Of a stretch of DNA of 64,000 nt, positions 1 to 64,000 are shown piece by piece. The translations under genes and the position numbers were made by a program. This stretch comes from Methanomicrobia archaeon. Lineage in GTDB: Archaea; Halobacteriota; Syntropharchaeia; Alkanophagales; Methanospirareceae. Below the pieces are notes generated by a model that worked only from the letters and a program-made list of their open reading frames with translations, ran no database searches and had not been told where the DNA came from. Location: assembly GCA_016930255.1 (NCBI GenBank), contig JAFGHB010000040.1, forward strand, positions 5,187-69,186, in the 5' to 3' direction. Positions within the stretch are counted from its first letter, which is position 1. Every line of letters begins with the position of its first letter.

Positions 1-1040
1 AATCGTGACTTTTATAGCCCTTATTAACGGAATCCAGTACAGATTGGCTAACTGCTTCAATACCGCAAAAAGCGCCTCGGCAGTTGCCGTCATATAAGGT
101 CCTCAAGAAAGACTTGGTAAAGTCAATCAATCCAAGTTCGCAATCCCAGAAGATATCTAACTTTTCTCGCCTTATTCCTTCGCAAATATCCTCTACCCAG
201 CTCTTGTCAAAACCAAAATTGAGGTCGTAAATATGCACGATCTTCGCGCCTAACCCTTCAATAATTGCAAGTTCTTCAACAACATCTTTCGGTTCCCGCG
301 CTCGCCATTGCCGTTTCCAGAAAGCGGGCGCATTACAGAAAGCGCAGTTATGTGAGCACCCTCTGCTTGCATATACCAAATCTATACCCCCGTTCAGCGA
401 ATATAACACTGATAAGGGGTAACTATCCCTGTCTGGCAAAGGTAAGGTCGTCAGGTCAATAAAGGGGGGATTATCTGTTCGCACAATTCTATCATTGCTC
501 CTGAATGCTAGTCCTCTGATTTTTTCGAAATCTGCTTCAGCGCGAAGTAGGGCATTTGAAAGCGCGAGGAGCGAAGTCTCACCTTCGCCTCGAATGACAA
601 AATCAACCGCGGAATTGCTCAGTATCTCAAAATCTCTCGCCGTTGCACTGACACCGCCCGTTACCACAGCTATGTTTTCATCAAACCCCTTTACTATTTG
701 CGCGGTAGTATAGAGATCCGAAAGAAAACAATCTTCCATACCGTTTACAGCTACTACTTTGGGGTTCTCCTTCTTTAACGAAGTAATCAAAACCTCCTCT
801 GTTGTTTTCCCGTTAAAGCATTCTACGGTTAAATCAGTAAAACTTGTAGTCAAACCATTCTCGGTCAGGTATGCAGACAGTGATAGCATAGCCGTTGGCG
901 GCACCACAGTACCCCTCGCTAGCCCAATTAAATCCCGCTCGGCGGCAAATTCGAGCATCAATCGTTCGTATCTATCGAACTCCGGATGGATGGGTATTTC
1001 AAGTGTATTAGGATACACAAAGAGCACATCAGACATTTAG
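1..1040 (-). CDS. B12-binding-domain radical SAM protein (N-terminal part; gene continues past window start)
   Basis: Reverse-strand ATG at 1040-1038 opens a frame that stays open to position 1. It translates MSDVLFVYPNTLEIPIHPEF...VVAVNGMEDCF... (cobalamin-binding Rossmann-like N-domain) then ...YASRGCSHNCAFCNAP... (CxxxCxxC radical SAM cluster motif). It is absent from the ORF track only because no stop codon falls inside the window. Confidence 0.75.
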
Positions 1041-1232
1041 TGATTTCCTCCTAATCCTTTTGACTACTGTGCGGCAACCCCCGCACGTCATACTCAGGCC
1101 AACGACCAATTCTAGATCGGACATTATTCTTTTCTTAAAAGTACTTGTGCGCTTTTAAAGCTAACCCTACGAATCTGAATGAAGCATCGGTGCCAGCACC
1201 CAGAGCATCACACGAGCAACACCGTGGACCTC

Positions 1233-2471
1233 TTATTTACTTGCAATGCGGAGATACAGAAAGCCCAATCGTTCAGCAATATTAGCGAGAGGTTGCCTGA
1301 TTGTGCTGCGATTCCATTTCTCCACAATTGATTCTATCATTGACGCATCCTCGTGTTTCAATTTTTCGAACTGCTTCATGGAGATGATATTCGCAAATAG
1401 AGCGAGACGGAGTAAATCCTCCTTTCTGTCTGTGGATGCACCCGACTCATATAACAGCGGTATAAGCTGATCGGACTCTGAGAAGAACGTGCCTAATTTG
1501 TCCCGGACACGGTTGGGATACGTATCCAGCGGGCTTTTACCACGAATGAACTCAGCAGCCGTTTTACCCGCTTGATCACCGCAGATTAGTGTCGGGATAA
1601 TACCCTCGACAAACGGTTTAAAGTTCTGATTCGCGACATCACCCACCAGTAGCACGTTCCCGTAGACCCATTTATCCGTGAGATGGCGTATCGGCGCCCA
1701 GCCACTCTTATCTGCTACCACAACTCCATAGCTCAGTTGTTTCTTCACCTGAGGAAGTTCTAAGAACTCTTCATAACAGCTTTTCACCTTCTTCTGTGGT
1801 ACTATCGTTCCTGCACCGACGTTAGCCGTCGTGCGGGATTTCGGGAGGATATATGCGTACGCACCAGGTGCAAAATCGCCTAAGAATACTTGGAAACTTT
1901 TGGGATTCCCCAAGCGCAGATTGTTCAGTTCATAACTCAAGACCTTACCGCAGGTGGTTCTTTTATCGATTTTGAAGCCTAACAACTTTAAAACCGTGGA
2001 ATCAACACCATCCCCGGCGATAACGACCCGTGGTTTAATCTGCTTTTCACCCTCAGGCGTTCTTATCGTTGCGTTTGTCACGGTATTGTTGCTGTCAACC
2101 TCTAAATCAACGAGTTCTGTGTTCGTGAGGACGTGCGCTCCTTGGAATTCAGCAGTCTTCGCTAACCACGCATCGAAGTCGTTTCGGTTCAGCATATAGG
2201 TTGTCCAAAGACGCCCGGCTCTCGTTACGGTACTGCCACCAGCCCACAAGGAAATCTCCTCGAGCGTCCAGATCAGCAGATCCTGAGGGATTTTGAACGG
2301 TAGAAATGGAAAGAGATATGCGCCAATGCCCTCACCACATTGCACCGGTACGCCGATTGCTCTCTTCTTATCGATGCAAATTGTGTGAGCGCCTGCTGCA
2401 GCTGCCGCCCGTGCCGCGCTACTCCCTGCGGGTCCTGCCCCCACCACCAAGACATCACACTCGTGTGCCAC
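1233..2471 (-). CDS. geranylgeranyl reductase family FAD-dependent oxidoreductase (archaeal lipid saturation)
   Basis: 412-aa ORF. N-terminal dinucleotide-binding motif DVLVVGAGPAGSSAARAAA and overall GGR-like sequence (…GKVLSYELNN…LLVGDVAN…). Confidence 0.8.
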   Translation of the reverse strand: MAHECDVLVVGAGPAGSSAARAAAAAGAHTICIDKKRAIGVPVQCGEGIGAYLFPFLPFKIPQDLLIWTLEEISLWAGGSTVTRAGRLWTTYMLNRNDFDAWLAKTAEFQGAHVLTNTELVDLEVDSNNTVTNATIRTPEGEKQIKPRVVIAGDGVDSTVLKLLGFKIDKRTTCGKVLSYELNNLRLGNPKSFQVFLGDFAPGAYAYILPKSRTTANVGAGTIVPQKKVKSCYEEFLELPQVKKQLSYGVVVADKSGWAPIRHLTDKWVYGNVLLVGDVANQNFKPFVEGIIPTLICGDQAGKTAAEFIRGKSPLDTYPNRVRDKLGTFFSESDQLIPLLYESGASTDRKEDLLRLALFANIISMKQFEKLKHEDASMIESIVEKWNRSTIRQPLANIAERLGFLYLRIASK

Positions 2472-2708
2472 CGTTCTTACTCACCGATTCGTTTCGATAA
2501 TAAATCCATACTACAACAAGCTCGTGCATGTACGCCCAGATAAGGCCCACTACCTTCTTTTGTGCTCTCTTCTCTTCTCCGCTTATTTCTTGTATCCTCT
2601 TTGGTAGTTCTTCAGCAGGGCATAAAAACGTTTCTACACGTTAAAGATCCCGAGGAATCAGGATCGAAACTTATTTATACCTGTAATTGTAAGAATGCCA
2701 CGGGGAAA

Positions 2709-3416
2709 ATGGAACGAATAAAGACTTATAGTGGAAGGTTAGATGAGCAGTTAGAAGGTGGCATTCCAAAGGGCACCGTCTCGCTAATTTGTGGCACTCC
2801 CGGTTGTATGAAGAGCTCTTTTGCGTATAGCATTCTGTATAATAACGCACTGAAAAGTAACTTGAAGGGGCTGTATATAACCTTTGAACAGGAGATAAAG
2901 AGTTTGAAGGAGCAGATGGCAACGCTGGGGATGACTGAAGACAGTAAAAATCTGACTATTGTGGATCATACAATGGTTGATAAGGAAGTCGGGGTGGATA
3001 TGCGATTTGACGCTAATTCGATAAGAAAGGTTAAACTTTATCTGACCGACCTTGTAAGGAAAGAAGACTTCGATTTAGTGGTTATCGACCCTCTTAATGC
3101 TTTGTACTCTCTAACAACCATTAAAAACCCCCGTAGCGAAATATACCGCTTTTTTACAGAGCTTAGAGCTTTGGGTACGACGAGTTTCCTTATTTCTGAG
3201 ATCCATCAGGGGGATAATAGGTTTGGTAAATACGGCGTTGAAGACTTCCTTTCTGATGCGATCATCCATTTGGACTGTAGGCGGGAGAGAGATATATTAG
3301 AGCGCTACATCGGCGTGGTAAAAATGCGATATACCAATCATAATCTCCAATATTTCCCCATGTTTTATAACAAGAATGGATTTACCATTTACACGAAAGA
3401 AGAAATGGAGTTGTGA
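2709..3416 (+). CDS. KaiC/RecA-superfamily ATPase (single KaiC-like domain, FlaH-like size)
   Basis: Internal ATG at 2709 (MERIKTYSGRLDEQLEGGIPKG). Walker A-like LICGTPGCMKSSFA and Walker B-like hydrophobic stretch plus Asp DLVVIDPLNAL. About 235 aa. The ORF-track start at 2562 adds a hydrophobic leader that is probably not translated. Confidence 0.7.
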   Translation: MERIKTYSGRLDEQLEGGIPKGTVSLICGTPGCMKSSFAYSILYNNALKSNLKGLYITFEQEIKSLKEQMATLGMTEDSKNLTIVDHTMVDKEVGVDMRFDANSIRKVKLYLTDLVRKEDFDLVVIDPLNALYSLTTIKNPRSEIYRFFTELRALGTTSFLISEIHQGDNRFGKYGVEDFLSDAIIHLDCRRERDILERYIGVVKMRYTNHNLQYFPMFYNKNGFTIYTKEEMEL

Positions 3417-3440
3417 AGCGATAGAATAGTAATAGAATAC

Positions 3441-3902
3441 TCAATCCTTCTGAGGCTGTCTGTTTTGTACGAGCCAATAAGAGCTTACTTCTTGCACCAT
3501 CTCTGAGAACTCACCGAAGCCAAGGGGTTTTACGAGATAACTGTTGGCATGGCTGCGATATGCCTGTGCTACATCCCGTTCATTTTCCGAAGTGGTGAGT
3601 ACCACGACGGGTATAACCTTTAAATCGTCCGATTGCTTAATCGCCGTGAGCACTTCGTGACCGTCAAGTTTCGGTAGTCGCAAGTCAAGAAGAACCAGAT
3701 CAGGGCGAGGGCTGTCTTCCTCCTTGGCGTAACTCCCTTTGTGGAAGAGATAGTCAAGTGCCTCCTCGCCATCGCTGACTCGATAAATCTTACGTACCGC
3801 TTCCTCTTCTTCCATAACTCGCGTTATAAGCGCGGCATGCGCATCGTCATCTTCGACAAGCAAAATCACGGCCGACTTATCCGCCATCGTATGTGGTGTC
3901 AC
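3441..3902 (-). CDS. stand-alone CheY-like response regulator receiver
   Basis: ILLVEDDDAHA…PDLVLLDLRLPKLDGHEVL…VVVLTTSENE…YLVKP: acidic pocket, phospho-acceptor Asp and conserved T/K positions. No output domain. Confidence 0.85.
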   Translation of the reverse strand: MTPHTMADKSAVILLVEDDDAHAALITRVMEEEEAVRKIYRVSDGEEALDYLFHKGSYAKEEDSPRPDLVLLDLRLPKLDGHEVLTAIKQSDDLKVIPVVVLTTSENERDVAQAYRSHANSYLVKPLGFGEFSEMVQEVSSYWLVQNRQPQKD

Positions 3903-4143
3903 TCCTTCTCTCTGTTCTGTACATACAAAGCCATTCTATAATAAATCAATTGCATGGAAACCACGTGTTCTTTTGCTTCTTAACAAAGCGAATTGGCATC
4001 CCTTTATTTATTCTTCATTGACAGGATAAAACAGACCGGATCATGCCTGCAGCCCTTTCCCCTCTCAGATTCTATTCGATGCAGCCTCTGCCCGTCCGTG
4101 CATCGCGCGCGATTGTTCGCGTTACTAGTTGATACTATCCTCG

Positions 4144-4380
4144 TCAGCATGCGATGTCGTTAAGATTTCCAGGGGATACGTTCAGGTCAGGATCGCTCGT
4201 AATTTCCACGAGAACCGCACGCCCATCCTTCTTCGGTAAGTTCAGCTCGAGCAGAATGAGATTCAGGTCGAGGTGCATTGGCATACGTACCTTCACGACG
4301 CAGGAATGCCCTGACCTCCACACCAATGGACAAGAAAATGTAGACTTTTTACGGATTCTGAGTCCATGCAAACGGGACAT
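4144..4380 (-). pseudogene. truncated receiver-domain fragment (remnant of a CheY-like paralog)
   Basis: ORF translation contains …[31 protein letters not shown]…, matching the central receiver motif of the neighbouring regulators. It lacks the N-terminal acidic pocket and the C-terminal half. Confidence 0.3.
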
Positions 4381-4475
4381 TGAGGTAGTACCGTTCTTTA
4401 TAAATATGAGCGAGGCGGATAATATATTGCAATAAAGGGAAACTTATATATAGAGGGAGGGGACGAGATAGAACC

Positions 4476-4853
4476 ATGAAACGGGAGAAGGTACTGGTGG
4501 CAGAGCGGTCCACTTTTATGCGTATTATGGTTACCACGGCATTAGAAAGACTTGGGTTTGAAGTTGTAGGTATGGCGAAGGATGGTGAAGATGCCGTTAC
4601 GAAATATATGGAACTGAAGCCTGATATTACGCTTGTGGATATCGGGTTAGAGGGCATTGATGGCATCGAAGTAACACGTAGGATAGTAAAAGAGGATCCC
4701 GCCGCGTTGGTTCTTATACTCATCGCGGAATCTATTGATATTCCTGACATCATAGTCGAAGCGGTGCGGGCAGGAGCGAAGGGATATATAAAGAAGCCTC
4801 TCTCAGAGACTGAAATAGAGAAGCGCATAAGCGGCGCATTAGGAAGGAGCTGA
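4476..4853 (+). CDS. stand-alone CheY-like response regulator receiver
   Basis: KVLVAERSTFMR…PDITLVDIGLEGIDGIEV…LVLILIAES…GYIKKPL: receiver-domain hallmarks in a 125-aa protein. Confidence 0.8.
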   Translation: MKREKVLVAERSTFMRIMVTTALERLGFEVVGMAKDGEDAVTKYMELKPDITLVDIGLEGIDGIEVTRRIVKEDPAALVLILIAESIDIPDIIVEAVRAGAKGYIKKPLSETEIEKRISGALGRS

Positions 4854-4860
4854 GTTTAAA

Positions 4861-5304
4861 ATGAGCGAAAAAGAAGAGGAACGGAAAGAGCTGAAAATAT
4901 TGATTGTCGAAGATCAGGAAGAGCATGTACTAATCATACAGAATGCGTTAGAGCAGAGCGAGTTGAAGAAGCGGATTTGGGTCTGCAGAGACGGCGAGGA
5001 TGCATTGAATTATCTTTACAACCAGGGCGACTACGCCTCTAAGGAGGAGTATCCAAAGCCAGACGTCATCTTACTTGACCTCCGTCTGCCGAAGATCGAT
5101 GGCTTGGAAGTGTTGGATCGAATAAAGGGCGATGAGGGCTTAAAGGACATTAAGGTGATCGTTCTCACCGCGTCGGAAGAGGGCGACGACATAGTGAGGG
5201 CGTATAAAGGAGATGTCAAAGGATACCTTCTGAAGTCAGCGTTTATCGTCTCAAAGAGCGGGAAGATGGAAGAGCTTTTAGACGCGCTCATTTCGTTGGG
5301 GTGA
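4861..5304 (+). CDS. stand-alone CheY-like response regulator receiver (paralog of 3441-3902)
   Basis: KILIVEDQEEH…RDGEDALNYL…PDVILLDLRLPKIDGLEVL…VIVLTASEEGDD…GYLLKS. About 50% identical to the 3441-3902 product. Confidence 0.85.
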   Translation: MSEKEEERKELKILIVEDQEEHVLIIQNALEQSELKKRIWVCRDGEDALNYLYNQGDYASKEEYPKPDVILLDLRLPKIDGLEVLDRIKGDEGLKDIKVIVLTASEEGDDIVRAYKGDVKGYLLKSAFIVSKSGKMEELLDALISLG

Positions 5305-5331
5305 CAACGTTAACCAACCAATTCCGTCACC

Positions 5332-7593
5332 CTATCTTTTATTCCGTCTTCGCAGTAATACCGCTACCGCAAGAAGTAGCCCGGCAATAGAGAGAGGCAT
5401 CCCAAAACCGGGTTGTTCTTCAGTTTCCTCAGTCCCTTCAGGCTCTTCTGTTGGTTTTGGTGTAGTCGTCGGTTTCGCAGTCGGCTTTTCAGCCTCTTCT
5501 CCTGTCTTAGGGCTCGGTGTCGTGCTGACCGTGACTGAGTGCTCTTCAAGCGGCAGAATGGTTACTGTTGTGCTGGCAGTGTGGCCATCGCCGTCATCCG
5601 CGGTCACTTCATACGTGCCGATATTCGTGGATGTCGTGTCAAAGGAAATGCTGAAGGTATTGTAAAAGGTCTTATCGTCTTCTTTGACTTCGGCGATTTT
5701 GGGTTTTAATTTCGGTGTTGTCTCTTCCAGCCCTTCGACGGTGACGATGATGGACGTATCCACTTGTCTATTTGTCGTACCGGTAATCTCAATCTTTTTG
5801 CCGAGCAGCACATCTTCTAGCTCATCAAGCGTGACAAATCCTTTCTCTACCGATATCGTCGCGATGCCTAAAAGGTCATCGGTCCCCGCTGCATTAATCG
5901 TCCTGTCTTTCAGTATCGCTAAAAGCTGATCGGTCGTCTTTGCTCCCAGTGGCGAGGCGTACTCGTTGCTGAGCACTTCTAACAAATTGTCATTGAGACT
6001 TTTACCCCATACCCCGTCTCGTCCATAATTGAGCGCTGCGATCAAATACGTGCCGGTATCAACATCTTCGCCTACAGTAATATCCTCTGTCTCGAATTCG
6101 CCATCGGTATCCACCCCAGCAGTCTCGTAGGTGAGCCCTGGGGCATCTAATTTACCATTGGTGTCGTCTAAGATATCGTTAGGATCAAGCCCTCTTCCGC
6201 CTCCACCATCTGGCGCTATGGTTAGGATATCCACGCTTTCCCGGCCAGGAACGATACCTTCGATTTTGAACTTGTCCCCCAAGGCAACAAAGTCTGCACT
6301 CGGTGTTGCGATCAATCCTCCACGGATAAGTACTACTGAAAGTGATGCATCGGGAGGATCTTGAAACGGATCTGAGAACGGCGGGTCTGGCCCTTCTACC
6401 CATATCGCAATCTTATACGAATCAGGCGATTTATCCTCGGTCTGCCACGTATAATCAAATCCATCAACATCCAATCCCGTCGCAACCACTACATCTTCAA
6501 TCTTGAGCGTTATACTATCTCCTGCCGTTGATGACCCCGTAATCTTAACGTTCTCGCCGATATGATAAGTAGGTGGATCTTTATCGACGTCCAACTCTGC
6601 TTTATAAGGCACAATCTCCACGAATATGCTATCGGTCGTTCTCATAATATCTTCTGTTGCGGTAATTTCATAAGCGCCAGTATCGGCAAAAACTGCGCTT
6701 GTTTTGAATTCACCAGCTTCATCCGAAAGTCCTGTATCAAAAGTTCCACCCGCACTGAACTTCACCTTTGACGCTCTACCCCACGTTACGTCCACTGTGA
6801 CAGTTGTGTGTGGTGTCGTATAGACCGTAAATACGACCTCTTCAGTAACCGTCTGCTTTTCATCACTCGCCTCTATCGTGACCCCTTTACTTCTCACCTC
6901 AAATGATGTTTTATTTCCTTCCACATCAAGCCCATTATTTGTGTCTGGGTCAGTTACTATGCTGAGGGTGTACGTGCCTGTTGTCATACCCGCCGTGTTT
7001 ATCGTTATCGTGTTCATGCCTGTGGCACTGACATCAATGTCACTGACGGATACACCATTAACCTTGGACAGTTGTTTCCCACGAGGATCCAAGAGTTTAT
7101 ACGTGATATAATTTGGTCGCGACCCAGTAATGATCCATAGATTAGTATCAGCTTTAATGGTCATATCTGCACCACGTGTAACCCAGTCAAATTCTTCTCC
7201 ATTAACTTCAATTGAACTCACTAATGTTGGGGATACGAAGTAGATATAAGATTCTATGCTAACGGTTCCATCTTTGATCACTCTAATTACATATTCACCA
7301 GGAACCAGTTCATCGTCATAGCGGCTGGAATCAAACGGACCGTCAAACGGGATAACAATATGGCTATTTACCCAATTACTCAAAATTACACCTGCCGATA
7401 TAGAACCTCCTGTAGCATTGAAAAAGTTCAAATTCGTCTCACCAATGATACTCGAATCACCGGGATAAATAGCTCGTCCATCACCAGGACTAACGCCCGC
7501 ATTCGTCGGCGCGCACATGGCACAAAGTGAAAGTACTGTTACGATTGCTACGATGATACGCCATAACTCCGTTTTACGGTTGGCCATCTCCAT
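5332..7593 (-). CDS. large secreted cell-surface (S-layer-like) protein with PGF-CTERM archaeosortase sorting signal
   Basis: N-terminal signal peptide (MEMANRKTELWRIIVAIVTVLSLCAMCAPTNAG). An RBS-like GGAGGGGG lies immediately 5' of ATG 7593; the next in-frame ATG is at 7587. Long Thr/Val-rich Ig-like body. C-terminus …TEETEEQPGFGMPLSIAGLLLAVAVLLRRRNKR carries a PGF motif, TM helix and basic tail. Confidence 0.8.
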   Translation of the reverse strand: MEMANRKTELWRIIVAIVTVLSLCAMCAPTNAGVSPGDGRAIYPGDSSIIGETNLNFFNATGGSISAGVILSNWVNSHIVIPFDGPFDSSRYDDELVPGEYVIRVIKDGTVSIESYIYFVSPTLVSSIEVNGEEFDWVTRGADMTIKADTNLWIITGSRPNYITYKLLDPRGKQLSKVNGVSVSDIDVSATGMNTITINTAGMTTGTYTLSIVTDPDTNNGLDVEGNKTSFEVRSKGVTIEASDEKQTVTEEVVFTVYTTPHTTVTVDVTWGRASKVKFSAGGTFDTGLSDEAGEFKTSAVFADTGAYEITATEDIMRTTDSIFVEIVPYKAELDVDKDPPTYHIGENVKITGSSTAGDSITLKIEDVVVATGLDVDGFDYTWQTEDKSPDSYKIAIWVEGPDPPFSDPFQDPPDASLSVVLIRGGLIATPSADFVALGDKFKIEGIVPGRESVDILTIAPDGGGGRGLDPNDILDDTNGKLDAPGLTYETAGVDTDGEFETEDITVGEDVDTGTYLIAALNYGRDGVWGKSLNDNLLEVLSNEYASPLGAKTTDQLLAILKDRTINAAGTDDLLGIATISVEKGFVTLDELEDVLLGKKIEITGTTNRQVDTSIIVTVEGLEETTPKLKPKIAEVKEDDKTFYNTFSISFDTTSTNIGTYEVTADDGDGHTASTTVTILPLEEHSVTVSTTPSPKTGEEAEKPTAKPTTTPKPTEEPEGTEETEEQPGFGMPLSIAGLLLAVAVLLRRRNKR

Positions 7594-7844
7594 CCCCCTC
7601 CGATTTGGTCTGGCCGTACCTTTATTGTAAACTATGCACATGCTCTTTAACCATTAGTTCTTCTGAACGAGGGGATATATAAAGTTATCGGTCATTCTCC
7701 CGGCTCTTTATCGCTTACCCTTCTCCAACCGCCTTCGCCTCTTCTTACCGACAGATAGACACCGTCGAGTGGAAGTCAACCACAAATTTTAAATAAGGCA
7801 TATCACCACTATAAACTAAGCGGGGTAATTAGTGGCACGTTAAG

Positions 7845-7853
7845 TTTATATAT
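7845..7853 (+). promoter_or_regulatory. putative archaeal TATA box (TTTATATAT) for the 7882 operon
   Basis: AT-rich TATA-like element centred about 33 nt upstream of ATG 7882. This would give a near-leaderless transcript. Confidence 0.3.
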
Positions 7854-7881
7854 TTGCCATATCTAAAAGGGAATAAAAGCA

Positions 7882-8760
7882 ATGGAAACGAAAACTGGTA
7901 TTGTTTCGGTCGTAGTGATGGCACTTTTTATACTTACGATAGTGGCTATGCCACTTAACGCGAGTGCTGATGAAATCCGAATTGACAGTATCGGCGATAA
8001 GAATATTGGCAAGGAGGTAACGGTTTCCGGTGTTATCATAGCGATTTCCAATAATGTCGAGCCGTCAAAAGAAAAAGGTACGGGCATTCAGACCTTCGAG
8101 CCCGGAGATACGGGCATTCTCACCATCGATGACGGTACAGATACGATACTCGTTAGCAGTGACCTCCGGCTCGTCGAAGAGTTTTACAAAGGCCAACGAG
8201 TGATGGTGACAGGAATATACGCCGGCAAAGTTGGCGATAATGGCCTTATCTATGCGGATACGGTGAGCACTGATGTATGGGCTGGCTACAAAGCCGTGAC
8301 GGTTAAAGAGCTTACCGATTTTCCTGAGTATTATTATGCACAGTCGGTGCGTATACAAGGGAATGTGACGCGCATGGAATTTACGCGCAATGAAACGGAT
8401 TTGACGGTTGACGACCAAACGGGGGCGATGGATGTGGAATACCGTGCGGAGCTGGAGACGATAACGGTCGACGATGAGGTGGTCGTCGAGGGTAAGTTTT
8501 ATCGTAACAAACTATATGCCTTCACGATACGGGCACCAGTATCGGAACCGGAAGTAACGCCTGAGCCACGCCCGACACCGACACCAACACCTACGTTGAC
8601 GCCAGCGCCAACGTCATTGACACCCACACCACAGCCTACGGAAGAAGAGAGTATGCCGATATATTACATAGTACTGATTATCGCCATTGTGGCCGTAGTA
8701 GGTGTGGTTCTTTCCTTCAGAGTACGAGACTGGCTCATGATTAGACGATATGGCAAATAA
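7882..8760 (+). CDS. secreted membrane-anchored protein with two OB-fold-like repeats, PT-rich linker and C-terminal TM anchor
   Basis: Signal peptide (IVSVVVMALFILTIVAMPLNASA). Two similar segments (…KEVTVSGVII… / …QSVRIQGNVT…). PTPTPTPTLTPAPTSLTPTPQPTEEES linker, then hydrophobic helix and basic tail. Confidence 0.6.
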   Translation: METKTGIVSVVVMALFILTIVAMPLNASADEIRIDSIGDKNIGKEVTVSGVIIAISNNVEPSKEKGTGIQTFEPGDTGILTIDDGTDTILVSSDLRLVEEFYKGQRVMVTGIYAGKVGDNGLIYADTVSTDVWAGYKAVTVKELTDFPEYYYAQSVRIQGNVTRMEFTRNETDLTVDDQTGAMDVEYRAELETITVDDEVVVEGKFYRNKLYAFTIRAPVSEPEVTPEPRPTPTPTPTLTPAPTSLTPTPQPTEEESMPIYYIVLIIAIVAVVGVVLSFRVRDWLMIRRYGK

Positions 8761-10663
8761 TAAATTTTCGCGAAGAGGGAGCAGAGCAAATAAGGAGAGC
8801 GAAAAGGCAGAAGAGCAAGCGGCAGGAAAAGCTACAGCGAAGAAGCAAATGCAGAAAGCATTGGCTGAGGTGAAGCGGATAGAGAAAGCGGAGAAACTGC
8901 AGGAGAAGGCTGTTGCTAAGAAACACACTAATACAGAGAAGGCAAAGGAAAAAGGCGATGAGGAAAGTATTGCGAAGGCTCAATCTGAAGAGGAGGAGGC
9001 ATTAGCCGTTTTAGAAAAGATACGGGAGACGAAAAGGGGCGTAGAAGCTGAGCTGAGAATGGCAATAGCCGCATTGAAGGGCGAGCCTGCAAGAGTCTCT
9101 CCAAGAGTGCCTTCAGTAGCAAGCACTGCACAACGCGAGTTCCTTGGCGCGGAGGATGCACCACCGATAGAACCTGCGATAGCAGCGGCTATGGACAAAC
9201 CGCTACAGGAATTAGAAGAAGGTGTGGACTACATAGAGCTGTATCCGGTTAATGAGCCCTATGCATATGTGGTTATCACCGCAACAACCCCTCCTAAATA
9301 CATCGTTCGAGAGGTCTCTCTCACAAAAGGGGAGGCTGAGCTTTTGAAAGAGGTCAAGACGTACCTTTATGAGACCTTAGATGCTGTCTTTGCAGGTTTA
9401 CTGAAACCCGAGGTGTTTCTCAGGGAGAGAGTGGACCATGTAATTAAGGAATTCTCTTTAGATAAGAGCGTAAGTTCTGGGAGCATGGATAAGATAATGT
9501 ATTATATCTATCGTGATTTCATCGGCTATGGTAAGTTAGACCCGCTTATACGGGATAAAATGGCTGAGGACCTCTCAGCAGACGGGCCTAATATTCCGTT
9601 GTATGTATTCCACAGGATTTACAGCTCGATAGAAACGAACATAATATTTGATAAGGAGGAATTAGATGCATTGATTTACCGCTTATCTCAGCGATCAGGG
9701 CGACACATCTCGATGGCTAAGCCACTGCTAGATGCCTCACTGCCGAATAAGGATCGGTTACAGTTGAGTATCGGGAGCGAAGTAACAACGCGGGGTTCAA
9801 CGTTCACAATACGAAAATTTAAGGAGATACCCTTCACTCCGATAAACCTGGTGGAGTACGGGACGTTCTCTATGGAAATAATGGCGTATCTCTGGATGGC
9901 GGTTGAGCAAGGTGCGAACATTCTTATCGCAGGGGGTACTGCGTCGGGAAAAACAACGGTATTAAACGCAATAGCGATGTTCATACCGCCGGAAAGTAAG
10001 ATCATCTCAATTGAAGATACGCGTGAGATAAATTTGATGCATCAAAATTGGATCCCTTCCTTGACGAGAGCGGTGGAAGAGGGTGGATACGCCATCGAGA
10101 TGTACGACTTACTACGGACTGCACTCAGACAGAGACCGGAGTACGTTCTGGTAGGCGAAGTGCGAGGCGTCGAGGCGCATACACTTTTCCAGGCGATGGC
10201 TACCGGGCACATTACCATGTCCACGATCCATGCGGAATCTGCGGATACCGTCGTCAAACGATTGACCAAGCACCCCATTGACGTGCCGCTCATGCTCCTT
10301 GACAGCTTGGATATCATTGCAATTCAGCGACAGGTGAAAGTGGGTGATAGAGCGGTACGGAGATGCACCAAGATAATAGAAGTAACGGGAATAAATTTTG
10401 TGGATGAAACGTTAGAAACGAACGAGCTGTTCACGTGGCGACCCGATGAATTTGAATTCACGGGCGAATCGAGGGTGTTTGTCAAGATTATGGAGAAACT
10501 CAATATGCATGAGGATGAATTAGTAGCGGAGTTTACACGAAGGAGGCGGATTTTGGAGGGGATGCGAGTGAAGGGGATGGCCGACTTCCAGTCTCTTAAC
10601 AAGGTCTTACAAGATTATCATGTAAATCCTGAGGAAACGGAGAAACGTATATTAGCGGAATAG
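8750..10663 (+). CDS. FlaI/PilB-family secretion ATPase (archaeal type IV pilus/Tad-like assembly ATPase) with ~145-aa charged N-terminal extension
   Basis: Walker A GGTASGKTTVLNAI, then IEDTREINL, RQRPEYVLVGEVRGVEAHTLFQAMATGH and YPVNEPYAYVVI, all typical of FlaI/GspE ATPases. The N-terminal 145 aa are Lys/Glu/Ala-rich and in-frame with no stop. Overlaps the upstream gene by 11 nt. Confidence 0.85.
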   Translation: MANNKFSRRGSRANKESEKAEEQAAGKATAKKQMQKALAEVKRIEKAEKLQEKAVAKKHTNTEKAKEKGDEESIAKAQSEEEEALAVLEKIRETKRGVEAELRMAIAALKGEPARVSPRVPSVASTAQREFLGAEDAPPIEPAIAAAMDKPLQELEEGVDYIELYPVNEPYAYVVITATTPPKYIVREVSLTKGEAELLKEVKTYLYETLDAVFAGLLKPEVFLRERVDHVIKEFSLDKSVSSGSMDKIMYYIYRDFIGYGKLDPLIRDKMAEDLSADGPNIPLYVFHRIYSSIETNIIFDKEELDALIYRLSQRSGRHISMAKPLLDASLPNKDRLQLSIGSEVTTRGSTFTIRKFKEIPFTPINLVEYGTFSMEIMAYLWMAVEQGANILIAGGTASGKTTVLNAIAMFIPPESKIISIEDTREINLMHQNWIPSLTRAVEEGGYAIEMYDLLRTALRQRPEYVLVGEVRGVEAHTLFQAMATGHITMSTIHAESADTVVKRLTKHPIDVPLMLLDSLDIIAIQRQVKVGDRAVRRCTKIIEVTGINFVDETLETNELFTWRPDEFEFTGESRVFVKIMEKLNMHEDELVAEFTRRRRILEGMRVKGMADFQSLNKVLQDYHVNPEETEKRILAE

Positions 10664-10677
10664 CGGAAGAATAAGCT

Positions 10678-11568
10678 ATGAGTATAGAGAGTGAAGCGGC
10701 ACCCAAAAGTGGAACAGTATCAGATCTATTTCGCGGTTATTTCAGGGGGAGACGAGAGAAGTACACGAAACTCAGGGAGAACCTTTTGAGAGCGAGGATC
10801 TTCGTTCCTGTAGAGAGATGGTTATCAAGAGCGATTTTCTACTCGATCTTCGCGGCAGTTGGGGTGGTGGCGGGCTATATCCTCCTGAAGTATCTTATTC
10901 TCTCTTTGCTGTCCGAGTTTTCACTGGGATTAACCGACCTTGTTGTTAGCGTCATGTTCGCGGCAATTGCATTTTTCGTCTCGTACATCAGCTTTTATCT
11001 GTATCCCAGAATACGGGTGTGGGAGCGAAGGGGGAAGATCGATGCGAACCTGCCGTATGCTATCGGGTTCATATCGGCGATGGCATCTATCGGGGTGTTT
11101 CCTTATACGATCTTTAAGAAGCTTTCAGAAGCGGAGGAGACGTATGGCGAGGTGAGCAATGAGTTGAAGCTGGTAGTGCGGGATGTGGAATTGCTGGGTT
11201 TCGATTTCATCACGTCACTCAAAAGACTCGTCGCGACCACGCCGTCTATGAACATGAGAACGTTCTTGCAGGGGGCGGTCACCACGGCCCTTTCTGGCGG
11301 CGAGATGGGTACATACTTTGTTAATACAGCAGAAGAATACATGGAAGAGCGGAGGAAGAGATATGAGAGCTTTATTGAGACGTTGGGCTTTTTTGCGGAG
11401 TTTTACGTTATCGGGTTGGTTACGGCCCCGCTCTTGCTGGTGGTGGTGCTCTCGATAATGGTTTTTCTCGGCGGCGCTTCTCTTACAGGACTTGCAGCAA
11501 TTGTCTACATTGTCATCCCGCTGGGCTCCACAGCGTTTATCTTTTTGATTGGCACATTATCGGACTAA
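10678..11568 (+). CDS. TadB/FlaJ-like polytopic membrane protein (type II secretion system F-domain, first half)
   Basis: 296-aa multi-TM protein immediately after the FlaI-like ATPase. Length and hydropathy fit one T2SSF domain. Confidence 0.65.
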   Translation: MSIESEAAPKSGTVSDLFRGYFRGRREKYTKLRENLLRARIFVPVERWLSRAIFYSIFAAVGVVAGYILLKYLILSLLSEFSLGLTDLVVSVMFAAIAFFVSYISFYLYPRIRVWERRGKIDANLPYAIGFISAMASIGVFPYTIFKKLSEAEETYGEVSNELKLVVRDVELLGFDFITSLKRLVATTPSMNMRTFLQGAVTTALSGGEMGTYFVNTAEEYMEERRKRYESFIETLGFFAEFYVIGLVTAPLLLVVVLSIMVFLGGASLTGLAAIVYIVIPLGSTAFIFLIGTLSD

Positions 11569-11575
11569 GAGGGAA

Positions 11576-12517
11576 ATGAAAGAGGATAAGCTTCTTGAGG
11601 CGATAGAGAAGAAGAGGAAAGAGAAGCGGATAGTACGAATCATCAGAGACCCTATAGGGCTCTTCAGGGATAACCCACTGCGATTGGGGTACGTCTCAGG
11701 TGCGATTGGTATCTGTCTCATGATTATGTCATATCTCTACGCGTGGGAATTTGTAGCACCATACGATGCGTACATCTTATCAGGTATCGTCGCGGTTATT
11801 CCCCCGGCAGCATATCTGTATGCGGAGCAAAAACGAGTGCGGAAGGCGGATGACGAATTCCCGAGCTTACTGCGTGACCTTGCACAGGCGAAGCGCGCGG
11901 GTCTCACCTTGATCGATGCACTTACGCTTACCGCCGAGGGGAATTATGGTGTGCTTACACCCGGGCTGAAGACGCTTGCGTATCACCTGACCTGGGGTCT
12001 TTCTTTTGAGGACGCACTGCGGATGTTTGCAAAGCGGTACCCCACGCGAATAATCAAACGGTCGATCGAAATAATTATAGAAGGCTATCAGGTAGGTGGT
12101 GATGTAGGCGAAATCCTGAAAGTTGCGGCGGAGGATGTCATGGAGTTGCGAGCGCTGGAAAAGCGGAGGATTTCTGATATGGGGCAGTATGTACTCATCT
12201 GCTACGTTACCTTCTTTGTGTTCCTTGGCGTCTTGGTGGTGCTCTATCAATCGTTTATTCCAATGATGGTAGAAGCTTCGGAGAAGGTAGCGGGGACTGG
12301 GGCAGGTTCTTTTATGGTTAGTGTAGATGTGGTAACACTGAAGATGCTGTTCTTTCACTGTAGTATCATCCAGGGTATCAGTGCGGGGCTAGTGGCGGGA
12401 AAGTTAGGTGAAGGGCAAATTGTTTCTGGTCTGAAGCACGCGACTGTGTTAGCATTAGCAACCTTCGTCGTATTTGCCATTTTGAAATTCCTGCCACCGA
12501 TGACCGTATCTCTATGA
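11576..12517 (+). CDS. TadC/FlaJ-like polytopic membrane protein (T2SSF-domain, second half)
   Basis: Start moved to ATG 11576 (MKEDKLLEAIEKKRKEK…), preceded by GAGGG 4 nt upstream. The upstream gene stops at 11568. …AKRAGLTLIDALTLTAEG…GYQVGGDVGEIL… are T2SSF-like motifs. Confidence 0.65.
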   Translation: MKEDKLLEAIEKKRKEKRIVRIIRDPIGLFRDNPLRLGYVSGAIGICLMIMSYLYAWEFVAPYDAYILSGIVAVIPPAAYLYAEQKRVRKADDEFPSLLRDLAQAKRAGLTLIDALTLTAEGNYGVLTPGLKTLAYHLTWGLSFEDALRMFAKRYPTRIIKRSIEIIIEGYQVGGDVGEILKVAAEDVMELRALEKRRISDMGQYVLICYVTFFVFLGVLVVLYQSFIPMMVEASEKVAGTGAGSFMVSVDVVTLKMLFFHCSIIQGISAGLVAGKLGEGQIVSGLKHATVLALATFVVFAILKFLPPMTVSL

Positions 12518-12651
12518 TCCTCATAGCATGCACATCACATCTCCCTGCTCTCGTTCAAACTATCGCGCGTTATGTACGGAGAACGAAAAACTCTCTAAAA
12601 CTGATCGAGTAGTACCTCTCGTTTGTTTTTGAAATCGAGTACTTACACCTG

Positions 12652-13119
12652 TTATAGCACATCTCCCGTTATCAGATTATACCTTACCTCGTCTTCATAG
12701 ACGGACGTTCCGTCTGACAGGCGGATGGTGACATTAGCGATGCGAGATGAGGCATTATAATCTTCTGGTGCATGGCCAAAGACCAGAAAGTACCCGCGAC
12801 GATTCACCAGGCGCTTCATCTGTAATTCGTGAATATTGAGTACATCGCGAGTAGTGCCATTAAAGGGGTTCCTTGGGTCATCTATATCGGTAACGTTCGT
12901 TGAAACATCTTGTAGAACGTGACCATAGGTATCACGAACATCAATGAAGACAAATCCAATATCGCCTTGTTCCTCTCGTATCGTTCGCTGCCCGGCCATT
13001 CCTGTAGAATAATAGATGGTGGCAAACGCGATGATGGCAATGGTAATAATAAATCCCGTGATTAAAATTACCTGTCCGCCATTATCATCTCGTAGAGTCA
13101 TGTCATTCTTTTCATTCAT
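12652..13119 (-). CDS. small membrane-anchored pilin-like protein
   Basis: N-terminus …RDDNGGQVILITGFIITIAIIAFATIYY has a single hydrophobic helix after a charged stretch. Convergent with the FlaJ-like genes. Confidence 0.45.
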   Translation of the reverse strand: MNEKNDMTLRDDNGGQVILITGFIITIAIIAFATIYYSTGMAGQRTIREEQGDIGFVFIDVRDTYGHVLQDVSTNVTDIDDPRNPFNGTTRDVLNIHELQMKRLVNRRGYFLVFGHAPEDYNASSRIANVTIRLSDGTSVYEDEVRYNLITGDVL

Positions 13120-13152
13120 CCTCTCGTATCGTTTTGTTTATCTATCGTTTGT

Positions 13153-15750
13153 TTATCTAAACCACAAAACTAATTGGACTTCATAGACGTTATATCCCGT
13201 CCCCCGTGGGTCCCGTGCATATACCAATTTATCCACCGCGACCGCCTGGGGGCCGGGCAGTCCGTGTTCGACCTTTGCGGTTCCATCAAGCATGATTTCC
13301 CCGGTGTCATCAAGGAAGTAGAGATTGTATTCGATATACTCGGGGAGGACCTCGTCGATCTTTTCGTCAAGTCCGTTCCAATCTCTATTCTCTACGGCAC
13401 GCATCAATGCACTGGTGGCGATCAAATCGACACTCCAGTCGTGGAGTACTGGCGTGTAACGATTGTCCGAGGTGCTTAATTCCGCGTATAATCGTATCGA
13501 ACTCACGCCGGAATCACGAAGAAGGCCAAGGTCATAACCTTGTGCTGCCTCAGCAGCGGTGATAGTATCGCAGATCGTGGAATTATCGGTGGCATTTAAA
13601 ATTTTAAACGAGATGGCTGTACCTTCAAGTGACGAGGTGTACGAGGAGGCGTAAAACTTATTCCAGCTTCTTGATGAGGTCGCAGTTATGGGCACGGACG
13701 TGAGATTGGCCGAAAACTCGTAGCCTATACCAGAGACAACGACTTTAAGGTAATCGGAATGGAGAGAGTGATGACCTTTACAGGGAAATGGTTCCTTTAC
13801 CGATGTGATATGATAGTAGCTCTCGTAAGGATAATCCTCGGGATGGAGGTATCGCGGAATCATCCATTTCGTGTACGCGTACGGCGTGTACGTCAAGTTG
13901 TAAAGGAGGTCCAAATTATAGATCTTGTCTTCCGGGACAACAGAACCGACTAAGTCGTAGTAGCCCGAAGCGCAGAAAATATAAGTTCTATCAAGACCTT
14001 CGGTAGTATTCATGGCGGGGAATCTGAAGGTTATAAAATCCCCTTGGGTTATACGAGCATACCCCGTGTCGGTATCTGTTACGTTTTCAAGGACATCTTC
14101 TACCGTCCCGTTAACGTACCGCGTCTCGGCTTCAATCGGGCGTATCCAAGTACTCGTAACGGGACTATCAGGAGAATAGTCTACCGCCACGTAGTCAAAA
14201 TCATGACAGGCAAACGGTATAACGATCCGTATCTGGTTACCAACATTTGCCGTAAGGTTCAAGGGAATAACTTTAGGAGCCACGTCGAAATAGATGGACG
14301 AGATAGGGATAGCGGAGTGGGTGTACCAGGCGGTACCGTTCCAGAACTGGATGAGGGGTGCAACCGTCTCAAAAATCGTCTGGTCGAGTTGCGTGGCAAA
14401 TTCCTCATCGGTTTCAACCAGATCAAGCAGGTATTCACAATTAGGTGTGCCGAGCAGGTAATGATTGTAATACCATAATTTCAACTCGGTAAAATCCGTG
14501 ATTCGCATGTTCACCAGCAATTTCGCTTCGCTTTCATTCTTTGGCAGGGTTATCGTAATCCAATCGTATAAGTTATGTGTATCGTTAAAGTCCCTCGTTG
14601 TTGATACGTTGCTCCCCCAGAAATCGAGGTCTTGCGCTGCCAACGCCCCGGTTATGTCCTTCCCTTCGTTATCAACGGCCGAGACAGGAAGCGGATTGGT
14701 TATTGTATGCAGGGTTCCGTAATCGTCAGGCAAAACGGAGGTATTTTCGGGGTGCTCTACAACCTGCAGATCTAAACTGTTTATGTAACCGTCATCCGGT
14801 AACGCCATGAAGACAATCGCTTCGTAACATCCGTTTTTAACGGCTAAATTCGTTGTCGTCACAAAACTCGAGCCCTCGTATCGCGCATTAAAACTGCCCG
14901 TGAAGAGAAGATCTAAAAGCTCGTATTCCTCGCCAGTCCATCCGTAGATGAAAGGACAACCGCTTTCCTCTGCACTGGCAAGAACAGTTATGGTCTCGCC
15001 TGAAATAAAATCTTCTGCATCGGTTACCGACCCGTTCAACCATCCTTCGGTACCCATTGCGTCTTCGGTTTGCAATCGATGCCAGATACCTACTGAATGA
15101 TCCCAGATCCAAAGCGTAGTATCGTAGCCCGAACTTCCTGTACCATGCCCTTCCCAGGAAATATTTAGTTCTGATATCGTGCTCGGGGACTCATTAATGG
15201 TAACGTTATACAGTTGGATATTATAATCAACACCACCAAGCCTCCAAATATCAGTCACCCACCGGTTATCATCAGATGTCGAGAGGGAGGTATAATTGCT
15301 TGACGAAGCAGGATCGCCCTGATCATTTGGATCTGAGGGGATGTCTTCGTCTTCCCACGCCCACTTATTTGTGCCCGCGCCACTGCTGAAGTCATACGTT
15401 CTGGTAAACGGATTATTTTCGATCCGAATATCGCCACCGCTTAAGTTTATACTATTGTTGTCATCGATATACTGATGACTTTCATTGCCGCTGAACTCAT
15501 CAGTCCATGAGATGTTGCCCGTTGTGATATTCCCCGTTACGTTAATCACCGTTATATTTGCCTCGGGATAGAACGAGATCACCATGAGCGCATCTTCGCC
15601 ATACTTCTGCAACTGCACGGCGGAATAGCCCTGCTGCTGTGGTGCGTAGGCGAGCATCACGAACGTGAGAGCGCTCAGCATAAGCAGTGCTGAGATTACC
15701 GCCTCGAGGGTCTGCATCTGCGCTTTTTTATCCAACATTTCGGTTACCAC
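13153..15750 (-). CDS. large pilin-like protein with class III (type IV prepilin-like) signal peptide; putative minor pilin/adhesin
   Basis: MVTEMLDKKA|QMQTLEAVISALLMLSALTFVML: KKA at -3..-1, Q at +1, TLE at +4..+6, hydrophobic helix. The 865-aa body is very rich in N-x-S/T sequons. Confidence 0.65.
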   Translation of the reverse strand: MVTEMLDKKAQMQTLEAVISALLMLSALTFVMLAYAPQQQGYSAVQLQKYGEDALMVISFYPEANITVINVTGNITTGNISWTDEFSGNESHQYIDDNNSINLSGGDIRIENNPFTRTYDFSSGAGTNKWAWEDEDIPSDPNDQGDPASSSNYTSLSTSDDNRWVTDIWRLGGVDYNIQLYNVTINESPSTISELNISWEGHGTGSSGYDTTLWIWDHSVGIWHRLQTEDAMGTEGWLNGSVTDAEDFISGETITVLASAEESGCPFIYGWTGEEYELLDLLFTGSFNARYEGSSFVTTTNLAVKNGCYEAIVFMALPDDGYINSLDLQVVEHPENTSVLPDDYGTLHTITNPLPVSAVDNEGKDITGALAAQDLDFWGSNVSTTRDFNDTHNLYDWITITLPKNESEAKLLVNMRITDFTELKLWYYNHYLLGTPNCEYLLDLVETDEEFATQLDQTIFETVAPLIQFWNGTAWYTHSAIPISSIYFDVAPKVIPLNLTANVGNQIRIVIPFACHDFDYVAVDYSPDSPVTSTWIRPIEAETRYVNGTVEDVLENVTDTDTGYARITQGDFITFRFPAMNTTEGLDRTYIFCASGYYDLVGSVVPEDKIYNLDLLYNLTYTPYAYTKWMIPRYLHPEDYPYESYYHITSVKEPFPCKGHHSLHSDYLKVVVSGIGYEFSANLTSVPITATSSRSWNKFYASSYTSSLEGTAISFKILNATDNSTICDTITAAEAAQGYDLGLLRDSGVSSIRLYAELSTSDNRYTPVLHDWSVDLIATSALMRAVENRDWNGLDEKIDEVLPEYIEYNLYFLDDTGEIMLDGTAKVEHGLPGPQAVAVDKLVYARDPRGTGYNVYEVQLVLWFR

Positions 15751-16382
15751 ACCAGCATTCTCATGGTATAATAATCGTAATCATAGTCCATATCTCTTAT
15801 AATCGGAACGACAACGATCCGTTCAATAACGACCACGTCGCCGGATAAGCCTTTACGTACCGCGTCAAAGTTATCATCCGCAACATCCTGCGAAAACGTG
15901 GATTCGTTGGTTGGTATGACCTGTATATAGCACCCATAGCCCCGGTATCCGCCGGAGGCATTCCCTTGTAAGCCGAGTGCTGCGGTAGCACTTCGATATT
16001 TGGTGCTTCCGACAGCGTCTTCCCCAAATTCCCACCAGGTGTTATTACCCGATGTATTCGAGGACATTAGCGCATCCAACTTTGCACGATCGAGCACGTT
16101 TGGTTTTGACTGATCGGAAAGGCCAATTCTCACGACGGCCGAGTAGTTGCCCTCGATCCAGAGTGCATCCCAATCGGCAGGTTCACCGGGGTCTTTAATC
16201 AGGATTTCAGCGACACGGTGTGCGACGGGATAGATCTTTGCGGATTCACCGGAATACGAGGCTGTTGACGCGGCGAGCAGGTAGTAGGTGAGTAAGAACG
16301 CACCGATAAAGATGCCGATAGCGACAAGGAAGTCAATGCTTAACGCCTGCGCGTTCTCATCAGCCACCAGTTTCCTTTTCAT
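15744..16382 (-). CDS. pilin-like protein with class III-type signal peptide
   Basis: MKRKLVADENA|QALSIDFLVAIGIFIGAFLL. Overlaps the upstream gene by 7 nt, consistent with an operon. Confidence 0.55.
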   Translation of the reverse strand: MKRKLVADENAQALSIDFLVAIGIFIGAFLLTYYLLAASTASYSGESAKIYPVAHRVAEILIKDPGEPADWDALWIEGNYSAVVRIGLSDQSKPNVLDRAKLDALMSSNTSGNNTWWEFGEDAVGSTKYRSATAALGLQGNASGGYRGYGCYIQVIPTNESTFSQDVADDNFDAVRKGLSGDVVVIERIVVVPIIRDMDYDYDYYTMRMLVW

Positions 16383-16498
16383 CTTCTCTTCCTCCTCCTC
16401 TTACTCACATACCCCTAAGATTCTACCGTTTTCCACATGATCCCTCACTTTTTAGCACGGCACAGGTTATCCATGTATCTAAGCGTTATGATAAGCGT

Positions 16499-16978
16499 CT
16501 ATACGTTTTCAAGTGTTATATTATTCCCGCTTTTTGTTATCCGTACTCGTGTGGACAGAGCGCTGGATGCGGTTCCGGTTACGTTTACCGTCATCGCATT
16601 GCCCCGGCCTTCGGTATTTAACGGGACGTAGACCGTTACTTCGGCGGAATAAATTTTGAGTGCAGGTCTGTTGAGATAATCAGAAGAAACTTCAATAGAA
16701 TACCCGGTCACCGTGTCCTCGCTACTACCAATTTGATAGGGGATCTTGAGCGTTCTCGTGGCATTCGTGCAGTTGGTGAGGTACATATCATTGATCGTGT
16801 CCGAGATCTGGTTACCTAACCCTGCGTACTGTATGGTTATCGATTGCTTTGCCGCGTCGGCCACCAACCCGTTAAAAAGCAAAACAACGGTGGTCATGAG
16901 AGCTACCGCTAACGAAATAAGAATGGCGTACTCCAACGTTAGTGAGACCGCTTTTTCATCGTGTATGAAGTTCTTCAT
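16499..16978 (-). CDS. pilin-like protein with class III-type signal peptide
   Basis: Start moved to MKNFIHDEKA|VSLTLEYAILISLAVALMTTVVLL, giving K at -2, A at -1 and TLE at +4..+6. Confidence 0.55.
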   Translation of the reverse strand: MKNFIHDEKAVSLTLEYAILISLAVALMTTVVLLFNGLVADAAKQSITIQYAGLGNQISDTINDMYLTNCTNATRTLKIPYQIGSSEDTVTGYSIEVSSDYLNRPALKIYSAEVTVYVPLNTEGRGNAMTVNVTGTASSALSTRVRITKSGNNITLENV

Positions 16979-17317
16979 GTTCTGCTTATAACTACAGCGC
17001 TCCACGTATTTGTTATTTCATCCAGTCTTTAAAAAGGAAATGTGACGTTCTATCCATTCGAAACTAATTCCGTTCCTTGCGCGCCGATTCCCGAGTCATC
17101 ACCGATACTCCTGTTCAGTATAGGTCTGCTGGCACTTGTCGGATACGTACTGCATGTGAAGCGATTCGGATTGACCTTGCGAGTGTGTATGGGGCTCTTT
17201 ACGGGATCCTTCACGTACTTCAGAGAGTATGGTATGGCCGTACAACCTCTTGACAGTACGCTACTTTTATATACTCCTTTATCTTATCGCATGTTTAATA
17301 TACTAATGAGCTAACAA

Positions 17318-18097
17318 ATGCTGCGTATTATAAAATCCAACGAAGCGATTTCACCGGTTATCGGTATGGCACTAATACTGGGGATCGTCGTTACGGCAGT
17401 AGGGATTATCTATTCGGTGGAAATGCCAAAGATCGAATCTGCCAAGGAAGAAGCACAGCTGGAGAATATGCGCAGCAATTTCCTCACCCTTCAAACTGAT
17501 ATCAGAGACCTCGTCCAATCGCCTTCTACGGGCCGGGTGACCAAGATGCAACTGGAGGCCGGCTCAATAGGAGCGTATGCGGCCGGGTCTGCAAATGGCA
17601 CGGGATATATCCGCTACATCGCGGGCGACGATATCATAGCATACGAGAACGGCGCGGTCTTCGCCAAATATGCCGGCGGGAACGACTATGCCGAAGTGAT
17701 CAGCGACCCGATCATGTACGTTGACGTTGATGACGATAATGTTACCCACGTGTATATCCATGCTATCACACTAAACGGCAGCAAATCCGTTGCCGGTACC
17801 GGCCCTGCTGAGTTCGCCCTGACACAAGGGAAACACACTAAGAAGCACGACAATGTAGAAACGAACAATCTGATATTCCACATAAACAGCACGTTCTATC
17901 GTGGCTGGGAAGAGTATTTCAGGGAGATATTCGCTTATGCAGACCTAGAGGAGGGCCCTCTGAACAACTCAGACTGCAACGTCTCCACTTCAGATGAAGA
18001 TGAGAGTGTAACCATCTTCATAGAGGGGAAAGAGTGGTCGGGAGACGAATACGATATAACGCTCTACTATGTGAAGACCGAGGTGATTGTATCATAG
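17318..18097 (+). CDS. archaeal type IV pilin (archaeal pilin N-terminal domain)
   Basis: MLRIIKSNEA|ISPVIGMALILGIVVTAVGIIY matches the archaeal pilin N-domain consensus (…A.SPVIG..L…). A TATA-like TTTAATATAC lies about 25 nt upstream. Confidence 0.7.
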   Translation: MLRIIKSNEAISPVIGMALILGIVVTAVGIIYSVEMPKIESAKEEAQLENMRSNFLTLQTDIRDLVQSPSTGRVTKMQLEAGSIGAYAAGSANGTGYIRYIAGDDIIAYENGAVFAKYAGGNDYAEVISDPIMYVDVDDDNVTHVYIHAITLNGSKSVAGTGPAEFALTQGKHTKKHDNVETNNLIFHINSTFYRGWEEYFREIFAYADLEEGPLNNSDCNVSTSDEDESVTIFIEGKEWSGDEYDITLYYVKTEVIVS

Positions 18098-18988
18098 ATG
18101 AAACAGATCTTCCTCTGTTTGATAGTGGCGTTACTGGCATGTGCCGTTGCTGCTGTCGGCACTACTATGGCGTATGATCCTCTATTTTGGATTGAAGAAC
18201 CTCAAACCACACAGTTGAACATGACCATCACACAGTGGGACGAGACCACGATGAGCTGGGAAGTGCCAGTCGATTCGGTGTATTACATCGAGTCACCGAT
18301 AAACATTATGGTGAAATACCCGGGCGGAGCTAACGCTACGAATGCAACAATAAATATTACCGGTCCCGGGTCCACCACTCACCCGGAGTTGACCACGAAC
18401 GCGACAGGACAGGCGAATTACACCTTTAATTATACAGAGATAACACGGGGTGGGCAGCAGATCGTTGTTAAAGCAGTAAAACCCGGAGCCGCGTACGCGC
18501 AACAGAATATTTACGTGGACTACCAGGGGATTTTGGAAGTGAGCGTGCGTACCGATAGCATGGTTATTGATTCCGATTATGGGAATTATTGGAACTCCGA
18601 TGCGGATATGTACTACACCGTTATTGTACGCGATTCCGCAACCGCTTCGAAAGATCCCGTGGAAGGTGTTAAGGTCACTATGACTCATGATGCGAATACG
18701 AATCACGTTTATATGGATGAGGGAACCAACCCCAATAAGAGTTGCCAGATAGCATATACTGATAACGACGGCGAAGCTACGTTTTCCGTGCACAGCGATT
18801 CCGTTACGGAACTCGAGGGTACTCTCTTTACCATAACCACCGAGCGGAGGGGTTATATGCCTGATAGCGCAACATTTAATGCCCCTTCTGATATTACTGT
18901 TGTACCGGTTAAAGGCGCGTTTGCAACCGTGGTAGCCTTCTTGGTTGCATCTCGCTTAGCGCGGACGCGGAGAACGCATAAACGATGA
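18098..18988 (+). CDS. secreted cell-surface protein (paralog A)
   Basis: Signal peptide (LCLIVALLACAVAAVGTTMA). Shares extended similarity with 19068-20387 (…SWEVPxDSxYYIExP…ELTTNATG…YTFxYTEITRGxQQIxVKAxKPG…). Start lies 1 nt after the previous stop. Confidence 0.7.
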   Translation: MKQIFLCLIVALLACAVAAVGTTMAYDPLFWIEEPQTTQLNMTITQWDETTMSWEVPVDSVYYIESPINIMVKYPGGANATNATINITGPGSTTHPELTTNATGQANYTFNYTEITRGGQQIVVKAVKPGAAYAQQNIYVDYQGILEVSVRTDSMVIDSDYGNYWNSDADMYYTVIVRDSATASKDPVEGVKVTMTHDANTNHVYMDEGTNPNKSCQIAYTDNDGEATFSVHSDSVTELEGTLFTITTERRGYMPDSATFNAPSDITVVPVKGAFATVVAFLVASRLARTRRTHKR

Positions 18989-19067
18989 TACATTTTAGAA
19001 ATCGTGGGGAGTCCAATAACGGAACGGGAATGAAACAGGTGCATAAGAGGGGGATGATGATGGTACA

Positions 19068-20387
19068 ATGAGAAGAAGCACCCTTTCTCTTTGTTGTAGT
19101 ATTCTATGTCTGGTTATCGTCGCCGTTTCAGTCGGTACGGCAGCGACAACACCATATGTCCCAGAATTCTGGGTTGATACTGGTCATACCGCGGAGTTGA
19201 ACATAACGATGTGGAACGAAACAACGCATAGCTGGGAAGTTCCAAGTGATTCGCTGTATTATATCGAGACGCCGGTTATCATTAACGTGACGAACAAAGA
19301 CGACGAGCCCGTTGAAAATGCAACGGTAACCATTACGGGACACAACACCTACGCGGAGCTAACCACGAACGCCACGGGCATTGCGAATCCTGTTTACACG
19401 TTTGATTATACAGAAATAACACGGGGTGAGCAGCAGATAGCGGTAAAAGCGATAAAGCCCGGATACGCGTACGCGACAGCGATTATCTACGTTGACTATA
19501 GAGGAATCTTGGAGATAAGCGTGCGTACCGATAGCATTTATGTTGATGCTAATATTTGGAATCCCGACAATTCAGATGCTGAGATATACTATACGATTAT
19601 TGTAAGTGATTCTTCAAAGGCTTCGAAAGACCCTGTAGATAGTGTTAATGTTACTATATCTCATGATGCTGACACCGATTACGTTTCGCTGGATTGTATG
19701 CCTCCAGGCTGCAAGATCAATTTTCAAACAGTAGATACCGATGAGAATGGCGAAGTCTCGTTTTCCGTTCACACTACTGAAGTCGGAGAACTCCAAGGCG
19801 CTGTTTTTACGGCAACCGCGGAGAAAGAGGGATACATGTCGGATAGCATGATGTTTACTGCTCCGTTGACGGTTGAGTGTTTCATCGCAACGGCAGCCTA
19901 CGACTCGCCGGTTGATGAGCATCTCGAGGTCTTACGCGCGTTCCGGGATACGGTACTGCTCACCAATCCCGTGGGAAGATTCATCGTGGGCACGTACTAT
20001 ACCACCAGTCCTCCGATCGCGGATGCAGTAGCGGAGAGCGATAATTTGCGTGCGGCAACGCGGCTGTTCCTGCTGACACCGTTAATTTACCTTTCCGCGA
20101 TCTGCCTGAATACGATGGCGTTTGCCGCTTTTGTCGTTCTCATGCTTATCCTGCTCTTCGTACTGAAACGGCACGTGAAAGTGCTCCTGAAGGGCATTGG
20201 CTATGGGGCTTTAACCGTTGCTGCCTTTACGGTTACGGTCTTTACACTGGGCGCACTCGGCTATGAACTCCCAGTCTGTGCAGCGATAGCAGCCTTTTTA
20301 TTGCCCCTGATTATTCCCGCGGCGGTTGCCGTTTGTATAATTGTGTGGATAGAATCGCGATCGCAGTCGATCGCAGTCGAAACCTAA
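19068..20387 (+). CDS. secreted cell-surface protein (paralog B) with extra C-terminal CFIATAAY…LRAFRD domain and TM anchor
   Basis: Paralogous to 18098-18988 over about 270 aa. It adds …CFIATAAYDSPVDEHLEVLRAFRDTVLLTNPVGRFIVGTYYTTSPPIADAV… followed by hydrophobic segments. Confidence 0.7.
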   Translation: MRRSTLSLCCSILCLVIVAVSVGTAATTPYVPEFWVDTGHTAELNITMWNETTHSWEVPSDSLYYIETPVIINVTNKDDEPVENATVTITGHNTYAELTTNATGIANPVYTFDYTEITRGEQQIAVKAIKPGYAYATAIIYVDYRGILEISVRTDSIYVDANIWNPDNSDAEIYYTIIVSDSSKASKDPVDSVNVTISHDADTDYVSLDCMPPGCKINFQTVDTDENGEVSFSVHTTEVGELQGAVFTATAEKEGYMSDSMMFTAPLTVECFIATAAYDSPVDEHLEVLRAFRDTVLLTNPVGRFIVGTYYTTSPPIADAVAESDNLRAATRLFLLTPLIYLSAICLNTMAFAAFVVLMLILLFVLKRHVKVLLKGIGYGALTVAAFTVTVFTLGALGYELPVCAAIAAFLLPLIIPAAVAVCIIVWIESRSQSIAVET

Positions 20388-20607
20388 AACGTTACCGTAG
20401 CCTTTTTAAACGGTGAAAAAACGGAGATTTATTACAGAGATTCGTACCAATTCCATTCCATTCAATTCACTTCACGGCGCTCCTTGAAAAGAAAACCACG
20501 AACGACCCGCGTGGAAAAATCATGACGATTAGAGCAACAAGCAATATTGCCTCCCGTGAGCAATAGCACCTATATTTCATTATATAAGCAACACGCAGGA
20601 TATAGGT

Positions 20608-22936
20608 ATGGCGGAATGCTGCAAGGTCGAACCGAGGGAGCATGCTAGGCAGACTATGAAAAAGAAACGGGAAACGTTACTCCAGGACACCCATGCCCTA
20701 TCCGAAGTGGTGGGTTTCGTCTTGATCATGGGCATTCTCCTTGCTGTAACCTCCATTTACATCGCGCAGCAGGTCCCGGAATTGACGAAGGATTATGAAG
20801 CACGGCACGCAGAAGAGGTCGTCGATGATTTCTCAGACCTGGACTCGCTTGTTGACGGCATCGTGCTCGTTGCCAAACTGGAAGAAGTAACCTCAGGATC
20901 AGCAGCCACCAAATCAATAACGATGTCGCCTGGTAGAGTACCGCTCTTCGGCATGTCTCCCGCGGGCGCAATTCTCTCGTTCTCGCCTTATGAAGAAGCA
21001 CTCTTCACGATCTTACCCTACGCCGGTGGCGGTTCACTTCCTACCGGTCCATCAGCTAACTATTCCATGGAAGAGAGCACGACCGCTAATTTTAGTCATG
21101 CAAACGCAACGAGGGTGAACGTGGACATCTCGTTCGATCAAATCACACTTGCACGCATGGGTATTAGCGGCGATCTCACCCTTAATAATATGGTTACGAC
21201 TCTCAGCGGTGAGCATCAATACGATACGATAACCATCACGAACAACAGCATCGTTTACCTCGTGCCCGGTAATTACCTGAGGCTCTACGCCAATACGATT
21301 CTCATTGACGCCACCTCCTCCGTCATCGCGGATGGCAAGGGTTACGCGGGTGGTGTCGGTGGTCAAATTGGGAGTGGTGCGGGCTTTGGATCCTTTGGCT
21401 TTAACGGTAGTGGCGGCGGTGGTGCTGGCCACGGTGGCGAAGGTGGAGACGGTGGTCGTGGAGGACTCTCCCTGGAAAAGGGAATCGCAACTGATATTGG
21501 GAACGGTGGAATCTTTTACGGTGATAACTTGTCTACATCTTTTGAATTCGGGTCTGGTGGTGGCGGTGGCGGCTATGGTGAGGGAGGTCAAGGAGCACCG
21601 CACCAAGGCCAGGTCGGGGGAACTGGTGGGTACGGTGGCGGAGTCGTGGTACTGGACGCAGCACTGATACGAATTGCTGGTAACATTTCCGCTGACGGTG
21701 ATGATGGGACTGATGGTTCTGAAGCCAAATATGCATCCGGCGGTGGCGGGGGTGGCAGTGGCGGTACCATCCTCATCCGGGGATATGAAGTGAATCTCTC
21801 CTCAGCGACGCTCTCGGCACGAGGTGGTGCAGGGGGCGACGGTGGTACGAGAACTACAGGAAGTGGAAAGAATGGGGCTGGGGGGGGGCGGTGGTGCAGG
21901 CGGGCGAATAAAAATATTTTACGATAATGTATCGCTCTATACCGTTCCATCAAGTCTTCCTGTGAATGGTGGTACCGGTGGTATCAACGGGGGTGTTGGT
22001 GCAGAGGATGGCGTTAACGGAAATTCTGGCATTCCTTACGCGAATGAAACGACATACATCTCTACCGTTCCGCATTATGAAGATGGTTACTACGTCTCCC
22101 GTGTCTATGATACGGGCAATACCACGACGTGCTATGGTAATATGTCATGGGACGCTACGACCGATGAATATACTCCTCTAACGCTGAAAGTACGAACGAG
22201 CATATACCCTGATATGACGGGTGCCGCGCTCTGGCCGAACTGCCCCGTGGTAGCAAATGGACAGGACATCTCCGCGTTATCTTCGGCATTCGATATGCAT
22301 CGATACATTCAGTTCCGCGCAGATTTATCAACCTATGACACCACGACAACGCCCGTTCTGGATTGTGTACGCATCAATTACTCCTCGCACTGCCTTGCGG
22401 GTGACGATGAGGGGGCCGTCATCGATTCGGCTGCCGGCATCGTCAAGTTCCGCAGCAGTTATATCTATTACCCCAACCAGGAAATCTTGTACGAACACGG
22501 AGCGGTGATTCGTGCTCAGACGATCGATGATGAGAAAAAGGGTTTTGTGATTCACGATCCCCCTATTACGATCGGAACGGACAATGCGACCGGTGCGCCT
22601 CTACTGCGGATTTCTATGGTCGATTTAACCGGCTCGAACTATTCCTATGCCGGCTCAAGGAGCGCCTCTGTGGAAACGTCCTACGCTGACTATGTCCATC
22701 TTGCGGGCACCATCGCCTTTGATAATTTGTCCCTTGACTTAACTACGGAGTATCCGTCTATCTGGCAGAGCTGGTTTAATGCGCAGCTTGCAGAATCCGA
22801 CTTAGATGCGTCGTATTATAATCCTCCGGTCGTTAACGAATCCGCAGGAACTGTGGTGGTCGAGTTTTACGGGCACGGATACGGTGTGCAGTTGTACGAG
22901 GAAAAGACCACGGTTAACGTAGAGATAACAACGTAA
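20608..22936 (+). CDS. ~780-aa glycine-rich pilin-like surface protein, reading frame interrupted at a G9 homopolymer
   Basis: N-terminus …MKKKRETLLQDTHA|LSEVVGFVLIMGILLAVTSIY resembles an archaeal pilin N-domain. Body has GGxGG/GDGG-rich repeats. ORFs 20608-21927 (frame 1) and 21824-22936 (frame 2) join by a +1 shift in the G-run at 21880-21888, giving …GKNGAGGG|GGAGGRIKIFYDN… A TATA-like ATTATATAAG lies about 25 nt upstream. Confidence 0.65.
21880..21888 (+). repeat. G9 homopolymer at the frameshift point of the glycine-rich gene
   Basis: ctgGGGGGGGGcgg seen directly in the sequence. Frame 1 gives sensible protein before it and frame 2 after it. Confidence 0.9.
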
Positions 22937-23304
22937 AAGTAGCCGTGCCATAATAAACGTACACTGACAAAATTATTCTTTGAATTCCAACTCTTGTGCG
23001 AAACTCGCGGCCGCTTCTAAATCTCTCTCATGGGGTCTGTCTGCCCTTCTTTACGCCACCTATTAGTCATAGCGGCCATACAGTATCATCAAATACCACG
23101 GCACGAGAATGCGCGCCAATAATGTCGAAACCACGCCCAAAAATGTAGTATTTGTTTGCTCTGCTTTAGCTAGCGGAGGTACAATTTTGAGTTTCTTCTC
23201 AATCGTGATTGTCACCGGATAAGCTTCTTCTCCAACTTTTTTACCACAATTCACTTCTCGCATGCATAATACTACATCAAATTTTCTTTGAGAAGTAAGC
23301 TAAG

Positions 23305-25242
<1,938 letters not shown>

Positions 25243-25280
25243 TTAAATAAAACTTTTCTTTATAACAAGGCGCTTCGAGG

Positions 25281-25706
25281 TTACCTGACGCCCCAGGTCA
25301 GCCGGCTTTCGAAGAGATAATTCAAGAGGAACGCGCAGATAATCCCTACGATATTCGACAACAGGTAATATACGCCCATGTGCTCGGTCAAGAAGTAAAG
25401 AACGCCGATATTGACCGCCAAGCCGCCGGAACGCCAAATATTGCTCTTGATTATGCGTTTCACGAATTGCTCGACGTGCGTGGTTTTTTGCTCCTTGAAG
25501 GTCCAGCGATCGTTCATGAGGAATTGCAGGATAATGGCGATTTCAATGGCGATTGCCGAGGAATAAAGGTAGTACACTCTCGCGACGTCGGTAAAGAGCC
25601 AGAGAAACCACGTGTTAATGCCTGCACCGATAACGCCGACAACTGAGAACTTGGTCAGGCGAAGGAAGTCCGTCTTCAGAGCCACTACGCGATCCGGTAA
25701 TTTCAT
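25281..25706 (-). CDS. GtrA-family small membrane protein
   Basis: Start moved to ATG 25706 (MKLPDRVVALKTDFLRLTKFSVVGVIGAGINTWFLWLF…) because the longer ORF would overlap the tRNA. Four predicted TM helices, GtrA-like. Confidence 0.6.
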   Translation of the reverse strand: MKLPDRVVALKTDFLRLTKFSVVGVIGAGINTWFLWLFTDVARVYYLYSSAIAIEIAIILQFLMNDRWTFKEQKTTHVEQFVKRIIKSNIWRSGGLAVNIGVLYFLTEHMGVYYLLSNIVGIICAFLLNYLFESRLTWGVR

Positions 25707-25780
25707 CGTTCGACCATAGAAGTATAGCGTCACAAAACAAAAGGGTTTTTCTTTTCTCGTGTTAAAAAGAGAAAAAGGAA

Positions 25781-25863
25781 GCGGAGGTTGCCGAGTGGAC
25801 AAAGGCGTGAGGTTCAGGGCCTCATCTCGCAGGGGTTCGGGAGTTCGAATCTCCCCCTCCGCA
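25781..25863 (+). tRNA. tRNA-Leu(CAG): tRNA-Leu (anticodon CAG), type II with long variable arm
   Basis: GCGGAGG acceptor stem, GCC/GGC D-stem, anticodon stem TGAGG/CCTCA with loop TTCAGGG (anticodon CAG). 14-nt variable arm, T-arm GGGAG-TTCGAAT-CTCCC, discriminator A. No encoded CCA. Confidence 0.85.
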
Positions 25864-25921
25864 TAAATAGTTCCTGTATACTCCAGTATTGTGCGATACT
25901 TCCTTGCTCGCCTACCTTTTC

Positions 25922-28900
25922 TCAGTACAACCGTATCGCTGGTATCCAATTTGTGTGAATTTCCCCATTTGCATCTTCAAATGAAGTGCACGTTATCACT
26001 CCACCGGTTGCATTCCATGACGGCTCGTTGATGATCTGCGGGTACGAGCCCGTGCGGATGGTGTAGTAGTAGGTTTCGTTTGCGTGGAGGGTAAAGGATT
26101 CGTTAAACGACAGATTGTGCCAGTCTTCGGAATAACCCTTCCAGTAGGCTTCGGCTATCTTGGTACCATTTGAGTATGAAATAGCAGCGTATTCGGTATG
26201 TCCACCTGTTCCTGGACAGGAATACGTATAAAGCTTCTGCACAATCATCGTTTGATCCGGCGTGATTGTCCCATTGTGTACGCCGCAGATACTCGGATAA
26301 GGATTTGCTGAGGAGCCGGTGTCGAAGACCACCGCTTCAGACACCACATTCCACACCCACGTCTGCATAGCCGTGCCATTTGTATTCGTAGCGATTGCCG
26401 AGACGTTATGCTCACCGACTACTTCCGCATGCAGCCTGTAACTGGCTTCCGTTACGCTCTCATTTGTAAATAGGAACGAACCATTCAGATACCAGCTCAC
26501 GTTTACCGTTTGATTCACCGTCACGTTAAACGTCCTCCAGGTGCAGACGGTATCGTTAACCGGTGATGGAGGTGCGAAGGACGTGATGATTGGCAACAGA
26601 ACTTCTTTGAAATTCCGCAGGCCCGGCGTAGGACCATCGACATCAGCACCACCGGTATTCTCCCAATCACTGCCATCGTCCGTATCTGTGCTCTCCTTGT
26701 CCCTGCCGAGCGATTGCCCCTGAACCGGAGCTTCCGGGTTCGTTCCAGTCCATGAAGTCCCATTCGGCGGCTCATTTGTGTTATTGCCGTATCTCACGAA
26801 GTCTTTACCCGTGCCGTCAGCAGATAGCAGGCTTATACTCTCGTTGGTATTGTACAACACTTCGGAAGTGAACCCACCATAAAGATCCTCTGCAGACGTA
26901 TCAAGCGTGCCTCCGATGTGGAATACGAGATACGAACCAGCTTCTAAAACACCGTCCCAATCAGAATCATTCGCTGGTATGGTGTAGTTCACTGGTATGG
27001 TGTAGTTCAGATCGCCGTCCCCGTCCACGATCCGCCAGCCGGTAAGATTGACCGCAGATTCTCCCGCATTATAAAGCTCGATCCATTCTTCTTTCGCACC
27101 TTGCGTAGCATTTGGATAGGGATAAACTTCGTTTAGCACTATGTGCGACGGCGCGACTGTGAAGCTCGTCTCGGCCACGAGCTTCTCTTCCTCTGTCACC
27201 ATCGCCCGTCCCACGTATTTCGGCAGTTCTATATCGCTTACCTCGAAGGTTACCGGCTGCGGTGTTTCACCTATCTCCAGGCCTTCTGCGGCAATTTCTT
27301 CGTATAACATGCCGCCGCCGGTTTCAATCCTCAACATGGGGTTAACAGAGTGTGTCTCCCCGTCCGTGCTCACGATAGTGGCGTAAACGGTGAGATCATT
27401 TCCGTCCACAACGTGCGTCTCTTCCACTCCTATCGGCGCGGTGTACGTCAGATTCAACACGAGTTTGTCGTAAACGGTTGTTTGGTTAATCGTTCCGTTA
27501 ACCTGCCATGCCGTTACCGAACCAAAGACGCGATCTCTATTCGTGAAGGGATCATACTCAGAGCCGTTTACAAAAAGCACGTCTGGGAACAACTCGCCGG
27601 TATATAGTTCCATTTCCATTATATCACTAAAATTCACTTCTTCTTCCCACTTTGATTCTGGTCTCACATTCGGCTGGGAAATATTATACACCTTGTATAC
27701 TGTTGCATTCGCTAACGAGACGTTTGAAATATTACCGCCTACCGGGAGGTCATACTCAAAATAGAGTAACGGCAATGCGGAGTAATTGTCTTCATCGAAC
27801 ATAAGCCGGTCAATATCCGTGAAGTATATCTCCACAACACTCCCATTGAAATCGTTCATCTCGACGGGCACCGGAACGTCAAAGGTTATAGTAACCTCCC
27901 ACTCCTGAGTCTCTGAATCGAAGACGGGCGTGCCATAGCTCACTTTCCCATCTCCAGAAGCTGGTGGATCTATCTTAACCGAGGAAAGCCCGAAGAGGTT
28001 GAACTCATGTTTCGTCAGTGCGACTGAAGCCTGGGAACTATCATATCTCTTTGTCCAGAGATCGTTTCTATCCAAGGTGTCGATTGCACTTATATAAGCG
28101 CATCCAATCGTTTCTTCCCTAATAATCTCGTCAAGCACCTGTGGTATAAGCTCATCTGACGCTCCTGCTTTTGCAATCGCTGTGGCACCAATATAGGATA
28201 ATGTCCCGTTCCGCAAGAACGCAGTGGTGATGCAATCCTTCTCCCAGATCCTGCTCGAGCCACAACTGGCTGCGATGACCAATGAAGGCGATAACTCCGG
28301 CACTTCGTTTACATCCAGAGTTACATTGTCATCTGATCTAGTATCAGTAGCCTGCCAAATAGTATTTCCAGCAGCATCCTTACTATAAGTATAACCGTTA
28401 AGATTACTTATATCCCAGGTAGAAGTCCAGCTATGTCCGCTATAAAATACAATTCCCTTGCCAGGTAAATTCTTTATCAGAGTGGTATCAATGAGGTCTG
28501 TACTGTTTAAATAATCGTCAACGTCAGGTACATTATCAACGCCTGTGAAAGCTGGATCCTCATCGTACAACCAATCAACTTCCATATATTCAAATTCTGA
28601 TATGTCCTCGTCAACCAGCCCATCACCGTCGTTATCCGTGCCGTCTAAGATCTCTTCATCCACAAACGGCTCGAAATCGCCGGGGAATGGTTTTATCCAG
28701 CCCGGATCCGCATTTAAACCCGCGCGGTCCCCCTCAAAAACAATTTGATCTCCAGCACCCCATTCCCCATCCCTATCTATGTCTCTAAATATCTCAACGT
28801 ATCCAGTGAATGTTCCTGCTGCAAAGCCAGGTTCATCTGCTATGTAGTCATAGTCGTCGTTGAAACCACTTTTTTGTCCATGATACTGTGGAAGGTCTGG

Positions 28901-31900
28901 AATATACTCTATCGGAGCTTCTTTCCACCATCTATCATTGTGGTCGTGGAGCCTTGACCAGTCTGTTCTATCAAAAGCGTACCATGCACTACCCAAACCA
29001 CCCCCATGCGCAGATGGCTTCTCATACAACTGCATTAGATTACCCTTTTTACTACTATCATTCAGTTTATCGCCAGCCCAGACCACAGACTCAAGCCACC
29101 AAACACGGTTATCGGCCCAGCGCCGTTTACCGTCTGTATTGTAGATACCCACCGCCAAGAACTCCCTCTCCCAGTCACCGCGCTCTCCAACGTCGAGCTC
29201 GGCAAATTGTAACGCGCGTGCCATATAGTTCACATTATCTTCGCTATACAGCGGCATTCGTCCACCCGGTAGTATGTTCGTGTGTGCATGGTAATAGCGG
29301 TAATCACTTGCTATCCAATCCTTGTCAGCATCTGTTGGATTAAATTCGAAAGGTTCTTGCTCTATGCCAAACGGCAAAGAACTCGCATCCCCCACCAGGT
29401 AAAGCGTTGCGGGCTGCCATCTGAAGATATAGAGTAAGGTGCGAGTGGCCATATAGGTGGAGATGAAGCCGTTGAGGTCGTGCTCGTGTGCCGCATTGTC
29501 TACAGTGCTTCTTACAAGGTTGGTTAGGGGATATAATCCTGCATAGCTATTATTGGTATAGTTAACCGGTGTACTCACCACATCCCGAACATCAAGAATC
29601 ATTGATTTGTAAAACGCTGCGAGCGGTGCGGCTGCAGCGGAAGAGTTCGCCCATGAATTGGTTACCACAATGCTCGACGACTTGTCACCAAACGCTTCTA
29701 AGACCTCGTTGAACAGATCTGTTGGCCCTCTGTTAGTAAGCGGTTCTACCGCACATCCTTTCACGATCAGCGTCCGGTTCTCTTCCAGATTCAGATTTTT
29801 CGTGTCATTGATTATGGCTCCGACAGCAGTTTTATCATCGGCAATCACGAGGATGAACGTGATGTTCAAGTTCTCGATGAGCTTTTTTGCTTCCATCTGG
29901 TTTTTCAGCAAGGAAGAAGGTGCCATCGGCCAGTTGAGGTAGGAAGCAATGGGTGCACCCATAATCGCGGATTCCCGCGTATCATTGACGATAACGATGC
30001 CCGAGGAGTTCTTCCAGAAGGCCGTAAACGTCTCTTCGGCATTCGAGGTGAAATTGCTGATACTGAGAAAAACAGTCCCGTTTGGATAGTCAATGCCATC
30101 GAACTCGGTCGCGATGTCAAGCAGCTCATTGAGGGACATCGTAATTGGATTGTAATGTCTGGTAGGTGTACCCTTCTTGGACGTTTTGGCATCGTCATCG
30201 AACCATATCGCAATGGGCACGGCGTAGACGGCGCTTTCAATGCTATCGGCTAAATAGCCCCTACCGTCTGCGTCTGCCTTCTTCACGCCTTTACCAAACG
30301 GAAATTCCATCGTGACCGTGTTATTCGTCTTATTCGCATCTGTTACCGTATTATCAGGGTTGATGATAGCCGTGATATTAAAAGGGAAAGGACTGAGCTT
30401 AATCCCTTTTATTGACCATGAGACGTTCCAGCCGTCGAAGGAGACATTGACGCTCGTGTTTGTGGGTATGTCGACCGTTTTATTCTGGATCGCCATGCCG
30501 TTGACCACGAGGCGAACCGTGACGTTGGAAACGTTGAAGGAGGCATTCGTATGAACAGTCACGTTTACCGTGGCATTCTCGCCACTTACCAGTAAGGTAG
30601 GAACGACGAGATTCGATATGTAGAGATCAATCATCAAAGGATGGTAATCGCCGCCATGTGTGATATTCCCGGAGCTGTTATAGGGCAGGAGCGTGTCACC
30701 CAGTTCGTCACCATCCACCTCCTCGCCCGGATAATCGCTCCAGTAGTTGCCACCTAAACAAGGCCCGCCAATGATGTTCGTGCCATTCGCTCTGGTGATA
30801 TTCCAGGTGTTCTCACCGTCGTCGTACGCGTTGTGCATATTGTTGAAGAAGTTGTTGTAGATGAGGTTGTCGTTCGAATAAACCAGAGCTATGCCAAATT
30901 CGAGGTTCGCGTTTACCGTGTTGTTTATAATACGGTTGTCATTCGAAGTATCCAAGCAAATGCCATAGCAGAGGTTATCCGATGCGGTATTGTTTGATAT
31001 GATGTTGGTTCTTGACCAATCCAAGTAGATGCCACTGCCATTGTTGTTCGAGCAGGTATTGTTTGTAATGGTGTTGTAGAACGAGTCATACGAGCCAATG
31101 CCGTCATCTTCATTGTTTGAAGCAGTATTATTTGCTACAGTATTGTTTTCAGAAAAAAACAAAACGATGCCATCGTAGTTCATCGATACATTGTTGTTTG
31201 TAATGGTGTTCTCAGAACCGCCCCCGCTGATACCATAATAATTATTTGTCAATGTATTGTTACTAAGGGTATTATTACAGCCATCCAACTTTATTCCTGA
31301 ACTCATGCCTCCAACAGTGCCGTAAGCCCCGAAACCATAGCGAAGTGCATCGCCAACACTGGCGTTTAGCTCTCCTAACGGGATCTTAAACTCGTATATA
31401 CGGTGCTCGTAGGGCACGGAGGAGGTGTACTGGAATCCGATGGCACCCCATTCGGTCTCCATACAGGAGACACGGAACTCGCGCAGTGCTCCGTCCACCA
31501 TCACAAAAATCGCGCCCCAATCTTCCTCGTCCGGCGTATTGTCTGGCGTGACCTCAACGGCAGCATACAAATACGCGCCGTCGCTGTGTAACCAGCCGTA
31601 GGTGTAGCCGTCAGGATGCGGTGTATCAGGCCTCCAGAAGACACTGAAGTCAGGTTCCTCCCGCTCTTCAAGCACACCATCCACCTTGATGCCACCATCG
31701 TCAACAATGGTGTGCGAGAGCGTATACCCCTTACGAAGCAGAGGATAATAGAGGGGACTGCCATGACTCTTCCCGAGGTCCTCTTCCATTGCACGCATCA
31801 CCAACGTGGTATTCTCAGGCACGTTCTCCCAGCTTATCTCCACCGTGCTATTCCAGGCGTCGCAGACATCGTACTCAGGAGTGCGTATTTTATACAACAC

Positions 31901-34441
31901 ATTCTCCTTGTTCTCGATATGTACTGCTGAGCTGGGAACGTATAGCGCCTCGTCTTTCTGCACAGCCACATAGTCCACGTAAGCCGCGTCGTGCCCTCGC
32001 TGGGAGAGTCTGAGCGTGAGATTTCCCGCATCGTGCTCTAATTGAAGCTCACGCGTTTCATAATAAAAGAAGCTGAGTTCTCCCTGTTCGTCCCACGCCC
32101 CGTCGGTGAGTATGAGGACGTCAAAGGAATCCCCGCCCCCACCTGTATGGCCTGCTGCAGTGTTATTAATTAAGGTATTGTTATCGGAATTTTCAAGGAC
32201 AAAGCCGTCCAAATTGTTCGACTCAGCAGTGTTGTCAATCAGTTTATTGTCATGTGAATCTCCGGCCAGATAGAAGCCATATATGCCGTTTAAGTTTGCC
32301 GTGTTGTTTGTGACAGTATTGCCCGAAGAAGATGCTATGTAGATGCCGTAGTCGCTCTCCGAGGCATTGTTGTTTGCGAGTGTGTTGTTATTGCTCGTAT
32401 CGCTCGAATCCAACCAGTGGGATCCTAAGTAGATGCCCGCGCTCATTTGAACGCGGAAAGGGTTGGAATAGAACTCAGCTTCATTCGAGTTTGCGGTGTT
32501 GTTAACGATGTTGTTATTGCTCGAGCCTAACAGATAGATACTTGCCCAATTATTCGATGCGTTGTTGCTGGTTAATGTGTTGTTGTTTGCAGAATACAAG
32601 TAGATGCCCTCGTAGTTGTTATTAGCATTCACGTTTTCTATCCTTGAATTATTTGTGTAGGCAAGCATCACTCCCTGACAATTGTTTGTTAACGTTAAAT
32701 TCTTCACCGTTATATCGTTGGAGTTTACAATCCCCACAAAGCCTGCATCGCTCGGGACCGTTTCACCACTGTGGTCTACCCAGTAATAAATCGGTTTTCC
32801 ATCAATGGAATTTGTGGTGTCTATCTCCAGGATATAATCGGAAAGACTGAGGCCGCCAACACCGAAGTTGTATTCATTTCCCGAGAGCGTGTTATCGGTG
32901 AGCGTGCTGCCACCCGAATAATCCATCCAGACCCCCATTCCTTCGTTTGCGGTTACAGTGTTACTCGTAAGCGTGCTGCTGCTCGATTCCACAAGATAGA
33001 TACCTTGTTGGTTGTTTGAGACGGTGTTCTCAGTGAGAATGCTGTGGCTCGAATAAAGCAAGCTGATGCCCCATATATAATAGGCCACCTTATAGTTATT
33101 TGAAACCGTATTGTTCGTAATGATGCTGTATCCCGAATGCACCAGCTCGATACCTTCCCCGTTGTCAAAGACCCTATTGTCGGAAACAGTGTTATGCCAG
33201 GAATAATAAGACACGAAGATGCCTGCCCCGTTTGAGTTTAGGGTGTTACCGGTGATACTGGTGTTGTTACAGAAATACTGGGAAATTATGCCATAACTAT
33301 TTGATGAGGCATTATTGTCGGAAATCGTGTTATTGCTTGAATAATATTTCAAGCGGATGCCTGTGTAGCCATAGGATACGTTATTGTCGGAAATCGTGTT
33401 ACCGCTTGAATAATTATGCAAGCAGATGCCTTCGATGGCTGAGGATACGTTATTGTTGGAAATATTGTTGCTGCTTGAATTATACAAGTAGATGCCTTCG
33501 TCGCTGTGGGATACGTTGTTGCTGGAGATCGTGTTGCTGCTTGAATTTCCTAGGTAGATACCGCCACCCCAGTAGGAGTGGGCCTTATACATGCTCGAAA
33601 CGTTGTTGCTGGAGATCGTGTTGCTGCTTGAATTATACAAGTAGATGCATTCATCGCGGTTGCTCGAGAAATTGTTGCCGGAGATCGTATTGTTGTTTGA
33701 ATTAAGCAAGTAGATCCCCCTACCCATAATAGCAGAATAATTTAAGAGGGTATTACCGGTGATAGCACTGTCATTGCAGAATTCTAAATAGATGCCCGGA
33801 CCCGCCGTACCGTTGCCATCAAAGATGCAGTTCTTTATCATTGAGCCGGTTGAGTTATAGAGACTGATCCCCACACCTTTGAAAGATAACCCTTCTACCC
33901 GTATTGCTCCATGGATGTGTAGTTTAGCATCGTTCACCGTTACGTTAGGTTCAATTGTTAAGGTCGCACCCTCTTCTACTATTACAGGCCCTGATAGATT
34001 ATAAGGGCTGCTTGCCGCGGTCCAGGTAGTATTCACGGTGATAGTCCCGTGCACCCTTCCGGTTTTCGCACTTACGGTAGCATTTTCTTCTTTAATGAGC
34101 CCACCACTCGAATTATAAACGCATATTGCGTAGATGTATAACTCCCCCTTAGTTAGCCCGAATTCATCTCGGTAAAAGGTGAGTGAGCGATTATCCGTCG
34201 TAAAAATGGGGCTATCATTCCTGAAAATCCGGTATGTCGAAAAATCCGCTGACGGATATTTCGACCAGTTCAGATCGACTATCGTGTTTCCAACGTAAAG
34301 GGCTTCCAGGGACACGGGTGCTGCGCTCGCGGTACCGCTCATGCAAACAAGAGCGGTGAAAAGCAACACAACAATGAGCAACAGGAGTGAACATAAAACA
34401 ATCACTTTCTCGCCTACGCCTTTTTCTACACCTTCAGGCAT
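25922..34441 (-). CDS. giant (about 2839 aa) secreted cell-surface protein with many parallel beta-helix (PbH1-type) repeats and a lamin-tail domain
   Basis: Start at ATG 34441, preceded by GGGAGGTG 11-17 nt upstream. Signal/TM helix VIVLCSLLLLIVVLLFTALVCMSGTASA. Dozens of …NNTISxNNVSxxxxGIYLxNSSxNxIxxN… repeats. LTD motif …LNEVYPYPNATQGAKEEWIELYNAGESAVNLTGWRIVDGDGD… Extremely high density of N-x-S/T sequons. Confidence 0.85.
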   Translation of the reverse strand: MPEGVEKGVGEKVIVLCSLLLLIVVLLFTALVCMSGTASAAPVSLEALYVGNTIVDLNWSKYPSADFSTYRIFRNDSPIFTTDNRSLTFYRDEFGLTKGELYIYAICVYNSSGGLIKEENATVSAKTGRVHGTITVNTTWTAASSPYNLSGPVIVEEGATLTIEPNVTVNDAKLHIHGAIRVEGLSFKGVGISLYNSTGSMIKNCIFDGNGTAGPGIYLEFCNDSAITGNTLLNYSAIMGRGIYLLNSNNNTISGNNFSSNRDECIYLYNSSSNTISSNNVSSMYKAHSYWGGGIYLGNSSSNTISSNNVSHSDEGIYLYNSSSNNISNNNVSSAIEGICLHNYSSGNTISDNNVSYGYTGIRLKYYSSNNTISDNNASSNSYGIISQYFCNNTSITGNTLNSNGAGIFVSYYSWHNTVSDNRVFDNGEGIELVHSGYSIITNNTVSNNYKVAYYIWGISLLYSSHSILTENTVSNNQQGIYLVESSSSTLTSNTVTANEGMGVWMDYSGGSTLTDNTLSGNEYNFGVGGLSLSDYILEIDTTNSIDGKPIYYWVDHSGETVPSDAGFVGIVNSNDITVKNLTLTNNCQGVMLAYTNNSRIENVNANNNYEGIYLYSANNNTLTSNNASNNWASIYLLGSSNNNIVNNTANSNEAEFYSNPFRVQMSAGIYLGSHWLDSSDTSNNNTLANNNASESDYGIYIASSSGNTVTNNTANLNGIYGFYLAGDSHDNKLIDNTAESNNLDGFVLENSDNNTLINNTAAGHTGGGGDSFDVLILTDGAWDEQGELSFFYYETRELQLEHDAGNLTLRLSQRGHDAAYVDYVAVQKDEALYVPSSAVHIENKENVLYKIRTPEYDVCDAWNSTVEISWENVPENTTLVMRAMEEDLGKSHGSPLYYPLLRKGYTLSHTIVDDGGIKVDGVLEEREEPDFSVFWRPDTPHPDGYTYGWLHSDGAYLYAAVEVTPDNTPDEEDWGAIFVMVDGALREFRVSCMETEWGAIGFQYTSSVPYEHRIYEFKIPLGELNASVGDALRYGFGAYGTVGGMSSGIKLDGCNNTLSNNTLTNNYYGISGGGSENTITNNNVSMNYDGIVLFFSENNTVANNTASNNEDDGIGSYDSFYNTITNNTCSNNNGSGIYLDWSRTNIISNNTASDNLCYGICLDTSNDNRIINNTVNANLEFGIALVYSNDNLIYNNFFNNMHNAYDDGENTWNITRANGTNIIGGPCLGGNYWSDYPGEEVDGDELGDTLLPYNSSGNITHGGDYHPLMIDLYISNLVVPTLLVSGENATVNVTVHTNASFNVSNVTVRLVVNGMAIQNKTVDIPTNTSVNVSFDGWNVSWSIKGIKLSPFPFNITAIINPDNTVTDANKTNNTVTMEFPFGKGVKKADADGRGYLADSIESAVYAVPIAIWFDDDAKTSKKGTPTRHYNPITMSLNELLDIATEFDGIDYPNGTVFLSISNFTSNAEETFTAFWKNSSGIVIVNDTRESAIMGAPIASYLNWPMAPSSLLKNQMEAKKLIENLNITFILVIADDKTAVGAIINDTKNLNLEENRTLIVKGCAVEPLTNRGPTDLFNEVLEAFGDKSSSIVVTNSWANSSAAAAPLAAFYKSMILDVRDVVSTPVNYTNNSYAGLYPLTNLVRSTVDNAAHEHDLNGFISTYMATRTLLYIFRWQPATLYLVGDASSLPFGIEQEPFEFNPTDADKDWIASDYRYYHAHTNILPGGRMPLYSEDNVNYMARALQFAELDVGERGDWEREFLAVGIYNTDGKRRWADNRVWWLESVVWAGDKLNDSSKKGNLMQLYEKPSAHGGGLGSAWYAFDRTDWSRLHDHNDRWWKEAPIEYIPDLPQYHGQKSGFNDDYDYIADEPGFAAGTFTGYVEIFRDIDRDGEWGAGDQIVFEGDRAGLNADPGWIKPFPGDFEPFVDEEILDGTDNDGDGLVDEDISEFEYMEVDWLYDEDPAFTGVDNVPDVDDYLNSTDLIDTTLIKNLPGKGIVFYSGHSWTSTWDISNLNGYTYSKDAAGNTIWQATDTRSDDNVTLDVNEVPELSPSLVIAASCGSSRIWEKDCITTAFLRNGTLSYIGATAIAKAGASDELIPQVLDEIIREETIGCAYISAIDTLDRNDLWTKRYDSSQASVALTKHEFNLFGLSSVKIDPPASGDGKVSYGTPVFDSETQEWEVTITFDVPVPVEMNDFNGSVVEIYFTDIDRLMFDEDNYSALPLLYFEYDLPVGGNISNVSLANATVYKVYNISQPNVRPESKWEEEVNFSDIMEMELYTGELFPDVLFVNGSEYDPFTNRDRVFGSVTAWQVNGTINQTTVYDKLVLNLTYTAPIGVEETHVVDGNDLTVYATIVSTDGETHSVNPMLRIETGGGMLYEEIAAEGLEIGETPQPVTFEVSDIELPKYVGRAMVTEEEKLVAETSFTVAPSHIVLNEVYPYPNATQGAKEEWIELYNAGESAVNLTGWRIVDGDGDLNYTIPVNYTIPANDSDWDGVLEAGSYLVFHIGGTLDTSAEDLYGGFTSEVLYNTNESISLLSADGTGKDFVRYGNNTNEPPNGTSWTGTNPEAPVQGQSLGRDKESTDTDDGSDWENTGGADVDGPTPGLRNFKEVLLPIITSFAPPSPVNDTVCTWRTFNVTVNQTVNVSWYLNGSFLFTNESVTEASYRLHAEVVGEHNVSAIATNTNGTAMQTWVWNVVSEAVVFDTGSSANPYPSICGVHNGTITPDQTMIVQKLYTYSCPGTGGHTEYAAISYSNGTKIAEAYWKGYSEDWHNLSFNESFTLHANETYYYTIRTGSYPQIINEPSWNATGGVITCTSFEDANGEIHTNWIPAIRLY

Positions 34442-35089
34442 GTGATAGTTACACCTCCCGTACCGAAATATGTTCACATGTCCATATAAAACTTTAGCTT
34501 TTGACCTACAGATAGAATATTATATGCAAAAAATTAGGCAGGTAAGATAAGATCAAAAGGACGTTTTTAACTAATAAGGGGAAGTAGCCTCGATGAGGTA
34601 TAATAAGCTCTTCTATATTTGTACCGGTCTCAATTCCCTCGGGATGCAGCAGTCGTTCGATTCCAGAAGCTCAAAAAATCGTTATAAGAGGCTTCGTTCG
34701 TGTAGATCCGTTAATAAAAAGGGTAATGTCGTGAATAGAAGTTGGTTAGAGAGAAAAAGCGATGCCCATGCTGCCAGAAGAAGCTATGAAAAAGCGATGA
34801 ATACGGAAGAAAAAGAATGAAAAAAGACGGCTGAGACCAGTTGACAGCCTTATTTTTTCTAAATAAAAGGTATGATCCACTTTTCTAAATTATAAATGGC
34901 TATTAACGAATAAAAACACAAAATAAGCTCTAAAATTGCTCTATTCCGGCATTTTTACCAGTAAATACGTGTCCTAATCTCCCCCTCCGCATGCTTTTTC
35001 CTTACATGTACGAGCCTGCTCTACCTCCTCCGATCGCGTGTTAAGACTTATGTGCGCCGAACATAAACAAAAGACACGAGGATACTCAC

Positions 35090-36505
35090 GTGAATACCGA
35101 ACCATCTGTAAAGGGCAGTCCCGATGTGAGATCTCAGAAGAAAGAGGAAACAGAGGGCGTAAAGACCCTATTGGGCGATCCGAAGAAGGCCATTATCACA
35201 CTTGCATGGCCAATGATCGCGGCAATGTTCGTGCAAACAATTTATAATCTTGTCGATGCTGTCTGGGTTTCAGGTCTCGGTGCGGACGCGCTCGCGGCAA
35301 TTGGTTTCGTTTTTCCCTTCTTCTTCATGGCTATGGCATTGTCCAATGGCTTGGGTATAGGCGCGGGTTCAGCCCTTGCCCGTCGGATTGGCGCGCGGGA
35401 TAAAAAAGGTGCAGACAACGTAGCGGTTCATACGATCTGTATAATGGTGTTAGGTGTAGTGGCGTTTACCGTACCGCTCTTTCTCTTTACCGAAGAGTTA
35501 TTCGCGCTCATTGGTGCGGGTAAGACCTTAGGCATGGCGGTCGCGTATGGTCGAATTATCTTTGCCGGGAGTATTTTCATCTTCTTCACGAACATAGCGA
35601 ATGCGATACTGCGGGGCGAGGGTGATGCCAGGCGAGCAATGTATGCCATGGCGCTGGGCGCGGGTTTGAACATCGTTTTGGACCCCATTTTTATTTACAC
35701 CCTCGGTTTAGGGGTTGCCGGTGCCGCATGGGCTACCATACTCTCACTGGGCATCACCTCGGTTATCATGCTAAACTGGCTGCTTTTCAAAAAGGACACC
35801 TACGTCTCCTTTGATTTCCGCGGTTTTCGATGTGATAAAACGATTGTCAAGGATATCTTCGGCGTTGGCCTACCAGCGGCGGTGATGCAGCTCTCCATGT
35901 CGTTCACCATGCTGATACTCAATGTCATAATTGTCATGGTGGGTGGCACAGATGGGGTAGCAGTCTATTCGACAGGATGGCGTGTGGCAAGTATAGCGGT
36001 TCTACCGACGATCGGTATCGCCACCGCCGTCGTCCCGGTAAGCGGTGCTGCGTTTGGTGCGCGCTCCTTTGAGAAGGTGAGTATCGCGCATCTCTATGCG
36101 ACAAAAATGGGTTTTTTGATGGAGACGGCGATCGCGGTGGCAACCTTTGCGCTCGCACCGCAGATAGCTGCGGTATTTACACAAGTCGAGGCGGCAGCGC
36201 ATATAGCCCCTGATTTGACACTCTTCCTCCGAATAATCTGTCTGTTCTACCCCGCAATATCGTTCGGCATGCTCTCTTCCTCTGTCTTTCAAGGTACGGG
36301 GAAGGGGATGTACGCACTGCTTGTCACCCTTTTGCGGACGATCATTCTCACGCCGTTGCTTGCGGTTATATTCGCATTCTACCTCGAATGGGGCCTCGTG
36401 GGCGTCTGGTGGGGGCTGGTTGCCGCAAATATCACGGGTACAATGCTGGCATTCTCGTGGGCAAGGCTGTACATACGGGGGCTGTTGAAGGCGCAGACGG
36501 GTTAG
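35090..36505 (+). CDS. MATE-family multidrug/oligosaccharide efflux transporter
   Basis: 12-TM protein with …AWPMIAAMFVQTIYNLVDAVWVSGLGADALAAIGFVFP… and an internal repeat typical of MATE/MurJ-type transporters. Confidence 0.8.
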   Translation: MNTEPSVKGSPDVRSQKKEETEGVKTLLGDPKKAIITLAWPMIAAMFVQTIYNLVDAVWVSGLGADALAAIGFVFPFFFMAMALSNGLGIGAGSALARRIGARDKKGADNVAVHTICIMVLGVVAFTVPLFLFTEELFALIGAGKTLGMAVAYGRIIFAGSIFIFFTNIANAILRGEGDARRAMYAMALGAGLNIVLDPIFIYTLGLGVAGAAWATILSLGITSVIMLNWLLFKKDTYVSFDFRGFRCDKTIVKDIFGVGLPAAVMQLSMSFTMLILNVIIVMVGGTDGVAVYSTGWRVASIAVLPTIGIATAVVPVSGAAFGARSFEKVSIAHLYATKMGFLMETAIAVATFALAPQIAAVFTQVEAAAHIAPDLTLFLRIICLFYPAISFGMLSSSVFQGTGKGMYALLVTLLRTIILTPLLAVIFAFYLEWGLVGVWWGLVAANITGTMLAFSWARLYIRGLLKAQTG

Positions 36506-36527
36506 AAGCCGCGCACGGGCTTGCTTA

Positions 36528-37253
36528 TTACGTTTTGTATTTGTAATACCCTACCTCCTTCAAAATCGCTACCACTTCATCATCTTCGAGGTCATACCAT
36601 CGCTTATACGCATCAGCGACGGCAAAGGTTCTCCCCATTCGTATGTTCAAGCAGACAATCGTGTCGGCTTCTTTTCGAATCTTTTGGATAGCACTCAGCG
36701 AGGCGGTGGGCACGGCAACGACAATCTCCTCAGGCTTCTTTTTCCGCAATGATGTGAGTGCAACGAGCATGGTAAAGCCGGACGCTAAACCGTCATCAAC
36801 AACGATTGTCACTTTACCCGTAACATCAGGGAAGGGCTTATCGCTCCGAAACAACTTCAATCTCCGTTCAATTTCTTCTTGCTCCGCTGCGATACAGCGC
36901 TCGACCTCCTCGTGCGAAAGCCTGAGGAGTTCTAAGAGGGGCTCGTTAAATAAAATTGAGCCGTCCCACGCGAGCGCGCCGAAACCCGCTTCGCGATTCC
37001 ATGGTATATGGATCTTCCTCACGACCAACACGTCAAGAGGCAGATGTAACCGCGTTGCAAGCATGGCAGCGACGGGAACGCCGCCGGCCGGTATCGCGAA
37101 TATGACCGCATCCGTTCCCGTGTAATCCGTAAGCTTCTCCGCCAGTACCGTACCGGCGTTTGATCGATCCTCAAACACAAACGTTTTGTTTCGTAGTTGC
37201 GGCACTTCGATGAGGTTTCCACTTTTCCTTTCTCTCGCCATGGGCGACAGCAC
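36528..37253 (-). CDS. type I phosphoribosyltransferase-domain protein
   Basis: PRPP-binding motif VTIVVDDGLASGFTMLVAL and …AVIFAIPAGGVPVAAMLA…. Confidence 0.7.
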   Translation of the reverse strand: MLSPMARERKSGNLIEVPQLRNKTFVFEDRSNAGTVLAEKLTDYTGTDAVIFAIPAGGVPVAAMLATRLHLPLDVLVVRKIHIPWNREAGFGALAWDGSILFNEPLLELLRLSHEEVERCIAAEQEEIERRLKLFRSDKPFPDVTGKVTIVVDDGLASGFTMLVALTSLRKKKPEEIVVAVPTASLSAIQKIRKEADTIVCLNIRMGRTFAVADAYKRWYDLEDDEVVAILKEVGYYKYKT

Positions 37254-37274
37254 TCCTCCCGTAAACGGTGAGGC

Positions 37275-37769
37275 CTATTGTAGCTCCATCAGCTTGCGTT
37301 TCACCGCCTCGACGTGTCCTTTGACCTTCACCCGGGGCCACACATAGGCGATTTTACCCGCAGGATCTATCAAAAACGTGCTGCGAACAACGCCCCAGAA
37401 CTCGCGGCCGTATAATTTCTTCAACTGCCACACGCCGAACTTTTTCAAGACCGCTTGCTCACCGTCACTCAATAACGTTACCTTGAGGTTGTACTTCCCA
37501 GCGAATTTGGAGTGGCTTTCCACGGAATCGGCATTCACACCGAGAACGATGGCATTTAACTTCTCGAACTCGTCTAATGCGTCGGTGAAATCGGCAGCCT
37601 CACGTGTGCAGCCGCTGGTATTGTCCCGTGGATAGAAGTAGAGAACGACCCATATGCCTTTGAAGTCGCGCAGGCAAGCCTCCTTGTTATCCTTGTCGGG
37701 GAGGCAAAAGTCCGGTGCGAGGTCTCCAATCTTTAATTCCGCTGTTTGCACAGTCATCGTAACACCCAT
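37275..37769 (-). CDS. bcp: thiol peroxidase Bcp/PrxQ (peroxiredoxin)
   Basis: …WVVLYFYPRDNTSGCTREAADF… places the peroxidatic Cys in the TxxC context. 164 aa. Confidence 0.85.
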   Translation of the reverse strand: MGVTMTVQTAELKIGDLAPDFCLPDKDNKEACLRDFKGIWVVLYFYPRDNTSGCTREAADFTDALDEFEKLNAIVLGVNADSVESHSKFAGKYNLKVTLLSDGEQAVLKKFGVWQLKKLYGREFWGVVRSTFLIDPAGKIAYVWPRVKVKGHVEAVKRKLMELQ

Positions 37770-37865
37770 ATGCTCTCTTCTCAGCGGGGTACTTTCTTAC
37801 CCCTCCTGTAACTAGAGTATATACATAGATCCACGTATAAAGAGATAACTAAAAAGTGATTCACC

Positions 37866-39140
37866 ATGTTGAAACGGGCGCTGGGTCTCTGGCACATCAC
37901 TTTGATGAGCATCGGTGTCATTCTCGGTGCGGGCATTTATGTAATCATCGGCGAGGCTGCGGGCCTCAGTGGCACTGGGTTGTGGCTTTCATTCGTTTTC
38001 GCTGCGCTCGTTGCCTCGTTTACCGGTTTAAGCTATGCCGAACTCGCATCGCGGTTTCCCCATGCTGGAGCGGAATACGTTTACATTATGCATAGCTTCG
38101 GTCAAACGCTCGCATGGATCACCGGCTGGTTGCTCATTGTGAGTAGTATTCTAGCAGCGGCAACTGTAGCGGTCGGATTTGGAAACTACTGTTCTGCCCT
38201 CTTTCATACCCCAGTGATAGTCATTGCAATTGCCACCTTGTTGGTGTGCGGCCTTATTCTTATAGTGGGCATAAAAGAAACCGCGTTTATCACCATTCTC
38301 TTCACCGTGATTGAAGCGAGCGGTTTGATCATAATCATTTTCATCGGTGTGCCCTACCTGGGCTCGGTGAACTACCTGGAGCTTGCAAATGGCTTACAGG
38401 GGGTGATCAAAGCGGGCGTTTTGATCTTCTTCAGTTATATAGGGTTTGAGAGCATTGCGAGACTTGCGGAAGAAACCCGGGAACCTGAGCGTACCATACC
38501 CAAGGCGATTCTCCTCTCTATCGCGATAACGGCGGTCATTTACATCCTCGTTGGCATTGCTGCGGTAAGCGTTGTGCCGTGGCAGGAGCTAGCGCACGCA
38601 GAAGCGCCACTTGGGTTGGTTGCACAGCGCGTGTACGGCGATCAACTCTTTACCGTGCTCGCGGTCATTGCCTTATTCTCAACCTTTAATACCATGCTCG
38701 TCGTGCTGCTGAGTGGATCGCGCCTCGTTTACGGTATCGCGGAATACCGAGCGCTTCCTCGTGTATTCCTGTCCGTGAGCAAGAAACTTCGAACGCCATG
38801 GTTCGCTATCGTCAGCGTCGTGCTTGCCTCGCTCTGTTTCATCTTTGTGGGCGATTTGGCGACAATCGCGAATCTAACGAACTTCACCGTATTCCTCATA
38901 TTCCTCCTCGTTAACGCCGCGGTCATTTATCTCCGCTACAAAGAGCCGGTCGTTAGCGGCTTCAAAACTCCACTTACTATCGGTAAATTACCCCTTTTGC
39001 CGCTGTTTGGGTTAGTGACATCGCTCTTTATGCTCGTTAATCTCCCGCTTGATGTGCTCGCGATGGGCACCGCGCTTGTTCTTTTAGGCTTCGTTGTTCA
39101 CATCATCCTCAAGGTAAGCGTGAATGAGGAGTTATTTTGA
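37866..39140 (+). CDS. APC-family amino-acid permease
   Basis: MLKRALGLWHITLMSIGVILGAGIYVIIGEAAG… (GxG motif in TM1) and 12 predicted TM segments. Confidence 0.8.
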   Translation: MLKRALGLWHITLMSIGVILGAGIYVIIGEAAGLSGTGLWLSFVFAALVASFTGLSYAELASRFPHAGAEYVYIMHSFGQTLAWITGWLLIVSSILAAATVAVGFGNYCSALFHTPVIVIAIATLLVCGLILIVGIKETAFITILFTVIEASGLIIIIFIGVPYLGSVNYLELANGLQGVIKAGVLIFFSYIGFESIARLAEETREPERTIPKAILLSIAITAVIYILVGIAAVSVVPWQELAHAEAPLGLVAQRVYGDQLFTVLAVIALFSTFNTMLVVLLSGSRLVYGIAEYRALPRVFLSVSKKLRTPWFAIVSVVLASLCFIFVGDLATIANLTNFTVFLIFLLVNAAVIYLRYKEPVVSGFKTPLTIGKLPLLPLFGLVTSLFMLVNLPLDVLAMGTALVLLGFVVHIILKVSVNEELF

Positions 39141-39149
39141 GTGATGAAC

Positions 39150-39300
39150 AGTCGCTGGTGTTGTCTCGGAGGTAGAAGTAGAAAACGACCCATTTGTTAG
39201 TGAAGTCGTGCAAGCATATCTCCTTACCGTCCTTATCAATGAGGCAGAAACTCGGTGTAAGGTCTCCCATCTTCAAATCCCTTTGTTGCGCAGTTATGTA
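39150..39300 (-). pseudogene. 5' fragment of a bcp paralog (imperfect direct copy of 37620-37790)
   Basis: About 75% nucleotide identity to the bcp 5' end plus leader (…ggtagaagtagaaaacgacccat…aagtcgtgcaagc…). It would encode …LKMGDLTPSFCLIDKDGKEICLHDFTNKWVVFYFY… but the ATG is replaced by ATA and it is truncated after about 50 codons. Confidence 0.55.
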
Positions 39301-39327
39301 ACACCCCTTTGCTCAGCTTTAAGTTAG

Positions 39328-39825
39328 TCACTTTGGTATAATTTCTGATTCTTCCCATGTAGTATAGTTTAACGAGTATTTTTTCTTTGGAGGCTCTTTT
39401 AGCTGACCTAGATATTCCCATCTTAATTGTACTGATAGTTCATACTTCCCTGGCGTGATCCTGTCAGTTTCTAACTCTCCTACAAAGAACCAAAGCTTAT
39501 TTGTTGACCCGGGGAGTATATTTATCTGTGAGATCCTTTCGGTGTGAATAATATTGTATTTATTTCTGTAAAATGGATTATTCCAGTTTATCAACTCCGT
39601 AGAAGTGTTGTTAATCTCTACTTCTCCACTAACGTTTCTAGCGACATTCTTACCTTTGTTCTCAACGGTGAATCCGAAATATTTATTGGCGGGACTAGAA
39701 CGTTCCTTTTTTTCGGGATAAAGAATAAGTCTAGGCCTCTTGAGGTACTTCAGCACCGGGAAGAAACACACAACAGCCAAAGTAGCGACTGCTAAGGCTA
39801 CTTGTAGAACCGAAATATACTCCAT
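39328..39825 (-). CDS. hypothetical N-terminally anchored protein in AT-rich segment
   Basis: 165-aa ORF with N-terminal TM helix (VLQVALAVATLAVVCFFPVL). No recognisable family. Surrounding DNA is visibly AT-rich. Confidence 0.4.
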   Translation of the reverse strand: MEYISVLQVALAVATLAVVCFFPVLKYLKRPRLILYPEKKERSSPANKYFGFTVENKGKNVARNVSGEVEINNTSTELINWNNPFYRNKYNIIHTERISQINILPGSTNKLWFFVGELETDRITPGKYELSVQLRWEYLGQLKEPPKKKYSLNYTTWEESEIIPK

Positions 39826-39987
39826 AATTTTCTATACCAGCTCATAATATAAGTTCTATCCATACATTTGTTTTTGAAGTTGTATTTCATCTTTGTCAGC
39901 CGTATCAGATTTTCCTTTCGTTGGATGCTACACGATAATACTTTACTTCAAGAACTCAAAAGATTTATAGGCTTCGAACCGTAACGT

Positions 39988-40749
39988 TTGCTCATGCACG
40001 CCATTTCGCTCTTGCAAATCGCACCCACGCTGGCCGAGTTTTTCGGGGTGCCGCTGAACTCACCAGCCCGCCCGGTCGCGTCCATACGTAACTTTATGCG
40101 TGCTCGCAATCCTGATATGGTAGTATTAGTAGTGATCGACAGTCTCGATCTCCAGATTTATTCTGAGTTCGCCGTGGAATTGGAGGTGCTTCACCGGCTT
40201 GCCGAACGTGACGGGCTCCTCTTCTCTTGCGAGACGGTGAGCACGCATACAACACCAGCCATTGCGTCGCTTCTTACCGGTTTAGAACCCGAATCGCACG
40301 GGATCGTCGTGAGCGCCGACGTAGCGACATCGAAGATAAAATCCATTTTAGAGATACTCGACGATGAGGGCACGCCAACCGCAGCGGTACTCGACACGAA
40401 CGGTGCCGAACCGTTATTAGGACGGATGAGCTATGTCTTCGGCGTTGAGAACCGCGAGAACATAGTGGAATACGACGAGGAAATAAAGGCGCACACCCTC
40501 GCCGTAGTACAAAAGCAGGATGTACGGTTCGTGCTTGCGCATCTTCGTTCTATTGACCGGTTTACACATAGAGGCTGGGATTTACGTGTTGCCGCACGGA
40601 TCACCAACGGGAATATGGCGGTGATCGCAGAGGCGGTTCGCGATAGGGACGGAATGCTGTTTATCTGTGGAGACCACACGGCGCATCTTAAGGCGCGAAC
40701 AGCGGCACAAGGTAAAATTCCGGTACCGTTGATCGTTGCCGCGCCTTAA
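39988..40749 (+). CDS. alkaline-phosphatase-superfamily metalloenzyme (phosphodiesterase/nucleotide pyrophosphatase-like)
   Basis: …MVVLVVIDSLD… (N-terminal metal-binding Asp), …THTTPAIASLLTG…, …ICGDHTAH…. Confidence 0.5.
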   Translation: MLMHAISLLQIAPTLAEFFGVPLNSPARPVASIRNFMRARNPDMVVLVVIDSLDLQIYSEFAVELEVLHRLAERDGLLFSCETVSTHTTPAIASLLTGLEPESHGIVVSADVATSKIKSILEILDDEGTPTAAVLDTNGAEPLLGRMSYVFGVENRENIVEYDEEIKAHTLAVVQKQDVRFVLAHLRSIDRFTHRGWDLRVAARITNGNMAVIAEAVRDRDGMLFICGDHTAHLKARTAAQGKIPVPLIVAAP

Positions 40750-40802
40750 CGTACCGAGAAGAAACTTAAAGCCGTGTGCTTGTAGTATGTAAAGTACTGA
40801 AA

Positions 40803-41576
40803 ATGGCAATCAAAGCGCTGGTTATCGACCTTGACGGCACGGTATATCAGGGGAAGACTCTTATTGCACACGCCAACGAGGCTCTTGAACTCCTCGCTAA
40901 ACAATACGAGATACTCTACCTCACCAATAACTCGACACGGTCACGGGCAGGGTTTACGCAAAAGTTAGCGAATTTCGGCATTTCGTGTACGAAACAGCAG
41001 CTCATCACCTCGGGGTTCGCGGCTGCGGAATACATTAAAGAGTACTATCCGTGCAGTCGCGTGTACGTAATCGGAGGAGACGGATTGAAACAGGAACTCA
41101 TCGAGCACGATATAACCGTTTGTGAGGACGCGTGCGATTGCGTGCTCGTCGGCCTTGATACGGGGTTCACCTATGCAAAGCTGAAGAAAGCACTGACGTT
41201 GCTCTTGAATGGCGCGCTCTTCGTTGCGACCAATACCGACCCGTTTTTGGTTACGAACGAGCGGGTTGTTCCCGGCGCGGGCTCGATCGTCGCGGCGGTA
41301 GAGACCGGAAGCGGAAAAAAACCGATCGTTATCGGCAAACCCAGCGCGTTTATTACTGACCTTATCGCCAGGCAATTGCAGGTGCAGCCACATGAAACAC
41401 TCATCGTGGGCGATAATCTCCAGACCGATATTCTCATGGGGATGAAGGGCGGCATGCAAACGGCGCTGGTCTTAACCGGGGCATCGAAACGGAGCGATAT
41501 CGAGAGATTACTCATACACCCGGATTATATCTTCGAGTCTATCGTCGATATCCCGAGAGGGCTCGCACAACGGTAG
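40803..41576 (+). CDS. HAD-superfamily class IIA hydrolase (NagD-like sugar phosphatase)
   Basis: MAIKALVIDLDGTVYQGKTLI…LTNNSTRS…GKPS…VGDNLQTDILMG… are class IIA HAD motifs I-IV. Confidence 0.8.
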   Translation: MAIKALVIDLDGTVYQGKTLIAHANEALELLAKQYEILYLTNNSTRSRAGFTQKLANFGISCTKQQLITSGFAAAEYIKEYYPCSRVYVIGGDGLKQELIEHDITVCEDACDCVLVGLDTGFTYAKLKKALTLLLNGALFVATNTDPFLVTNERVVPGAGSIVAAVETGSGKKPIVIGKPSAFITDLIARQLQVQPHETLIVGDNLQTDILMGMKGGMQTALVLTGASKRSDIERLLIHPDYIFESIVDIPRGLAQR

Positions 41577-41721
41577 GTAGTGCACTCCATAATTTATTCC
41601 TTTATCGGTATAGCACCCAAAACGCTCTTCGTCATGGCTTTCTCACGGTATCACGCCCTCGACAATAAGATGAAGCGAGAGAACCAAATTCTTTTAATCC
41701 CGGGGAAAGAATATAAAAGCG

Positions 41722-41913
41722 GTGATGACCATGGCTGATGAATCAGAACCGCAAACGATACGATTCAGGTATAAGTTGAGTAATTGGGAAATCGAAGTAG
41801 AAGGGGACGAGGAACTGATAAAGGAGGTAGTGGCAGAGATAAAGAAGAAAGAACTGCCACCGTATGGCAGTATGGAACCCAACCAAGTCGCGGCATCGGG
41901 ACTCTATTCGTAA
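41722..41913 (+). CDS. small acidic hypothetical protein
   Basis: 63-aa ORF (…ADESEPQTIRFRYKLSNWEIEVEGDEELIKEVVAEIKKK…). No family recognised; could be spurious. Confidence 0.25.
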   Translation: MMTMADESEPQTIRFRYKLSNWEIEVEGDEELIKEVVAEIKKKELPPYGSMEPNQVAASGLYS

Positions 41914-41961
41914 CTCGTGCTGATATGGGTTCATTCATGTCCCGCGTTCATGAATGGACTA

Positions 41962-42408
41962 TCAGAAAAACCGTGAACCTCGTTTATACACGCCGATCAA
42001 TTCCGCCTTGTCCACGATGTGGCCTTCCATGGCTGCTTCTACGGCGCTCTTGTTTACCCTGCCGCCTAACGCGAGTTCGGTGTCCAGCGCGTATAATTTG
42101 AAGAAGTACCGATGCTGCGTACCTGATGGTGGAGACGGGCCGCCGTAACCGATTTCGCCGAAATCATTCAGCCCTTGCTCGCCGGGCACGCTGTCCTCTT
42201 CGATCCGAGCAGTAACAGGAATATTGTACATAACCCAATGGACCCAGGTGCCTCGTGGTGCATCGGGGTCATCGACGATTAACGCCAGGCTCTTTGCCTC
42301 CGCCGGAATGTCCTCGATATCGAGTGCCGGGTTGACGTCCACGCCGTCGCACGTATATTTCTTTGGGATGCTCATACAGTTCTCAATTTCTGGACTCGTT
42401 ACTTTCAT
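41962..42408 (-). CDS. YbhB/YbcL-family PEBP (phosphatidylethanolamine-binding protein-like)
   Basis: Start set at MKVTSPEIENC… …LIVDDPDAPRGTWVHWVMYNIP…GYGGPSPPSGTQHRYFFKLYALD… are PEBP hallmarks. Confidence 0.8.
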   Translation of the reverse strand: MKVTSPEIENCMSIPKKYTCDGVDVNPALDIEDIPAEAKSLALIVDDPDAPRGTWVHWVMYNIPVTARIEEDSVPGEQGLNDFGEIGYGGPSPPSGTQHRYFFKLYALDTELALGGRVNKSAVEAAMEGHIVDKAELIGVYKRGSRFF

Positions 42409-43235
42409 AATCTCCCCTCCCGCAGTTGTATGATTCATCTTACCACAGTATAAAACATTCTGTTGCGTCCGGTGGTTTACCCTGCACCGACAAATACATT
42501 AACCGATTCTGCAACCGTGAAAAGCACCGCCCGGCTTAGCCTGACTTTTGGTTCTGAAACCTGCGTAAGGCCACACGAACGGGCAATTTCAACAGTGTTA
42601 TGAAAAGCAGAAGCGGAAACGTGCAGCGTGGGCTCGACGACAAGGAACATGCTTTTTAGGTCACATCTGTATCCTGCGGAGGGAGTGCGGAGCCAGGACA
42701 TTGATCAGTTTTTGGGCTGAAATGCGCGCATAGGACACATTCCGGAATCCCTATCCGCAAACGTTTCGCTCCCCTGATTGGCACACGTTCCCGTTCGCTC
42801 ATCGACTGGCGTATAAAATTTGCAGTCTTTACAGGTTGGCATTTTGATCACGTTCTAAAATAAAAGGGTATGGCACCTGAGGTTTTCTCAGTAGGAAGTA
42901 ATAACGGTGGACCATAAAAGCGTTTTCCTTTTCTGCTCGGCGCCCGCCCGCCGTACGTGCCAGTTCTTTTATTCGCACCTAAACCCCCCACGCATTACCG
43001 CTTTTGCGAGTGAATACAGCACGTCTCGCCACGGTTTAGGTCAGGTTCAGCTAAACCATGAGTCGGAAGTATAGGGCATAACAAAGAAGGGTTAGAAGTT
43101 AAAAAATCATAGAAATACACCCGCTTAGGTCAGTAAGTAACTACGTATCGCCATCCACCCTTTCAGCTCCTGCGCCGAGCACTACCCCCTTGCCATCAAT
43201 GCCCGGCGCAGCCGCTAAGAATATCATTAGTGTAC

Positions 43236-43253
43236 TCACTATTTAAATAGTGA
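43236..43253. repeat. 18-bp perfect palindrome TCACTATTTAAATAGTGA with central TTTAAATA (TATA-like)
   Basis: Read directly from the sequence. Lies inside the ORF-poor region. Confidence 0.6.
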
Positions 43254-43653
43254 ACGGACTAGACTGTAGCGTGATTCAAGCAATATTTCTCGGAAAAAAT
43301 CGCGCCCTGACGAGGAGGCCCGCGCAATAACTCAGGACCAGGCACACCCGTAACCGTAGCGATGAACGAATCGACGCGGCTTATCAATCATCTCATGATC
43401 GGAAATACGCGGGAATGCCGTGTAATCGAGCGAAACGCATTGTTCGGGCATCACGCACGCATCGATTATCTTCTCGTGGACTGCCATGAGAAAGCGAGCG
43501 AAGCGGTATATCACGAAGCAAAGAGGCGGTTTTACGCGTGGGTGAGGGGGCGCTCGTAACGAAGTAAAAACCCGATCATTATATAAAGGGGGAGGTGATA
43601 TTAGGTTCTCCGAGGAAGTTCATTCCAATTCACATCATATATTGAACTGAGCA

Positions 43654-44145
43654 ATGGAGGGTGGGAGGATGCCTAGTATGCGGCTTAAGGACATGTTGGA
43701 CGAGGTAATAATAAAGGAAGTGTATAAGAAAGTACCGTGTGACAGCGAATTGGTGTATACGTCGGCTTTAATACCTGATAAGGATATCGAACGAATGGAA
43801 AAGGATGAAAAATTCAAGAAGAAATATCTGAGAAAATTAGGTGTACGGTTTCGTAACCTGGGTTATAAAGACTTAAAAATACTCGATATCGATCCGTCAA
43901 CGCAGAGTTTAATAGTACGATATACCGGTTATTACACCGGCTGTCGCCAGTATCCGGAAGTTCACTTAAAAACGCTCTTGATCTTACACGATGCGATGGG
44001 ATGGGATATCCATGATCCCGAAGCTTTTGACAGGATTGTAGAGAAGGCACGAAGAGACCTGGGTAGGAAGAACGTCATGAAGAAGGAGGATCGCTTGTAT
44101 CGGTTCGCGAAGCTCTTTAAGAAAGCGATCGATGAGAAATTTTGA
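43654..44145 (+). CDS. hypothetical basic protein
   Basis: 163-aa ORF, Lys/Arg-rich (…KKYLRKLGVRFRNLGYKDLKILDIDPSTQSLIVRYTGYYTGCRQYPE…). No family recognised. AT-rich context. Confidence 0.4.
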   Translation: MEGGRMPSMRLKDMLDEVIIKEVYKKVPCDSELVYTSALIPDKDIERMEKDEKFKKKYLRKLGVRFRNLGYKDLKILDIDPSTQSLIVRYTGYYTGCRQYPEVHLKTLLILHDAMGWDIHDPEAFDRIVEKARRDLGRKNVMKKEDRLYRFAKLFKKAIDEKF

Positions 44146-44421
44146 GATTATTTTATAACTCTATATAAGCGAATGAACGTCTTATTCGTCCAGCAACTAA
44201 CTACCAGGCGGATTTGAAACGGTAAATATACGCATTCCTCTCGCTTTTCGCGCGCTCTGTTATGGTGAGAACGAATCCCTTTGATTAGAACGTATCGCCG
44301 CTAGTTGACCGTAACTTAAGACGCGAGTTTTCCCTCGTTCGGTATCTTTGTCGCACGCACCGTGCTGCAGTAAGTTTATCGTTTGAGAAACGTTTAAGTG
44401 CACTTCGGGCATACTACAAGT

Positions 44422-46017
44422 ATGCAAGAGCGAACGGTCTCGGAGGTGCTTGTGGATCAACTCGCGGCCTGGGGCGTGGAGTACGTTTTTGGACTGCCGG
44501 GCACGAGCTGCTTGGGTGTGGTGGATGCGATACGGAAGCATAAGAAGCTACGGTTTATCAAGGTGCGGCACGAGGAAGCGGCGGCCTTAATGGCCTCGGC
44601 GTACGCGAAGCTGACCGGCAAGGTAGGCGTGTGCCTGACGATCGCGGGACCGGGCGCGACGAATCTGATTACCGGCCTTTACGATGCAAAGATGGATCGT
44701 GCGCCAGTGTTAGCGCTTACGGGCCAGGTAAAGCGGCAGTACATCGGCCCCGGCGGTTTCCAGGAGATTGATCAGGACGTTCTTTTCAATTCCTTCTGTG
44801 TCTTTAACAAGACGATCAATTCGAAGGAGCAGACCGTTGAACTCGTAACCCTGGCGTTGAAGCACGCGTTAGTGGACCGCGGCGTTGCGCACCTCGCTAT
44901 ACCAAACGACGTGCAGAAGGAACCACTTGAAGCGGATATAGCGCCACTGAAAGGTAGGATACCTGAATTCAACATCGTTAATAGCGAACTCGTCGACCGC
45001 GCGGCGCGATTACTAAACGAAGCGGAGCAGCCCGTGATACTGGCGGGCTGGGGCGCGCGGGGGCACGGTTATAAACTCTTAAAGCTCGCAGAGCGATTGC
45101 AAGCGCCGATCATAACAACGTACCGTGCGAAAGGGGTGGTACCCGAGGATTACGAGCTCGCGCTTGGCGTGCTCGGCGATGTGGGCACGCCGATGGCACG
45201 CAAATTTGTCAATGCTGCTGATTTGCTTTTGGTCTTCGGCTCGTCGTTCTCGGAGAAGACGAATATCCCGCGAAAGCGAATCATTCAAGTGGACTTCGAT
45301 CCGATGAATCTCGCCAAGGAGTTCCCGATTGAAGCCCCGGTTCTGGGCGAGTGTGGCGTCGTCTTAGAGCAGTTACTGGCGAAGGTGCAGGAACGAGCGG
45401 CGAATCCTGGGCTATTAGAAGAAGTGAAGCGGGAGAAGGCGAACTGGTTCGCGCAGCTTGATCAGGAAGCGGATCCGAGGGCTGCACCGTTACGTGCGCC
45501 GTTTATCATGAAAGTGTTGCGCGAGACCATCGATCCGGCAGCGATAGTCACCATAGACGTGGGTGATAATAGCTTCTGGGTTGGCCGCAACATGGTGATG
45601 GCGCAGCAAACGCTGCTGATGTCCGGCTATCTGGCGACGATGGGCTTTGGACTGCCCGCAGCGATAGCGGCGAAGTTAGCGGCTCCTGACAAGCAGGTCG
45701 TGTGTATCACCGGGGACGGCGGCTTCGCGCAGGTAATGGGTGAGTTCATGACGGCGGTCGAACAGGACCTGAAGATTGTCGTGGTCATCCTGAACAACCG
45801 CGAGCTGGCCATGATCAGCCTGGAGCAGCGAGTGGAGGGCTATCCGAAGTTCGCAACGGAACTCGAGAATACGAACTTTGCCGATTACGCGATCTCGTGC
45901 GGTGGCTGTGGCTTCACGGTGCACGAGCCGATGGAGTTAAAAGCGGTCATGGAACACGTGCTACACGGAAGGAAGCCGGCGATTGTCGATATTGCAACCG
46001 ATCCGAAGCGATTTTAA
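44422..46017 (+). CDS. thiamine-pyrophosphate enzyme of the acetolactate synthase/pyruvate oxidase family
   Basis: Start at MQERTVSEVLVDQLAAWGVEYVFGLPG… …GPGATNLITGLYDAKMDRAPVLALTGQV… C-terminal TPP-binding …TGDGGFAQVMGEFMTAVE…VVVILNN…. Confidence 0.8.
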   Translation: MQERTVSEVLVDQLAAWGVEYVFGLPGTSCLGVVDAIRKHKKLRFIKVRHEEAAALMASAYAKLTGKVGVCLTIAGPGATNLITGLYDAKMDRAPVLALTGQVKRQYIGPGGFQEIDQDVLFNSFCVFNKTINSKEQTVELVTLALKHALVDRGVAHLAIPNDVQKEPLEADIAPLKGRIPEFNIVNSELVDRAARLLNEAEQPVILAGWGARGHGYKLLKLAERLQAPIITTYRAKGVVPEDYELALGVLGDVGTPMARKFVNAADLLLVFGSSFSEKTNIPRKRIIQVDFDPMNLAKEFPIEAPVLGECGVVLEQLLAKVQERAANPGLLEEVKREKANWFAQLDQEADPRAAPLRAPFIMKVLRETIDPAAIVTIDVGDNSFWVGRNMVMAQQTLLMSGYLATMGFGLPAAIAAKLAAPDKQVVCITGDGGFAQVMGEFMTAVEQDLKIVVVILNNRELAMISLEQRVEGYPKFATELENTNFADYAISCGGCGFTVHEPMELKAVMEHVLHGRKPAIVDIATDPKRF

Positions 46018-46033
46018 GTGAACCGAACGAACC

Positions 46034-46681
46034 ATGGGCGAAGAAGGGAACGACAGCCCTCTTTATACCCTGGAAGGGCGAAAGGTTGGTGAATACACCG
46101 TGCACGTGAAGGACGTAAGGAAAGGCGCATTCGCCGGTGTGTTCTCGTTCAGCCTGCTTGTGGACAGTCACGAAACAGTAAGCGGGCTGTACTACCTCGG
46201 CAGTACGTGGATAAGACCCTGGCTGGAGCTTGATTATTCGCCGGTATCAGGCGATGAGCTGGACGCAACAGGAGAAGTACTCTTTCAACTGCTTGCGGAG
46301 TTTATCCCACCGGGCGGGCACATCTCGGTAGCATACCGCGATCACAAAATCACCGCACGTGCGTTGCTGTCAGGCGTGTCGCCGGCGGCCACGCCAATCG
46401 GGTATTTGCTCTGGCGTTGCGGCTGCCGGTGGTTCAAAGATTGGTACTTCGCCGAGGGCTGGAAAGAGGGCGGGATCAAGCTACAGGGCGAGAAGCCGCT
46501 TGATGAAACACGCAAAAGGGAGAATACCGCTAAGATCATAGCAGAGTTAACGGAGTTTCTGGGGAAAGAGGGATATCTGGAGCCGGAGATCGAGAAGGTG
46601 TGCAAGGAGTTGGCGAGGAAGGTTGTGGAAGAGATCAGGATACAAATAAAATCCCCGATTGCTTCTTTTAGATTGATATAA
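46034..46681 (+). CDS. conserved archaeal hypothetical protein
   Basis: 215-aa ORF immediately downstream of the TPP enzyme. No confident family assignment. Confidence 0.5.
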   Translation: MGEEGNDSPLYTLEGRKVGEYTVHVKDVRKGAFAGVFSFSLLVDSHETVSGLYYLGSTWIRPWLELDYSPVSGDELDATGEVLFQLLAEFIPPGGHISVAYRDHKITARALLSGVSPAATPIGYLLWRCGCRWFKDWYFAEGWKEGGIKLQGEKPLDETRKRENTAKIIAELTEFLGKEGYLEPEIEKVCKELARKVVEEIRIQIKSPIASFRLI

Positions 46682-46687
46682 TCATTG

Positions 46688-46721
46688 CGGTGCTTCTCTG
46701 CAAACCATCATAGATAGGAAC
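46688..46721 (+). repeat. left copy of ~30-bp imperfect direct repeat flanking hicBA
   Basis: cggtgcttctctgcaaaccatCATagataggaac. The partner at 47552-47583 (cggtgcttctctgcaaaccat---agatagaaac) shares 21 identical bases followed by a 3-nt indel. Confidence 0.8.
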
Positions 46722-46840
46722 TTGAATGAAACTTGTATAATCTGTTAGAGGTGATGTATCAATAATGCCCCTCAAAACCTTATGCCTAACTTTAAAATCT
46801 GACCGCCCCGTAGAAGAAGCCGCCGCGAAATTAAGAGACT

Positions 46841-47056
46841 TTATTTAAGAAGTGTGATTAAATCATCTTTACTCAACCCGGTTTGATGCGGGATATCAAG
46901 TAACGTCCCTTTCGCGAGTTCGTTATGCAAGGGGACAACGGTTTTGAAAGTTTTCCCTGCAGTTACTTTTTGAAACGAGACGTGACTGCCCTTACGCCGA
47001 ACTTCGACAAACCCCGCTTTCTTCAGGACTCTGACAAGTTCCTTTCCTGAGACCAC
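46841..47056 (-). CDS. hicA: type II toxin HicA (mRNA interferase)
   Basis: MVSGKELVRVLKKAGFVEVRRKGSHVSFQK…TVVPLHNELAKGTLLDI…GLS… matches the HicA/YcfA consensus (GF..R.KGSH…VP.H..L..GTL). Confidence 0.85.
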   Translation of the reverse strand: MVSGKELVRVLKKAGFVEVRRKGSHVSFQKVTAGKTFKTVVPLHNELAKGTLLDIPHQTGLSKDDLITLLK

Positions 47057-47313
47057 GGGCAGTTTAAGGCATCCGCCGCTTCTGCCTCTACTTCTACTTT
47101 TACCTCTAACGGTGTCCAGTAAGGGGTAACAGATACGCCAGGCAGGTCTTCAAGCCCAAAACTCTCGATGTAAAGTTCGATAGCCTCTTTGAGATTCTTC
47201 TGTGCTTCCAAAAGGGATTCGCCTTGTGATGTCACGCCAAGTTCTGGACACCGTGCCACAAAGAATTTACCTTCCTGGATGATGGACACCAGAAATACCC
47301 GTTTGTTCTCCAT
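47023..47313 (-). CDS. hicB: type II antitoxin HicB (UPF0150-like)
   Basis: …FLVSIIQEGKFFVARCPELGVTSQGESLLEAQKNLKEAIELYIESF… matches the HicB N-domain. 34-nt overlap with hicA. Confidence 0.8.
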   Translation of the reverse strand: MENKRVFLVSIIQEGKFFVARCPELGVTSQGESLLEAQKNLKEAIELYIESFGLEDLPGVSVTPYWTPLEVKVEVEAEAADALNCPWSQERNLSES

Positions 47314-47551
47314 CCGTTATACCCTCTCCCCCCTCTAGGTTTACTTTTTTATCTTCTACTCGGACTTTGATTATGATTTAGTAGGTAGTATCTAGTATTT
47401 ATTTTTTCAGGTACTCCTATGCACCTCAAACCATTCGTTTGGCCCTGAAATCGGATAGACCGGTGAGAGCGAACGCGGCGAAGATCCAGGGCTTCTTCGC
47501 CACACGGTTCACGGAGTACGCATTACTGCACCAACACGTCGATGTGAACAA

Positions 47552-47583
47552 CGGTGCTTCTCTGCAAACCATAGATAGAAACC
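47552..47583 (+). repeat. right copy of direct repeat flanking hicBA
   Basis: See the 46688-46721 entry. Confidence 0.8.
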
Positions 47584-47652
47584 TGCCCTTTTCGCTGAGG
47601 ATATGAATGAGGTAAAGAAGGTGGAGGAGGTGTAAATGGACACAGATTATCT

Positions 47653-50600
47653 CTAAAACCTCTCCAAAAACTCCTCAATAACCTTTATATCCTCGTCGTT
47701 TAACCCGTACAGTTTATAAACAAGCTCGTTTATCTCCGCTTCGAGTTCCGTGACTGATGGCGACTTTGTTTGGGCTTTATCTTCCTCAAGCTCCTTCAAA
47801 ATCGCTTCGATAATCGCATCATTTTTGGGAACGAGAAGCTGCAGCTTTTCGTCTTTCTTTGCACGTTTTCCTTTTAGTGCCGCAACAACGTAATCTGCCT
47901 TCGGTTTTGAATCAACGAAAATGGCCGTTTCTTTTTTCCCGATTACGATGTTGTATCCACCACCCTCAACAGTTTTCTCTACAAAGGGTTCAAGCGTCTT
48001 GTGATTAGACTTGAAAGTGACGGATTTGGAGTCGAACTCTTCACCCCTGCTACGATAATCTTGAATGCAATCCTCAGGGAAGTTCTCGATTTTCTGCTCC
48101 AGCTTCACTAAATCTAAAATACGCTCGACTTTGTTCGTTATTTCGTCTGCAAGTTTTTGTTCTTCTGGAGTTTGTGGAAGTTTGATTGGAAGAGGTTCCA
48201 AATATTGTTTTTTATAACGGTAGTAATCTCCTGATACGGAAGGACTTATTTGCTTGTGGTAAAATTCTGTTAATTTCGAATTTAATAATCCCAATATGAA
48301 AGGGTAGTATTTTTTATATTCATTTTCTAAAATTATAACAAAACAAGTATCCATACAAAGCCAGCTTCCCGATTTGTCAAGACTAAATTTATTTCCAGTT
48401 GAAATATCCGGAGTGATAATTTTTTCTTCTAACATCTGAGGATTTGGATGCCAAAGTTCGTACCATCTTTTCCCAGTCTCCGAAATAGTCATTCTCCAAG
48501 ATTTCCTATTTTTGAGAATATCTTTATATTGCTCTAAATATCTCAAAACGTTTGGATATTCATCTAATTCTACAACTTCAAATGAATTATTTTCCTTTTT
48601 ATAAGGGTATATAATAAACGTATCAACTTTTGATGTGTCTCCAGTCCATATAAACCCCCATTTTTCAACATTTCTACCTCTAAGAATGGGATAAATAAGT
48701 TCTTCTTCAAGAGAGTGTTCTTTTATAAATTTTTTAGTAATAGGATTGATAAATACGTCATTGTTACCCGTAACGATGCCCTCATTAATCCTCTTGCTTA
48801 TGTCTACCAAATTTGAAGTGGAATCTTTTCGAATTTTCCCCACAACTTTTTGTTCTGGAGCAGATAAAAATTCCCAGGAATCTTTCAATCTTTCCTGCTT
48901 TATATCTAAAATTTCAATATAGTCATTTCTATATCCCTCTTTTGAGATATATATTCCGATGTAATCTAATATTTCATCTTTTGGTTTTAAAACATTAATA
49001 AATTTTAATGTATTCCCAGGTTCAAATTTATTTTTTACTATTATGACACTAGGATAATTTGTTGCGTCTTTAAAGACCCCTGTATCACCAAAATCTATCA
49101 ATGTTAGTATGGAATGATTGTTACAGATGAAGTCTCTTACCCTATTCCCATAGTGAGAATGAATAAACTTATTTGATGTAATAAATCCAAACTCTCCTTG
49201 TTGACTAAGCCAGTTGATTCCTCTTTCCATAAATGGAACAGCAAGATCAAACTTCCCTAACACGGTTTTATAGTTTTTTCTGAGGTAATCATTCATTTCC
49301 GTGGGCAAGCTCTGCACCCTCACATACGGGGGATTCCCCACCACGAAATCGTACTGCACGTAGTTTTTCAGAATCGCAGCAAGTATGATGTCCTCAAGGG
49401 ATTTAATCAGTTTACCATCGCCGAACGTGTCTTTAAGCTCCTTGAACTTCTGCAAGAAGTGCTTAGCGTACGGCGTGAAGAAAGATACCAAGCCATTCCA
49501 GTCTCTGTCCTTTAAATATCGCTTGAAATTACGCTCTAGCTCTTTTGTATCAACTTTGTACTTTTCTTGCCACGCAGCTTCTTTCACCGTGTCAAAAACC
49601 GCTTGGAGCGCTGCGAAATATTCCTCAACATTGGGCAAATCTGTTTTTGCAATGACCTCTTTGAAGTAAGGCATTTTTATCTTCAGGTCGCCACCCTCAA
49701 CGGGCAAGCCCGTGTCAATTGCAATAAAGTGGATACCTTTCGCAGACTCCTCAATAGTTACTTTCCTTGCCTCGCCCTTCGTCTCGTTAACCAGCGAATC
49801 CGTTCTGAAAATCGGCAGGCGATTCAGAACAAAATGGGGGTCCTCCTCCATCGCTTTCTTATACTTAGGAATCAGGACGAGCATGAACTGCATCTGCGCC
49901 ATAAACGTCGCGAACGGGTGAATATCAAAGCCGACGATGCAGTATTCGTTACAGAGCTCTTTTAAAATCTCCGACCACCCTTTTTCATCTGCGATTTGCT
50001 CAGACGCTTTGAGATAGCGCCGTAATACTTCGACCAGAAACGTCCCGGAGCCGCAGGCAGGATCTAACAGACGTTTACCAAAAACATTCCGTCCTTCGTA
50101 ACCAACTGCATCGAGTATGTACGTTACCACCTCTTGCGGCGTGTAAAACTCACCGAGTGCTTTCCTCGTCTCTTTATCGAAATAGCGCTGGTACAACGTG
50201 CCGAGTGGATCACCAATGATCTCCGAAAAGTCAAACTTGTAGAGTGTTAAAATGATCTCGGCAAGCGCCTCGCCAAAGTATCCTTTTTGCTTCTCATACC
50301 GGGGACTGAAAAGCGCATCTCCCGCGCTTATCTCTTTGTAACTGTCCTCCCACCAGTAGAAAATATCACCCTCGAAAACTGATTTAACCAGCTTCTGTTT
50401 CATGCTCTCAATGAGATTCTTCGTCGTTATCGCCCACGCCAGGAGCGTTATATCGCCCCGGTACGATGCCCGCTCAATTTCCGTCTTGATGAACCGGGAA
50501 AACTCGATATACGGCAGTTTATAATCCTCACACGCCTTCGCCAGAATCAACCGTGTGAATAAAGAATACGCACTTTCCAAGCAGAACATGAACTTGAAAA

Positions 50601-51369
50601 GATTCTCCTCGCTCGCTTCAAGCCCGATACTATCCATTATCTTCCGCCAATTCTCTGGCACTTTCTCCGGCTTCTTCGCGTACGAAACCTTCCAGAAATT
50701 GTACGCGCTTTTAAGAAACTTAGACCGCTCCAACTCGAAATCAAACAGGCCGATTGTCTTTTGAACCAAAATCGAAAATATAGAGCCTTCTTTCAGTTCG
50801 AAGCTCTCAAAGAAATACTCCTGCGCAATCTCCGTGGATAAATTTACTTTCTCCTCAGGTTTATCAAACCGCTCGAAATAGCCGAGCACCTCTTCAATCC
50901 TCGTTCTCTCAATGCTTGGCTTTTTTAGCCACTCATAAACCTCTTCGCATTGCGATAACGTAACATCGTCAAGAGTAACGTGCAGTTTTCGTTCCCAGTT
51001 AGAGTTTATCCGCTCATAAATCAGAAGTTCCAATCCATCGGTAAGTAGTCCATATCTCGCTTTGAGCGGTTTCACATACCGCTCCCACAATTGTGCAAAA
51101 TCTCGTTCTACATTAATCTCATTCGGCCTTTTAAATTCAACCACAAACACCACATTCTGATAGTCGTCAAAGGCAAGCAAGTCGCTTCTTTTGCCTCTTA
51201 CACTCTTCTCAAATCGTATATCCTTAAACTCTTTCTCGTAACCAAGCACTTCAAGGATACCACTCTTTACAAAAGCCACCCGTAAATCCTCTTCAGAAAT
51301 CTCCTTCCCGCTTTTTATCTTCGCGTGTAGCTCTTCGAAGCTTGCACGTATCTTCTTGGCAGTGTCCAT
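47653..51369 (-). CDS. type IIG/IIL bifunctional restriction-modification enzyme (MmeI/Eco57I-like: N-terminal PD-(D/E)XK endonuclease + gamma-class N6-adenine MTase + TRD)
   Basis: N-terminus …LLAFDDYQNVVFVVEFKRPNE… (D-x9-ExK). MTase motif I …RLLDPACGSGTFLVEV… and motif IV …FVVGNPPYVRVQS… Long C-terminal target-recognition region ending …ELEAEINELVYKLYGLNDEDIKVIEEFL. The TRD-coding part (about 48.2-49.3 kb) is much more AT-rich than the rest. Confidence 0.85.
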   Translation of the reverse strand: MDTAKKIRASFEELHAKIKSGKEISEEDLRVAFVKSGILEVLGYEKEFKDIRFEKSVRGKRSDLLAFDDYQNVVFVVEFKRPNEINVERDFAQLWERYVKPLKARYGLLTDGLELLIYERINSNWERKLHVTLDDVTLSQCEEVYEWLKKPSIERTRIEEVLGYFERFDKPEEKVNLSTEIAQEYFFESFELKEGSIFSILVQKTIGLFDFELERSKFLKSAYNFWKVSYAKKPEKVPENWRKIMDSIGLEASEENLFKFMFCLESAYSLFTRLILAKACEDYKLPYIEFSRFIKTEIERASYRGDITLLAWAITTKNLIESMKQKLVKSVFEGDIFYWWEDSYKEISAGDALFSPRYEKQKGYFGEALAEIILTLYKFDFSEIIGDPLGTLYQRYFDKETRKALGEFYTPQEVVTYILDAVGYEGRNVFGKRLLDPACGSGTFLVEVLRRYLKASEQIADEKGWSEILKELCNEYCIVGFDIHPFATFMAQMQFMLVLIPKYKKAMEEDPHFVLNRLPIFRTDSLVNETKGEARKVTIEESAKGIHFIAIDTGLPVEGGDLKIKMPYFKEVIAKTDLPNVEEYFAALQAVFDTVKEAAWQEKYKVDTKELERNFKRYLKDRDWNGLVSFFTPYAKHFLQKFKELKDTFGDGKLIKSLEDIILAAILKNYVQYDFVVGNPPYVRVQSLPTEMNDYLRKNYKTVLGKFDLAVPFMERGINWLSQQGEFGFITSNKFIHSHYGNRVRDFICNNHSILTLIDFGDTGVFKDATNYPSVIIVKNKFEPGNTLKFINVLKPKDEILDYIGIYISKEGYRNDYIEILDIKQERLKDSWEFLSAPEQKVVGKIRKDSTSNLVDISKRINEGIVTGNNDVFINPITKKFIKEHSLEEELIYPILRGRNVEKWGFIWTGDTSKVDTFIIYPYKKENNSFEVVELDEYPNVLRYLEQYKDILKNRKSWRMTISETGKRWYELWHPNPQMLEEKIITPDISTGNKFSLDKSGSWLCMDTCFVIILENEYKKYYPFILGLLNSKLTEFYHKQISPSVSGDYYRYKKQYLEPLPIKLPQTPEEQKLADEITNKVERILDLVKLEQKIENFPEDCIQDYRSRGEEFDSKSVTFKSNHKTLEPFVEKTVEGGGYNIVIGKKETAIFVDSKPKADYVVAALKGKRAKKDEKLQLLVPKNDAIIEAILKELEEDKAQTKSPSVTELEAEINELVYKLYGLNDEDIKVIEEFLERF

Positions 51370-51373
51370 TTGC

Positions 51374-51964
51374 TTATACTTCTCTAATATCCTTTACAAG
51401 GAAATTACCACCCTTTAGTTTTACGCCTGCTATCTCGAATTTCTTACCGAGTAACGCGCCTCTTATTCGTGCAAGCGTTGCCTCTTCCCTTATCTTCTTC
51501 GCTTCTTCCAGAGTGATCTTCGCACATTTCTCTGCTATTTCCTTTTTGAAAATCAACGTGCAGCGTTCTCTTCCATTATCGAACCGGGCTTTGATTCGTA
51601 GATCCCAGATCCCCTCAACATCGCTGTGCACGATACAAAAATTATCGATGATCCATCGATTGCATTTGGGACACCGCTGGATAAGCCCACTGCCATCGTA
51701 AATCTGTGTTATGTTTCCCACGAGTGTCATGAGATCCTCGCTCGGTTCCGAAGTCTTTGTGAACGAAGGTTTCTCAAGGAGTTCCTCAACCTGCTCTGCC
51801 TCAATAACAATAGCATTCGGAAACTTTTCTGAGAACGAATTCAAAACCTCAAGCGCTTTCTCTTCGCCCCGCGTCTCAAGAATCTTTAACGCCTCGGGAT
51901 GAATTTGATAGCCCCGCCCAAGAATCCGTTTCAATATGCCTTCGGTTGATGATGAAAAAGCCAT
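51374..51964 (-). CDS. OB-fold/zinc-ribbon nucleic-acid-binding protein (RPA-like), translationally coupled to the RM enzyme
   Basis: 196 aa. …NAIVIEAEQVEELLEKP…TLVGNITQIYDGSGLIQRCPKCNRWIIDNFCIVHSDVEGIWDLRIKARFDDG… has CxxC…C.xH inserted in an OB-like segment. Its stop lies 4 nt before the RM start codon. Confidence 0.4.
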   Translation of the reverse strand: MAFSSSTEGILKRILGRGYQIHPEALKILETRGEEKALEVLNSFSEKFPNAIVIEAEQVEELLEKPSFTKTSEPSEDLMTLVGNITQIYDGSGLIQRCPKCNRWIIDNFCIVHSDVEGIWDLRIKARFDNGRERCTLIFKKEIAEKCAKITLEEAKKIREEATLARIRGALLGKKFEIAGVKLKGGNFLVKDIREV

Positions 51965-52194
51965 GAAGCATCTATTGTACTATCCTACATAACTTCATAA
52001 ATAGATATCAGATTTGATTCTATCTATGGCATCTCTGTCAATTACTGCACAAAATAAGAAATGTCAGGACTTTTTACTCCTCATACACCACCCAATAAAT
52101 CGTACCCGCCTTTTCGTCGGAGATGAGCAGCGAGCCGTCCTAACCTATATAACGCTACACGGCAAATGAATTGACAGTGAGTGATAGATAAGAG

Positions 52195-52359
52195 ATGAAA
52201 AAATACAAATGCACGTTATGTGACTACGTCTACGACCCTGAAAAAGGCGATCCCGACGGCGGGATAGAGCCGGGTACGGCGTTTGAGGACCTGCCTGACG
52301 ATTGGCTGTGCCCTGTCTGTGGTGCCGCCAAAGATGACTTTGAGGAACTGGAAGACTAA
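52195..52359 (+). CDS. rubredoxin
   Basis: 54-aa [54 protein letters not shown], with the two CxxC(G) iron-binding knuckles. Missing from the ORF track because it is under 60 aa. A TATA-like CCTATATAAC lies about 45 nt upstream. Confidence 0.9.
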
Positions 52360-52402
52360 AACATTATTGTTTAGTGGGGCCAATCCTACTAACATACAAC
52401 GG

Positions 52403-53176
52403 ATGACCACCAAGCTCTTTGAAACGATTTACCGGCAGGCGCTGCCTGCATTGGAAGGCAGAAGCATCAAAGATGTGCGTATAGGTCTAGGGCTGTTAGC
52501 AGTTGAACTCGACGACGGCGCCCTGGCGGTTTCCTACGTGCTCCGGGACGAGCTACCGCCTGGGTGTGGCGTTATGCCCATGGAACAACCGTTGCGCGGC
52601 ATGGACGCGGAAGAGATGGCTGCATGGACGTTCGACTACGACAACTCGCTCTTAACATCGTTAGGTCTCGCCGTGCTCAACAGCGTCGTTGACCATACCG
52701 AAATCGAACACCAGTCTCATGACGATCTTTTAACGCTTTTACAACCGGACGATCAGGTCGGTATGGTGGGATTGATCGGGCCCATGGTCGCCCCGATACA
52801 GCGAATAACCGCCAGGAAACTGTACATTTTTGACCGGAGTCGCGAGAGCTCTACGGACGTCTATCCCGAAACACGCCAAAAAGAGTTGTTGCCGCAGTGC
52901 GATGTCGTTTTTATTTCCGGCACGGCGACCATCAACCGCACACTGGATTCGCTCTTAGCGTACGCGTCAAACGCACGCGAAATTATCCTTATCGGCACGA
53001 GCACGCCGTTGTATCCCGAGGCGTTCCGCGCTACGGCGGTGACATGGCTCGCAGGCTCCCTGTGGCCAAAAGCGAATCGCGATCCGATCTTCACACGAGT
53101 CGGAGAAGGCCGTGGCATACAATCGCTCATGCGCTACGGCACAAAGGTAACTATAAAAGTCCCGAAGTTGAAATGA
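52403..53176 (+). CDS. DUF4213/DUF364-family protein (Rossmann-like, putative metal-chelation domain)
   Basis: Start at MTTKLFETIYRQALPALEGRSIKDVRIGLGLLAVELDDGALAVSYVLRDE… (DUF4213-like N-terminus) followed by a Rossmann-like C-terminal half. Confidence 0.55.
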   Translation: MTTKLFETIYRQALPALEGRSIKDVRIGLGLLAVELDDGALAVSYVLRDELPPGCGVMPMEQPLRGMDAEEMAAWTFDYDNSLLTSLGLAVLNSVVDHTEIEHQSHDDLLTLLQPDDQVGMVGLIGPMVAPIQRITARKLYIFDRSRESSTDVYPETRQKELLPQCDVVFISGTATINRTLDSLLAYASNAREIILIGTSTPLYPEAFRATAVTWLAGSLWPKANRDPIFTRVGEGRGIQSLMRYGTKVTIKVPKLK

Positions 53177-53219
53177 AGAATCGAGCTGAACTGCAGTGTA
53201 GCTTGGAATAGTAAGAGAA

Positions 53220-53978
53220 ATGCAGATTAAAGGTATCTTTTTCGACCTGTACGGAACGCTCTTGATGTACGGCGATCTCAGGACGGCCTGGATTGAGTGG
53301 CAGCGGTCATTTTACGAGCGCTTACAGGACTGCGGCTTGACAATGTCAGAAACGTCGTTTGCCCTGCACTGTGATGACTTCTTCGAACGGCCAGAGCCGC
53401 AGTTTCCTGAAGATTACCTGACCGTCCTCGAACGCCGTATCAAAGCGCTAGGTATCAAGTTAGGATTGACGCTGAGCACTAACGAACTGGAGAAGACCGC
53501 AGTGGCAATCGTCAACGCATGGCAGCAGTATGTTTCGTTAGATCCCGATACGCTGCCGGTGCTCCACGCGCTGAAAGCTCAGAAGTCGCTCGCCCTGATC
53601 TCTAATTTCGATCATCCTCCTTACGTGCATTCGCTCCTGTCTGCCCTTGGTCTTACGGACTGCTTCGACTCGATCGTCATTTCCGGTGACGTCGGCGTCA
53701 AAAAGCCTGACCCGCGTATCTTCTCGTTCGCGCTGCAACAGACACAGCTGCAACCGCACGAAGTCGTGTACGTAGGCGACAGCACGGTGGACGTTCAGGG
53801 TGCGCGAGCTGCATGCATGTGCCCAATCCGTATTCAACGGTATGGATTAGACGAAAACTATACCTTCGTGGATTCCAAACTGAACCAACCGTCCCCACAA
53901 CATGCAAGCAACGAATCCACCGGTGCTGACGCGAGGACCATTGCGACACTGCCAGAACTTATCGCGCTGCTCGAGTGA
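53220..53978 (+). CDS. HAD-family hydrolase (2-haloacid-dehalogenase-like, DxYGTL variant)
   Basis: Motif I FFDLYGTLL, motif II LISNFD, motif IV VYVGDSTVDVQGARAA. Confidence 0.75.
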   Translation: MQIKGIFFDLYGTLLMYGDLRTAWIEWQRSFYERLQDCGLTMSETSFALHCDDFFERPEPQFPEDYLTVLERRIKALGIKLGLTLSTNELEKTAVAIVNAWQQYVSLDPDTLPVLHALKAQKSLALISNFDHPPYVHSLLSALGLTDCFDSIVISGDVGVKKPDPRIFSFALQQTQLQPHEVVYVGDSTVDVQGARAACMCPIRIQRYGLDENYTFVDSKLNQPSPQHASNESTGADARTIATLPELIALLE

Positions 53979-54122
53979 CGTGTAGAAACGTACTCGAACG
54001 CCGCGCGGAGGGTGACGTGGGGTGGGGGCGTGGAAAAAAGCAAAACTATATATATGGTTTATTACTGATGGAATATAGTGTTTGGCGTGCATCGGAAGCC
54101 GCACGAAGGGGAGAACTGACGG

Positions 54123-54749
54123 ATGGATGAGATAGAGCTAATCACACGTTCTGGAGGCCATTTCTATCGTACCCCGATCGGTATTCTCCCTAGTGTGACC
54201 ACTATTATGCGCTCGATTCAGAACCCACACTTGATCGCGTGGAAGAGCAGGACTCCAAACTGGAGAAAAATCGCCTCACACGCCGCGTACGTCGGCACGA
54301 AGACGCATCGCACTATCGAACGCTACCTCAACGACGAATCGCTTGACGAGCTTTACTGCGATGAGGTCTCGAAACCGTTCGCCGCATTCCGGGACTGGCA
54401 GTGCGCGAGCGGCTTCACGCTGGTAGACTGCGAACGAAGGATATGGAGCGACAACGGCTACGGCGGGACGGTAGATCTCGTCGGGTATATTAACGGCGCG
54501 CTATACCTCATTGATATAAAGACCTCGAAAGCGGTCTATCCTGATTATTCGCTTCAGATCGCAGCGTATCGAACCGGCTACGAGGAACGAACCGGCGAGC
54601 AGATCGAGGGCATGGGCATCCTGCGATTGGACAAACCCACCGGCGCGTTTGAATGGAAGGAATATTGCGATACTGAGTATCAAAGCGCCTGGGAGGAGTT
54701 CATGCTTCTCTGTGAGTCCTGGCATTCTACCAATAAGGATAACGAATGA
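54123..54749 (+). CDS. PD-(D/E)XK-superfamily nuclease (YqaJ/lambda-exonuclease/Cas4-like core without Fe-S cysteines)
   Basis: …GTVDLVGYINGALYLIDIKTSK…QIAAYRTGYE… gives the D…(I/L)D.K motif plus a downstream QxxxY motif. No C-terminal 4-Cys cluster. Confidence 0.55.
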   Translation: MDEIELITRSGGHFYRTPIGILPSVTTIMRSIQNPHLIAWKSRTPNWRKIASHAAYVGTKTHRTIERYLNDESLDELYCDEVSKPFAAFRDWQCASGFTLVDCERRIWSDNGYGGTVDLVGYINGALYLIDIKTSKAVYPDYSLQIAAYRTGYEERTGEQIEGMGILRLDKPTGAFEWKEYCDTEYQSAWEEFMLLCESWHSTNKDNE

Positions 54750-55354
54750 GCGCAAGAACTGTACAGACGGACCTGAGCGCATACGTCAACGTCAAGACCA
54801 CGGATAAAACACCGAATATCCTCGATTTGATCGTTCGATTAGTAACAGAAGAAGAAGGGCCGTGGCGCGGAACCGTGCGGGAATTACGGGACTGCCTAGG
54901 CTTGGACATACCGTCACAGAGCTTGGCCGTATTGCTCGAGCAGGCGCAGGCTGAGTTCGAACGCCGTGGGATCGTGATCGATCGTAAACACGAGACGGGC
55001 CAGCACGTCATCGCGATCTCGTACGAGCCCGAAGCAGGTGCAGCGCCAGACGAGCCGTCGACATCGCATGAACCCGGCGCCGTGAGCCATGCCGAAATCG
55101 CGACGGCCGTTGAATATCCGGTAACCTTCCCGTTCTCCTGGGTCATCAACGCGAAGGAGATCACCAGGATACGCGAACTTTCGCACGAAGAGCAGGCGAA
55201 CGCGAGACAGGAGCGTAAGACCTGCAGCTTGTGTGGCAGCAAAGAGATAGCATACGAGAAGCTCTCCAGTGGATTTTCCCACTTGATTTGTGCAGAGTGC
55301 GCTACCCGCTACGTGCTCAACGCAGACGCGTTAAAACGTCGAGTGGAGAGTTGA
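54746..55354 (+). CDS. hypothetical protein with C-terminal zinc ribbon, coupled to the nuclease
   Basis: ATGA overlap with the upstream nuclease. C-terminus CSLCGSKEIAYEKLSSGFSHLICAECATRY. Confidence 0.5.
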   Translation: MSARTVQTDLSAYVNVKTTDKTPNILDLIVRLVTEEEGPWRGTVRELRDCLGLDIPSQSLAVLLEQAQAEFERRGIVIDRKHETGQHVIAISYEPEAGAAPDEPSTSHEPGAVSHAEIATAVEYPVTFPFSWVINAKEITRIRELSHEEQANARQERKTCSLCGSKEIAYEKLSSGFSHLICAECATRYVLNADALKRRVES

Positions 55355-55465
55355 TGCAAAGGTTATTAAAGATGAATTTACGACTTTCAACTAGAGGAAA
55401 GCGTGCTGTGCGTGAATAAGATACTTATGCTAACGAGGGGGTTTAGCGATAAGTTGAAAGAAGCA

Positions 55466-56461
55466 ATGTTCTACGAGAAGCTGGAAGGGAACACCGTTCG
55501 ATGCCACCTCTGTCCACATCAGTGCAAGATAAACGACACGAAAAGAGGAATCTGCGGCGTGCGCGAGAACAAGGAGGGTGTCCTTTACAGTCTCGTCTAC
55601 GGTAAGGTCGCGGCGCAGGCGATAGACCCGATAGAGAAGAAGCCGCTATTCCATTTCTATCCTGGCTCAACGGCCTACTCGATTGCGACTGTTGGCTGCA
55701 ACTTCCGCTGCCGGAACTGCCAGAACTACGATATATCCCAGATGCCGAAGGACCAGAAACGGATTGTGGGCGACTACAAATCTCCCGAAGAGGTCGTTGC
55801 GGTCGCCACGCATTACAATTGCAAAAGCATCGCGTATACGTACGTGGAGCCGACCGTCTTCTTCGAGTTTGCCTACGATATCGCCAAGCTCGCCCATGAA
55901 GAGGGGATCTGCAACGTCTTCGTCTCGAACGGGTACACCTCGGAAGAGGCAATCCGTACGCTCGCACCCGTTTTGGACGGAATAAATATAGACCTGAAAG
56001 GGCTCTCGGAAGAGCTGTACCATAAGAATTGCGGCGGGCATCTGCAGCCTGTACTCGACGCGATAGCGCTTTACAAGAGTCTCGGCGTTTGGGTCGAAGT
56101 AACGACGCTGGTCATACCGACGCTGAACGACACTGAAGCGGATTTCCGAGGGATCGCAGAATTCATCAAAGGCGTCGGCGTGGACATACCCTGGCATATC
56201 TCGCAGTTCTACCCCACCTACAAGCTCACCGATCTGCCCCGGACGCCGATTACAACTCTGCACAAAGCGCGTGACATCGGGCTTGAAGTCGGCTTGCGGT
56301 ACGTGTACGAGGGCAACGTTCCGGGTGAGGGCGGCGAGAACACCTACTGCTACAAGTGCGGGACCCTACTGATCAGACGCTACGGATTCCAGATTCTGGA
56401 GAACAATATGAGAGGTTCACACTGCCCTCATTGCGGTGCCGAGATCGACGGGGTGTTTTAA
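55466..56461 (+). CDS. AmmeMemoRadiSam-system radical SAM enzyme (PFL-activase-like)
   Basis: MFYEKLEGNTVRCHLCPHQCKINDTKRGICGVRENKEGVLYSLVYGKVAAQAIDPIEKKPLFHFYPGS…VGCNFRCRNCQNYDISQ… C-terminal …HCPHCGAEIDG. Alternative upstream starts exist at 55403 and 55427. Confidence 0.85.
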   Translation: MFYEKLEGNTVRCHLCPHQCKINDTKRGICGVRENKEGVLYSLVYGKVAAQAIDPIEKKPLFHFYPGSTAYSIATVGCNFRCRNCQNYDISQMPKDQKRIVGDYKSPEEVVAVATHYNCKSIAYTYVEPTVFFEFAYDIAKLAHEEGICNVFVSNGYTSEEAIRTLAPVLDGINIDLKGLSEELYHKNCGGHLQPVLDAIALYKSLGVWVEVTTLVIPTLNDTEADFRGIAEFIKGVGVDIPWHISQFYPTYKLTDLPRTPITTLHKARDIGLEVGLRYVYEGNVPGEGGENTYCYKCGTLLIRRYGFQILENNMRGSHCPHCGAEIDGVF

Positions 56462-56699
56462 GGTTACGATTGGCTTTCAAGTGGCAGCCTTACCGAAGCA
56501 GTAATGGTAATGCGGTATTAAAGTGCGAACGCTGACCCTGAGGTGTAGGTTTAAAAATAGGGATGCAAGAGAGCATATCCTAAGAAATTTGTTCACCATT
56601 CCATTTGGGGTCTCCCTTGTTTTTCTAATAATCTTCATAATTTTGTTGCATTTTTGTTGTGCCTTACCTCCCATACGTTTTTTATTACATAGAATATCC

Positions 56700-57401
56700 T
56701 CATAATGGTAGATTTCCATTTGTAATTATCCTTGCATTGATTTCGCCATAAACAGTGTTAGTTAGAATTAGGAGACGCTTTAGGTGAAGGTTGCAATATT
56801 CCAACACATCAGGATTAGTCCTGAACGTTCTTGCCATGACATCCACACGTGGGTTATCTGGTAATGGTAGTGTTAATGTCTTAGCCTCGGTATCTCCATC
56901 AATTGTTACTTCTATATTGAAATTTCCTGCAATTATACGCTCATGGGTCACCGCATTTCTGTACATGGAAAAATCATTCCTCCAGCTAGGATCGTCGAAC
57001 CGACTTATAAGTGCATCACCAGGGCGATTACTTCTTAGCAGTCGTTTTGCGGTCTGGAAATATACCTGTGTGGGGAGTGGGATGGCAAAGTATGTTAATA
57101 CTTCGCGAGCCAAAATATCCATTGCGCTGCCACATGTGTAAAAAAAGCCATCCAAGTACATGTTAGCAAGAAACATAAAGTTACTGCTTTTGCTAAGTGC
57201 ATCTGCTAGTTCTGTAGTTGACATTAGGTCAATCAATGAATCGAGATGGTGCCGAGCGCATTTGATTTTATGAATTAAAGCAAAGTGGTACCTTCTATAT
57301 CCTTTAACTATATCATCTGGAACATTACCAGATTCTTTCAAGGAATCAATAGTACTCTCAAGTCTTCCACAGTTAGTAAAATGGTGGTATGGTGTGAACA
57401 T
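56700..57401 (-). CDS. hypothetical protein with RNxxxH (HEPN-like) motif, AT-rich islet
   Basis: 233-aa ORF with …FSMYRNAVTHERI… (R-x4-H). The start codon overlaps the stop of the upstream gene (TAATG). Confidence 0.45.
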   Translation of the reverse strand: MFTPYHHFTNCGRLESTIDSLKESGNVPDDIVKGYRRYHFALIHKIKCARHHLDSLIDLMSTTELADALSKSSNFMFLANMYLDGFFYTCGSAMDILAREVLTYFAIPLPTQVYFQTAKRLLRSNRPGDALISRFDDPSWRNDFSMYRNAVTHERIIAGNFNIEVTIDGDTEAKTLTLPLPDNPRVDVMARTFRTNPDVLEYCNLHLKRLLILTNTVYGEINARIITNGNLPL

Positions 57402-58096
57402 TATGATTTTCCTCGCATTCGTTGGGCAATAGTGTCTTTAAGCGAGGCACTTAACTGACCCCTAATATCTTTAAGATCCATTTCTTTCCCACATTCCTCG
57501 CAGATGAAGATACTATTTTCAGGAAAACGATTAATACCACCTTTTGGATGGATATCTGGGTTTAATTGTTCCTCAAATATGTAAACATGTTCGCAGTCAG
57601 AACAGTGGATATTGACCCTGAAGGAAGGTGAATCGTCACCTAACTGTTTTACAAATCCCAATTCAGCTTCGGTAAATTCCGGCCATTCTCTTTTTTGTAT
57701 ATCCAAAGGAATCCTGAGTGTTCCTGGATAATCCCGAAATGAAAATATAACGTCGTGAAATCCATCTTCTTCAAATTTATTTTTCACGCTGAAGGTGACT
57801 ATGATATCCCCTTTGTTTTCTTTAGATTTGACATCTAGTAGGGCTAAAGATTTTGATTTACGAGATCTCCTTTTTGAAATTGAAACGGCTACTGATGTAG
57901 CGCCCTTTGGTAAATTGAAAATGGTAAACACTGCACTAAATGTTCGTGTGAATGGGATAGACCACGCATAAAGAATAGTGAATACCCCTGAGACATCTGC
58001 TTTTCCGCTTTCGCCAAGCCTAAAAGAGTCAACTAAAACTCCAGACCCAAAAAATGGTGTAATTTTCTTTTTCTTTTCACTTTTAGGTTTAGCCAT
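57401..58096 (-). CDS. hypothetical protein with Lys-rich N-terminus and C-terminal zinc ribbon, AT-rich islet
   Basis: 231 aa: MAKPKSEKKKKITPFFGSG… and …HCSDCEHVYIFEEQ…FICEECGKEMD…. Confidence 0.45.
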   Translation of the reverse strand: MAKPKSEKKKKITPFFGSGVLVDSFRLGESGKADVSGVFTILYAWSIPFTRTFSAVFTIFNLPKGATSVAVSISKRRSRKSKSLALLDVKSKENKGDIIVTFSVKNKFEEDGFHDVIFSFRDYPGTLRIPLDIQKREWPEFTEAELGFVKQLGDDSPSFRVNIHCSDCEHVYIFEEQLNPDIHPKGGINRFPENSIFICEECGKEMDLKDIRGQLSASLKDTIAQRMRGKS

Positions 58097-58375
58097 TTTC
58101 GATCCACCAAAAATTTCTTAAAATGGGTTCCTGAATTGCGGATATTTTTTTATTTTTATTCTTTATTTCTCACGTGGATATAAAAGACTTTCCAAGAGAT
58201 TTTATGGTGTTTTTGAAATTGAGTTCTTTGATGGGAAAATATGTGGATAGCACTCTGTCACACATTTTTCAAATATCTTCATATTTCGAGGGGAAAGAAG
58301 GAAGGAGAAGGTTTATTTCTATTACAAAAAACCACGTTGGAAAAATAAGTGCTAAAAATAAAATTCAAACAGCAA

Positions 58376-60490
58376 CTATGTGCGAGATAACACCCGCTTC
58401 AATTCTTCCAGATCCGTAATCGGCGCTTTGCACGTGTACTCTTCGCAGATATACACCGTCGGCTTTCCTTCTATCGCTACTTTACCGCTAATGAGTGGTG
58501 TCAACTCTGGAAGTTCAGATTCGGTAACGCCCGGCTGTGAGAACGCAACGACGTTATGCGGCAGAAAATGACGCCCAAGTTCAGCCGCAAATGCCTGTGC
58601 CTCTTCTCTGTTACGGCTCGCTAGTACGACCTGTGCGGGGCTACTGAGAGAGAACGCAACGGCACAGAGCATTTGCGTGTGCTCCAGTGGGCTCTGGTCC
58701 AATGTCGCACGGAACGCGCGAAAAATGGTTTCAGCCCGCTTCTTCAGTTCTTCATTATCCGTTAGCGCTGCGAGTCGAAGGATGTTCTGCGCGGCAACCG
58801 AGTTGCCAGAGGGAATCGGCCCGTCGTACGCATCCTTTATGGCTACGGCAAGCTCCAGTTCACTGGTAAGATTGGAGAAGAATCCGCCATCTGCTTTGTC
58901 CCAGAAAAGCTCCAGCATACTATTGTTCAGTTGCAGCGCCTCGCGTAACCATTGTGACTCGAAATGAGCCTCATAGAGGTCGAGCAATCCCGCAACAAAA
59001 TACGCGTAATCTTCAAGTGTTCCTGAAATTGAAGCCTCACCGTCGCGATAACGCCGCAATAGCCGCCCGTCTTTCCTGAGATTGTCACGAATAAAGCGAG
59101 CAGCGGACATTGCCGCTTCGAGATAGCGATTGTCACGGAACACCTGGTATCCCAGAGCGAACGCAGAAATCATCAGACCGTTCCAGCCAGTTATAATCTT
59201 GTCATCGGTCGCGGGGCGTATCCGTTTGTTCCTCGCCTCAAGCAGCTTCTGGGTGCTCGCACGAATAGTACCTTCATCGAGTCCCGTGGATGCTTCCGCT
59301 ATAAAAAGTACACTTTTCCCTCGCTCGAAGTTGCCCTGCGGTGTCACCCCGTAGTAACGACAGAGTGCTTCGCCCTGCTCTTTTCCCAGCACTGATCTTA
59401 TCTCCTCAGGATCCCAGACATAAAAGGCACCTTCCAGGCCCTCGCTGTCCGCATCCACCGCGGAGTAAAAGCCTCCTTCAGGGCCGGTCATCTCGCGCAG
59501 CACCCAATCCAGCGTCCGGCGCGCAACCTGCGCGAAGAACGGATCACGCGTTACTTGATATGCCTCTGTATAAGCCCTGGCTAAGAGCGCGTTATCGTAC
59601 AGCATCTTCTCGAAATGCGGCACCAGCCAGCGGTTATCTGTTGAATATCGGTGAAAACCACCACCTAATTGGTCGAAGATGCCTCCTCGAGCCATTCCAT
59701 AGAGCGTCTTCGTCACCATCTTCAACGCGTATTCCTCCTGCGTTCTGTAATAATACCGGAGAAGGAACGAGAGATAGCTGGGCAACGGGAACTTCGGCTT
59801 CTTTACCGACCATGCGGTTACCGCCGCGCCAAATCCGCCGTAGTTCGAATCGAACTGGAGAACGAGTTGCTCATACGCGTTATCAAGCAGATCTGCTGAG
59901 AGCGCCTCCTCCACGCCCGCTGGCGGCTTATGCCGGTATATGCCGCGCACGAGCTGTATAACCTCTTCCGAACTCCGCTCTAGCTGTTCCCGCTTCGTTC
60001 GCCATGAGTCAGCAATGGTACGAAGCAAATCGTTAAAGGCTGGTAAGCCGTGTAGAGGTTCAGGAGGGAAATAGGTCCCGCCATAGAACGGCTTCAGGTC
60101 GGACGTAAGAAAGACCGACAGCGGCCAGCCACCCGTGCCCGCCATCATCTGCACCGCTTTCATGTAGATCTCGTCCAGGTCTGGACGCTCTTCGCGATCC
60201 ACTTTAATGCTGACAAAGTGCTCGTTGAGGATCTCCGCGGTCTGCGGATTCTCAAAGGATTCGCGTGCCATTACATGGCACCAATGGCAGGTCGCAAAGC
60301 CGATACTGAGGAAGATTGGTTTGTCCTCATCCTTAGCACGTCTCCACGCCTCCTCACCCCAGGGATACCAATTAACGGGGTTATACGCATGCTGAAGCAG
60401 ATACGGACTCTTCTCCGTTATAAGTGCATTTGGAGCCTTTCCTTCCCCTTCATCGCTTCCGTGCATAGCAAGAAGCACCTCCAACCGCAA
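58376..60490 (-). CDS. thioredoxin-domain protein YyaL (DUF255 + six-hairpin glycosidase-like domain)
   Basis: …[80 protein letters not shown]…. Confidence 0.85.
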
Positions 60491-60654
60491 ATAGTAAGTA
60501 GGAGGTTATCCTTTAAACAGATATCGTTCCCTCGTGTGAAATTACACTGCGCTCTGCTCTGTCCCGCCCGAACCTAAAACCGGATGAAGAAATCGTCGCA
60601 CACAAGCAAGGCAAATCAATCTCAAACGATTACCCCGTTCACTGCTCGCTCCCG

Positions 60655-61758
60655 CTAAGGGGCCCTCTTTCTCCGCTTCACGCGCTCGAAAAACCCACTT
60701 TGCTCCATTATATCCCTCGTTTTCCCTGTTACTAGCACCTCTGCTTCCTTCAGGTCTGCGGGGGTTCGACAGCCGGTTAAGAACATGGCAATCTCCAATT
60801 CCTCGCCCATCTCCGCTATTTTCGCCACGACGCTCTTCGCATTCTCGTGTTTCATCGCGGGTTTCAGAAATGGTAAAGCGGCACTACAGATATCCGCACC
60901 CAGAGCGAGGCTCTTTGCAACATCAAGACCGTTCCGTATTCCGCCCGTAGCGATTATCGGACTGGGAAACGGAATCGCACTGCACTCTACTATGCTCTCT
61001 ACTGTCGTAATGCCCCAGTCCCAGCCAAAAAGGTTCCCTAAATGCTCTCCTAAATCGTCCTGCTCTGCTTTCGCACGGTAGATCTCCGCAGCAGCCAGAC
61101 TCGTGCCTCCGAACCCTCCTACGTCTATTGCTGACACACCGATATCGTGCAGCTTCTTCGCCACTGCGTAACCAATCCCAGCACCGGTTTCCTTCACAAT
61201 CACCGGCTTCTTTATCGCCTCGCAGACCTCCCCTATCGCACCAAGGCAGCCTCGAGCGTCTACATTGCCCTCCGGCTGGATCGCTTCCTGCAAGAAGTTG
61301 AGATGTATTGCAACCGCATCCGCATCGATCATATCAATAACGCGCTCTACGCCTTCTATCCCGTATTCCTTCAATTGCGGAGCGCCTAAGTTCGCATAAA
61401 TGAACGAATCAGGTGCAATGTCGCGAACCACGCGGAACGAATCCTCCTGCTCCGCGTCTTCCAGTGCCGCTCGCTGCGAGCCCACGCCTATACCCACATC
61501 GAGCGCCTCCGCAGCCTCCGCGAGAATCGCATTTAGCTGCTTCGTCTCCGGATGCCCGCCGGTAATCGATGCGATCATTATCGGATAACTAAAGGAAAAG
61601 TCCAGAAACTCCGTCTTCAAACTTATCTCCCCTTTATCTATTTCCGGTAACGCAACATGGATGAGCTTAAGGTCTTCAAAGCAGGACTCTCTCACTTCCA
61701 CATCCTTCTCCGTGCAGATTCGGAGTTGCTCTATCTTTCGCTTCGACGTTTGATTCAT
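60655..61758 (-). CDS. fni: type 2 isopentenyl-diphosphate delta-isomerase (FMN-dependent)
   Basis: …GIGVGSQRAALED…AVAIHLNFLQEAIQPEG…VIVKETGAGI…VGGFGGTS…ATGGIRNGLDVAKSLALGAD… match conserved IDI-2 blocks. Confidence 0.9.
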   Translation of the reverse strand: MNQTSKRKIEQLRICTEKDVEVRESCFEDLKLIHVALPEIDKGEISLKTEFLDFSFSYPIMIASITGGHPETKQLNAILAEAAEALDVGIGVGSQRAALEDAEQEDSFRVVRDIAPDSFIYANLGAPQLKEYGIEGVERVIDMIDADAVAIHLNFLQEAIQPEGNVDARGCLGAIGEVCEAIKKPVIVKETGAGIGYAVAKKLHDIGVSAIDVGGFGGTSLAAAEIYRAKAEQDDLGEHLGNLFGWDWGITTVESIVECSAIPFPSPIIATGGIRNGLDVAKSLALGADICSAALPFLKPAMKHENAKSVVAKIAEMGEELEIAMFLTGCRTPADLKEAEVLVTGKTRDIMEQSGFFERVKRRKRAP

Positions 61759-61852
61759 CTTTTCATTCAGTTAAACCTTTCTTTCTAAAAAGTAGTTATC
61801 AATAAATTACCTTTACCTTTCTTTCTCGTCGTCACACCAAAAGGAAACGGAC

Positions 61853-63097
61853 ATGTATCTGATTGATATGTTTGCCGACTCAAAAAAAATTTGCCTCGAA
61901 ACCTTCGGCTGCACTGCCAATGTAGGGGACACGCTGAAGCTGAGCGCGATTCTCAGGGAACAGGGGCATGCAATCGTCGCGGAACCCGAAGCCGAAGTCG
62001 TTATCGTGAATACGTGCACCGTAACGAAGCGGACGGAGCTCAATGTGATAAAGAGGCTGAAGAGCTTGCAGGAAGCGGGTAAAGAGGTGGTTATAGCGGG
62101 TTGCATGGCTGCGGCACAGCCCGAATTGGTAAAAAGCCTGTTCGGCGAAGATATAACAATGGTAACGCCGCAGGATCTCTACAAGGGCCTTAACGGGGAC
62201 CACAAACTGGATTGTGACGGGGTCCTCGGTGTGATTCCGATTGCAATGGGCTGCGTGGGGAACTGCTCGTACTGTATCGTGAAGCAAGCGCGTGGCAACT
62301 TGAAGAGTTTTTCGTCTGCGAGGATACTCGAAGCCGTGAAAAGTGCGGTGGAACGAGGTGCAAAGGAGATACGGATTACCGCCCAGGACTGTAGCGCGTA
62401 TGGCATGGATAAGCCAAGCGCACTGAAGCTGCCGGAGCTGCTAGAGCTGATAACAGCCGTGGACGGCGATTTCAGAATACGGGTGGGTATGATGAACCCC
62501 TTCACGATGATTCACATCCTTGATGAACTCCTAGACTCGTTCGATTCCACAAAGATATTCAAATTCTTCCACGTGCCTGTGCAGTCCGGCTCGGATACGG
62601 TGCTAAAGGCTATGAACCGGAATTACAAAACTGCGGAGTTCGTGGAGATCGTAAAACGCATACGGCAGCGATTCGAGCACTGCACGGTATGCACGGACTT
62701 CATCATCGGCTTTCCTACAGAGACGGAAAACGACTTCTGTGACTCGCTGAACCTGCTGAAAGCGGTGAAGCCGGAAAAGGTGAACATCACGCGGTTCTCA
62801 CCCAGACCGGGTACGGAAGCAGCCAGACTGAACGACTTGCTGGAGCGTGAGAAGAAGAGGCGATCGCGAATTATCTCTTCGCTCTATCATCAGATCGCTC
62901 TTGAACGGAACATCGCTCAGGAAGGTAAGGTAGTTCCCATTTTGATCACAGAGCGGGGCAAAAAGGGTGGCGTAATAGGCCGCGATCCCTCATACCGGCA
63001 GGTAATACTAAAGAGATCGTTGCCACTCGGGGCCTCTTATACTGCGCGGATAACAGAGGCAAAGAGCACATATCTGCTGGGTGATAGTATTGCGTAG
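61853..63097 (+). CDS. MiaB-like tRNA methylthiotransferase (archaeal/eukaryotic MtaB type, radical SAM)
   Basis: N-terminal MTTase domain …ETFGCTANVGDT…VIVNTCTVT… Radical SAM …IAMGCVGNCSYCIV… C-terminal TRAM-like part. Confidence 0.85.
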   Translation: MYLIDMFADSKKICLETFGCTANVGDTLKLSAILREQGHAIVAEPEAEVVIVNTCTVTKRTELNVIKRLKSLQEAGKEVVIAGCMAAAQPELVKSLFGEDITMVTPQDLYKGLNGDHKLDCDGVLGVIPIAMGCVGNCSYCIVKQARGNLKSFSSARILEAVKSAVERGAKEIRITAQDCSAYGMDKPSALKLPELLELITAVDGDFRIRVGMMNPFTMIHILDELLDSFDSTKIFKFFHVPVQSGSDTVLKAMNRNYKTAEFVEIVKRIRQRFEHCTVCTDFIIGFPTETENDFCDSLNLLKAVKPEKVNITRFSPRPGTEAARLNDLLEREKKRRSRIISSLYHQIALERNIAQEGKVVPILITERGKKGGVIGRDPSYRQVILKRSLPLGASYTARITEAKSTYLLGDSIA

Positions 63098-63243
63098 CCA
63101 CGCCGGATGCGAGAAGTGCCGGCACACGAAGGTTTTTTTTTCTCCACTCAGTTCGAGAGAATGCGAAACGATCAAAGGTGGCGAACGGCTCGTGGTGTGG
63201 TGACGATGCAAAATTTAAATGTACTGCCGTTCTCTTCAAAGAT

Positions 63244-64000
63244 ATGGCACGAACACGACGCATGTGCACCGTCTGCGGCAAACCGGCGTTGTATAGATGC
63301 AAGTACTGCGGCGATACCCTGTGTAAGAGTCATCTCCAGCCGGAAATGCACTGGTGCGTTGGAATCGAAGCGTATAAACGTGATCGTGCAGCCCAGGGCA
63401 CATCTGCCATTCCTTTAGAATTCCCGCAGGAACGACGGGGTTTTGGACGGGATAAGAGCATTTATAAAAGACCCCCCTGGGGCATCTTTGCTGGAAACTA
63501 TTCGTTCCTGCTTATGTTCCTCATTTCCATCTCGTTTGTCGTGCAATTACTTGTCCCCGCATACACCGAGTATTTTAAACTCGTTCCGGCACTTGTAACG
63601 GCAAGGCCTTGGACGTTAATAACGCATATCTTCCTCCACGGCAACTTCGAACATTTCTTCTTTAACATGCTCTTCTTCGTCTTCTTCGGCCCGGTACTGG
63701 AGCGGAAGATCGGGAGTTCGAAATTTTTGGTGGTGTTTTTTATCTCAGGGATCGTTGCGGGCATTGGCTGGAGTTTCACTACCTCTCACCCTTTAGTGGC
63801 CGTTGTAGGCGCAAGCGGGGCGTTAAGCGGGATATTCGCGACCCTCGCGGTGTTGATGCCGCGGATGAAAGTGTACCTTTTCTTCTTTATACCGATGGAG
63901 ATGTGGCTCACCGTGATTTTATTCGCGCTCATCGATTTCGCAATGATGGGTTCCGGCGACATGATTGCCCATACCGCGCATTTGTCAGGTCTCTTTTTCG
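63244..64000 (+). CDS. rhomboid-family intramembrane serine protease with N-terminal zinc-finger (partial, runs off window end)
   Basis: MARTRRMCTVCGKPALYRCKYCGDTLCKSH… (zinc ribbon), then …HIFLHGNFEHFFFNMLFF…GASGALSGIF…AHTAHLSG… gives the rhomboid GxSG and His motifs. Confidence 0.8.
   Translation, partial: MARTRRMCTVCGKPALYRCKYCGDTLCKSHLQPEMHWCVGIEAYKRDRAAQGTSAIPLEFPQERRGFGRDKSIYKRPPWGIFAGNYSFLLMFLISISFVVQLLVPAYTEYFKLVPALVTARPWTLITHIFLHGNFEHFFFNMLFFVFFGPVLERKIGSSKFLVVFFISGIVAGIGWSFTTSHPLVAVVGASGALSGIFATLAVLMPRMKVYLFFFIPMEMWLTVILFALIDFAMMGSGDMIAHTAHLSGLFF

What the first reader, a model, noticed from the sequence alone, without database searches (positions are those of the whole stretch)
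7882..22936. Large type IV pilus / Tad-like adhesion-appendage locus with FlaI, split FlaJ, at least five class-III-signal pilins and giant adhesin-like proteins
A FlaI-like ATPase and two T2SSF-domain membrane proteins are followed by a convergent block of four pilin-like genes, then a canonical archaeal pilin. After that come two paralogous secreted proteins and a glycine-rich pilin-like protein of about 780 aa. No archaellum genes (flaB, C, D, E, F, G) are present, so this is a pilus rather than an archaellum. The 865-aa and 780-aa pilins, both with class III signals, are candidate tip adhesins. The content as a whole is not a textbook Aap/Ups/Tad arrangement.
Basis: partly seen in the sequence, partly recalled or inferred. 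Interest (0 to 1): 0.7.

Follow-up and report, generated by a model that had tools for sequence, protein, structure and literature searches.

The report
Archaeal adhesion pilus gene cluster
This is a gene cluster for a non-motility type IV pilus of a kind already catalogued in euryarchaea; two of its pilin-like proteins are unusually large, carry adhesin-like domains, and one of them is broken by a one-base slip in a run of nine G's.

Summary
Window 7882-22936 encodes a PilB/FlaI-family ATPase and a platform protein split into two single-T2SSF genes. It also encodes six proteins with class-III-like N-termini (Pfam DUF7261, DUF7288, DUF7287, DUF7266 and two DUF7289), two paralogous secreted Ig/MG4-like proteins and a conserved OB-fold membrane protein. 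There are no archaellum genes and no prepilin peptidase in the window.

The locus is not a new kind. It fits the euryarchaeal "clade 2 / system 2" multi-pilin type IV pilus described by Makarova et al. 2016. The closest solved ATPase is A. fulgidus GspE, a clade-2 member, not FlaI. The same pilin families recur in the same order in two unrelated metagenome contigs, one of which has an unsplit platform gene.

- There are six pilin-like genes, not five.
- The "780-aa" pilin is two ORFs as assembled. A +1 frameshift lies in a G9 run at 21880-21888. More than 50 homologues aligned over about 97-99% of the repaired 775-aa sequence.

A confident AlphaFold model of that family shows a pilin helix, a Gly-rich beta-helix and a jelly-roll domain, which are adhesin-like folds. 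The 861-aa pilin carries a roughly 550-aa module also found on bacterial N-methyl pilins.

Verdict: new member of a known kind, moderate interest.

The parts
7882..8760 (+). 292-aa membrane protein: N-terminal signal or anchor, OB/CcmE-like domain, Pro/Thr linker, C-terminal TM. It overlaps the ATPase start by 11 nt. Probable accessory component.
   Evidence: Pfam CcmE 27.2 bits. TM segments at 1-30 and 255-287. Homologues lie directly upstream of the ATPase in L002, L003 and L007.
8750..10663 (+). 637-aa PilB/FlaI-family assembly ATPase with a Lys/Glu/Ala-rich N-terminal extension of about 150 aa.
   Evidence: T2SSE 129 bits. Against the NCBIfam FlaI model it scores 378 bits, below the 550 cut-off. 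Best PDB match is 2OAP, A. fulgidus GspE, at 407 bits. Walker A (GGTASGKTT), Asp box, Walker B and His box are intact. NCBI names it TadA.
10678..11568 (+). 296-aa platform protein, N-terminal half of PilC/FlaJ, with one T2SSF domain.
   Evidence: T2SSF 47.8 bits. Matches FlaJ model positions 31-243 of 555. Aligns to residues 15-308 of the fused 642-aa PilC of L017.
11576..12517 (+). 313-aa platform protein, C-terminal half of PilC/FlaJ, with one T2SSF domain. An alternative TTG start lies at 11549.
   Evidence: T2SSF 67.1 bits. Matches FlaJ model positions 286-540 of 555. Aligns to residues 335-639 of the L017 PilC.
12652..13119 (-). 155-aa pilin-like protein, DUF7261-like. Last gene of the minus-strand pilin operon.
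   Evidence: DUF7261 17.9 bits, below cut-off. Leader ...RDDNG|GQVILITGF followed by a hydrophobic stretch. 37% identical to the DUF7261-like gene in the same position in L017.
13153..15738 (-). 861-aa modular pilin: DUF7288 N-terminus and AF_1625_C C-terminus, interrupted by an inserted module of about 550 aa (residues ~117-673). Candidate adhesin-bearing minor pilin.
   Evidence: DUF7288 33.1 bits. PF27237 AF_1625_C. Only one full-length homologue, P0002 at 67%. P0126 (472 aa) is an orthologue without residues 260-670. The central module is 42% and 37% identical to bacterial N_methyl pilin-like proteins.
15744..16382 (-). 212-aa pilin-like protein, DUF7287-like.
   Evidence: DUF7287 25.3 bits, just below the cut-off of 27. 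36-37% identical to DUF7287 genes of L013 and L017, which pass the cut-off.
16499..16978 (-). 159-aa pilin, DUF7266. First gene of the minus-strand operon and a candidate filament subunit.
   Evidence: DUF7266 29.4 bits over the whole length. Leader MKNFIHDEKA|VSLTLEYAILISL. Orthologues in L013 and L017.
17318..18097 (+). 259-aa canonical euryarchaeal pilin, DUF7289 with a Pilin_N-type N-terminus.
   Evidence: DUF7289 66.9 bits, Pilin_N 20.7 bits. 42% identical to the DUF7289 gene of L013. A TATA-like TTTTATATA lies at 17264-17272.
18098..18988 (+). 296-aa secreted Ig/MG4-like protein with a C-terminal TM anchor.
   Evidence: MG4 26.9 bits. Sec-like N-terminus and a TM at 265-285. 55% identical to the next gene.
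19068..20387 (+). 439-aa paralogue with the same ectodomain plus a CFI-box-CTERM domain and several TM segments.
   Evidence: MG4 28.9 bits. CFI_box_CTERM 88.6 bits against a cut-off of 40. A 456-aa orthologue (38% over the full length) sits right after DUF7289 in L013.
20608..22936 (+). Gly-rich giant DUF7289 pilin, 775 aa when repaired. As assembled it is interrupted by a +1 frameshift in a G9 run at 21880-21888. The likely true start is at 20656.
2562..5304 (.). Probable regulatory neighbours: a KaiC-like ATPase (2562-3416 +) and three receiver-only response regulators (3441-3902 -, 4476-4853 +, 4861-5304 +).
   Evidence: The same KaiC and response-regulator genes flank the orthologous ATPase and platform genes in L006 and L009. 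Makarova 2016 lists KaiC-family ATPases as candidate T4P regulators.
5332..7587 (-). 751-aa S-layer-glycoprotein-like surface protein with a PGF-CTERM. Possibly associated with the locus, or simply the cell's S-layer protein.
   Evidence: PGF-CTERM 18.7 bits, cut-off 18.8. Partial matches to HVO_2072 and MEMAR S-layer models. Makarova 2016 notes S-layer-like proteins in clade-2 loci.

Best explanation
This is a chromosomal locus of an uncultured 'Methanomicrobia archaeon' MAG. Its closest relatives by ATPase are Methanosarcinales and ANME-1/Methanophagales MAGs. It encodes a non-archaellar type IV pilus of the euryarchaeal clade-2 (system 2) multi-pilin kind, most probably an adhesion pilus.

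Proposed mechanism (inferred by homology, not shown here):
1. A class III signal peptidase encoded elsewhere removes the short leaders of the six pilin-like proteins.
2. The hexameric PilB-like ATPase drives a platform made of two half-size PilC proteins. This is a fissioned PilC, as in TadB/TadC.
3. The platform extracts pilins from the membrane and stacks them through their N-terminal helices.

The five single-copy pilin families occur in a fixed order: DUF7289, DUF7266, DUF7287, DUF7288, DUF7261. They most likely form a priming or tip complex, by analogy with bacterial minor-pilin complexes. The bulk filament subunit is either the small DUF7266 or DUF7261 pilin, or a PilA- or archaellin-type subunit encoded in trans.

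Two members are standard minor-pilin scaffolds into which large modules have been inserted.
- The DUF7288 pilin (861 aa) carries a module of about 550 aa of unknown function.
- The second DUF7289 pilin (775 aa) carries a Gly-rich beta-helix plus a jelly-roll domain.
These would present binding surfaces at or along the pilus.

The MG4/CFI-box membrane proteins and the OB-fold protein are conserved accessory components. The KaiC-like ATPase and the CheY-like receivers probably regulate the system. In this genome the Gly-rich pilin gene is out of frame.
For: Machinery:
- T2SSE and two T2SSF hits.
- The two platform genes map to the N- and C-halves of FlaJ/UpsF models and of a fused 642-aa PilC in L017.
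- ATPase catalytic motifs are intact.

Clade:
- The best solved relative is A. fulgidus GspE (407 bits, against FlaI 266 and CpaF 159).
- A 511-aa A. fulgidus ATPase of the same length is listed as Clade_2 in Makarova's Table S3.
- Orthologous ATPases carry weak PilB3_N hits. The 45%-identical ATPase of L017 has PilB3_N and PilB3_C above cut-off.

Pilin set:
- Five haloarchaeal-derived Pfam pilin families are hit.
- The same families occur in the same order in L017 and L013, with 25-42% identity to the window's proteins.
- The synteny is identical in L007.
- Makarova 2016 describes this multi-pilin variant, its duplicated variable-length signature pilin, and pairs of tadC genes in clade 2. Table S4 shows a six-gene pilin cluster in A. 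fulgidus that includes a 959-aa pilin.

Adhesin reading:
- The AF2 model of the Gly-rich family has pLDDT 84.7, with a 65-residue N-terminal helix, a beta-helix and a beta-sandwich.
- The DUF7288 orthologue in L013 carries CBM96.
- The central module of the 861-aa pilin is fused to pilin N-termini in both bacteria and archaea.

Function by analogy: H. volcanii PilB3 and PilB1 pili mediate adhesion (PMC6491452).
Against: - No prepilin peptidase and no obvious major pilin are in the window.
- Class III cleavage was not predicted with a dedicated tool. Several leaders have N or Q rather than K/R/D/E at position -2.
- DUF7261 and DUF7287 score below the Pfam cut-offs in the window's own proteins.
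- Clade assignment rests on best-hit scores, not a phylogeny.
- The equivalence of the Pfam DUF families with Makarova's arCOGs is inferred, not tested.
- The 2026 preprint states that system 2 platforms are single genes, unlike here, although Makarova 2016 says many clade-2 loci have two.
- One putative adhesin gene is frameshifted, so the system may be partly inactive.
- There is no expression or filament evidence.
Confidence: 0.78

Rival explanations
1. The machine builds only a short pseudopilus or membrane-anchored scaffold that displays large binding or enzymatic proteins at the cell surface. This would be a bindosome- or T2SS-like 'functionalised' system rather than a long adhesive pilus.
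For: - No clear major pilin lies in the window.
- Two of the six pilin-like proteins are 775-861 aa with cargo-like domains.
- The 2026 preprint argues that proteins bearing class III signals functionalise archaeal TFF machines.
- The ATPase also matches the BasE model at 212 bits.
Against: - BasE is far below its cut-off of 1000 and scores lower than FlaI and GspE.
- No substrate-binding proteins or ABC transporter genes are in the locus.
- Related loci carry small PilA-type Pilin_N genes or archaellin-family genes next to the same ATPase, which points to real filaments.
- The closest studied relatives make adhesion pili.
Confidence: 0.12
2. The locus is in decay. The frameshifted Gly-rich pilin marks a system that is no longer functional in this population.
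For: - A +1 frameshift lies in a G9 run and is present in two independent assemblies of the same run.
- Fragments of the homologous gene occur in the ANME-1 relative L004.
Against: - All other genes of the locus are intact long ORFs with conserved orthologues.
- The two halves of the broken gene are otherwise undamaged and 66% identical to full-length homologues over 98% of their length. That argues for a very recent or reversible event, or for a sequencing error.
Confidence: 0.07
3. It is an archaellum (motility) locus, or works with an archaellin operon elsewhere.
For: - The best NCBIfam hit of the ATPase is the FlaI model.
- In the ANME-1 relative L004, two Arch_flagellin genes (114-118 bits) lie just upstream of the 70%-identical ATPase.
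Against: - The FlaI score of 378 is below the 550 cut-off.
- A. fulgidus GspE is a much better match than FlaI.
- No archaellin and no FlaC-H or X genes are in the window. The KaiC-like neighbour scores 42.6 against 215 for ArlH.
- The pilin families belong to pilus sets.
- The L004 locus also lacks the archaellum accessory genes among those examined.
Confidence: 0.03

Closest known systems
Euryarchaeal clade-2 type IV pili, multi-pilin variant (Makarova et al. 2016, Fig. 4B, typified by the H. volcanii PilB4 locus; 'system 2' of Sivabalasarma & Albers 2026)
   Same: - PilB-type ATPase nearest to clade-2 members.
- A set of several distinct class-III pilin families in a conserved order.
- A duplicated, variable-length 'signature' pilin, here DUF7289 twice.
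- Very large pilins, as in the 959-aa arCOG03926 protein of A. fulgidus.
- An S-layer-like neighbour and a KaiC-type regulator.
- Prepilin peptidase encoded elsewhere.
   Different: - The platform is split into two genes. The 2026 preprint says system 2 has a single gene, whereas Makarova says many clade-2 loci have two.
- The ATPase has a Lys/Glu-rich N-extension rather than the haloarchaeal N- and C-terminal domains.
- The DUF7289 gene is inverted relative to the other four pilins.
- There are extra MG4/CFI-box paralogues, and the module-bearing pilins are of a type not described there.
H. volcanii PilB3-PilC3 / PilA1-6 adhesion pili
   Same: - Same ATPase clade. There are weak PilB3_N hits on orthologues, and PilB3_N plus PilB3_C on the related L017 ATPase.
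- Relatives of the window locus (L006, L009) pair the same ATPase with small Pilin_N (PilA-type) genes and one DUF7289-type pilin.
- The experimentally shown role is surface adhesion.
   Different: - PilC3 is a single protein.
- The PilB3 locus encodes no pilins.
- The window has no PilA-type gene.
Bacterial Tad/Flp pilus and archaeal Epd pilus (fissioned platform, Denise et al. 2019)
   Same: - Two adjacent single-T2SSF platform genes corresponding to the N- and C-halves of PilC.
- ATPase of the same broad archaeal/Tad branch.
- An adhesion role.
   Different: - The ATPase is far closer to A. fulgidus GspE than to CpaF (407 against 159 bits).
- No Flp- or Epd-type short pilin, TadZ/FlaH, secretin or dedicated EppA peptidase is in the locus.
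- The gene order is ATPase first, then the platform genes.
Bacterial minor-pilin tip complexes with large adhesins (FimU-PilVWX-PilY1; GspHIJK)
   Same: - Four or five different low-copy pilin-like proteins encoded together.
- A large non-standard member proposed to sit at the tip and bind targets.
   Different: - There is no sequence homology beyond the pilin helix.
- Here the adhesin modules are inserted into the pilins themselves rather than carried by a separate PilY1-like protein.
- This is an analogy only.

Membership tests
Archaeal type IV pilus (TFF superfamily, non-archaellar) | PilB/FlaI-family secretion ATPase with intact nucleotide-binding motifs | tested here: met
   T2SSE 129 bits. 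Walker A, Asp box, Walker B and His box are present. PDB relatives are GspE, FlaI and CpaF.
Archaeal type IV pilus (TFF superfamily, non-archaellar) | Polytopic platform protein with T2SSF domains (PilC/TadC/FlaJ) | tested here: met
   Two genes, each with one T2SSF domain (47.8 and 67.1 bits). Together they cover both halves of the FlaJ models and of the fused PilC of L017.
Archaeal type IV pilus (TFF superfamily, non-archaellar) | Pilins with class III (prepilin) signal peptides | tested here: inconclusive
   Six proteins have a short polar leader, then G/A, then a hydrophobic helix of about 20 residues. Pilin-family Pfam models cover that segment. The family model shows a long N-terminal helix. 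FlaFind and SignalP were not available, and several leaders have atypical -2 residues.
Archaeal type IV pilus (TFF superfamily, non-archaellar) | Class III signal peptidase (PibD/FlaK/EppA) in the genome | not testable with these tools
   None is in the 64-kb window, and the rest of the genome was not available. The ANME-1 relative L004 has Peptidase_A24 plus Arc_PepC_II beside the orthologous locus. In A. fulgidus the peptidase is a stand-alone gene.
Makarova clade-2 multi-pilin T4P (Fig. 4B type) | ATPase belongs to clade 2 | tested here: inconclusive
   The best solved relative is A. fulgidus GspE. An A. fulgidus ATPase of the same length is listed as Clade_2. PilB3_N and PilB3_C hits occur on relatives. 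No phylogenetic tree was built.
Makarova clade-2 multi-pilin T4P (Fig. 4B type) | Several distinct pilin families encoded together, including a duplicated, variable-length signature pilin | tested here: met
   DUF7266, DUF7287, DUF7288, DUF7261 and two DUF7289 proteins of 259 and 775 aa. The same set occurs in the same order in L013 and L017. The mapping of DUF7289 to arCOG02911 is inferred, not tested.
Archaellum | Archaellin genes (PF01917) and the accessory genes FlaF, FlaG, FlaH and FlaX or FlaCDE | tested here: not met
   None is in the window. The KaiC-like neighbour scores 42.6 against 215 for ArlH.
Archaellum | ATPase reaches the FlaI equivalog threshold | tested here: not met
   378.4 bits against a cut-off of 550.
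Bacterial Tad/Flp pilus | CpaF/TadA-type ATPase | tested here: not met
   TIGR03819 scores 156.8 against 373. CpaF structures score 159 bits, against 407 for archaeal GspE. The NCBI name 'TadA' is generic.
Bacterial Tad/Flp pilus | Two single-domain platform genes (TadB, TadC) | tested here: met
   Per Denise 2019 the N-half corresponds to TadC and the C-half to TadB.
Bacterial Tad/Flp pilus | Flp-type short pilin, TadZ, and secretin RcpA | tested here: not met
   No such Pfam hits were found among the locus proteins. The organism is an archaeon.
Bindosome (Bas) system | BasE- and BasF-type ATPase and platform, with class-III sugar-binding proteins | tested here: not met
   BasE scores 211.6 against 1000 and BasF 38 against 1300. 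No substrate-binding proteins are in the locus.

The most novel reading that the evidence does not exclude
The G9 tract inside the Gly codons of the giant beta-helix pilin may be a slipped-strand phase-variation switch that turns a pilus adhesin on and off in an archaeal population. Together with the tandemly multiplied paralogues interleaved with VapBC-like pairs in relatives, it would form a variable adhesin repertoire used by Methanosarcinales/ANME-related archaea to attach to partners or minerals. A further element of this reading is that the roughly 550-aa module of the 861-aa pilin has been exchanged between archaeal class-III pilins and bacterial N-methyl pilins.
Probability: 0.12. Interest if true: 0.7.

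Novelty: new member of a known kind. Interest (0 to 1): 0.36.

Why it matters
Non-archaellar pili of methane-cycling and related uncultured euryarchaea are almost unstudied, although attachment to partners and surfaces is central to how these organisms live.

This locus gives a clean, well-conserved example of three things:
- The five-family pilin set, which recurs in the same order in distant contigs.
- The way standard minor-pilin scaffolds (DUF7288, DUF7289) are turned into giant adhesin carriers by domain insertion.
- A populous uncharacterised family, more than 60 members, of Gly-rich beta-helix pilins.

It also shows that one large module is shared between bacterial and archaeal pilins. 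None of this changes the current picture of archaeal type IV pili. It adds detail and candidate proteins for experiments.

Tried and rejected
- A single-sequence AlphaFold run of the 865-aa pilin gave an unusable model (pLDDT 31).
- The PDB sequence searches found nothing: the 865-aa pilin as a single sequence, and profiles of alignments A1 (Gly-rich family) and A2 (865-aa pilin and its central-module homologues).
- The afdb50 fold library was not available.
- Word-indexed homologue searches returned only 2 hits for the 865-aa pilin and 6 for the 259-aa pilin, all on short contigs. Distant synteny therefore had to come from a metagenome pattern scan.
An alignment query would have reached cultured references.
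- No paper mentions the DUF72xx families or AF_1625.
- A CBM96 match was looked for in residues 101-250 of the 865-aa pilin and not found.
- The archaellum, bacterial Tad membership and bindosome readings were considered and rejected on score thresholds and gene content.
- The 90-aa ORF at 17042-17314, in the divergent intergenic region, has no family hit and is treated as probably spurious.


Full report
**1. What is in the sequence**

The interval 7882-22936 is densely coding. On the plus strand there are four genes in a row.
- A 292-aa protein with an N-terminal signal or anchor, an OB/CcmE-like domain (27.2 bits), a Pro/Thr linker and a C-terminal TM.
- A 637-aa T2SSE ATPase that overlaps the first gene by 11 nt (129 bits).
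- Two T2SSF proteins of 296 and 313 aa (47.8 and 67.1 bits).

Against NCBIfam FlaJ and UpsF models, the first T2SSF protein matches only the N-terminal half (positions 31-243 of 555). The second matches only the C-terminal half (286-540 of 555). Together they are one fissioned platform protein.

Four genes converge on this operon from the minus strand. In transcription order they are:
- 159 aa, DUF7266, 29.4 bits
- 212 aa, DUF7287, 25.3 bits against a 27-bit cut-off
- 861 aa, DUF7288, 33.1 bits, plus PF27237 AF_1625_C
- 155 aa, DUF7261, weak

Diverging from that block on the plus strand are:
- a 259-aa DUF7289 / Pilin_N pilin (66.9 bits)
- two paralogous secreted Ig/MG4-like proteins of 296 and 439 aa, 55% identical. 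The second has a CFI-box-CTERM domain, 88.6 bits against a cut-off of 40.
- a Gly-rich gene

All six pilin-like proteins begin with a short polar leader ending in G or A, followed by about 20 hydrophobic residues.

**2. The Gly-rich gene is frameshifted**

As assembled it is two overlapping ORFs, 20608-21927 and 21824-22936. The shift lies in a run of nine G's at 21880-21888, which is the only G/C homopolymer of 8 or more in the whole window.

Removing one G gives a 775-aa ORF. Its N- and C-terminal parts together score 43.7 bits on DUF7289.
- More than 50 homologues of 690-830 aa align over about 97-99% of the repaired protein, at up to 66% identity.
- An independent Logan assembly of run SRR13394437 carries exactly the same allele, with 0 mismatches in 3328 bases. 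It is therefore not an assembler artefact.
- Eight homologous genes encode the same poly-Gly stretch with mixed GGN codons and have no G run longer than six.

Whether this is a fixed pseudogene, a slip-prone on/off switch or a systematic read error cannot be decided without the reads.

**3. Source and relatives**

The proteins are identical to those of a 69-kb contig of 'MAG: Methanomicrobia archaeon' with JW878 locus tags. NCBI calls the ATPase TadA.

The nearest ATPases in reference genomes belong to three MAGs:
- a Methanosarcinales MAG, 78%
- a MAG labelled Halobacteria, 72%
- a Methanophagales (ANME-1) MAG, 70%

Synteny in relatives:
- L007 has the same layout: OB protein, ATPase and two T2SSF genes, converging with 186-, 859- and 145-aa genes.
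- L005, L006, L009 and L004 keep the ATPase, the two T2SSF genes and one to three Gly-rich DUF7289 genes.
  - These loci often also carry small Pilin_N genes, KaiC-like ATPases, response regulators and a histidine kinase.
  - In L005 and L006 the Gly-rich paralogues are interleaved with PIN / AF2212-like pairs.
- L004 also carries two Arch_flagellin genes and a Peptidase_A24 / Arc_PepC_II gene beside the locus.
- The window itself has no peptidase A24 and no archaellin.

**4. The pilin set is a conserved unit**

A metagenome scan seeded with the DUF7288 pilin found two distant contigs.

L017 encodes, in order:
- a KaiC/DUF7125 protein
- a fused 642-aa PilC with two T2SSF domains
- a 538-aa ATPase with PilB3_N and PilB3_C above cut-off, 45% identical to the window's ATPase
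- then DUF7289, DUF7266, DUF7287, DUF7288 (426 aa), one unassigned ORF, and DUF7261

L013 encodes, in order:
- DUF7289
- a 456-aa orthologue of the MG4/CFI-box protein, 38% identical over the full length
- DUF7266 and DUF7287
- a 494-aa DUF7288 that carries a CBM96 carbohydrate-binding module

The window's proteins are 25-42% identical to these counterparts. The window differs in three ways. The DUF7289 arm is inverted, the platform is fissioned, and an extra Gly-rich DUF7289 is present. The window's two T2SSF genes align to residues 15-308 and 335-639 of the fused L017 PilC.

**5. Placement among known systems**

The ATPase's best solved relative is A. fulgidus GspE (2OAP) at 407 bits over residues 154-629. 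FlaI scores 266 and CpaF 159. An A. fulgidus ATPase of the same length (511 aa, gi 11498267) is listed as Clade_2 in Makarova's Table S3. Treating it as the 2OAP protein is my inference from the matching length.

The ATPase fails the thresholds of the other candidate families:

| Model | Score (bits) | Cut-off |
|---|---|---|
| FlaI equivalog | 378 | 550 |
| TadA | 157 | 373 |
| BasE | 212 | 1000 |

Makarova et al. 2016 (PMC4858521) describe two organisations in euryarchaeal clade 2. One is a PilA-based type. The other is a multi-pilin type with its own pilin set. [quoted passage not shown]

Their Table S4 lists an A. fulgidus pilin cluster of six genes. It comprises arCOG06117, arCOG04652, arCOG06552, arCOG03926 at 959 aa, and arCOG02911 twice. 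The table also lists stand-alone arCOG02916 pilins of 580-720 aa.

The window matches this description. Its relatives (L006, L009) look like the PilA-based type with the same ATPase, so the window combines elements of both. That fits the modular exchange of pilin sets these authors propose.

Denise et al. 2019 (PMC6668835) attribute platform fission to the Epd-like/Tad clade. The 2026 preprint says system 2 has a single platform gene. The split platform, paired with a clade-2-like ATPase, is therefore the least typical feature here. Makarova already noted such cases.

**6. The two giant pilins**

*Gly-rich family.* An alignment of 56 members gave a confident AlphaFold model of P0003, which is 66% identical to the repaired window protein. 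Mean pLDDT is 84.7. My reading of the secondary-structure string (approximate domain boundaries) gives:
- a helix at 17-81
- a small beta domain
- a beta-helix whose turns are the Gly-rich stretches, roughly 180-440
- a beta-sandwich, roughly 465-585
- a C-terminal beta domain that completes DUF7289

This is fold-level support for an adhesin. It does not identify a ligand.

*861-aa pilin.* An exhaustive phmmer search of 1.84 billion representatives found one full-length relative, P0002. Smaller DUF7288 pilins lack residues ~260-670, for example P0126 at 472 aa.

The best matches to the central 117-673 region are proteins of about 1025 aa, 42% and 37% identical. They start with the bacterial prepilin motif KRGFTLLE and hit Pfam N_methyl. 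Other hits carry archaeal Pilin_N-type leaders, and hundreds are bacterial lipoprotein-like proteins.

The module has no Pfam or PDB relative, so its function is unknown. Its repeated fusion to pilin helices in both domains of life argues that it is a pilus-displayed unit.

**7. Mechanism and confidence**

The following are shown here:
- the gene content, domain matches and motif integrity
- conservation of the pilin set and its order
- the frameshift
- the fold of the Gly-rich family

The following are inferred:
- processing by a peptidase encoded in trans
- assembly by the ATPase and the fissioned platform
- a priming or tip complex made of the five single-copy pilins
- adhesion as the output, by analogy with H. 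volcanii PilB3/PilB1 and M. maripaludis Epd pili
- regulation by the KaiC-like and CheY-like neighbours, based on conserved synteny and Makarova's proposal

The identity of the main filament subunit is open. It could be DUF7266 or DUF7261 in cis, or a PilA- or archaellin-type subunit in trans as in L006, L009 and L004.

I put 0.78 on the clade-2-type adhesion pilus model. The rivals are a display-only pseudopilus (0.12), a decaying locus (0.07) and an archaellum (0.03).

**8. Verdict**

I rate it a new member of a known kind, interest about 0.36. Three points are worth carrying forward:
- modular 'giant pilins' built on conserved minor-pilin scaffolds
- a module shared between bacterial and archaeal pilins
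- the G9 frameshift, which could be tested as a possible phase-variation site

Noticed in passing
window 25922-34477 (-), with 25281-25949 (-): A 2851-aa surface protein with seven or eight NosD / right-handed beta-helix repeats and a Lamin Tail Domain. It lies next to a GtrA-family membrane protein, just beyond gyrB. It is a second giant adhesin-like protein close to the pilus locus, but it has no pilin-type N-terminus.
   Followed up: partly
window 47653-51369 (-): A 1238-aa type IIG/IIL restriction-modification fusion (Eco57I, N6_Mtase, MmeI_Mtase, TaqI_C). It sits in a low-GC stretch, 0.37 against about 0.48 elsewhere, which suggests a horizontally acquired island.
   Followed up: partly
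L005 2652-12786; L006 1767-12214: In related MAG contigs, three paralogous Gly-rich DUF7289 giant pilin genes lie in tandem. They are interleaved with small PIN / AF2212-like (VapBC-type) gene pairs. The reason for this alternation is unknown.
   Followed up: no
L004 4790-6056 and 18925-19695: In the Methanophagales (ANME-1) MAG, the 70%-identical ATPase and fissioned platform are flanked by two Arch_flagellin genes, a KaiC/GvpD-like ATPase and an archaeal A24 peptidase. No archaellum accessory genes were seen among the ORFs examined. This may be an archaellin-type filament built by a pilus-type machine.
   Followed up: partly
window 13153-15738 (-), protein residues ~117-673: The inserted module of the 861-aa pilin has its closest relatives in proteins of about 1025 aa with bacterial N-methyl prepilin leaders, 42% and 37% identical. 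It also occurs in hundreds of bacterial lipoprotein-like proteins. It has no Pfam or PDB match.
   Followed up: partly
L013 4061-5545: The DUF7288 pilin of this metagenome contig carries a CBM96 carbohydrate-binding module at the position where the window's orthologue carries its unknown module.
   Followed up: partly
window 17006-17317: The 312-bp divergent intergenic region between the two pilin operons holds a 90-aa ORF (17042-17314) with one hydrophobic segment and no family match. TATA-like boxes face both ways. The ORF is probably not a gene.
   Followed up: partly
window 8750-9200 (+), ATPase residues 1-150: The ATPase has a Lys/Glu/Ala-rich, probably coiled-coil N-terminal extension: 75 of the first 150 residues are K, E or A. 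It is retained in L003 and L007 but is shorter or absent in L004, L005 and L009.
   Followed up: no

Follow-up and report, generated by a model that had tools for sequence, protein, structure and literature searches.

The window, by which we mean the whole 64-kb stretch of archaeal DNA that was analysed, contains a pilus locus in which a T2SSE-type ATPase and two T2SSF platform proteins are accompanied by pilin-like genes of the DUF7266, DUF7287, DUF7288 and DUF7289 families (Table 1). Literature searches on DUF7289, DUF7288, DUF7287 and DUF7266 found nothing relevant, nor did those on the run and locus-tag identifiers. The gene described here belongs to this locus and is distributed over two reading frames. 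Its orthologues at four other loci (L002, L005, L015 and L016) directly adjoin the same ATPase and platform genes. Judging from its domain and its neighbourhood, the product is probably a minor pilin or a pilus-associated adhesin of the adjacent T2SSE/T2SSF machinery. A role as minor pilin or adhesin has been predicted (Makarova et al. 2016, PMC4858521) for large proteins with class III signal peptides that are encoded in archaeal pilus loci.

A homopolymer scan of the complete window showed that the gene includes a run of exactly nine Gs. No other homopolymer of G or C in the 64 kb reaches 7 nucleotides, and the longest other G run is 6. A T9 tract is present at positions 63133-63141 of the window. 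A frame-1 ORF (20608-21927) encodes 439 aa, or 423 aa when counted from the ATG at 20656, and frame 2 is open from 21794 to 22936. The two ORFs overlap by 104 nt, and no comparable pair was found among the approximately 50 ORFs mapped in the window. The original prediction held that a +1 shift inside the G9 run breaks one gene and proposed re-translation with one G removed as a check. Its coordinates and junction sequence were correct, and the removal of one G joined both parts in one open frame. This frame encodes 776 aa, or 759 aa if the ATG at 20656 is used, reads ...GKNGAGGGGGAGGRIKIFYDNVSLYTV... and gives NGAGGGGGAGGR as the junction peptide of the full-length product. The initiation codon had been placed at 20608 in that prediction; apart from this, the 439-aa version was seen only in a Logan gene call. 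Both the homologues and the NCBI annotation favour a start at 20656, and the upstream extension is probably untranslated. The frame-2 part (JW878_06140) does not have a signal peptide of its own.

Table 1. Positions of the split gene, its parts and the neighbouring pilus genes in the window.
Feature	Position	Strand	Basis and remarks
Pilus assembly genes	7882-12517	+	Pfam; includes a 292-aa protein
T2SSE-type ATPase	8750-10663	+	Pfam
Two T2SSF platform proteins	10678-11568, 11549-12517	+	Pfam
DUF7288 gene	13153-15750	-	Pfam
DUF7287 gene	15744-16382	-	Pfam
DUF7266 gene	16499-17005	-	Pfam
DUF7289 + Pilin_N gene	17318-18097	+	Pfam
Two MG4-like paralogues	18098-20387		
Upstream in-frame ATG extension MAECCKVEPREHARQT	20608-20655	+	Without counterpart in most homologues
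N-terminal 410 codons, frame 1	20656-21885	+	tblastn; homologues start near MKKK...; NCBI JW878_06135 = MBN1762635.1, 423 aa including the out-of-frame tail
Pilin-like N-terminus, DUF7289 profile 2-52	20695-20838	+	Pfam match, residues 14-61
Glycine-rich central module, approximately residues 171-460, spanning the frameshift	21166-22036	+	Structure model; short-strand, solenoid-like rungs
G9 homopolymer, +1 frameshift site	21880-21888	+	With G8 in frame: GGG GGG GGC GGT GGT = GGGGG
Out-of-frame tail of the truncated product RWCRRANKNILR, then TAA stop	21889-21927	+	ORF translation
C-terminal 349 codons and stop, frame 2	21887-22936	+	tblastn; NCBI JW878_06140 = MBN1762636.1, 354 aa, from ATG 21872
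C-terminal DUF7289 part, profile 108-206, frame 2	22475-22798	+	Pfam

Two reading frames of one gene

The frame-1 ORF and the frame-2 reading that ends at 22936 were confirmed, well beyond what chance would give, to be two halves of one gene, because homologues align across the join, a single Pfam domain is divided between the frames, and the tblastn matches of the restored protein abut. The alignment of the restored 759-aa protein with 26 full-length homologues (46-69% identity) covered its entire length. In none of the 26 was there a gap at the join, which falls within the near-invariant motif GGGGGGGAGGRIKIFY. The DUF7289 model, which is one Pfam entry, matched with profile positions 2-52 in frame 1 and 108-206 in frame 2. 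When the restored protein was compared to the window by tblastn, residues 1-411 were found in frame 1 (100% identity) and residues 407-759 in frame 2 (99.7%). At other loci tblastn identified about 22 intact copies, each in one frame, and three split copies (L018, L020 and L021) were retrieved afterwards.

Among 5.8 billion proteins searched with the restored sequence, there were about 45 full-length relatives (690-805 aa), many of which had 100% query coverage and 40-67% identity. The sole entry with 100% identity was MBN1762635.1, the 423-aa N-terminal fragment from the 'Methanomicrobia archaeon' MAG. The protein had been announced as a giant one; at about 760 aa, it is not. The first locus scans, designed from the full-length alignment, selected patterns made of little else than glycine (GGGGGGSGG and GGG[AS]GGRIK) and were swamped, returning one unrelated-looking Dehalococcoidia locus and none in metagenomes. 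A rescan designed from the C-terminal alignment returned 7 loci.

Architecture of the restored protein

The restored protein matched Pfam DUF7289 (PF23960) in two stretches with a score of 43.7 bits, the cut-off being 27, and the same family was named by precomputed matches on the homologues. Pilin_N had no match on the restored protein in Pfam. The N-terminus carries a predicted class III signal peptide, MKKKRETLLQDTHA/LSEVVGFVLIMGILLAVTSIYI, also written MKKKRETLLQDTHA/LSEVVGFVLIMGILLAV..., which was recognized by inspection as a short charged leader followed by a hydrophobic helix. The residues A14, at the predicted -1 position, and G20 are invariant, with Ala found in all 27 aligned sequences, and the structure model has a helix at residues 12-43. 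Residues ~171-460 were modelled with a pLDDT of about 80 as short repeated strands in a solenoid-like arrangement. The remainder of the protein is beta-rich and poorly modelled, and the mean pLDDT is 57 overall. Comparison of the model with PDB structures produced nothing significant, and the central glycine-rich module belongs to no Pfam family. The glycine-rich part also matched the flavoenzyme CrmK in phmmer (E = 9e-6); we discounted this match as a probable effect of composition, the query being rich in glycine.

Its sequence places the protein among the archaeal type IV pilin-like proteins, in the DUF7289 family, with a predicted insert of ~540 aa. The insert appears, in the model, to consist of the glycine-rich solenoid-like module and a further beta-rich domain, which together would interrupt the DUF7289 pilin fold. 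Thus, the pilin-like N-terminus and the glycine-rich repeats of the original prediction were retained, but its beta-helix-like C-terminal half was not, since the solenoid-like part occupies the middle.

In a profile search across 1.84 billion representatives, the threshold of E<=1e-30 admitted 171 proteins and that of E<=1e-10 admitted 2321, the latter matching mostly over profile positions ~130-590. The full architecture was limited to about a dozen 50% clusters in this search. The central module recurs in many proteins of 1000-7000 aa, including a bacterial one from Dehalococcoidia. Modular type IV pilins are known from Streptococcus sanguinis, where PilB and PilC have an extra module appended at the pilin C-terminus. 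The protein described here resembles them in combining a pilin module and a large extra functional module in one polypeptide. The difference is that, as the sequence suggests, its module is inserted between the N-terminal helix and the C-terminal pilin part, an arrangement that the model is too weak to confirm. There is also a likeness to the large class III proteins of Makarova et al. 2016 (PMC4858521), which have a pilin-type N-terminus, are large, and are encoded beside T2SSE/TadC-type machinery and small pilin-like genes. However, that work does not describe a DUF7289 domain split by a glycine-rich module, and the present protein is connected with the DUF2341 adhesins of that work only through some distant matches of the glycine-rich part that also carry DUF2341.

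The G9 tract in assemblies and in related genes

The tract could be compared in a second assembly. A Logan contig of 3328 nt (L017, run SRR13394437) is an exact substring of the window (20173-23500), G9 included, and has the same two gene calls. G9 is the only length on record for this tract, in two assemblies, and no length polymorphism was observed. An ENA fragment of the split gene begins with MCIRDS, which we take to be a translated Nextera adapter and, with it, a sign of Illumina reads. Illumina sequencing reads one base per cycle, and the length of a 9-mer is rarely wrong in most reads. The map of about 50 ORFs revealed no other split genes in the window, and an A8 run (61882-61889) inside a MiaB-like gene is in frame. 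An error of the assembler is unlikely, because the second assembly, made from the raw reads, agrees on G9 and the window contains no further split gene.

Nonetheless, the two assemblies were probably built from the same reads, and behind the G9 consensus there might be a subpopulation with G8 or a systematic artefact at the library or read level. If such an artefact were the explanation, the true genome would have G8 and an intact gene, and the additional G, introduced by slippage during library PCR or by base calling, would have been inherited by both assemblies, which probably derive from one run. The break is located exactly at the longest G/C homopolymer of the window, in a metagenome-assembled genome, and in a gene that, once restored, has no decay. 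Furthermore, a second MAG of the family is broken in a G10 tract, as an error specific to such tracts predicts. Against this, an independent assembler working on the raw reads arrived at the same G9 in a contig that extends 1.5 kb to either side, the adapter remnant suggests Illumina chemistry, and the rest of the window is free of split genes and keeps its A8 run in frame within a gene. We consider an artefact of this kind rather unlikely. A junction-spanning protein search detected no in-frame G8 allele of the window lineage at 90% identity or more, although known close relatives were also missed by this search and its retrieval was incomplete.

The comparison with orthologues suggested in the original prediction gave a mixed outcome: the closest orthologues are intact, and three more distant copies, all derived from metagenomes, are split at positions that differ from that in the window. 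The copy in an ANME-1-THS MAG (L018) has a 1-nt deletion near residue 400, outside any long homopolymer, and adjoins an intact paralogue. That in a Methanophagales MAG (L020; GCA_023134055.1, JAGLVH010001284.1) is in three pieces, with breaks at about residues 163 and 295. One of these breaks is inside a G10 tract (2583-2592), and removal of one G rejoins the frames, while the second is away from any homopolymer. In the third copy (L021), 17 nt near residue 227 are perfectly duplicated in tandem. Truncated remnants adjoin intact copies at three loci (L009, L014 and L016), and several relatives have two or three paralogues with PIN/AF2212-type toxin-antitoxin genes between them. We considered a break point shared by the four split copies but dismissed it, the breaks being at residues ~163, 227, 295, 400 and 411. 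These differing positions speak against a conserved programmed site and argue for recurrent decay or turnover, with the G-rich DNA that codes for glycine as a mutational weak point. Both tracts of at least 8 Gs in the family, the G9 of the window and the G10 of the Methanophagales copy, are out of frame, an observation that fits either hypermutable tracts or a sequencing error specific to them.

In 18 homologous genes the same glycine run is encoded by a mixture of GGT, GGC and GGA codons, and the longest G run at this place is 2-6. None of 10 intact homologues has a G run longer than 7 anywhere in the gene. Synonymous shuffles of the glycine codons generated a run of at least 8 Gs in 20% of cases with the codon usage of the gene and in 46% with that of the window; therefore, an ancestral G8 needs no selective explanation. 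The RNA flanking the run did not fold better than shuffled sequences (z = +0.19, -0.70 and -0.91), and the run is followed by CGG, which accounts for 23% of Arg codons and so is not rare. No flanking inverted repeats of the type that would form an invertible switch were found around the gene. A conserved phase-variation or recoding site was not supported, because the tract is absent in the 18 homologous genes, G8 is frequent in the shuffles, and flanking RNA structure was not detected.

Origin and meaning of the frameshift

Of the 105 alignment columns without variation among the other 26 sequences, the restored protein keeps 104, and its retention score for conserved columns is at the level of the family (0.97; family mean, 0.963). 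This conservation at the family average points to a frameshift that is very recent, reversible, or artefactual. The original prediction listed three explanations, a homopolymer sequencing error, phase variation of a surface adhesin and a fresh pseudogene, and gave preference to none. Assembly error is unlikely in view of the G9 in the second assembly, phase variation is unsupported, and a fresh frameshift allele fits best, since nearly all invariant columns are kept and other split or truncated copies exist in relatives. We therefore regard as probable a genuine and recent slippage insertion that changed G8 into G9 in the gene for a pilus-associated surface protein, leaving an allele that is null but revertible in principle. 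The events may have been as follows. The glycine run happened to be coded as GGG GGG GGC, which created a G8 tract, and slippage during replication would then have added one G. The dominant genotype in the sample would specify an N-terminal fragment of 411 aa, followed by a nonsense tail of 12 aa, in which the C-terminal half of the pilin domain would be missing, and at most a leaderless C-terminal fragment would be made in addition. The G9 allele would consequently be null in effect. The event would be very recent, and it would be reversible in principle because tracts of G8 or G9 are intrinsically mutable. The tract itself would be a chance by-product of the coding of glycine, neither a selected switch nor a recoding signal.

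Phase variation would give the same genotype another meaning. The tract would be a poly-G contingency locus at which slipped-strand mispairing switches an adhesin between an on state (G8 or G11) and an off state (G9 or G10), and the sample would be mostly off. The tract is long enough for hypermutability and is located in a gene for a surface or pilus protein, a classic target of switches. Homopolymer on/off switches are documented in prokaryotes (PMC2831843, PMC10334774). Both halves of the gene are perfectly preserved, as a reversible off state would require, and a second member of the family is broken in a different poly-G tract, the G10 described above. As in a contingency gene, an in-frame homopolymer of at least about 7 nucleotides sets the frame by its length. 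However, the tract is neither kept in orthologues, with no more than G6 at the site in 18 of 18 homologous genes, nor longer than codon usage leads to expect, G8 arising by chance in the shuffles at the frequencies given above. In addition, the tract is in the middle of the gene rather than near its 5' end, G9 is the only length recorded, and the other breaks in the family (the 1-nt deletion, the 17-nt duplication and the non-homopolymer break of the Methanophagales copy) resemble decay and not switching. Adaptive phase variation is thus improbable. That the poly-G tracts of the glycine-coding region, G9 here and G10 in the Methanophagales copy, are true slipped-strand on/off switches of a pilus-associated adhesin, operating within populations of uncultured archaea that cycle methane or alkanes, is very improbable as well. 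If they were, they would be the first case in which homopolymer phase variation of a surface structure is shown in Archaea; to our knowledge, none has been shown earlier.

The full-length protein might also be produced from the G9 DNA by programmed recoding, either through slippage of the RNA polymerase or through +1 ribosomal frameshifting with re-pairing of tRNA-Gly from GGG to GGG. By our own reasoning, nine identical bases would permit perfect re-pairing after a slip of one nucleotide, and the product would equal that of the G8 gene. Productive transcriptional slippage is known on runs of A or T, and G:C hybrids slip poorly. A programmed shift is expected to show a conserved site together with a stimulatory RNA structure or an adjacent rare codon. 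Yet no homologue conserves the site, stimulatory structure is absent both upstream and downstream, and the CGG that follows is common and hence not a 'hungry' codon. Recoding is accordingly the explanation that we find extremely unlikely.

Most likely the lesion is a slippage mutation of the ordinary kind and of very recent date rather than a regulated switch or a recoding signal. The nearest likeness among switches is that of Neisseria pilC, whose poly-G phase variation was reportedly described by Jonsson et al. in 1991. In both cases a poly-G tract lies in the coding region of the gene for a type IV pilus-associated adhesin, putatively so here, and a change of one G abolishes the protein. 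In pilC the tract is conserved and located in the signal-peptide region, and both its length variation and the on/off switching have been shown, whereas the tract in the window is lineage-specific, mid-gene, within the length expected by chance, without observed length variation, and in an archaeal host. Reversible homopolymer frameshifts have also been described in the poly-C of Mycobacterium tuberculosis glpK and the poly-A of Listeria inlA (10.1101/717272, PMC10334774 and PMC2831843). These cases share with the present one a short homopolymer in an otherwise normal gene, the gain of one base, a transient null allele, and no other decay. They differ in that numerous isolates have been sequenced and reversion experiments carried out for them, while here there is one metagenomic genotype.

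A direct consequence of these results is a correction of the annotation, the 'hypothetical proteins' JW878_06135 and JW878_06140 being one disrupted gene. The frameshift documents a typical homopolymer event of a known kind and matters little by itself. If real G8/G9 heterogeneity were present in the reads, the gene would become a rare phase-variation candidate in an archaeon. The analysis also defines a conserved and previously undescribed architecture, a DUF7289 pilin combined with a solenoid-like, glycine-rich module. This module lacks a Pfam family but is found in more than 2000 representative proteins. The architecture adjoins the pilus machinery of Methanophagales-related archaea, a group in whose biology cell-cell contact is central. 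In related MAGs the copies of the gene are often multiplied, truncated or frameshifted, which suggests a rapid turnover of this surface component.

Split homologues of the DUF7289 gene

The G9 frameshift in the DUF7289 pilin-like gene was compared with split copies of its homologues. The homologue in a Methanophagales MAG (L020; GCA_023134055.1, JAGLVH010001284.1) is distributed over three ORFs, and one of the breaks coincides with a G10 tract (2583-2592). Removal of one G from this tract rejoins the frames. The G10 tract is located at a different glycine run from that of the window G9, and the break is the second, independent poly-G frameshift of the family. Two more split copies carry other lesions. 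The copy in locus L021 contains a perfect 17-nt tandem duplication (4814-4847; two copies of TGGGTGGTGACGAGGGG), and that of ANME-1-THS (L018, about 3860-3881) has an apparent 1-nt deletion and adjoins an intact paralogue.

No Pfam family matched the glycine-rich module in the centre of the protein or the domain after it (window 21166-22400, residues about 130-590). Nonetheless, more than 2000 representative proteins match this region at E<=1e-10. Many of them are 1000-7000 amino acids long, and bacterial proteins are included, such as that encoded at a Dehalococcoidia locus (L001).

Other tracts, an adapter remnant and other genes

Two other homopolymers are associated with a MiaB-like radical-SAM gene. 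An A8 tract (61882-61889) lies in frame 30 nt into the gene, and a T9 tract (63133-63141), directly past its stop codon, is probably the T-run of a terminator. A 663-nt ENA contig encodes a protein, P0097, that is a 100% identical fragment of the DUF7289 protein and whose first residues are MCIRDS. These residues presumably arise from translation of ATGTGTATAAGAGACAG, the Nextera mosaic-end adapter; therefore, the start of P0097 was read as untrimmed adapter left in a public assembly.

Other features of the window are listed in the table. No Rfam match was found in the window at the gathering threshold. Since the predicted tRNA falls inside an ORF call (25281-25949, minus strand), the GtrA-like gene is probably shorter than this call, as it is in the orthologous contig L005 (141 aa).

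Other features in the window
Feature	Position	Strand	Characteristics
Tandem paralogues with MG4-like domain	18098-18988 and 19068-20387		DNA about 74% identical over several hundred nt; the second also has a CFI-box-CTERM domain and a multi-pass hydrophobic tail
tRNA-Leu(CAG)	25781-25863	+	ARAGORN prediction
2851-aa protein, intact	25922-34477	-	Many NosD or right-handed beta-helix repeats; lamin-tail domain
Fused restriction-modification protein, 1238 aa	47653-51369	-	Eco57I/MmeI type; N6_Mtase and TaqI_C domains

Gene order, paralogues and coexisting versions

In the closest orthologous contigs, L005 (5983-10322) and L014 (3410-9238), gyrB precedes the orthologue, and both share one strand. 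In the window (20608-25218), unlike in these contigs, the DUF7289 gene is convergent with gyrB and lies apart from the T2SSF genes, with additional pilin-like genes in between. Because of these differences, the gene order indicates a putative local inversion or rearrangement. Relative to the same two contigs, the gene for the 2851-aa beta-helix protein is inserted between MatE and GtrA/gyrB.

Two or three paralogues and truncated remnants are found in relatives (L015, 2652-12217; L016, 1767-12214; L021, 2726-7163), where they alternate with PIN, AF2212-like or PemK toxin-antitoxin genes in arrays that adjoin the pilus ATPase and platform genes. The sequencing run that contains the window G9 contig also includes, from a related organism, an intact 778-aa orthologue (L013, Logan contig SRR13394437_132817; 65% identical). 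One sample therefore contains both broken and intact members of the family.

What the first reader, a model, noticed from the sequence alone, without database searches (positions are those of the whole stretch)
51374..51964. OB-fold/zinc-ribbon (RPA-like) gene translationally coupled 4 nt upstream of the type IIG RM gene
Type IIG enzymes are normally solitary. Here a 196-aa protein with a CxxC…CxH zinc ribbon embedded in an OB-like segment precedes it on the same strand with a 4-nt gap. A ssDNA-binding accessory to a restriction enzyme would be unusual. Alternatively the RM gene inserted directly behind a housekeeping gene.
Basis: inference. Interest (0 to 1): 0.55.

Follow-up and report, generated by a model that had tools for sequence, protein, structure and literature searches.

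The report
RPA-like partner gene of archaeal restriction enzyme
A small zinc-containing protein with the fold of a single-stranded-DNA binder sits directly in front of a one-chain restriction-modification enzyme, and this pairing is conserved across methane-oxidising ANME-1 archaea and recurs in other archaea, so the supposedly solitary enzyme seems to have an undescribed partner.

Summary
ORF 51374-51964(-) encodes a 196-aa protein and stops 4 nt before the ATG of a 1238-aa type IIG enzyme (47653-51369, -). The window comes from an ANME-1 (Methanophagales) archaeon.

The small protein has two parts:
- Residues 6-63 form a helical domain weakly similar to the N-terminus of the PolD small subunit DP1.
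- Residues 78-196 form an OB fold with an embedded CxxC-x8-CxxH zinc ribbon, of the RPA70 DBD-C / P. abyssi RPA trimerisation-core type.

The adjacency is not a chance insertion:
- All 18 evaluable ANME-1 loci found through the small gene carry the enzyme gene or its remnants directly downstream.
- All 33 ANME-1-type enzyme genes with upstream sequence carry the small gene in front (31 with a spacer of at most about 30 nt).
- The two proteins co-diverge (Spearman 0.87).
- Enzyme homologues only 38-57% identical in other archaea also carry an upstream Zn-OB protein with a different N-terminus. Many other homologues have none.

The enzyme has a hypervariable specificity region, as a working restriction enzyme would. 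The partner is absent from PADLOC, and I found no report of the pairing.

Best reading: a co-expressed ssDNA-binding accessory of a type IIG system. The mechanism is inferred, not shown.

The parts
51374..51964 (-). Partner gene, 196 aa: helical N-terminal domain, linker, and Zn-ribbon OB fold
   Evidence: ORF. 704 homologues. dN/dS 0.13-0.25. Model pLDDT 85.
51776..51949 (-). N-terminal four-helix domain (aa 6-63), weakly similar to the N-terminal domain of the PolD small subunit DP1
   Evidence: Helices 6-16, 23-32, 34-47 and 56-63, pLDDT 81-84. NCBIfam PRK04036 positions 5-68 matched by all 14 family members tested, best E 4.6e-5, far below the curated cut-off.
51377..51733 (-). OB fold of the RPA70 DBD-C / RPA41 trimerisation-core type (aa 78-196)
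   Evidence: pLDDT above 92. Foldseek 8c5y_A and 8aas_A E about 2e-7, 1l1o. NCBIfam replication factor A PRK07217/PRK07218, E 1e-25, below cut-off.
51626..51673 (-). Zinc ribbon C98-x2-C101-x8-C110-x2-H113, embedded in the OB fold
   Evidence: The sequence itself. The ligands are invariant or nearly invariant in 145 sequences.
51370..51373 (-). 4-nt spacer (GCAA) between the partner stop codon and the enzyme ATG
   Evidence: Spacers are 1-11 nt in 12 other ANME-1 loci and 8-nt overlaps in non-ANME pairs.
47653..51369 (-). Type IIG restriction-modification enzyme gene, 1238 aa
   Evidence: Pfam HSDR_N_2, Eco57I, N6_Mtase, TaqI_C. PADLOC REase_MTase_IIG.
51010..51294 (-). PD-(D/E)xK nuclease domain (aa 26-120; D63, E78, K80)
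   Evidence: Pfam HSDR_N_2. The residues are invariant in 11 ANME-1 homologues.
49030..50187 (-). Gamma-class N6-adenine methyltransferase region (aa 395-780; DPACGSG motif I, NPPY motif IV)
   Evidence: Pfam N6_Mtase and Eco57I. Motifs invariant.
48211..49242 (-). Hypervariable target-recognition region (aa ~710-1053), GC about 0.30
   Evidence: Mean pairwise identity 25-47% here, against 75-93% over aa 1-650 (69% for aa 649-707). GC profile. TaqI_C.
47656..48210 (-). Conserved C-terminal region of the enzyme (aa 1054-1238)
   Evidence: 67-77% mean pairwise identity.
51965..52194 (.). Intergenic region holding the likely promoter of the two-gene unit. It is divergent from the rubredoxin gene at 52195-52359(+).
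   Evidence: A TATA-like element (ctATTTATga in the window, aATATTTAT in relatives) lies about 30-40 nt upstream of the partner ATG in most of the 28 ANME-1 loci aligned by eye. There is no room for a promoter between the two genes.

Best explanation
The 196-aa gene and the 1238-aa gene form one two-gene restriction-modification module. It is transcribed from a promoter upstream of the small gene and translated in a coupled way. The large protein is a complete type IIG enzyme: PD-ExK nuclease, N6-adenine methyltransferase and a swappable target-recognition domain. The small protein is a dedicated accessory. Its constant part is an RPA DBD-C-type zinc OB fold that most likely binds single-stranded DNA. 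I propose that it couples the enzyme to DNA carrying single-stranded stretches, either the host's own replication forks (prompt methylation of new DNA, limiting self-restriction) or replicating or entering viral DNA (targeting restriction). The variable N-terminal module adds lineage-specific contacts: DP1-like in ANME-1, a second OB fold in other archaea, or none.

Shown: the conserved operon, co-divergence, the fold, intact catalytic motifs and a hypervariable specificity domain.

Inferred: ssDNA binding, complex formation, the direction of the effect, and the defence role.
For: 1. Linkage seeded on the partner. Of 18 evaluable ANME-1 loci, 12 have the enzyme gene 1-11 nt downstream (in L018 the partner ORF itself is frameshifted), 1 has it after a 1.35-kb insertion, and 5 have remnants of it.
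2. Linkage seeded on the enzyme. All 33 homologues at least 76% identical with upstream sequence have the partner.
3. Recurrence at depth. Enzyme homologues 38-57% identical carry an upstream Zn-OB protein in three architectures: OB+ZnOB of 224-239 aa (L050, L051, L100/101, L102, L105/106) and ZnOB alone of 134 aa (L070). Spacing runs from an 8-nt overlap to a 5-nt gap.
4. Co-divergence. Partner versus enzyme aa 1-700 gives Spearman 0.87 within ANME-1. ZnOB versus enzyme aa 1-500 gives 0.84 across all lineages and 0.72 without ANME-ANME pairs.
5. Mobile context outside ANME-1: an integrase next to the pair in both L102 and L105, plus a group II intron reverse transcriptase in L105 and a NACHT gene in L102.
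6. The enzyme looks active and under diversifying exchange. Catalytic motifs are invariant. The specificity region is 25-47% identical against 75-93% over aa 1-650 and has GC about 0.30 in the window.
7. Fold. The OB fold with zinc ribbon matches the ssDNA-binding RPA trimerisation-core domains.
8. A conserved TATA-like element lies upstream of the partner, and there is no room for a promoter between the genes.
Against: - Most of the more distant enzyme homologues (24 of 27 non-ANME loci from the enzyme-seeded scan) have no such upstream gene, so the partner is not needed for basic activity.
- No residue or indel in the enzyme distinguishes partnered from unpartnered homologues, so no docking site is evident.
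- The partner stays intact with dN/dS 0.15-0.25 in L004, L010, L011, L013 and L017, where the enzyme gene has decayed. These losses look recent, since remnants are still recognisable.
- In most ANME-1 genomes the partner's GC tracks the host's (0.39-0.57). That indicates long vertical residence, as for a core gene.
- Relatives of the non-ANME partners occur without the enzyme (L097, L103, L107).
- ssDNA binding and complex formation are untested.
Confidence: 0.55

Rival explanations
1. The small protein is a lineage-specific housekeeping replication or repair factor (a minor RPA paralogue with a DP1-like docking domain). The enzyme gene is an old passenger that settled behind it and uses its promoter. 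The two are inherited together but do not work together.
For: - The partner survives intact and under purifying selection after the enzyme decays in five genomes.
- Its GC is ameliorated to the host's in most genomes.
- Both of its modules have their nearest relatives in replisome proteins: the DP1 N-terminus, and a Zn-OB 64% identical to the C-terminal domain fused to the primase large subunit in Hydrothermarchaeota.
- In one ANME-1 sublineage the pair sits between a conserved 363-aa gene with no Pfam match, which looks methionine-synthase-like by eye, and a ribose-phosphate pyrophosphokinase-like gene (also judged by eye).
- Short OB+ZnOB RPAs without the enzyme exist.
Against: - A passenger would not be expected behind Zn-OB genes of three different architectures in lineages whose enzymes are only 38-57% identical, always within a few nucleotides or overlapping.
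- Nor would it be expected to co-diverge with them across those lineages.
- Outside ANME-1 the pair lies in integrase-bearing islands, which suggests it moves as a unit.
- In the window, both genes have lower GC than the adjacent genes on either side of the block.
Confidence: 0.22
2. The small protein is a regulator of the module, functionally analogous to the controller (C) proteins of type II systems. It would bind nucleic acid near the promoter or the mRNA junction to time or limit enzyme expression.
For: - It sits upstream, on the same strand, tightly coupled to the nuclease-bearing gene, as C genes often do (established knowledge of C-protein-controlled RM systems).
- It has a nucleic-acid-binding fold with a zinc ribbon.
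- The enzyme functions without it in many lineages, as expected of a regulator.
Against: - No helix-turn-helix or other known regulator domain was found in Pfam or NCBIfam.
- No conserved palindromic operator is visible upstream in 28 ANME-1 loci; only a TATA-like box is.
- The fold is that of ssDNA-binding RPA domains.
Confidence: 0.12
3. Chance adjacency: the enzyme gene inserted by accident behind an unrelated gene in this genome only.
For: Type IIG genes are mobile, and the region has lower GC than the genes flanking it.
Against: The pairing is found in every evaluable ANME-1 locus in both search directions and in several other lineages.
Confidence: 0.01

Closest known systems
Single-chain type IIG / IIL restriction-modification enzymes (Eco57I/AcuI, MmeI, BpuSI families)
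   Same: One polypeptide with an N-terminal PD-ExK nuclease, a gamma-class N6-adenine methyltransferase (NPPY) and a TaqI_C-type specificity domain. The specificity domain is exchanged between relatives.
   Different: These enzymes are defined and annotated as solitary, and archaeal surveys score type IIG as 'a type IIG module alone' (PMC12988326). Here a conserved, tightly coupled upstream RPA-like gene accompanies the enzyme across an order-level clade and in other archaea.
Archaeal/eukaryotic RPA large-subunit C-terminal domain (human RPA70 DBD-C, P. abyssi RPA trimerisation core; halobacterial/methanogen replication factor A, NCBIfam PRK07217/PRK07218)
   Same: An OB fold with a four-ligand zinc ribbon and a helical insert. 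Sequence similarity E 1e-25.
   Different: There is only one OB fold. Scores are far below the family cut-offs (90 against 353 bits). The protein ends at the last strand without the C-terminal helix that builds the RPA trimer (comparison from knowledge of 1l1o). The N-terminus is DP1-like. The gene neighbour is a restriction enzyme rather than an RPA-associated protein gene.
Hydrothermarchaeota primase large subunit with a C-terminal Zn-OB domain (P0123, P0126, P0129, P0390)
   Same: It is the nearest sequence relative of the partner's Zn-OB domain: 64% identity over 118 aa.
   Different: There the domain is fused to PriL (Pfam DNA_primase_lrg) and belongs to the replisome. Full-length fusions carrying an organism label are all Hydrothermarchaeota; most full-coverage hits are unlabelled.
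Controller (C) proteins of type II RM systems
   Same: A small gene upstream of, and coupled to, the nuclease-bearing gene.
   Different: C proteins are helix-turn-helix dimers that bind a palindromic C-box. Here the fold is OB plus zinc ribbon, and no conserved palindrome was seen.
BREX PglX and other multi-gene methyltransferase-centred defence systems
   Same: The methyltransferase/specificity part resembles PglX (NCBIfam BREX_2_MTaseX, E 5e-44, below cut-off). The idea of a type IIG-like protein needing partners is the same.
   Different: No other BREX genes are present. The enzyme has its own nuclease domain. The partner has no PADLOC model.

Membership tests
Type IIG restriction-modification enzyme (the 1238-aa protein) | Nuclease, methyltransferase and target-recognition functions in one polypeptide | tested here: met
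   Pfam HSDR_N_2 (aa 26-120), N6_Mtase/Eco57I (aa 395-766), TaqI_C (aa 894-1062). PADLOC REase_MTase_IIG, E 4e-54.
Type IIG restriction-modification enzyme (the 1238-aa protein) | Intact catalytic motifs (PD-ExK; SAM-binding motif I; NPPY motif IV) | tested here: met
   D63, E78, K80, DPACGSG and GNPPY are invariant in 11 ANME-1 homologues.
Type IIG restriction-modification enzyme (the 1238-aa protein) | Sequence-specific cleavage and methylation activity | not testable with these tools
   Needs biochemistry or 6mA motif calling on long reads.
Type IIG restriction-modification enzyme (the 1238-aa protein) | Solitary gene (no obligatory partner) | tested here: not met
   A conserved upstream partner is present in all ANME-1 copies (33 of 33) and in several other lineages. 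Other homologues are solitary.
RPA / replication factor A (the 196-aa protein) | OB fold with embedded four-ligand zinc ribbon (DBD-C type) | tested here: met
   Model pLDDT above 92. Foldseek 8c5y_A, 8aas_A, 1l1o. C98, C101, C110 and H113 conserved.
RPA / replication factor A (the 196-aa protein) | Passes the curated family score and has the full multi-OB architecture | tested here: not met
   90 bits against a 353 cut-off (PRK07217) and 87 against 447 (PRK07218). Only profile positions 169-292 are matched. There is a single OB fold.
RPA / replication factor A (the 196-aa protein) | C-terminal helix that forms the heterotrimer bundle | tested here: not met
   The model ends with strand 187-195 of 196 residues. 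The comparison with 1l1o is from knowledge.
RPA / replication factor A (the 196-aa protein) | Binds single-stranded DNA | not testable with these tools
   Inferred from the fold only.
PolD small subunit DP1 N-terminal domain (aa 6-63 of the 196-aa protein) | Sequence or fold similarity to the DP1 N-terminal helical domain | tested here: inconclusive
RM controller (C) protein | Helix-turn-helix DNA-binding domain and a palindromic operator upstream | tested here: not met
   No HTH family in Pfam or NCBIfam. No conserved palindrome in 28 upstream regions.
Known anti-phage defence system component (PADLOC-DB 2.0) | The partner matches a model of a known or candidate system | tested here: not met
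   0 families at E<=0.1.

The most novel reading that the evidence does not exclude
The enzyme core (aa 1-700, 76-95% identical across the ANME-1 order, more conserved than the flanking 343/363-aa housekeeping gene compared, 71% between L005 and L006) and its partner may be a domesticated, vertically inherited module. The partner looks assembled from replisome-type parts: a DP1-like N-terminal domain, and a Zn-OB shared with a primase fusion. It could tether a restriction-modification enzyme to the replication fork, so that methylation and perhaps restriction are coupled to DNA replication. That would be a replisome-linked RM system, a mode of RM control not described so far.
Probability: 0.2. 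Interest if true: 0.85.

Novelty: new variant of a known kind. Interest (0 to 1): 0.66.

Why it matters
Type IIG enzymes are treated as self-contained, and defence-system catalogues score them as a single gene. A conserved, co-diverging RPA-like partner would add a second component to a widespread archaeal family.

It would also give a concrete handle on two open questions:
- How do single-chain RM enzymes avoid cutting freshly replicated host DNA? Some of these enzymes methylate only one strand.
- How do archaea couple defence to DNA that is being replicated?

ANME-1 archaea are uncultured and control marine methane flux. Type IIG systems are reported as a main defence type in ANME (PMC12881386), and their methyltransferase genes as hotspots of structural variation (PMC13385816).

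The near relationship between the partner's Zn-OB and a primase-fused domain also points to exchange of modules between replication and defence.

Tried and rejected
- Sequence searches of the PDB, with the protein and with a profile, gave nothing significant.
- The first structure model, from a 14-sequence alignment, was too weak in the zinc ribbon (pLDDT 65). It was replaced by a 145-sequence alignment.
- IMG/VR viral contigs hold no relative of the partner. BFVD gave only generic SSB folds, none at E<=1e-3. The module is therefore not evidently viral.
- I looked for residues or indels in the enzyme that separate partnered from unpartnered homologues, as a possible docking site. Only one weak column (F11) turned up.
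- I tested whether the partner is a split-off C-terminus of the ANME-1 primase. Among hits that carry an organism label, the full-length PriL-ZnOB fusions are all Hydrothermarchaeota, and none is labelled ANME-1. There is no support for this idea.
- I looked for enzyme remnants next to unpartnered short RPAs (L097, L103, L107). None were found.
- I looked for att-like repeats or a tRNA bounding the island. The only tRNA is at 25781. The only notable repeat brackets hicAB, not the RM module.
- The bacterial-type promoter and terminator scan is uninformative for an archaeon.
- Literature searches found no report of an RPA-like partner of type IIG enzymes.

Full report
**What is there.** ORF 51374..51964 on the minus strand encodes 196 aa. 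Its TAA stop is followed by GCAA and then the ATG of a 1238-aa ORF (47653..51369) on the same strand. An identical protein is on record from a 'Methanomicrobia archaeon' MAG, and its closest relatives are labelled Methanophagales/ANME-1. The window is therefore from an ANME-1 archaeon.

The large ORF is a complete type IIG-type enzyme. Pfam finds an HSDR_N_2 PD-(D/E)xK nuclease (aa 26-120), N6_Mtase/Eco57I (aa 395-766) and TaqI_C (aa 894-1062). PADLOC models for REase_MTase_IIG match at E 4e-54. D63, E78, K80, DPACGSG and GNPPY are invariant among 11 ANME-1 homologues.

**The small protein.** Pfam finds nothing. NCBIfam gives sub-threshold matches of aa 76-193 to archaeal replication factor A (PRK07217/PRK07218, E 1e-25) and of aa 7-72 to the N-terminus of the PolD small subunit DP1 (E 1e-3). 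All 14 family members tested reproduce the DP1 match, with best E 4.6e-5.

A first AlphaFold model from 14 sequences was mediocre (pLDDT 65). A model from a 145-sequence alignment reached pLDDT 85, with above 92 for aa 78-196 and 81-84 for aa 6-63. It shows a four-helix N-terminal domain, a disordered linker (aa 64-77), and an OB barrel with an embedded ribbon carrying C98, C101, C110 and H113 and a two-helix insert. Foldseek against the PDB puts the P. abyssi RPA trimerisation core (8c5y_A, 8aas_A, E about 2e-7) and human RPA70 DBD-C (1l1o, 8rk2, 9mj5) on top.

The protein ends at the last strand, so it lacks the C-terminal helix through which DBD-C joins the RPA trimer. That comparison rests on knowledge of 1l1o.

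The gene is under purifying selection, with pairwise dN/dS of 0.13-0.25.

**Is the adjacency meaningful? Search seeded on the small gene.** A scan of one genome per GTDB species returned 25 loci. Of these, 18 are ANME-1-type copies with enough downstream sequence to judge:
- In 12 the enzyme homologue (63-86% identical) starts 1-11 nt after the stop codon: L001, L002, L005-L009, L012, L014, L015, L018, L020. In L018 the partner ORF itself is frameshifted.
- In L003 a 1.35-kb insertion with a 450-aa ORF separates the two genes.
- In L004, L010, L011, L013 and L017 only remnants of the enzyme gene remain: a 263-aa N-terminal fragment, scattered fragments, 42 aa, 29 aa, and a six-residue 'AQLWER' trace.

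L006 and L013 share flanking genes that are 94% identical: a 363-aa gene with no Pfam match (methionine-synthase-like by eye) upstream, and a ribose-phosphate pyrophosphokinase-like gene (by eye) downstream. L013 has lost the enzyme gene between them.

**Search seeded on the enzyme.** A metagenome scan with the conserved first 700 residues returned 71 loci. All 33 copies at least 76% identical that have upstream sequence carry the small gene in front. In L035 and L046 its N-terminal domain is replaced, and a decayed copy of the L003 insert lies between the genes. L093 and L095 are isolated enzyme fragments. Some metagenome loci duplicate genome loci (for example L033 is the same contig as L003), so the counts are not all independent.

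**Beyond ANME-1.** Among 27 enzyme homologues 34-57% identical with upstream sequence, three have an upstream Zn-OB gene:
- L050 and L051 have a 230-235-aa protein with a canonical OB fold followed by the Zn-OB. The L050 partner is 80% identical to P0130, whose cluster includes an Altiarchaeales-labelled protein.
- L070 has a 134-aa protein that is Zn-OB only.

Looking up relatives of these short RPAs gave three more pairs:
- P0294 (239 aa) overlaps by 8 nt an enzyme homologue 48% identical (L100/L101).
- P0309 (224 aa) overlaps by 8 nt a 1291-aa HSDR_N_2 + N6_Mtase + Eco57I + TaqI_C protein 38% identical over its full length (L105/L106). An integrase gene and a group II intron reverse transcriptase lie nearby.
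- P0303 (224 aa) precedes a fragmented copy (L102), next to an integrase and a NACHT gene.

Three other short RPAs (L097, L103, L107) have no enzyme gene and no remnants.

In a neighbour-joining tree of the enzyme, the ANME-1 clade is uniformly partnered and L050/L051 are partnered. A soda-lake clade and the deeper clades are not.

**Co-divergence.** Within ANME-1, pairwise identity of the partner correlates with that of enzyme residues 1-700 (Spearman 0.87), but not with the specificity region. Across all partnered lineages, Zn-OB identity correlates with enzyme residues 1-500 (Spearman 0.84, or 0.72 without ANME-ANME pairs). The groupings are congruent: (ANME-1), (L050, L051), (L070, L100, L105). 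The two genes have therefore been inherited as a unit over a deep divergence.

**The enzyme behaves like a real RM enzyme.** Among eight full-length ANME-1 homologues:
- Mean pairwise identity is 75-93% over residues 1-650 and 69% over 649-707.
- It is 25-47% over residues ~710-1053.
- It is 67-77% over residues 1054-1238.

In the window the variable part has GC about 0.30, against 0.46-0.48 for the conserved part. This is the pattern of specificity-domain exchange. A 2026 study lists 'adenine-specific DNA-methyltransferase' and hicAB among ANME-1 structural-variation hotspots with high pN/pS (PMC13385816).

**Composition.** The partner gene has GC 0.448 (GC3 0.472). That is lower than the adjacent genes on either side of the hicAB-enzyme-partner block (0.53-0.57) and than the median ORF of the window (0.496), ranking 8th lowest of 45. 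In other ANME-1 genomes its GC follows the host's, from 0.39 to 0.57. The module therefore looks like an old, mostly vertically inherited resident. The window copy may have been acquired or replaced more recently.

**Expression signals.** A TATA-like element (ctATTTATga in the window, aATATTTAT in relatives) lies about 30-40 nt upstream of the partner ATG in most of the 28 ANME-1 loci inspected. No conserved palindrome is visible. There is no room for a promoter between the genes. Co-transcription and coupled translation are inferred, not measured.

**Origin of the partner's domains.** An exhaustive profile search shows that the full two-domain architecture forms a single 50%-identity cluster, meaning ANME-1 only. 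The nearest relative of its Zn-OB is not an RPA. It is the C-terminal domain of primase large-subunit (PriL) fusions, at 64% identity over 118 aa. Of these full-length fusions, the ones that carry an organism label are all Hydrothermarchaeota. Both modules of the ANME-1 partner thus resemble replisome parts.

**Interpretation.** Chance insertion is excluded. The best-supported reading is a two-gene type IIG module in which the Zn-OB protein is a co-expressed accessory (confidence in functional linkage about 0.75-0.8). I commit, at lower confidence, to this mechanism: the Zn-OB binds ssDNA and couples the enzyme to DNA that carries single-stranded stretches. That DNA would be either host replication forks (prompt methylation, less self-restriction) or replicating or entering viral DNA.

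Several findings count against an obligatory subunit:
- There are many solitary homologues.
- The enzyme shows no partner-specific features.
- The partner persists after enzyme decay with unchanged dN/dS. Those losses look recent, so this test is weak.

The main rival, at about 0.2, is a lineage-specific replication protein with a passenger enzyme gene. A regulator role, at about 0.1, lacks any HTH domain or operator.

**Novelty.** PADLOC has no model for the partner. Surveys of archaeal defence treat type IIG as a lone module (PMC12988326). Four literature searches found no description of the pairing. I rate it a new variant of a known kind: a type IIG system with a conserved RPA-like partner.

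Noticed in passing
window 46688-46708 and 47552-47572; hicAB at 46841-47313 (-): A perfect 21-nt direct repeat (CGGTGCTTCTCTGCAAACCAT) brackets the HicA/HicB toxin-antitoxin pair just downstream of the RM gene. It looks like a cassette insertion with a duplicated target. This fits the hicAB structural variants reported for ANME-1 (PMC13385816).
   Followed up: partly
P0123, P0126, P0129, P0390; loci L022 (4338-4676) and L024 (2059-2280): Hydrothermarchaeota primase large subunits (PriL, about 500-550 aa) carry a C-terminal RPA-type Zn-OB domain. In P0123 it is 64% identical to the ANME-1 partner's, closer than the canonical RPAs aligned. This implies domain exchange between a replisome protein and the RM partner. 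I did not find it described.
   Followed up: partly
L003 6867-8219 (same contig as L033); decayed copies in L035 1617-2244 and L046: A 450-aa ORF with no Pfam match is inserted exactly between the partner and the enzyme gene in one ANME-1 sublineage and is degraded in another. By eye it carries an R-x4-H motif (RSKIVH) reminiscent of HEPN RNases.
   Followed up: partly
window 56700-58096 (-): Two abutting ORFs (233 aa and 231 aa) have very low GC (0.38-0.40; GC3 0.30-0.34) inside a region of GC about 0.54. Neither has a significant Pfam hit (233 aa: none; 231 aa: only a sub-threshold zinc-ribbon match, E 0.009) or any PADLOC hit. The second has CxxC...CxxC motifs. This is probably another foreign or defence islet.
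   Followed up: partly
window 54123-55354 (+): A 208-aa protein has weak PD-(D/E)xK / Cas4-like matches. It overlaps by 4 nt a 202-aa protein with a C-terminal C4 zinc-finger-like motif. Both have host-like GC.
   Followed up: no
window 25922-34477 (-): A giant ORF of 2851 aa, with a tRNA-Leu(CAG) at 25781-25863 that overlaps the last three codons and stop codon at the ORF's 3' end on the opposite strand (25922-25949 of the ORF also overlap a 222-aa ORF). Not examined.
   Followed up: no
L004 and L021 (both from MAG CSMAG_2503): The same MAG holds two copies of the partner gene on different contigs. One has a truncated enzyme gene and the other lies at a contig end. This could be a real duplication, strain mixture or a binning artefact.
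   Followed up: no
L023 4424-4819: A 50%-identical full-architecture homologue (DP1-like N-terminus plus Zn-OB) sits in a MAG labelled Thermoplasmatales, at a contig end. It is either the only non-ANME-1 member of the architecture or a mis-binned contig.
   Followed up: partly

What the first reader, a model, noticed from the sequence alone, without database searches (positions are those of the whole stretch)
56470..58370. AT-rich islet with two translationally coupled unknown genes; one has an RNxxxH motif, the other a zinc ribbon
Base composition drops sharply between the radical SAM and yyaL genes. Inside are two ~230-aa ORFs on the minus strand whose stop and start overlap (TAATG). The downstream protein has YRNAVTHE (R-x4-H, the HEPN RNase signature). 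The upstream one has a poly-Lys N-terminus and a C-terminal CxxC…CxxC ribbon. This resembles HEPN-type abortive-infection or TA modules and may be an undescribed two-gene defence unit acquired horizontally.
Basis: partly seen in the sequence, partly recalled or inferred. Interest (0 to 1): 0.6.

Follow-up and report, generated by a model that had tools for sequence, protein, structure and literature searches.

The report
Mobile HEPN nuclease with zinc-ribbon partner
A 1.9-kb stretch of foreign, AT-rich DNA in this archaeal genome carries two tightly linked genes, a predicted HEPN RNA-cutting enzyme and a zinc-binding partner protein; the pair moves between archaea and many bacterial phyla and looks like an uncharacterised toxin-antitoxin or anti-virus module.

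Summary
An AT-rich islet (GC 0.32-0.43, flanks about 0.54; third-codon-position GC 0.30-0.34 against 0.58-0.71) lies between a radical SAM gene and yyaL. It holds two minus-strand genes, B (57401-58096) and A (56700-57401), joined by TAATG.

A is a HEPN protein. Its model is confident (pLDDT 92) and has the canonical helix order, with the invariant R148-N-x3-H153 at the end of helix 3. Its best PDB matches are HepT toxins, though weakly. Its profile aligns at 100% probability with relatives that pass Pfam's cut-off for Cthe_2314-like HEPN (PF18730).

B is a DUF6941 beta-sandwich followed by a Cys4 zinc ribbon and a conserved C-terminal helix.

B lies directly upstream of A in 44 of 50 non-redundant loci that have room for it, and the other six are decayed. 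The pair occurs in this archaeon and in at least nine bacterial phyla or classes. It is always lower in GC than its host and often sits beside integrases, restriction-modification, BREX or toxin-antitoxin genes. It matched nothing in PADLOC, NCBIfam or the searchable literature.

The most likely reading is a mobile HEPN toxin plus controller module, for toxin-antitoxin or abortive-infection function. That function is inferred, not shown. I rate it a new variant of a known kind, of moderate interest.

The parts
57401..58096 (-). Gene B (231 aa): DUF6941 beta-sandwich, then a Cys4 zinc ribbon, then a conserved C-terminal helix. Predicted partner or controller of the nuclease.
   Evidence: ORF. 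It is 100% identical to a hypothetical protein of a Methanomicrobia archaeon MAG. Model. Three homologues pass the PF22091 cut-off. It lies directly upstream of A in 44 of 50 loci.
57698..58054 (-). B residues about 15-133: DUF6941 (PF22091) beta-sandwich domain, the most variable part of the pair.
   Evidence: Eight strands in the model. Foldseek matches macroglobulin and Fn3-like sandwiches. Pfam gives E 0.1 for the window protein, and 28-33 bits against a 27-bit cut-off for L011, L013 and P0049. Mean pairwise identity is 32%.
57491..57604 (-). B residues 165-202: Cys4 zinc ribbon (C165, C168, C199, C202).
   Evidence: All four Cys are at least 97% conserved in 43 pairs. Weak zinc-ribbon family hits. 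Beta-hairpins in the model.
57399..57403 (-). TAATG junction: the stop of B overlaps the start of A by one base.
   Evidence: The gap between B and A is -8 to +4 nt in 11 loci.
56700..57401 (-). Gene A (233 aa): divergent Cthe_2314-like HEPN domain protein, the predicted RNase effector.
   Evidence: AF2 model with pLDDT 92 and pTM 0.88. Foldseek top hits are HepT toxins. The profile search links it to relatives that match PF18730. hhalign gives 100% probability, E 8.6e-42.
56943..56960 (-). Codons for R148-N-A-V-T-H153, the Rx4H HEPN catalytic motif.
   Evidence: Invariant in A1. R148 is invariant and H153 at least 90% conserved in 84 distant family members. It sits at the end of helix 141-154, as described for HEPN in PMC3710099.
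58097..58375 (-). AT-rich 5' spacer (GC about 0.32-0.35), presumed to hold the promoter. A TATA-like TTTTAAGAAA lies at 58114-58123, about 22 nt before the ATG.
   Evidence: Sequence, composition. It is not conserved in related loci. The promoter assignment is inference only.
56462..56699 (-). AT-rich 3' spacer between the end of A and the convergent radical SAM gene. No conserved gene or RNA.
   Evidence: The 80-aa ORF 56477-56719 has no counterpart in 90 loci. No Rfam match.

Best explanation
The islet is a horizontally acquired two-gene cassette.

Gene A encodes a HEPN-fold ribonuclease of the Cthe_2314-like clade. By analogy with characterised HEPN RNases it should dimerise, so that two R148-N-x3-H153 motifs form the active site. 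D95 on helix 2 probably assists catalysis. Gene B is translated just before A from the same transcript. It encodes a DUF6941 beta-sandwich, a Cys4 zinc ribbon and a conserved C-terminal helix.

I propose that B binds A and controls it. B most likely holds A inactive through its better-conserved zinc ribbon and helix. Its fast-evolving beta-sandwich would act as the trigger-sensing or labile part. When B is lost or occupied, for example during virus infection or after loss of the element, A cleaves cellular RNA and growth stops. That would make the pair a toxin-antitoxin or abortive-infection module.

Shown here:
- the HEPN fold and homology, with an intact motif;
- the domain make-up of B;
- obligate linkage and co-evolution of B and A;
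- foreign composition and spread across domains;
- frequent neighbours from mobile elements and defence systems.

Inferred only: RNase activity, toxicity, a direct B-A complex, the direction of control, and the trigger.
For: **A is a HEPN protein.**
- The model has pLDDT 92, with helices 29-62, 72-104, an insert, helix 141-154 ending in RNxxTH, then helix 199-228. This matches the HEPN description in PMC3710099.
- The best PDB matches are HepT and other HEPN toxins: 7bxo_F at probability 0.99, then 6m6u, 6m6w, 4nqf and 8yuf.
- Of 83 distant relatives found with the A profile, 51 match PF18730, the best at E 7e-13. Three of ten relatives checked individually pass Pfam's cut-off. hhalign gives 100% probability with the motifs in register.

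**B's make-up:**

**Linkage.**
- 63 non-redundant loci were found. B is directly upstream in 44 of the 50 with room, and the rest are decayed.
- The gap between the genes is -8 to +4 nt.
- The A and B distance matrices correlate: Mantel r 0.81, with 0 of 2000 permutations reaching it.
- A is more conserved than B in 98% of pairs (46.7% against 36.1% mean identity). B's N-terminal domain is the most variable part, at 32%.

**Mobility.**
- Third-codon-position GC is 0.30-0.34 against 0.58-0.71 for neighbours.
- The pair is lower in GC than its flanks in all 12 hosts tested.
- Hosts are a Methanomicrobia archaeon, Aminicenantes, Sumerlaeia, Cloacimonas, Prolixibacteraceae, Bacteroidetes, Armatimonadota, Dehalococcoidia, Calditrichia and Planctomycetota.

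**Context.**
- Integrases lie beside or near the pair in L004, L015, L009, L039, L062, L065 and L085.
- L016 has a serine recombinase.
- L003 is a prophage with an adjacent type III restriction-modification system.
- L006 has MazEF and DUF433/DUF5615 on either side of the pair, and L059 has a PemK toxin.
- L033 has a type I HsdR and L037 a type ISP-like enzyme.
- In 121 further neighbours the commonest families are N6_Mtase and Phage_integrase, followed by ResIII, with one BrxL.
Against: - No experiment supports any step.
- The Foldseek matches to HEPN structures are weak (E 0.036, TM 0.3-0.5). The window protein itself is below every Pfam threshold.
- B has none of the usual antitoxin DNA-binding domains and is as large as A.
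- L062 keeps an intact A with only the last 44 residues of B, and L033 has a frameshifted B with an intact A. Both are awkward for a strict toxin-antitoxin dependence, unless the C-terminal piece is enough or A is silent.
- Several loci, including this window, L010 and L011, sit among housekeeping genes.
- There was no match in 50,697 phage records, 72,556 plasmid records or IMG/VR.
- The neighbourhood enrichment has no background control.
Confidence: 0.55

Rival explanations
1. Split sensor-effector, like RAZR. A is harmless on its own. B is a positive sensor whose zinc ribbon or beta-sandwich recognises a viral protein and then assembles or activates the HEPN nuclease. B is not an antitoxin.
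For: RAZR (PD-T7-4) couples a Cys4 zinc ribbon that binds phage portal-like rings to a HEPN RNase and acts by abortive infection (PMC13017515). Here a zinc ribbon and a HEPN protein are obligately linked. Intact A survives with B truncated in L062 or frameshifted in L033, which is easier to explain if A alone is not toxic. B's fast-evolving N-terminal domain fits a sensor.
Against: The zinc ribbon and HEPN are on separate proteins, and the HEPN family differs (Cthe_2314-like, not DUF4145). The PADLOC models named in the search output for this call gave no hit. The order B then A with overlapping stop and start is the classic antitoxin-toxin layout. No orphan intact A with B entirely absent was seen in 50 loci.
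Confidence: 0.2
2. A pure addiction module. It is a toxin-antitoxin pair that only stabilises the mobile elements carrying it and has no role in immunity.
For: It is frequently next to integrases, recombinases and IS elements. The cassette is compact and its genes are coupled.
Against: In the window and in L010 and L011 it sits alone among chromosomal housekeeping genes, with no element to stabilise. Restriction-modification and BREX neighbours suggest defence hot-spots. It was not found on any of 72,556 sequenced plasmids.
Confidence: 0.12
3. A non-conflict function. B and A form a two-subunit RNA-processing or regulatory nuclease, with B's zinc ribbon providing RNA binding, used in the host's own RNA metabolism.
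For: Some HEPN proteins are housekeeping RNA-processing enzymes (PMC3710099). Several loci have only metabolic neighbours. B has a basic N-terminus in the window's clade.
Against: The distribution is extremely patchy: 7 of 185,579 species-representative genomes. The composition is foreign in every host. Decayed copies exist. Mobile-element and defence neighbours are frequent. The basic N-terminus is not conserved.
Confidence: 0.08

Closest known systems
Cthe_2314-like HEPN family (Pfam PF18730; Anantharaman et al. 2013, PMC3710099)
   Same: A is homologous to it. The A profile retrieves relatives, 51 of 83 of which match PF18730, and three of ten checked individually pass its cut-off. hhalign gives 100% probability. 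The YR(N/C)xxTHE, DGFF..S..D.LA.E and LPDDP motifs are shared.
   Different: The window protein and its 233-aa subfamily fall below the Pfam threshold: 0 hits for the window protein, and 2 of 36 weak hits in the subfamily. The 2013 survey listed no gene-neighbourhood association and only bacteria for this family. Here there is an obligate DUF6941-zinc-ribbon partner and an archaeal host. No member of the family has been characterised experimentally as far as I could find.
HEPN-MNT (HepT-MntA) type VII toxin-antitoxin systems
   Same: A two-gene operon with a HEPN RNase toxin carrying Rx4H. HepT structures are A's best PDB fold matches. Both are mobile and widespread in archaea and bacteria.
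   Different: The partner is not a minimal nucleotidyltransferase. B has no NTase domain, so neutralisation by AMPylation is not expected. A is about 100 residues longer than HepT, with a helical insert and a beta-hairpin.
RAZR / PD-T7-4 (zinc-finger-HEPN abortive-infection protein; PMC13017515)
   Same: It combines a Cys4 zinc ribbon with a HEPN RNase. The zinc ribbon is the virus-sensing part and the outcome is RNA cleavage with growth arrest. This is a plausible working model for B plus A.
   Different: RAZR is a single polypeptide with the zinc ribbon at the N-terminus and a DUF4145-type HEPN. Here there are two proteins, an extra DUF6941 sandwich and a different HEPN family. The PADLOC search gave no hit for either protein.
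Lactococcal HEPN abortive-infection proteins (AbiD/F, AbiJ, AbiU2, AbiV) and RnlA-RnlB / LsoA-LsoB
   Same: These are HEPN effectors in small mobile anti-phage or toxin-antitoxin modules, often near restriction-modification genes.
   Different: No sequence-profile match to any of them in Pfam or PADLOC. Their partner proteins are unrelated to B.

Membership tests
HEPN superfamily | Four-helix up-down bundle with an insert between helices 2 and 3 | tested here: met
HEPN superfamily | Rx4-6H motif at the end of helix 3, with a small polar residue after R and a conserved acidic residue on helix 2 | tested here: met
   R148-N149-x3-H153 ends helix 141-154. R148 is invariant and H153 at least 90% conserved over 84 family members. 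D95 on helix 72-104 is at least 90% conserved. The expected position is described in PMC3710099.
HEPN superfamily | Metal-independent RNase activity from a dimeric composite active site | not testable with these tools
   This needs biochemistry.
Cthe_2314-like HEPN (PF18730) | Score above Pfam's gathering threshold (27.1 bits) | tested here: not met
   The window protein has no Pfam hit at E <= 1. In its subfamily 2 of 36 members hit, at best E 0.0096.
Cthe_2314-like HEPN (PF18730) | Demonstrable homology to bona fide members | tested here: met
   P0097, P0105 and P0108 are found by the A profile at E 3e-23 to 1e-17 over 1.8 billion proteins. They score 27.4-31.5 bits on PF18730. In all, 51 of 83 relatives match it. 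hhalign gives 100% probability, E 8.6e-42.
DUF6941 (PF22091), for protein B | Score above the gathering threshold (27 bits) over the 125-position model | tested here: inconclusive
   Window B scores 13.4 bits, E 0.1. Its orthologues L013 (33.4), P0049 (28.3) and L011 (28.0) pass over model positions 3-124. Membership of the family as a whole is therefore likely.
HEPN-MNT toxin-antitoxin | Partner is a minimal nucleotidyltransferase (MNT) | tested here: not met
   B has no NTase match in Pfam, NCBIfam or PADLOC. Its model is a beta-sandwich plus a zinc ribbon.
RAZR / PD-T7-4 | A single protein with an N-terminal Cys4 zinc ribbon fused to a DUF4145 HEPN | tested here: not met
   There are two separate proteins. 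No PADLOC hit for either and no DUF4145 hit.
Type II-like toxin-antitoxin module (generic) | Two co-transcribed, tightly coupled genes that are always found together | tested here: met
   TAATG overlap. Gap of -8 to +4 nt in 11 loci. B precedes A in 44 of 50 loci, the rest decayed. The two proteins co-evolve.
Type II-like toxin-antitoxin module (generic) | One product is toxic and the other neutralises it | not testable with these tools
   This requires expression assays.
Anti-phage defence system (guilt by association) | Recurrent location in defence islands or mobile-element hot-spots | tested here: inconclusive
   At least 16 non-redundant loci have integrases, recombinases, restriction-modification or toxin-antitoxin genes within about 5 kb. 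Restriction-modification and integrase families top the neighbour counts, and one BrxL (BREX) neighbour was also found but not assigned to a locus. No background control was possible, and several loci, including the window, have housekeeping neighbours.

The most novel reading that the evidence does not exclude
The DUF6941-zinc-ribbon protein together with this Cthe_2314-like HEPN protein is a new, widely transferred anti-virus (abortive-infection) system working in both archaea and bacteria. B would be a new class of trigger-sensing controller. Other Cthe_2314-like HEPN subfamilies would be parallel systems that swap the controller, for an unknown 243-aa protein or for DUF3467. This would give the first function to two uncharacterised families (PF18730 and PF22091).
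Probability: 0.4. Interest if true: 0.6.

Novelty: new variant of a known kind. Interest (0 to 1): 0.45.

Why it matters
HEPN RNases are recurrent effectors of prokaryotic immunity, in Cas13, Csm6, the Abi proteins, HepT and RAZR. The Cthe_2314-like branch has no assigned partner, context or function.

This work gives it three things:
- a fixed partner, DUF6941 plus a zinc ribbon;
- a mobile, defence-like lifestyle;
- a clear case of transfer between bacteria and a methanogen-related archaeon.

If confirmed by experiment, it would add a compact two-gene system of about 1.4 kb to the defence catalogue and give a function to two families of unknown role. It would also offer a natural split version of the zinc-ribbon-HEPN logic seen in RAZR, which would help in working out how sensing is coupled to nuclease activation. 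It is not a new principle. Many such candidate modules exist, so the value is incremental until tested.

Tried and rejected
**Direct family scans.**
- A had no hit in Pfam, NCBIfam or PADLOC and only a weak E 0.13 match in PHROGs. B gave only weak zinc-ribbon and DUF6941 hits.
- Sequence and profile searches of the PDB with A1, A3 and A4 found no relative with a solved structure.

**Fold searches.**
- Foldseek against BFVD for A was uninformative.
- Foldseek against the PDB for B gave only generic beta-sandwich matches.

**Mobile-element collections.** There was no homologue of A in sequenced phages, PLSDB plasmids or IMG/VR contigs. The cassette is therefore not typical of known phages or plasmids.

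**Ideas rejected.**
- A third gene or an RNA element in the islet. The small ORFs 56477-56719 and 58174-58419 and both spacers are not conserved in 90 loci, and Rfam finds nothing.
- att-like flanking repeats. Only one imperfect 22-nt repeat (77%) in AT-rich DNA was found, probably by chance.
- The poly-Lys N-terminus as a functional hallmark. It is not conserved outside the closest clade.
- B being related to the partner of distant HEPN relatives. hhalign probability is 0.1%.
- The window's pair being part of a contiguous defence island. The genes between it and the type IIG restriction-modification gene are DUF364-like, a HAD hydrolase, an exonuclease and a radical SAM enzyme.

**Literature.** Searches for DUF6941, PF22091 and PF18730 returned nothing.
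Full report
**1. The observation.** The window comes from a Methanomicrobia archaeon MAG: protein B is 100% identical to a hypothetical protein of such a MAG. Between a radical SAM gene (55403-56461, +) and a yyaL gene (58376-60490, -), GC in 300-nt windows falls from 0.54-0.57 to 0.32-0.43. The radical SAM gene is of the AmmeMemoRadiSam type (TIGR04337, E 3e-107), and the yyaL gene is of the DUF255 type.

The islet holds two minus-strand ORFs, B (57401-58096, 231 aa) and A (56700-57401, 233 aa). The TAA stop of B shares a base with the ATG of A, giving TAATG. Third-codon-position GC is 0.30 for B and 0.34 for A, against 0.58-0.71 for neighbouring genes. Their synonymous codon use is the most atypical of the 14 genes tested. 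The YRNAVTHE motif, the CxxC...CxxC pairs and the Lys-rich N-terminus are all present.

**2. Protein A is a HEPN domain protein.** No Pfam, NCBIfam or PADLOC model matches A directly, and PHROGs gives only a weak E 0.13 match. Four lines of evidence still place it in the HEPN superfamily.

- *Model topology.* An AlphaFold2 model built on 36 homologues is confident (pLDDT 92, pTM 0.88). Its order of elements is helix 29-62, helix 72-104, a helical insert, helix 141-154 ending in R148-N-A-V-T-H153, a beta-hairpin, then helix 199-228. Anantharaman et al. describe exactly this for HEPN. They describe a four-helix bundle with an insert between helices 2 and 3. [quoted passage not shown] D95 on helix 72-104 fits that acidic residue.
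- *Fold matches.* The best Foldseek matches in the PDB are HEPN toxins: HepT 7bxo_F (E 0.036, probability 0.99), then 6m6u, 6m6w, 4nqf and 8yuf. Their TM-scores are low, at 0.3-0.5.
- *Profile search.* An exhaustive search of 1.84 billion representatives found 195 relatives. Of 83 distant ones, 51 match Pfam PF18730, Cthe_2314-like HEPN, the best at E 7e-13. P0097, P0105 and P0108 pass its gathering cut-off.
- *Profile-profile alignment.* The A subfamily aligns to these relatives with 100% probability (E 8.6e-42), and YRNxxTHE lines up with YR(N/C)xTHE.

R148 is invariant, and H153, K45 and D95 are at least 90% conserved across the wide family. A is therefore a divergent subfamily of the Cthe_2314-like HEPN clade with an intact catalytic motif. 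No relative has a solved structure.

**3. Protein B.** The model is of moderate confidence (pLDDT 75). It shows an eight-strand beta-sandwich (residues 15-133), a helix, a zinc ribbon built from two beta-hairpins carrying C165/C168 and C199/C202, and a C-terminal helix.

The sandwich is DUF6941 (PF22091). The window protein scores only 13 bits, but the orthologues L013, P0049 and L011 pass the 27-bit cut-off. Foldseek finds only generic macroglobulin and Fn3-like sandwiches. The four cysteines, W45, P48, W138, G187, F191 and P192 are at least 97% conserved. The poly-Lys N-terminus is specific to the closest clade and is disordered.

**4. The pair is an obligate, co-evolving, mobile unit.** Protein searches, one scan of species-representative genomes and one scan of metagenome contigs gave 63 non-redundant A loci at 97% identity.

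- *Linkage.* In 44 of the 50 loci with room upstream, a full-length B lies directly upstream of A. The other six are decayed. A is truncated in L009, L070, L081 and L086, B is frameshifted in L033, and only the last 44 residues of B remain in L062.
- *Coupling.* The distance between B and A is -8 to +4 nt.
- *Co-evolution.* The A and B distance matrices correlate (Mantel r 0.81; 0 of 2000 permutations reach it). A is more conserved than B in 98% of comparisons (46.7% against 36.1%). Within B, the sandwich (32%) varies more than the zinc ribbon and helix (41%).
- *Hosts.* They include Aminicenantes, Sumerlaeia, Cloacimonas, Prolixibacteraceae, Bacteroidetes, Armatimonadota, Dehalococcoidia, Calditrichia and Planctomycetota.
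- *Composition.* The pair is lower in GC than its flanks in all 12 hosts tested, by up to 21 points.
- *Recent transfer.* The window's coding DNA is 76-79% identical to copies in L025, L027 and the Aminicenantes MAG (L010). The spacers and the small ORFs in them have no counterpart. The transferred unit is therefore just the two genes, and a transfer between domains has occurred.

**5. Neighbourhoods.**

| Locus | Neighbours of the pair |
|---|---|
| L004, L015 | tyrosine integrase directly upstream |
| L009 | integrases near a decayed copy |
| L016 | serine recombinase, excisionase-type HTH, AAA_25 |
| L003 | inside a Calditrichia prophage, next to a type III restriction-modification system |
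| L006 | between MazEF and DUF433/DUF5615 pairs, among IS elements |
| L059 | PemK toxin downstream |
| L039, L062, L065, L085 | integrases |
| L033 | type I HsdR |
| L037 | type ISP-like enzyme |

Among 121 neighbours from 27 further loci, the commonest Pfam families are N6_Mtase (4), Phage_integrase (4), ResIII (3) and DEAD (3). SWI2_SNF2, HSDR_N, Methylase_S and Eco57I follow with 2 each, and there is one BrxL.

Against this, several loci are flanked by ordinary metabolic genes. L010 has Fpg and glutamate dehydrogenase, L011 has heparinase and transporters, and the window itself is another case. No copy was found in sequenced phages, plasmids or IMG/VR. I could not run a background control, so the association is suggestive rather than quantified.

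**6. Mechanism.** The best-supported reading is a HEPN RNase effector (A) controlled by its co-translated partner (B).

The order B then A, the overlapping stop and start, and the more conserved effector beside a faster-evolving partner are all typical of antitoxin-toxin pairs. So is the absence of intact A without any trace of B. The variable sandwich is a natural candidate for a sensing or labile module.

RAZR (PD-T7-4) is a characterised precedent. It is a single-chain Cys4 zinc ribbon plus HEPN protein whose zinc ribbon senses phage portal-like rings and activates RNA cleavage (PMC13017515). It shows that a zinc ribbon coupled to a HEPN domain can work as an activating sensor. That is the main rival for the direction of control. 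L062 and L033, where A is intact and B is damaged, lean slightly that way. RNase activity, toxicity, a physical B-A complex and the trigger are all inferred.

**7. Comparison with what is known.** A belongs to the Cthe_2314-like HEPN clade by homology but falls below the Pfam threshold. The 2013 survey recorded no context for that family and only bacterial members. The system is not HEPN-MNT, because B is not a nucleotidyltransferase. It is not RAZR, which is one protein with a different HEPN family, and PADLOC gave no hit for either protein. It is not any lactococcal Abi or RnlA type either. DUF6941, PF22091 and PF18730 do not appear in the searchable literature.

Distant Cthe_2314-like relatives carry different partners. 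One is an unknown 243-aa protein upstream in L017, L018 and L021-23. The other is DUF3467 downstream in L019 and L020. A conserved effector with exchangeable partners is itself typical of conflict systems.

**8. Verdict.** This is a real, horizontally acquired two-gene cassette. Its effector is a HEPN protein and its partner is an uncharacterised DUF6941-zinc-ribbon protein. It is a new variant of a known kind, the HEPN-based toxin-antitoxin or abortive-infection module, and not a new principle. Interest is moderate (0.45). It is a clean, testable candidate with an unusual spread across both domains, but many comparable candidates exist and no function has been demonstrated.

Noticed in passing
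window 47653-51964 (-): A second AT-rich patch (GC 0.32-0.46) holds a 1238-aa single-chain type IIG restriction-modification enzyme (HSDR_N_2, N6_Mtase, Eco57I and TaqI_C domains). An unknown 196-aa ORF (51374-51964) lies 4 nt away and has no PDB or Pfam match. It is probably another horizontally acquired defence gene, about 5 kb from the finding.
   Followed up: partly
window 54123-55354 (+): A phage-type PD-(D/E)XK exonuclease (phrog_298 E 1.5e-35, with weak Cas4-like hits) overlaps by 4 nt a 202-aa protein with a C-terminal CxxC...CxxC finger (phrog_2945). Both have host-like GC. They may be a remnant of an integrated virus.
   Followed up: partly
L018 946-1677, L021 823-1554, L017 1-450; L019 1411-1683: More distant Cthe_2314-like HEPN relatives have different fixed partners. 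One is an unknown 243-aa protein 14 nt upstream, with no Pfam or PDB match and unrelated to B. The other is a DUF3467 protein just downstream. This suggests a family of HEPN modules with exchangeable partners.
   Followed up: partly
L062 2548-3445; L033 140-1523; L042 4945-6349; L009 7529-8926: These are natural decay variants. L062 keeps an intact A with only the last 44 residues of B, near an integrase. L033 has a frameshifted B with an intact A. L042 has an intact B with a frameshifted A. L009 is a decayed copy in which a B fragment is fused to A. L062 and L033 bear on whether A is toxic without B.
   Followed up: partly
window 56700-58096 vs L010, L025, L027, L028: The archaeal copy is 76-79% identical at the DNA level to copies in an Aminicenantes bacterium MAG and in sediment metagenomes, over the coding region only. 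This implies fairly recent transfer between bacteria and archaea, or a binning error in one MAG.
   Followed up: partly
window 56621-56642 and 58265-58286: An imperfect 22-nt direct repeat (77% identity) flanks the two-gene cassette inside the AT-rich spacers. It is probably chance in AT-rich DNA, but it could be a remnant of the insertion borders.
   Followed up: no
P0115 (1315 aa): This large protein matches positions 104-141 of the A profile in 17 separate stretches. It looks like a repeat protein built from a short segment resembling A's helix 2-3 insert.
   Followed up: no
window 33000-35000, 39000-40000, 7000-8000: Further stretches of lowered GC (0.40-0.44, against a window mean of about 0.49) appear in the 1-kb composition profile. 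I did not examine them.
   Followed up: no
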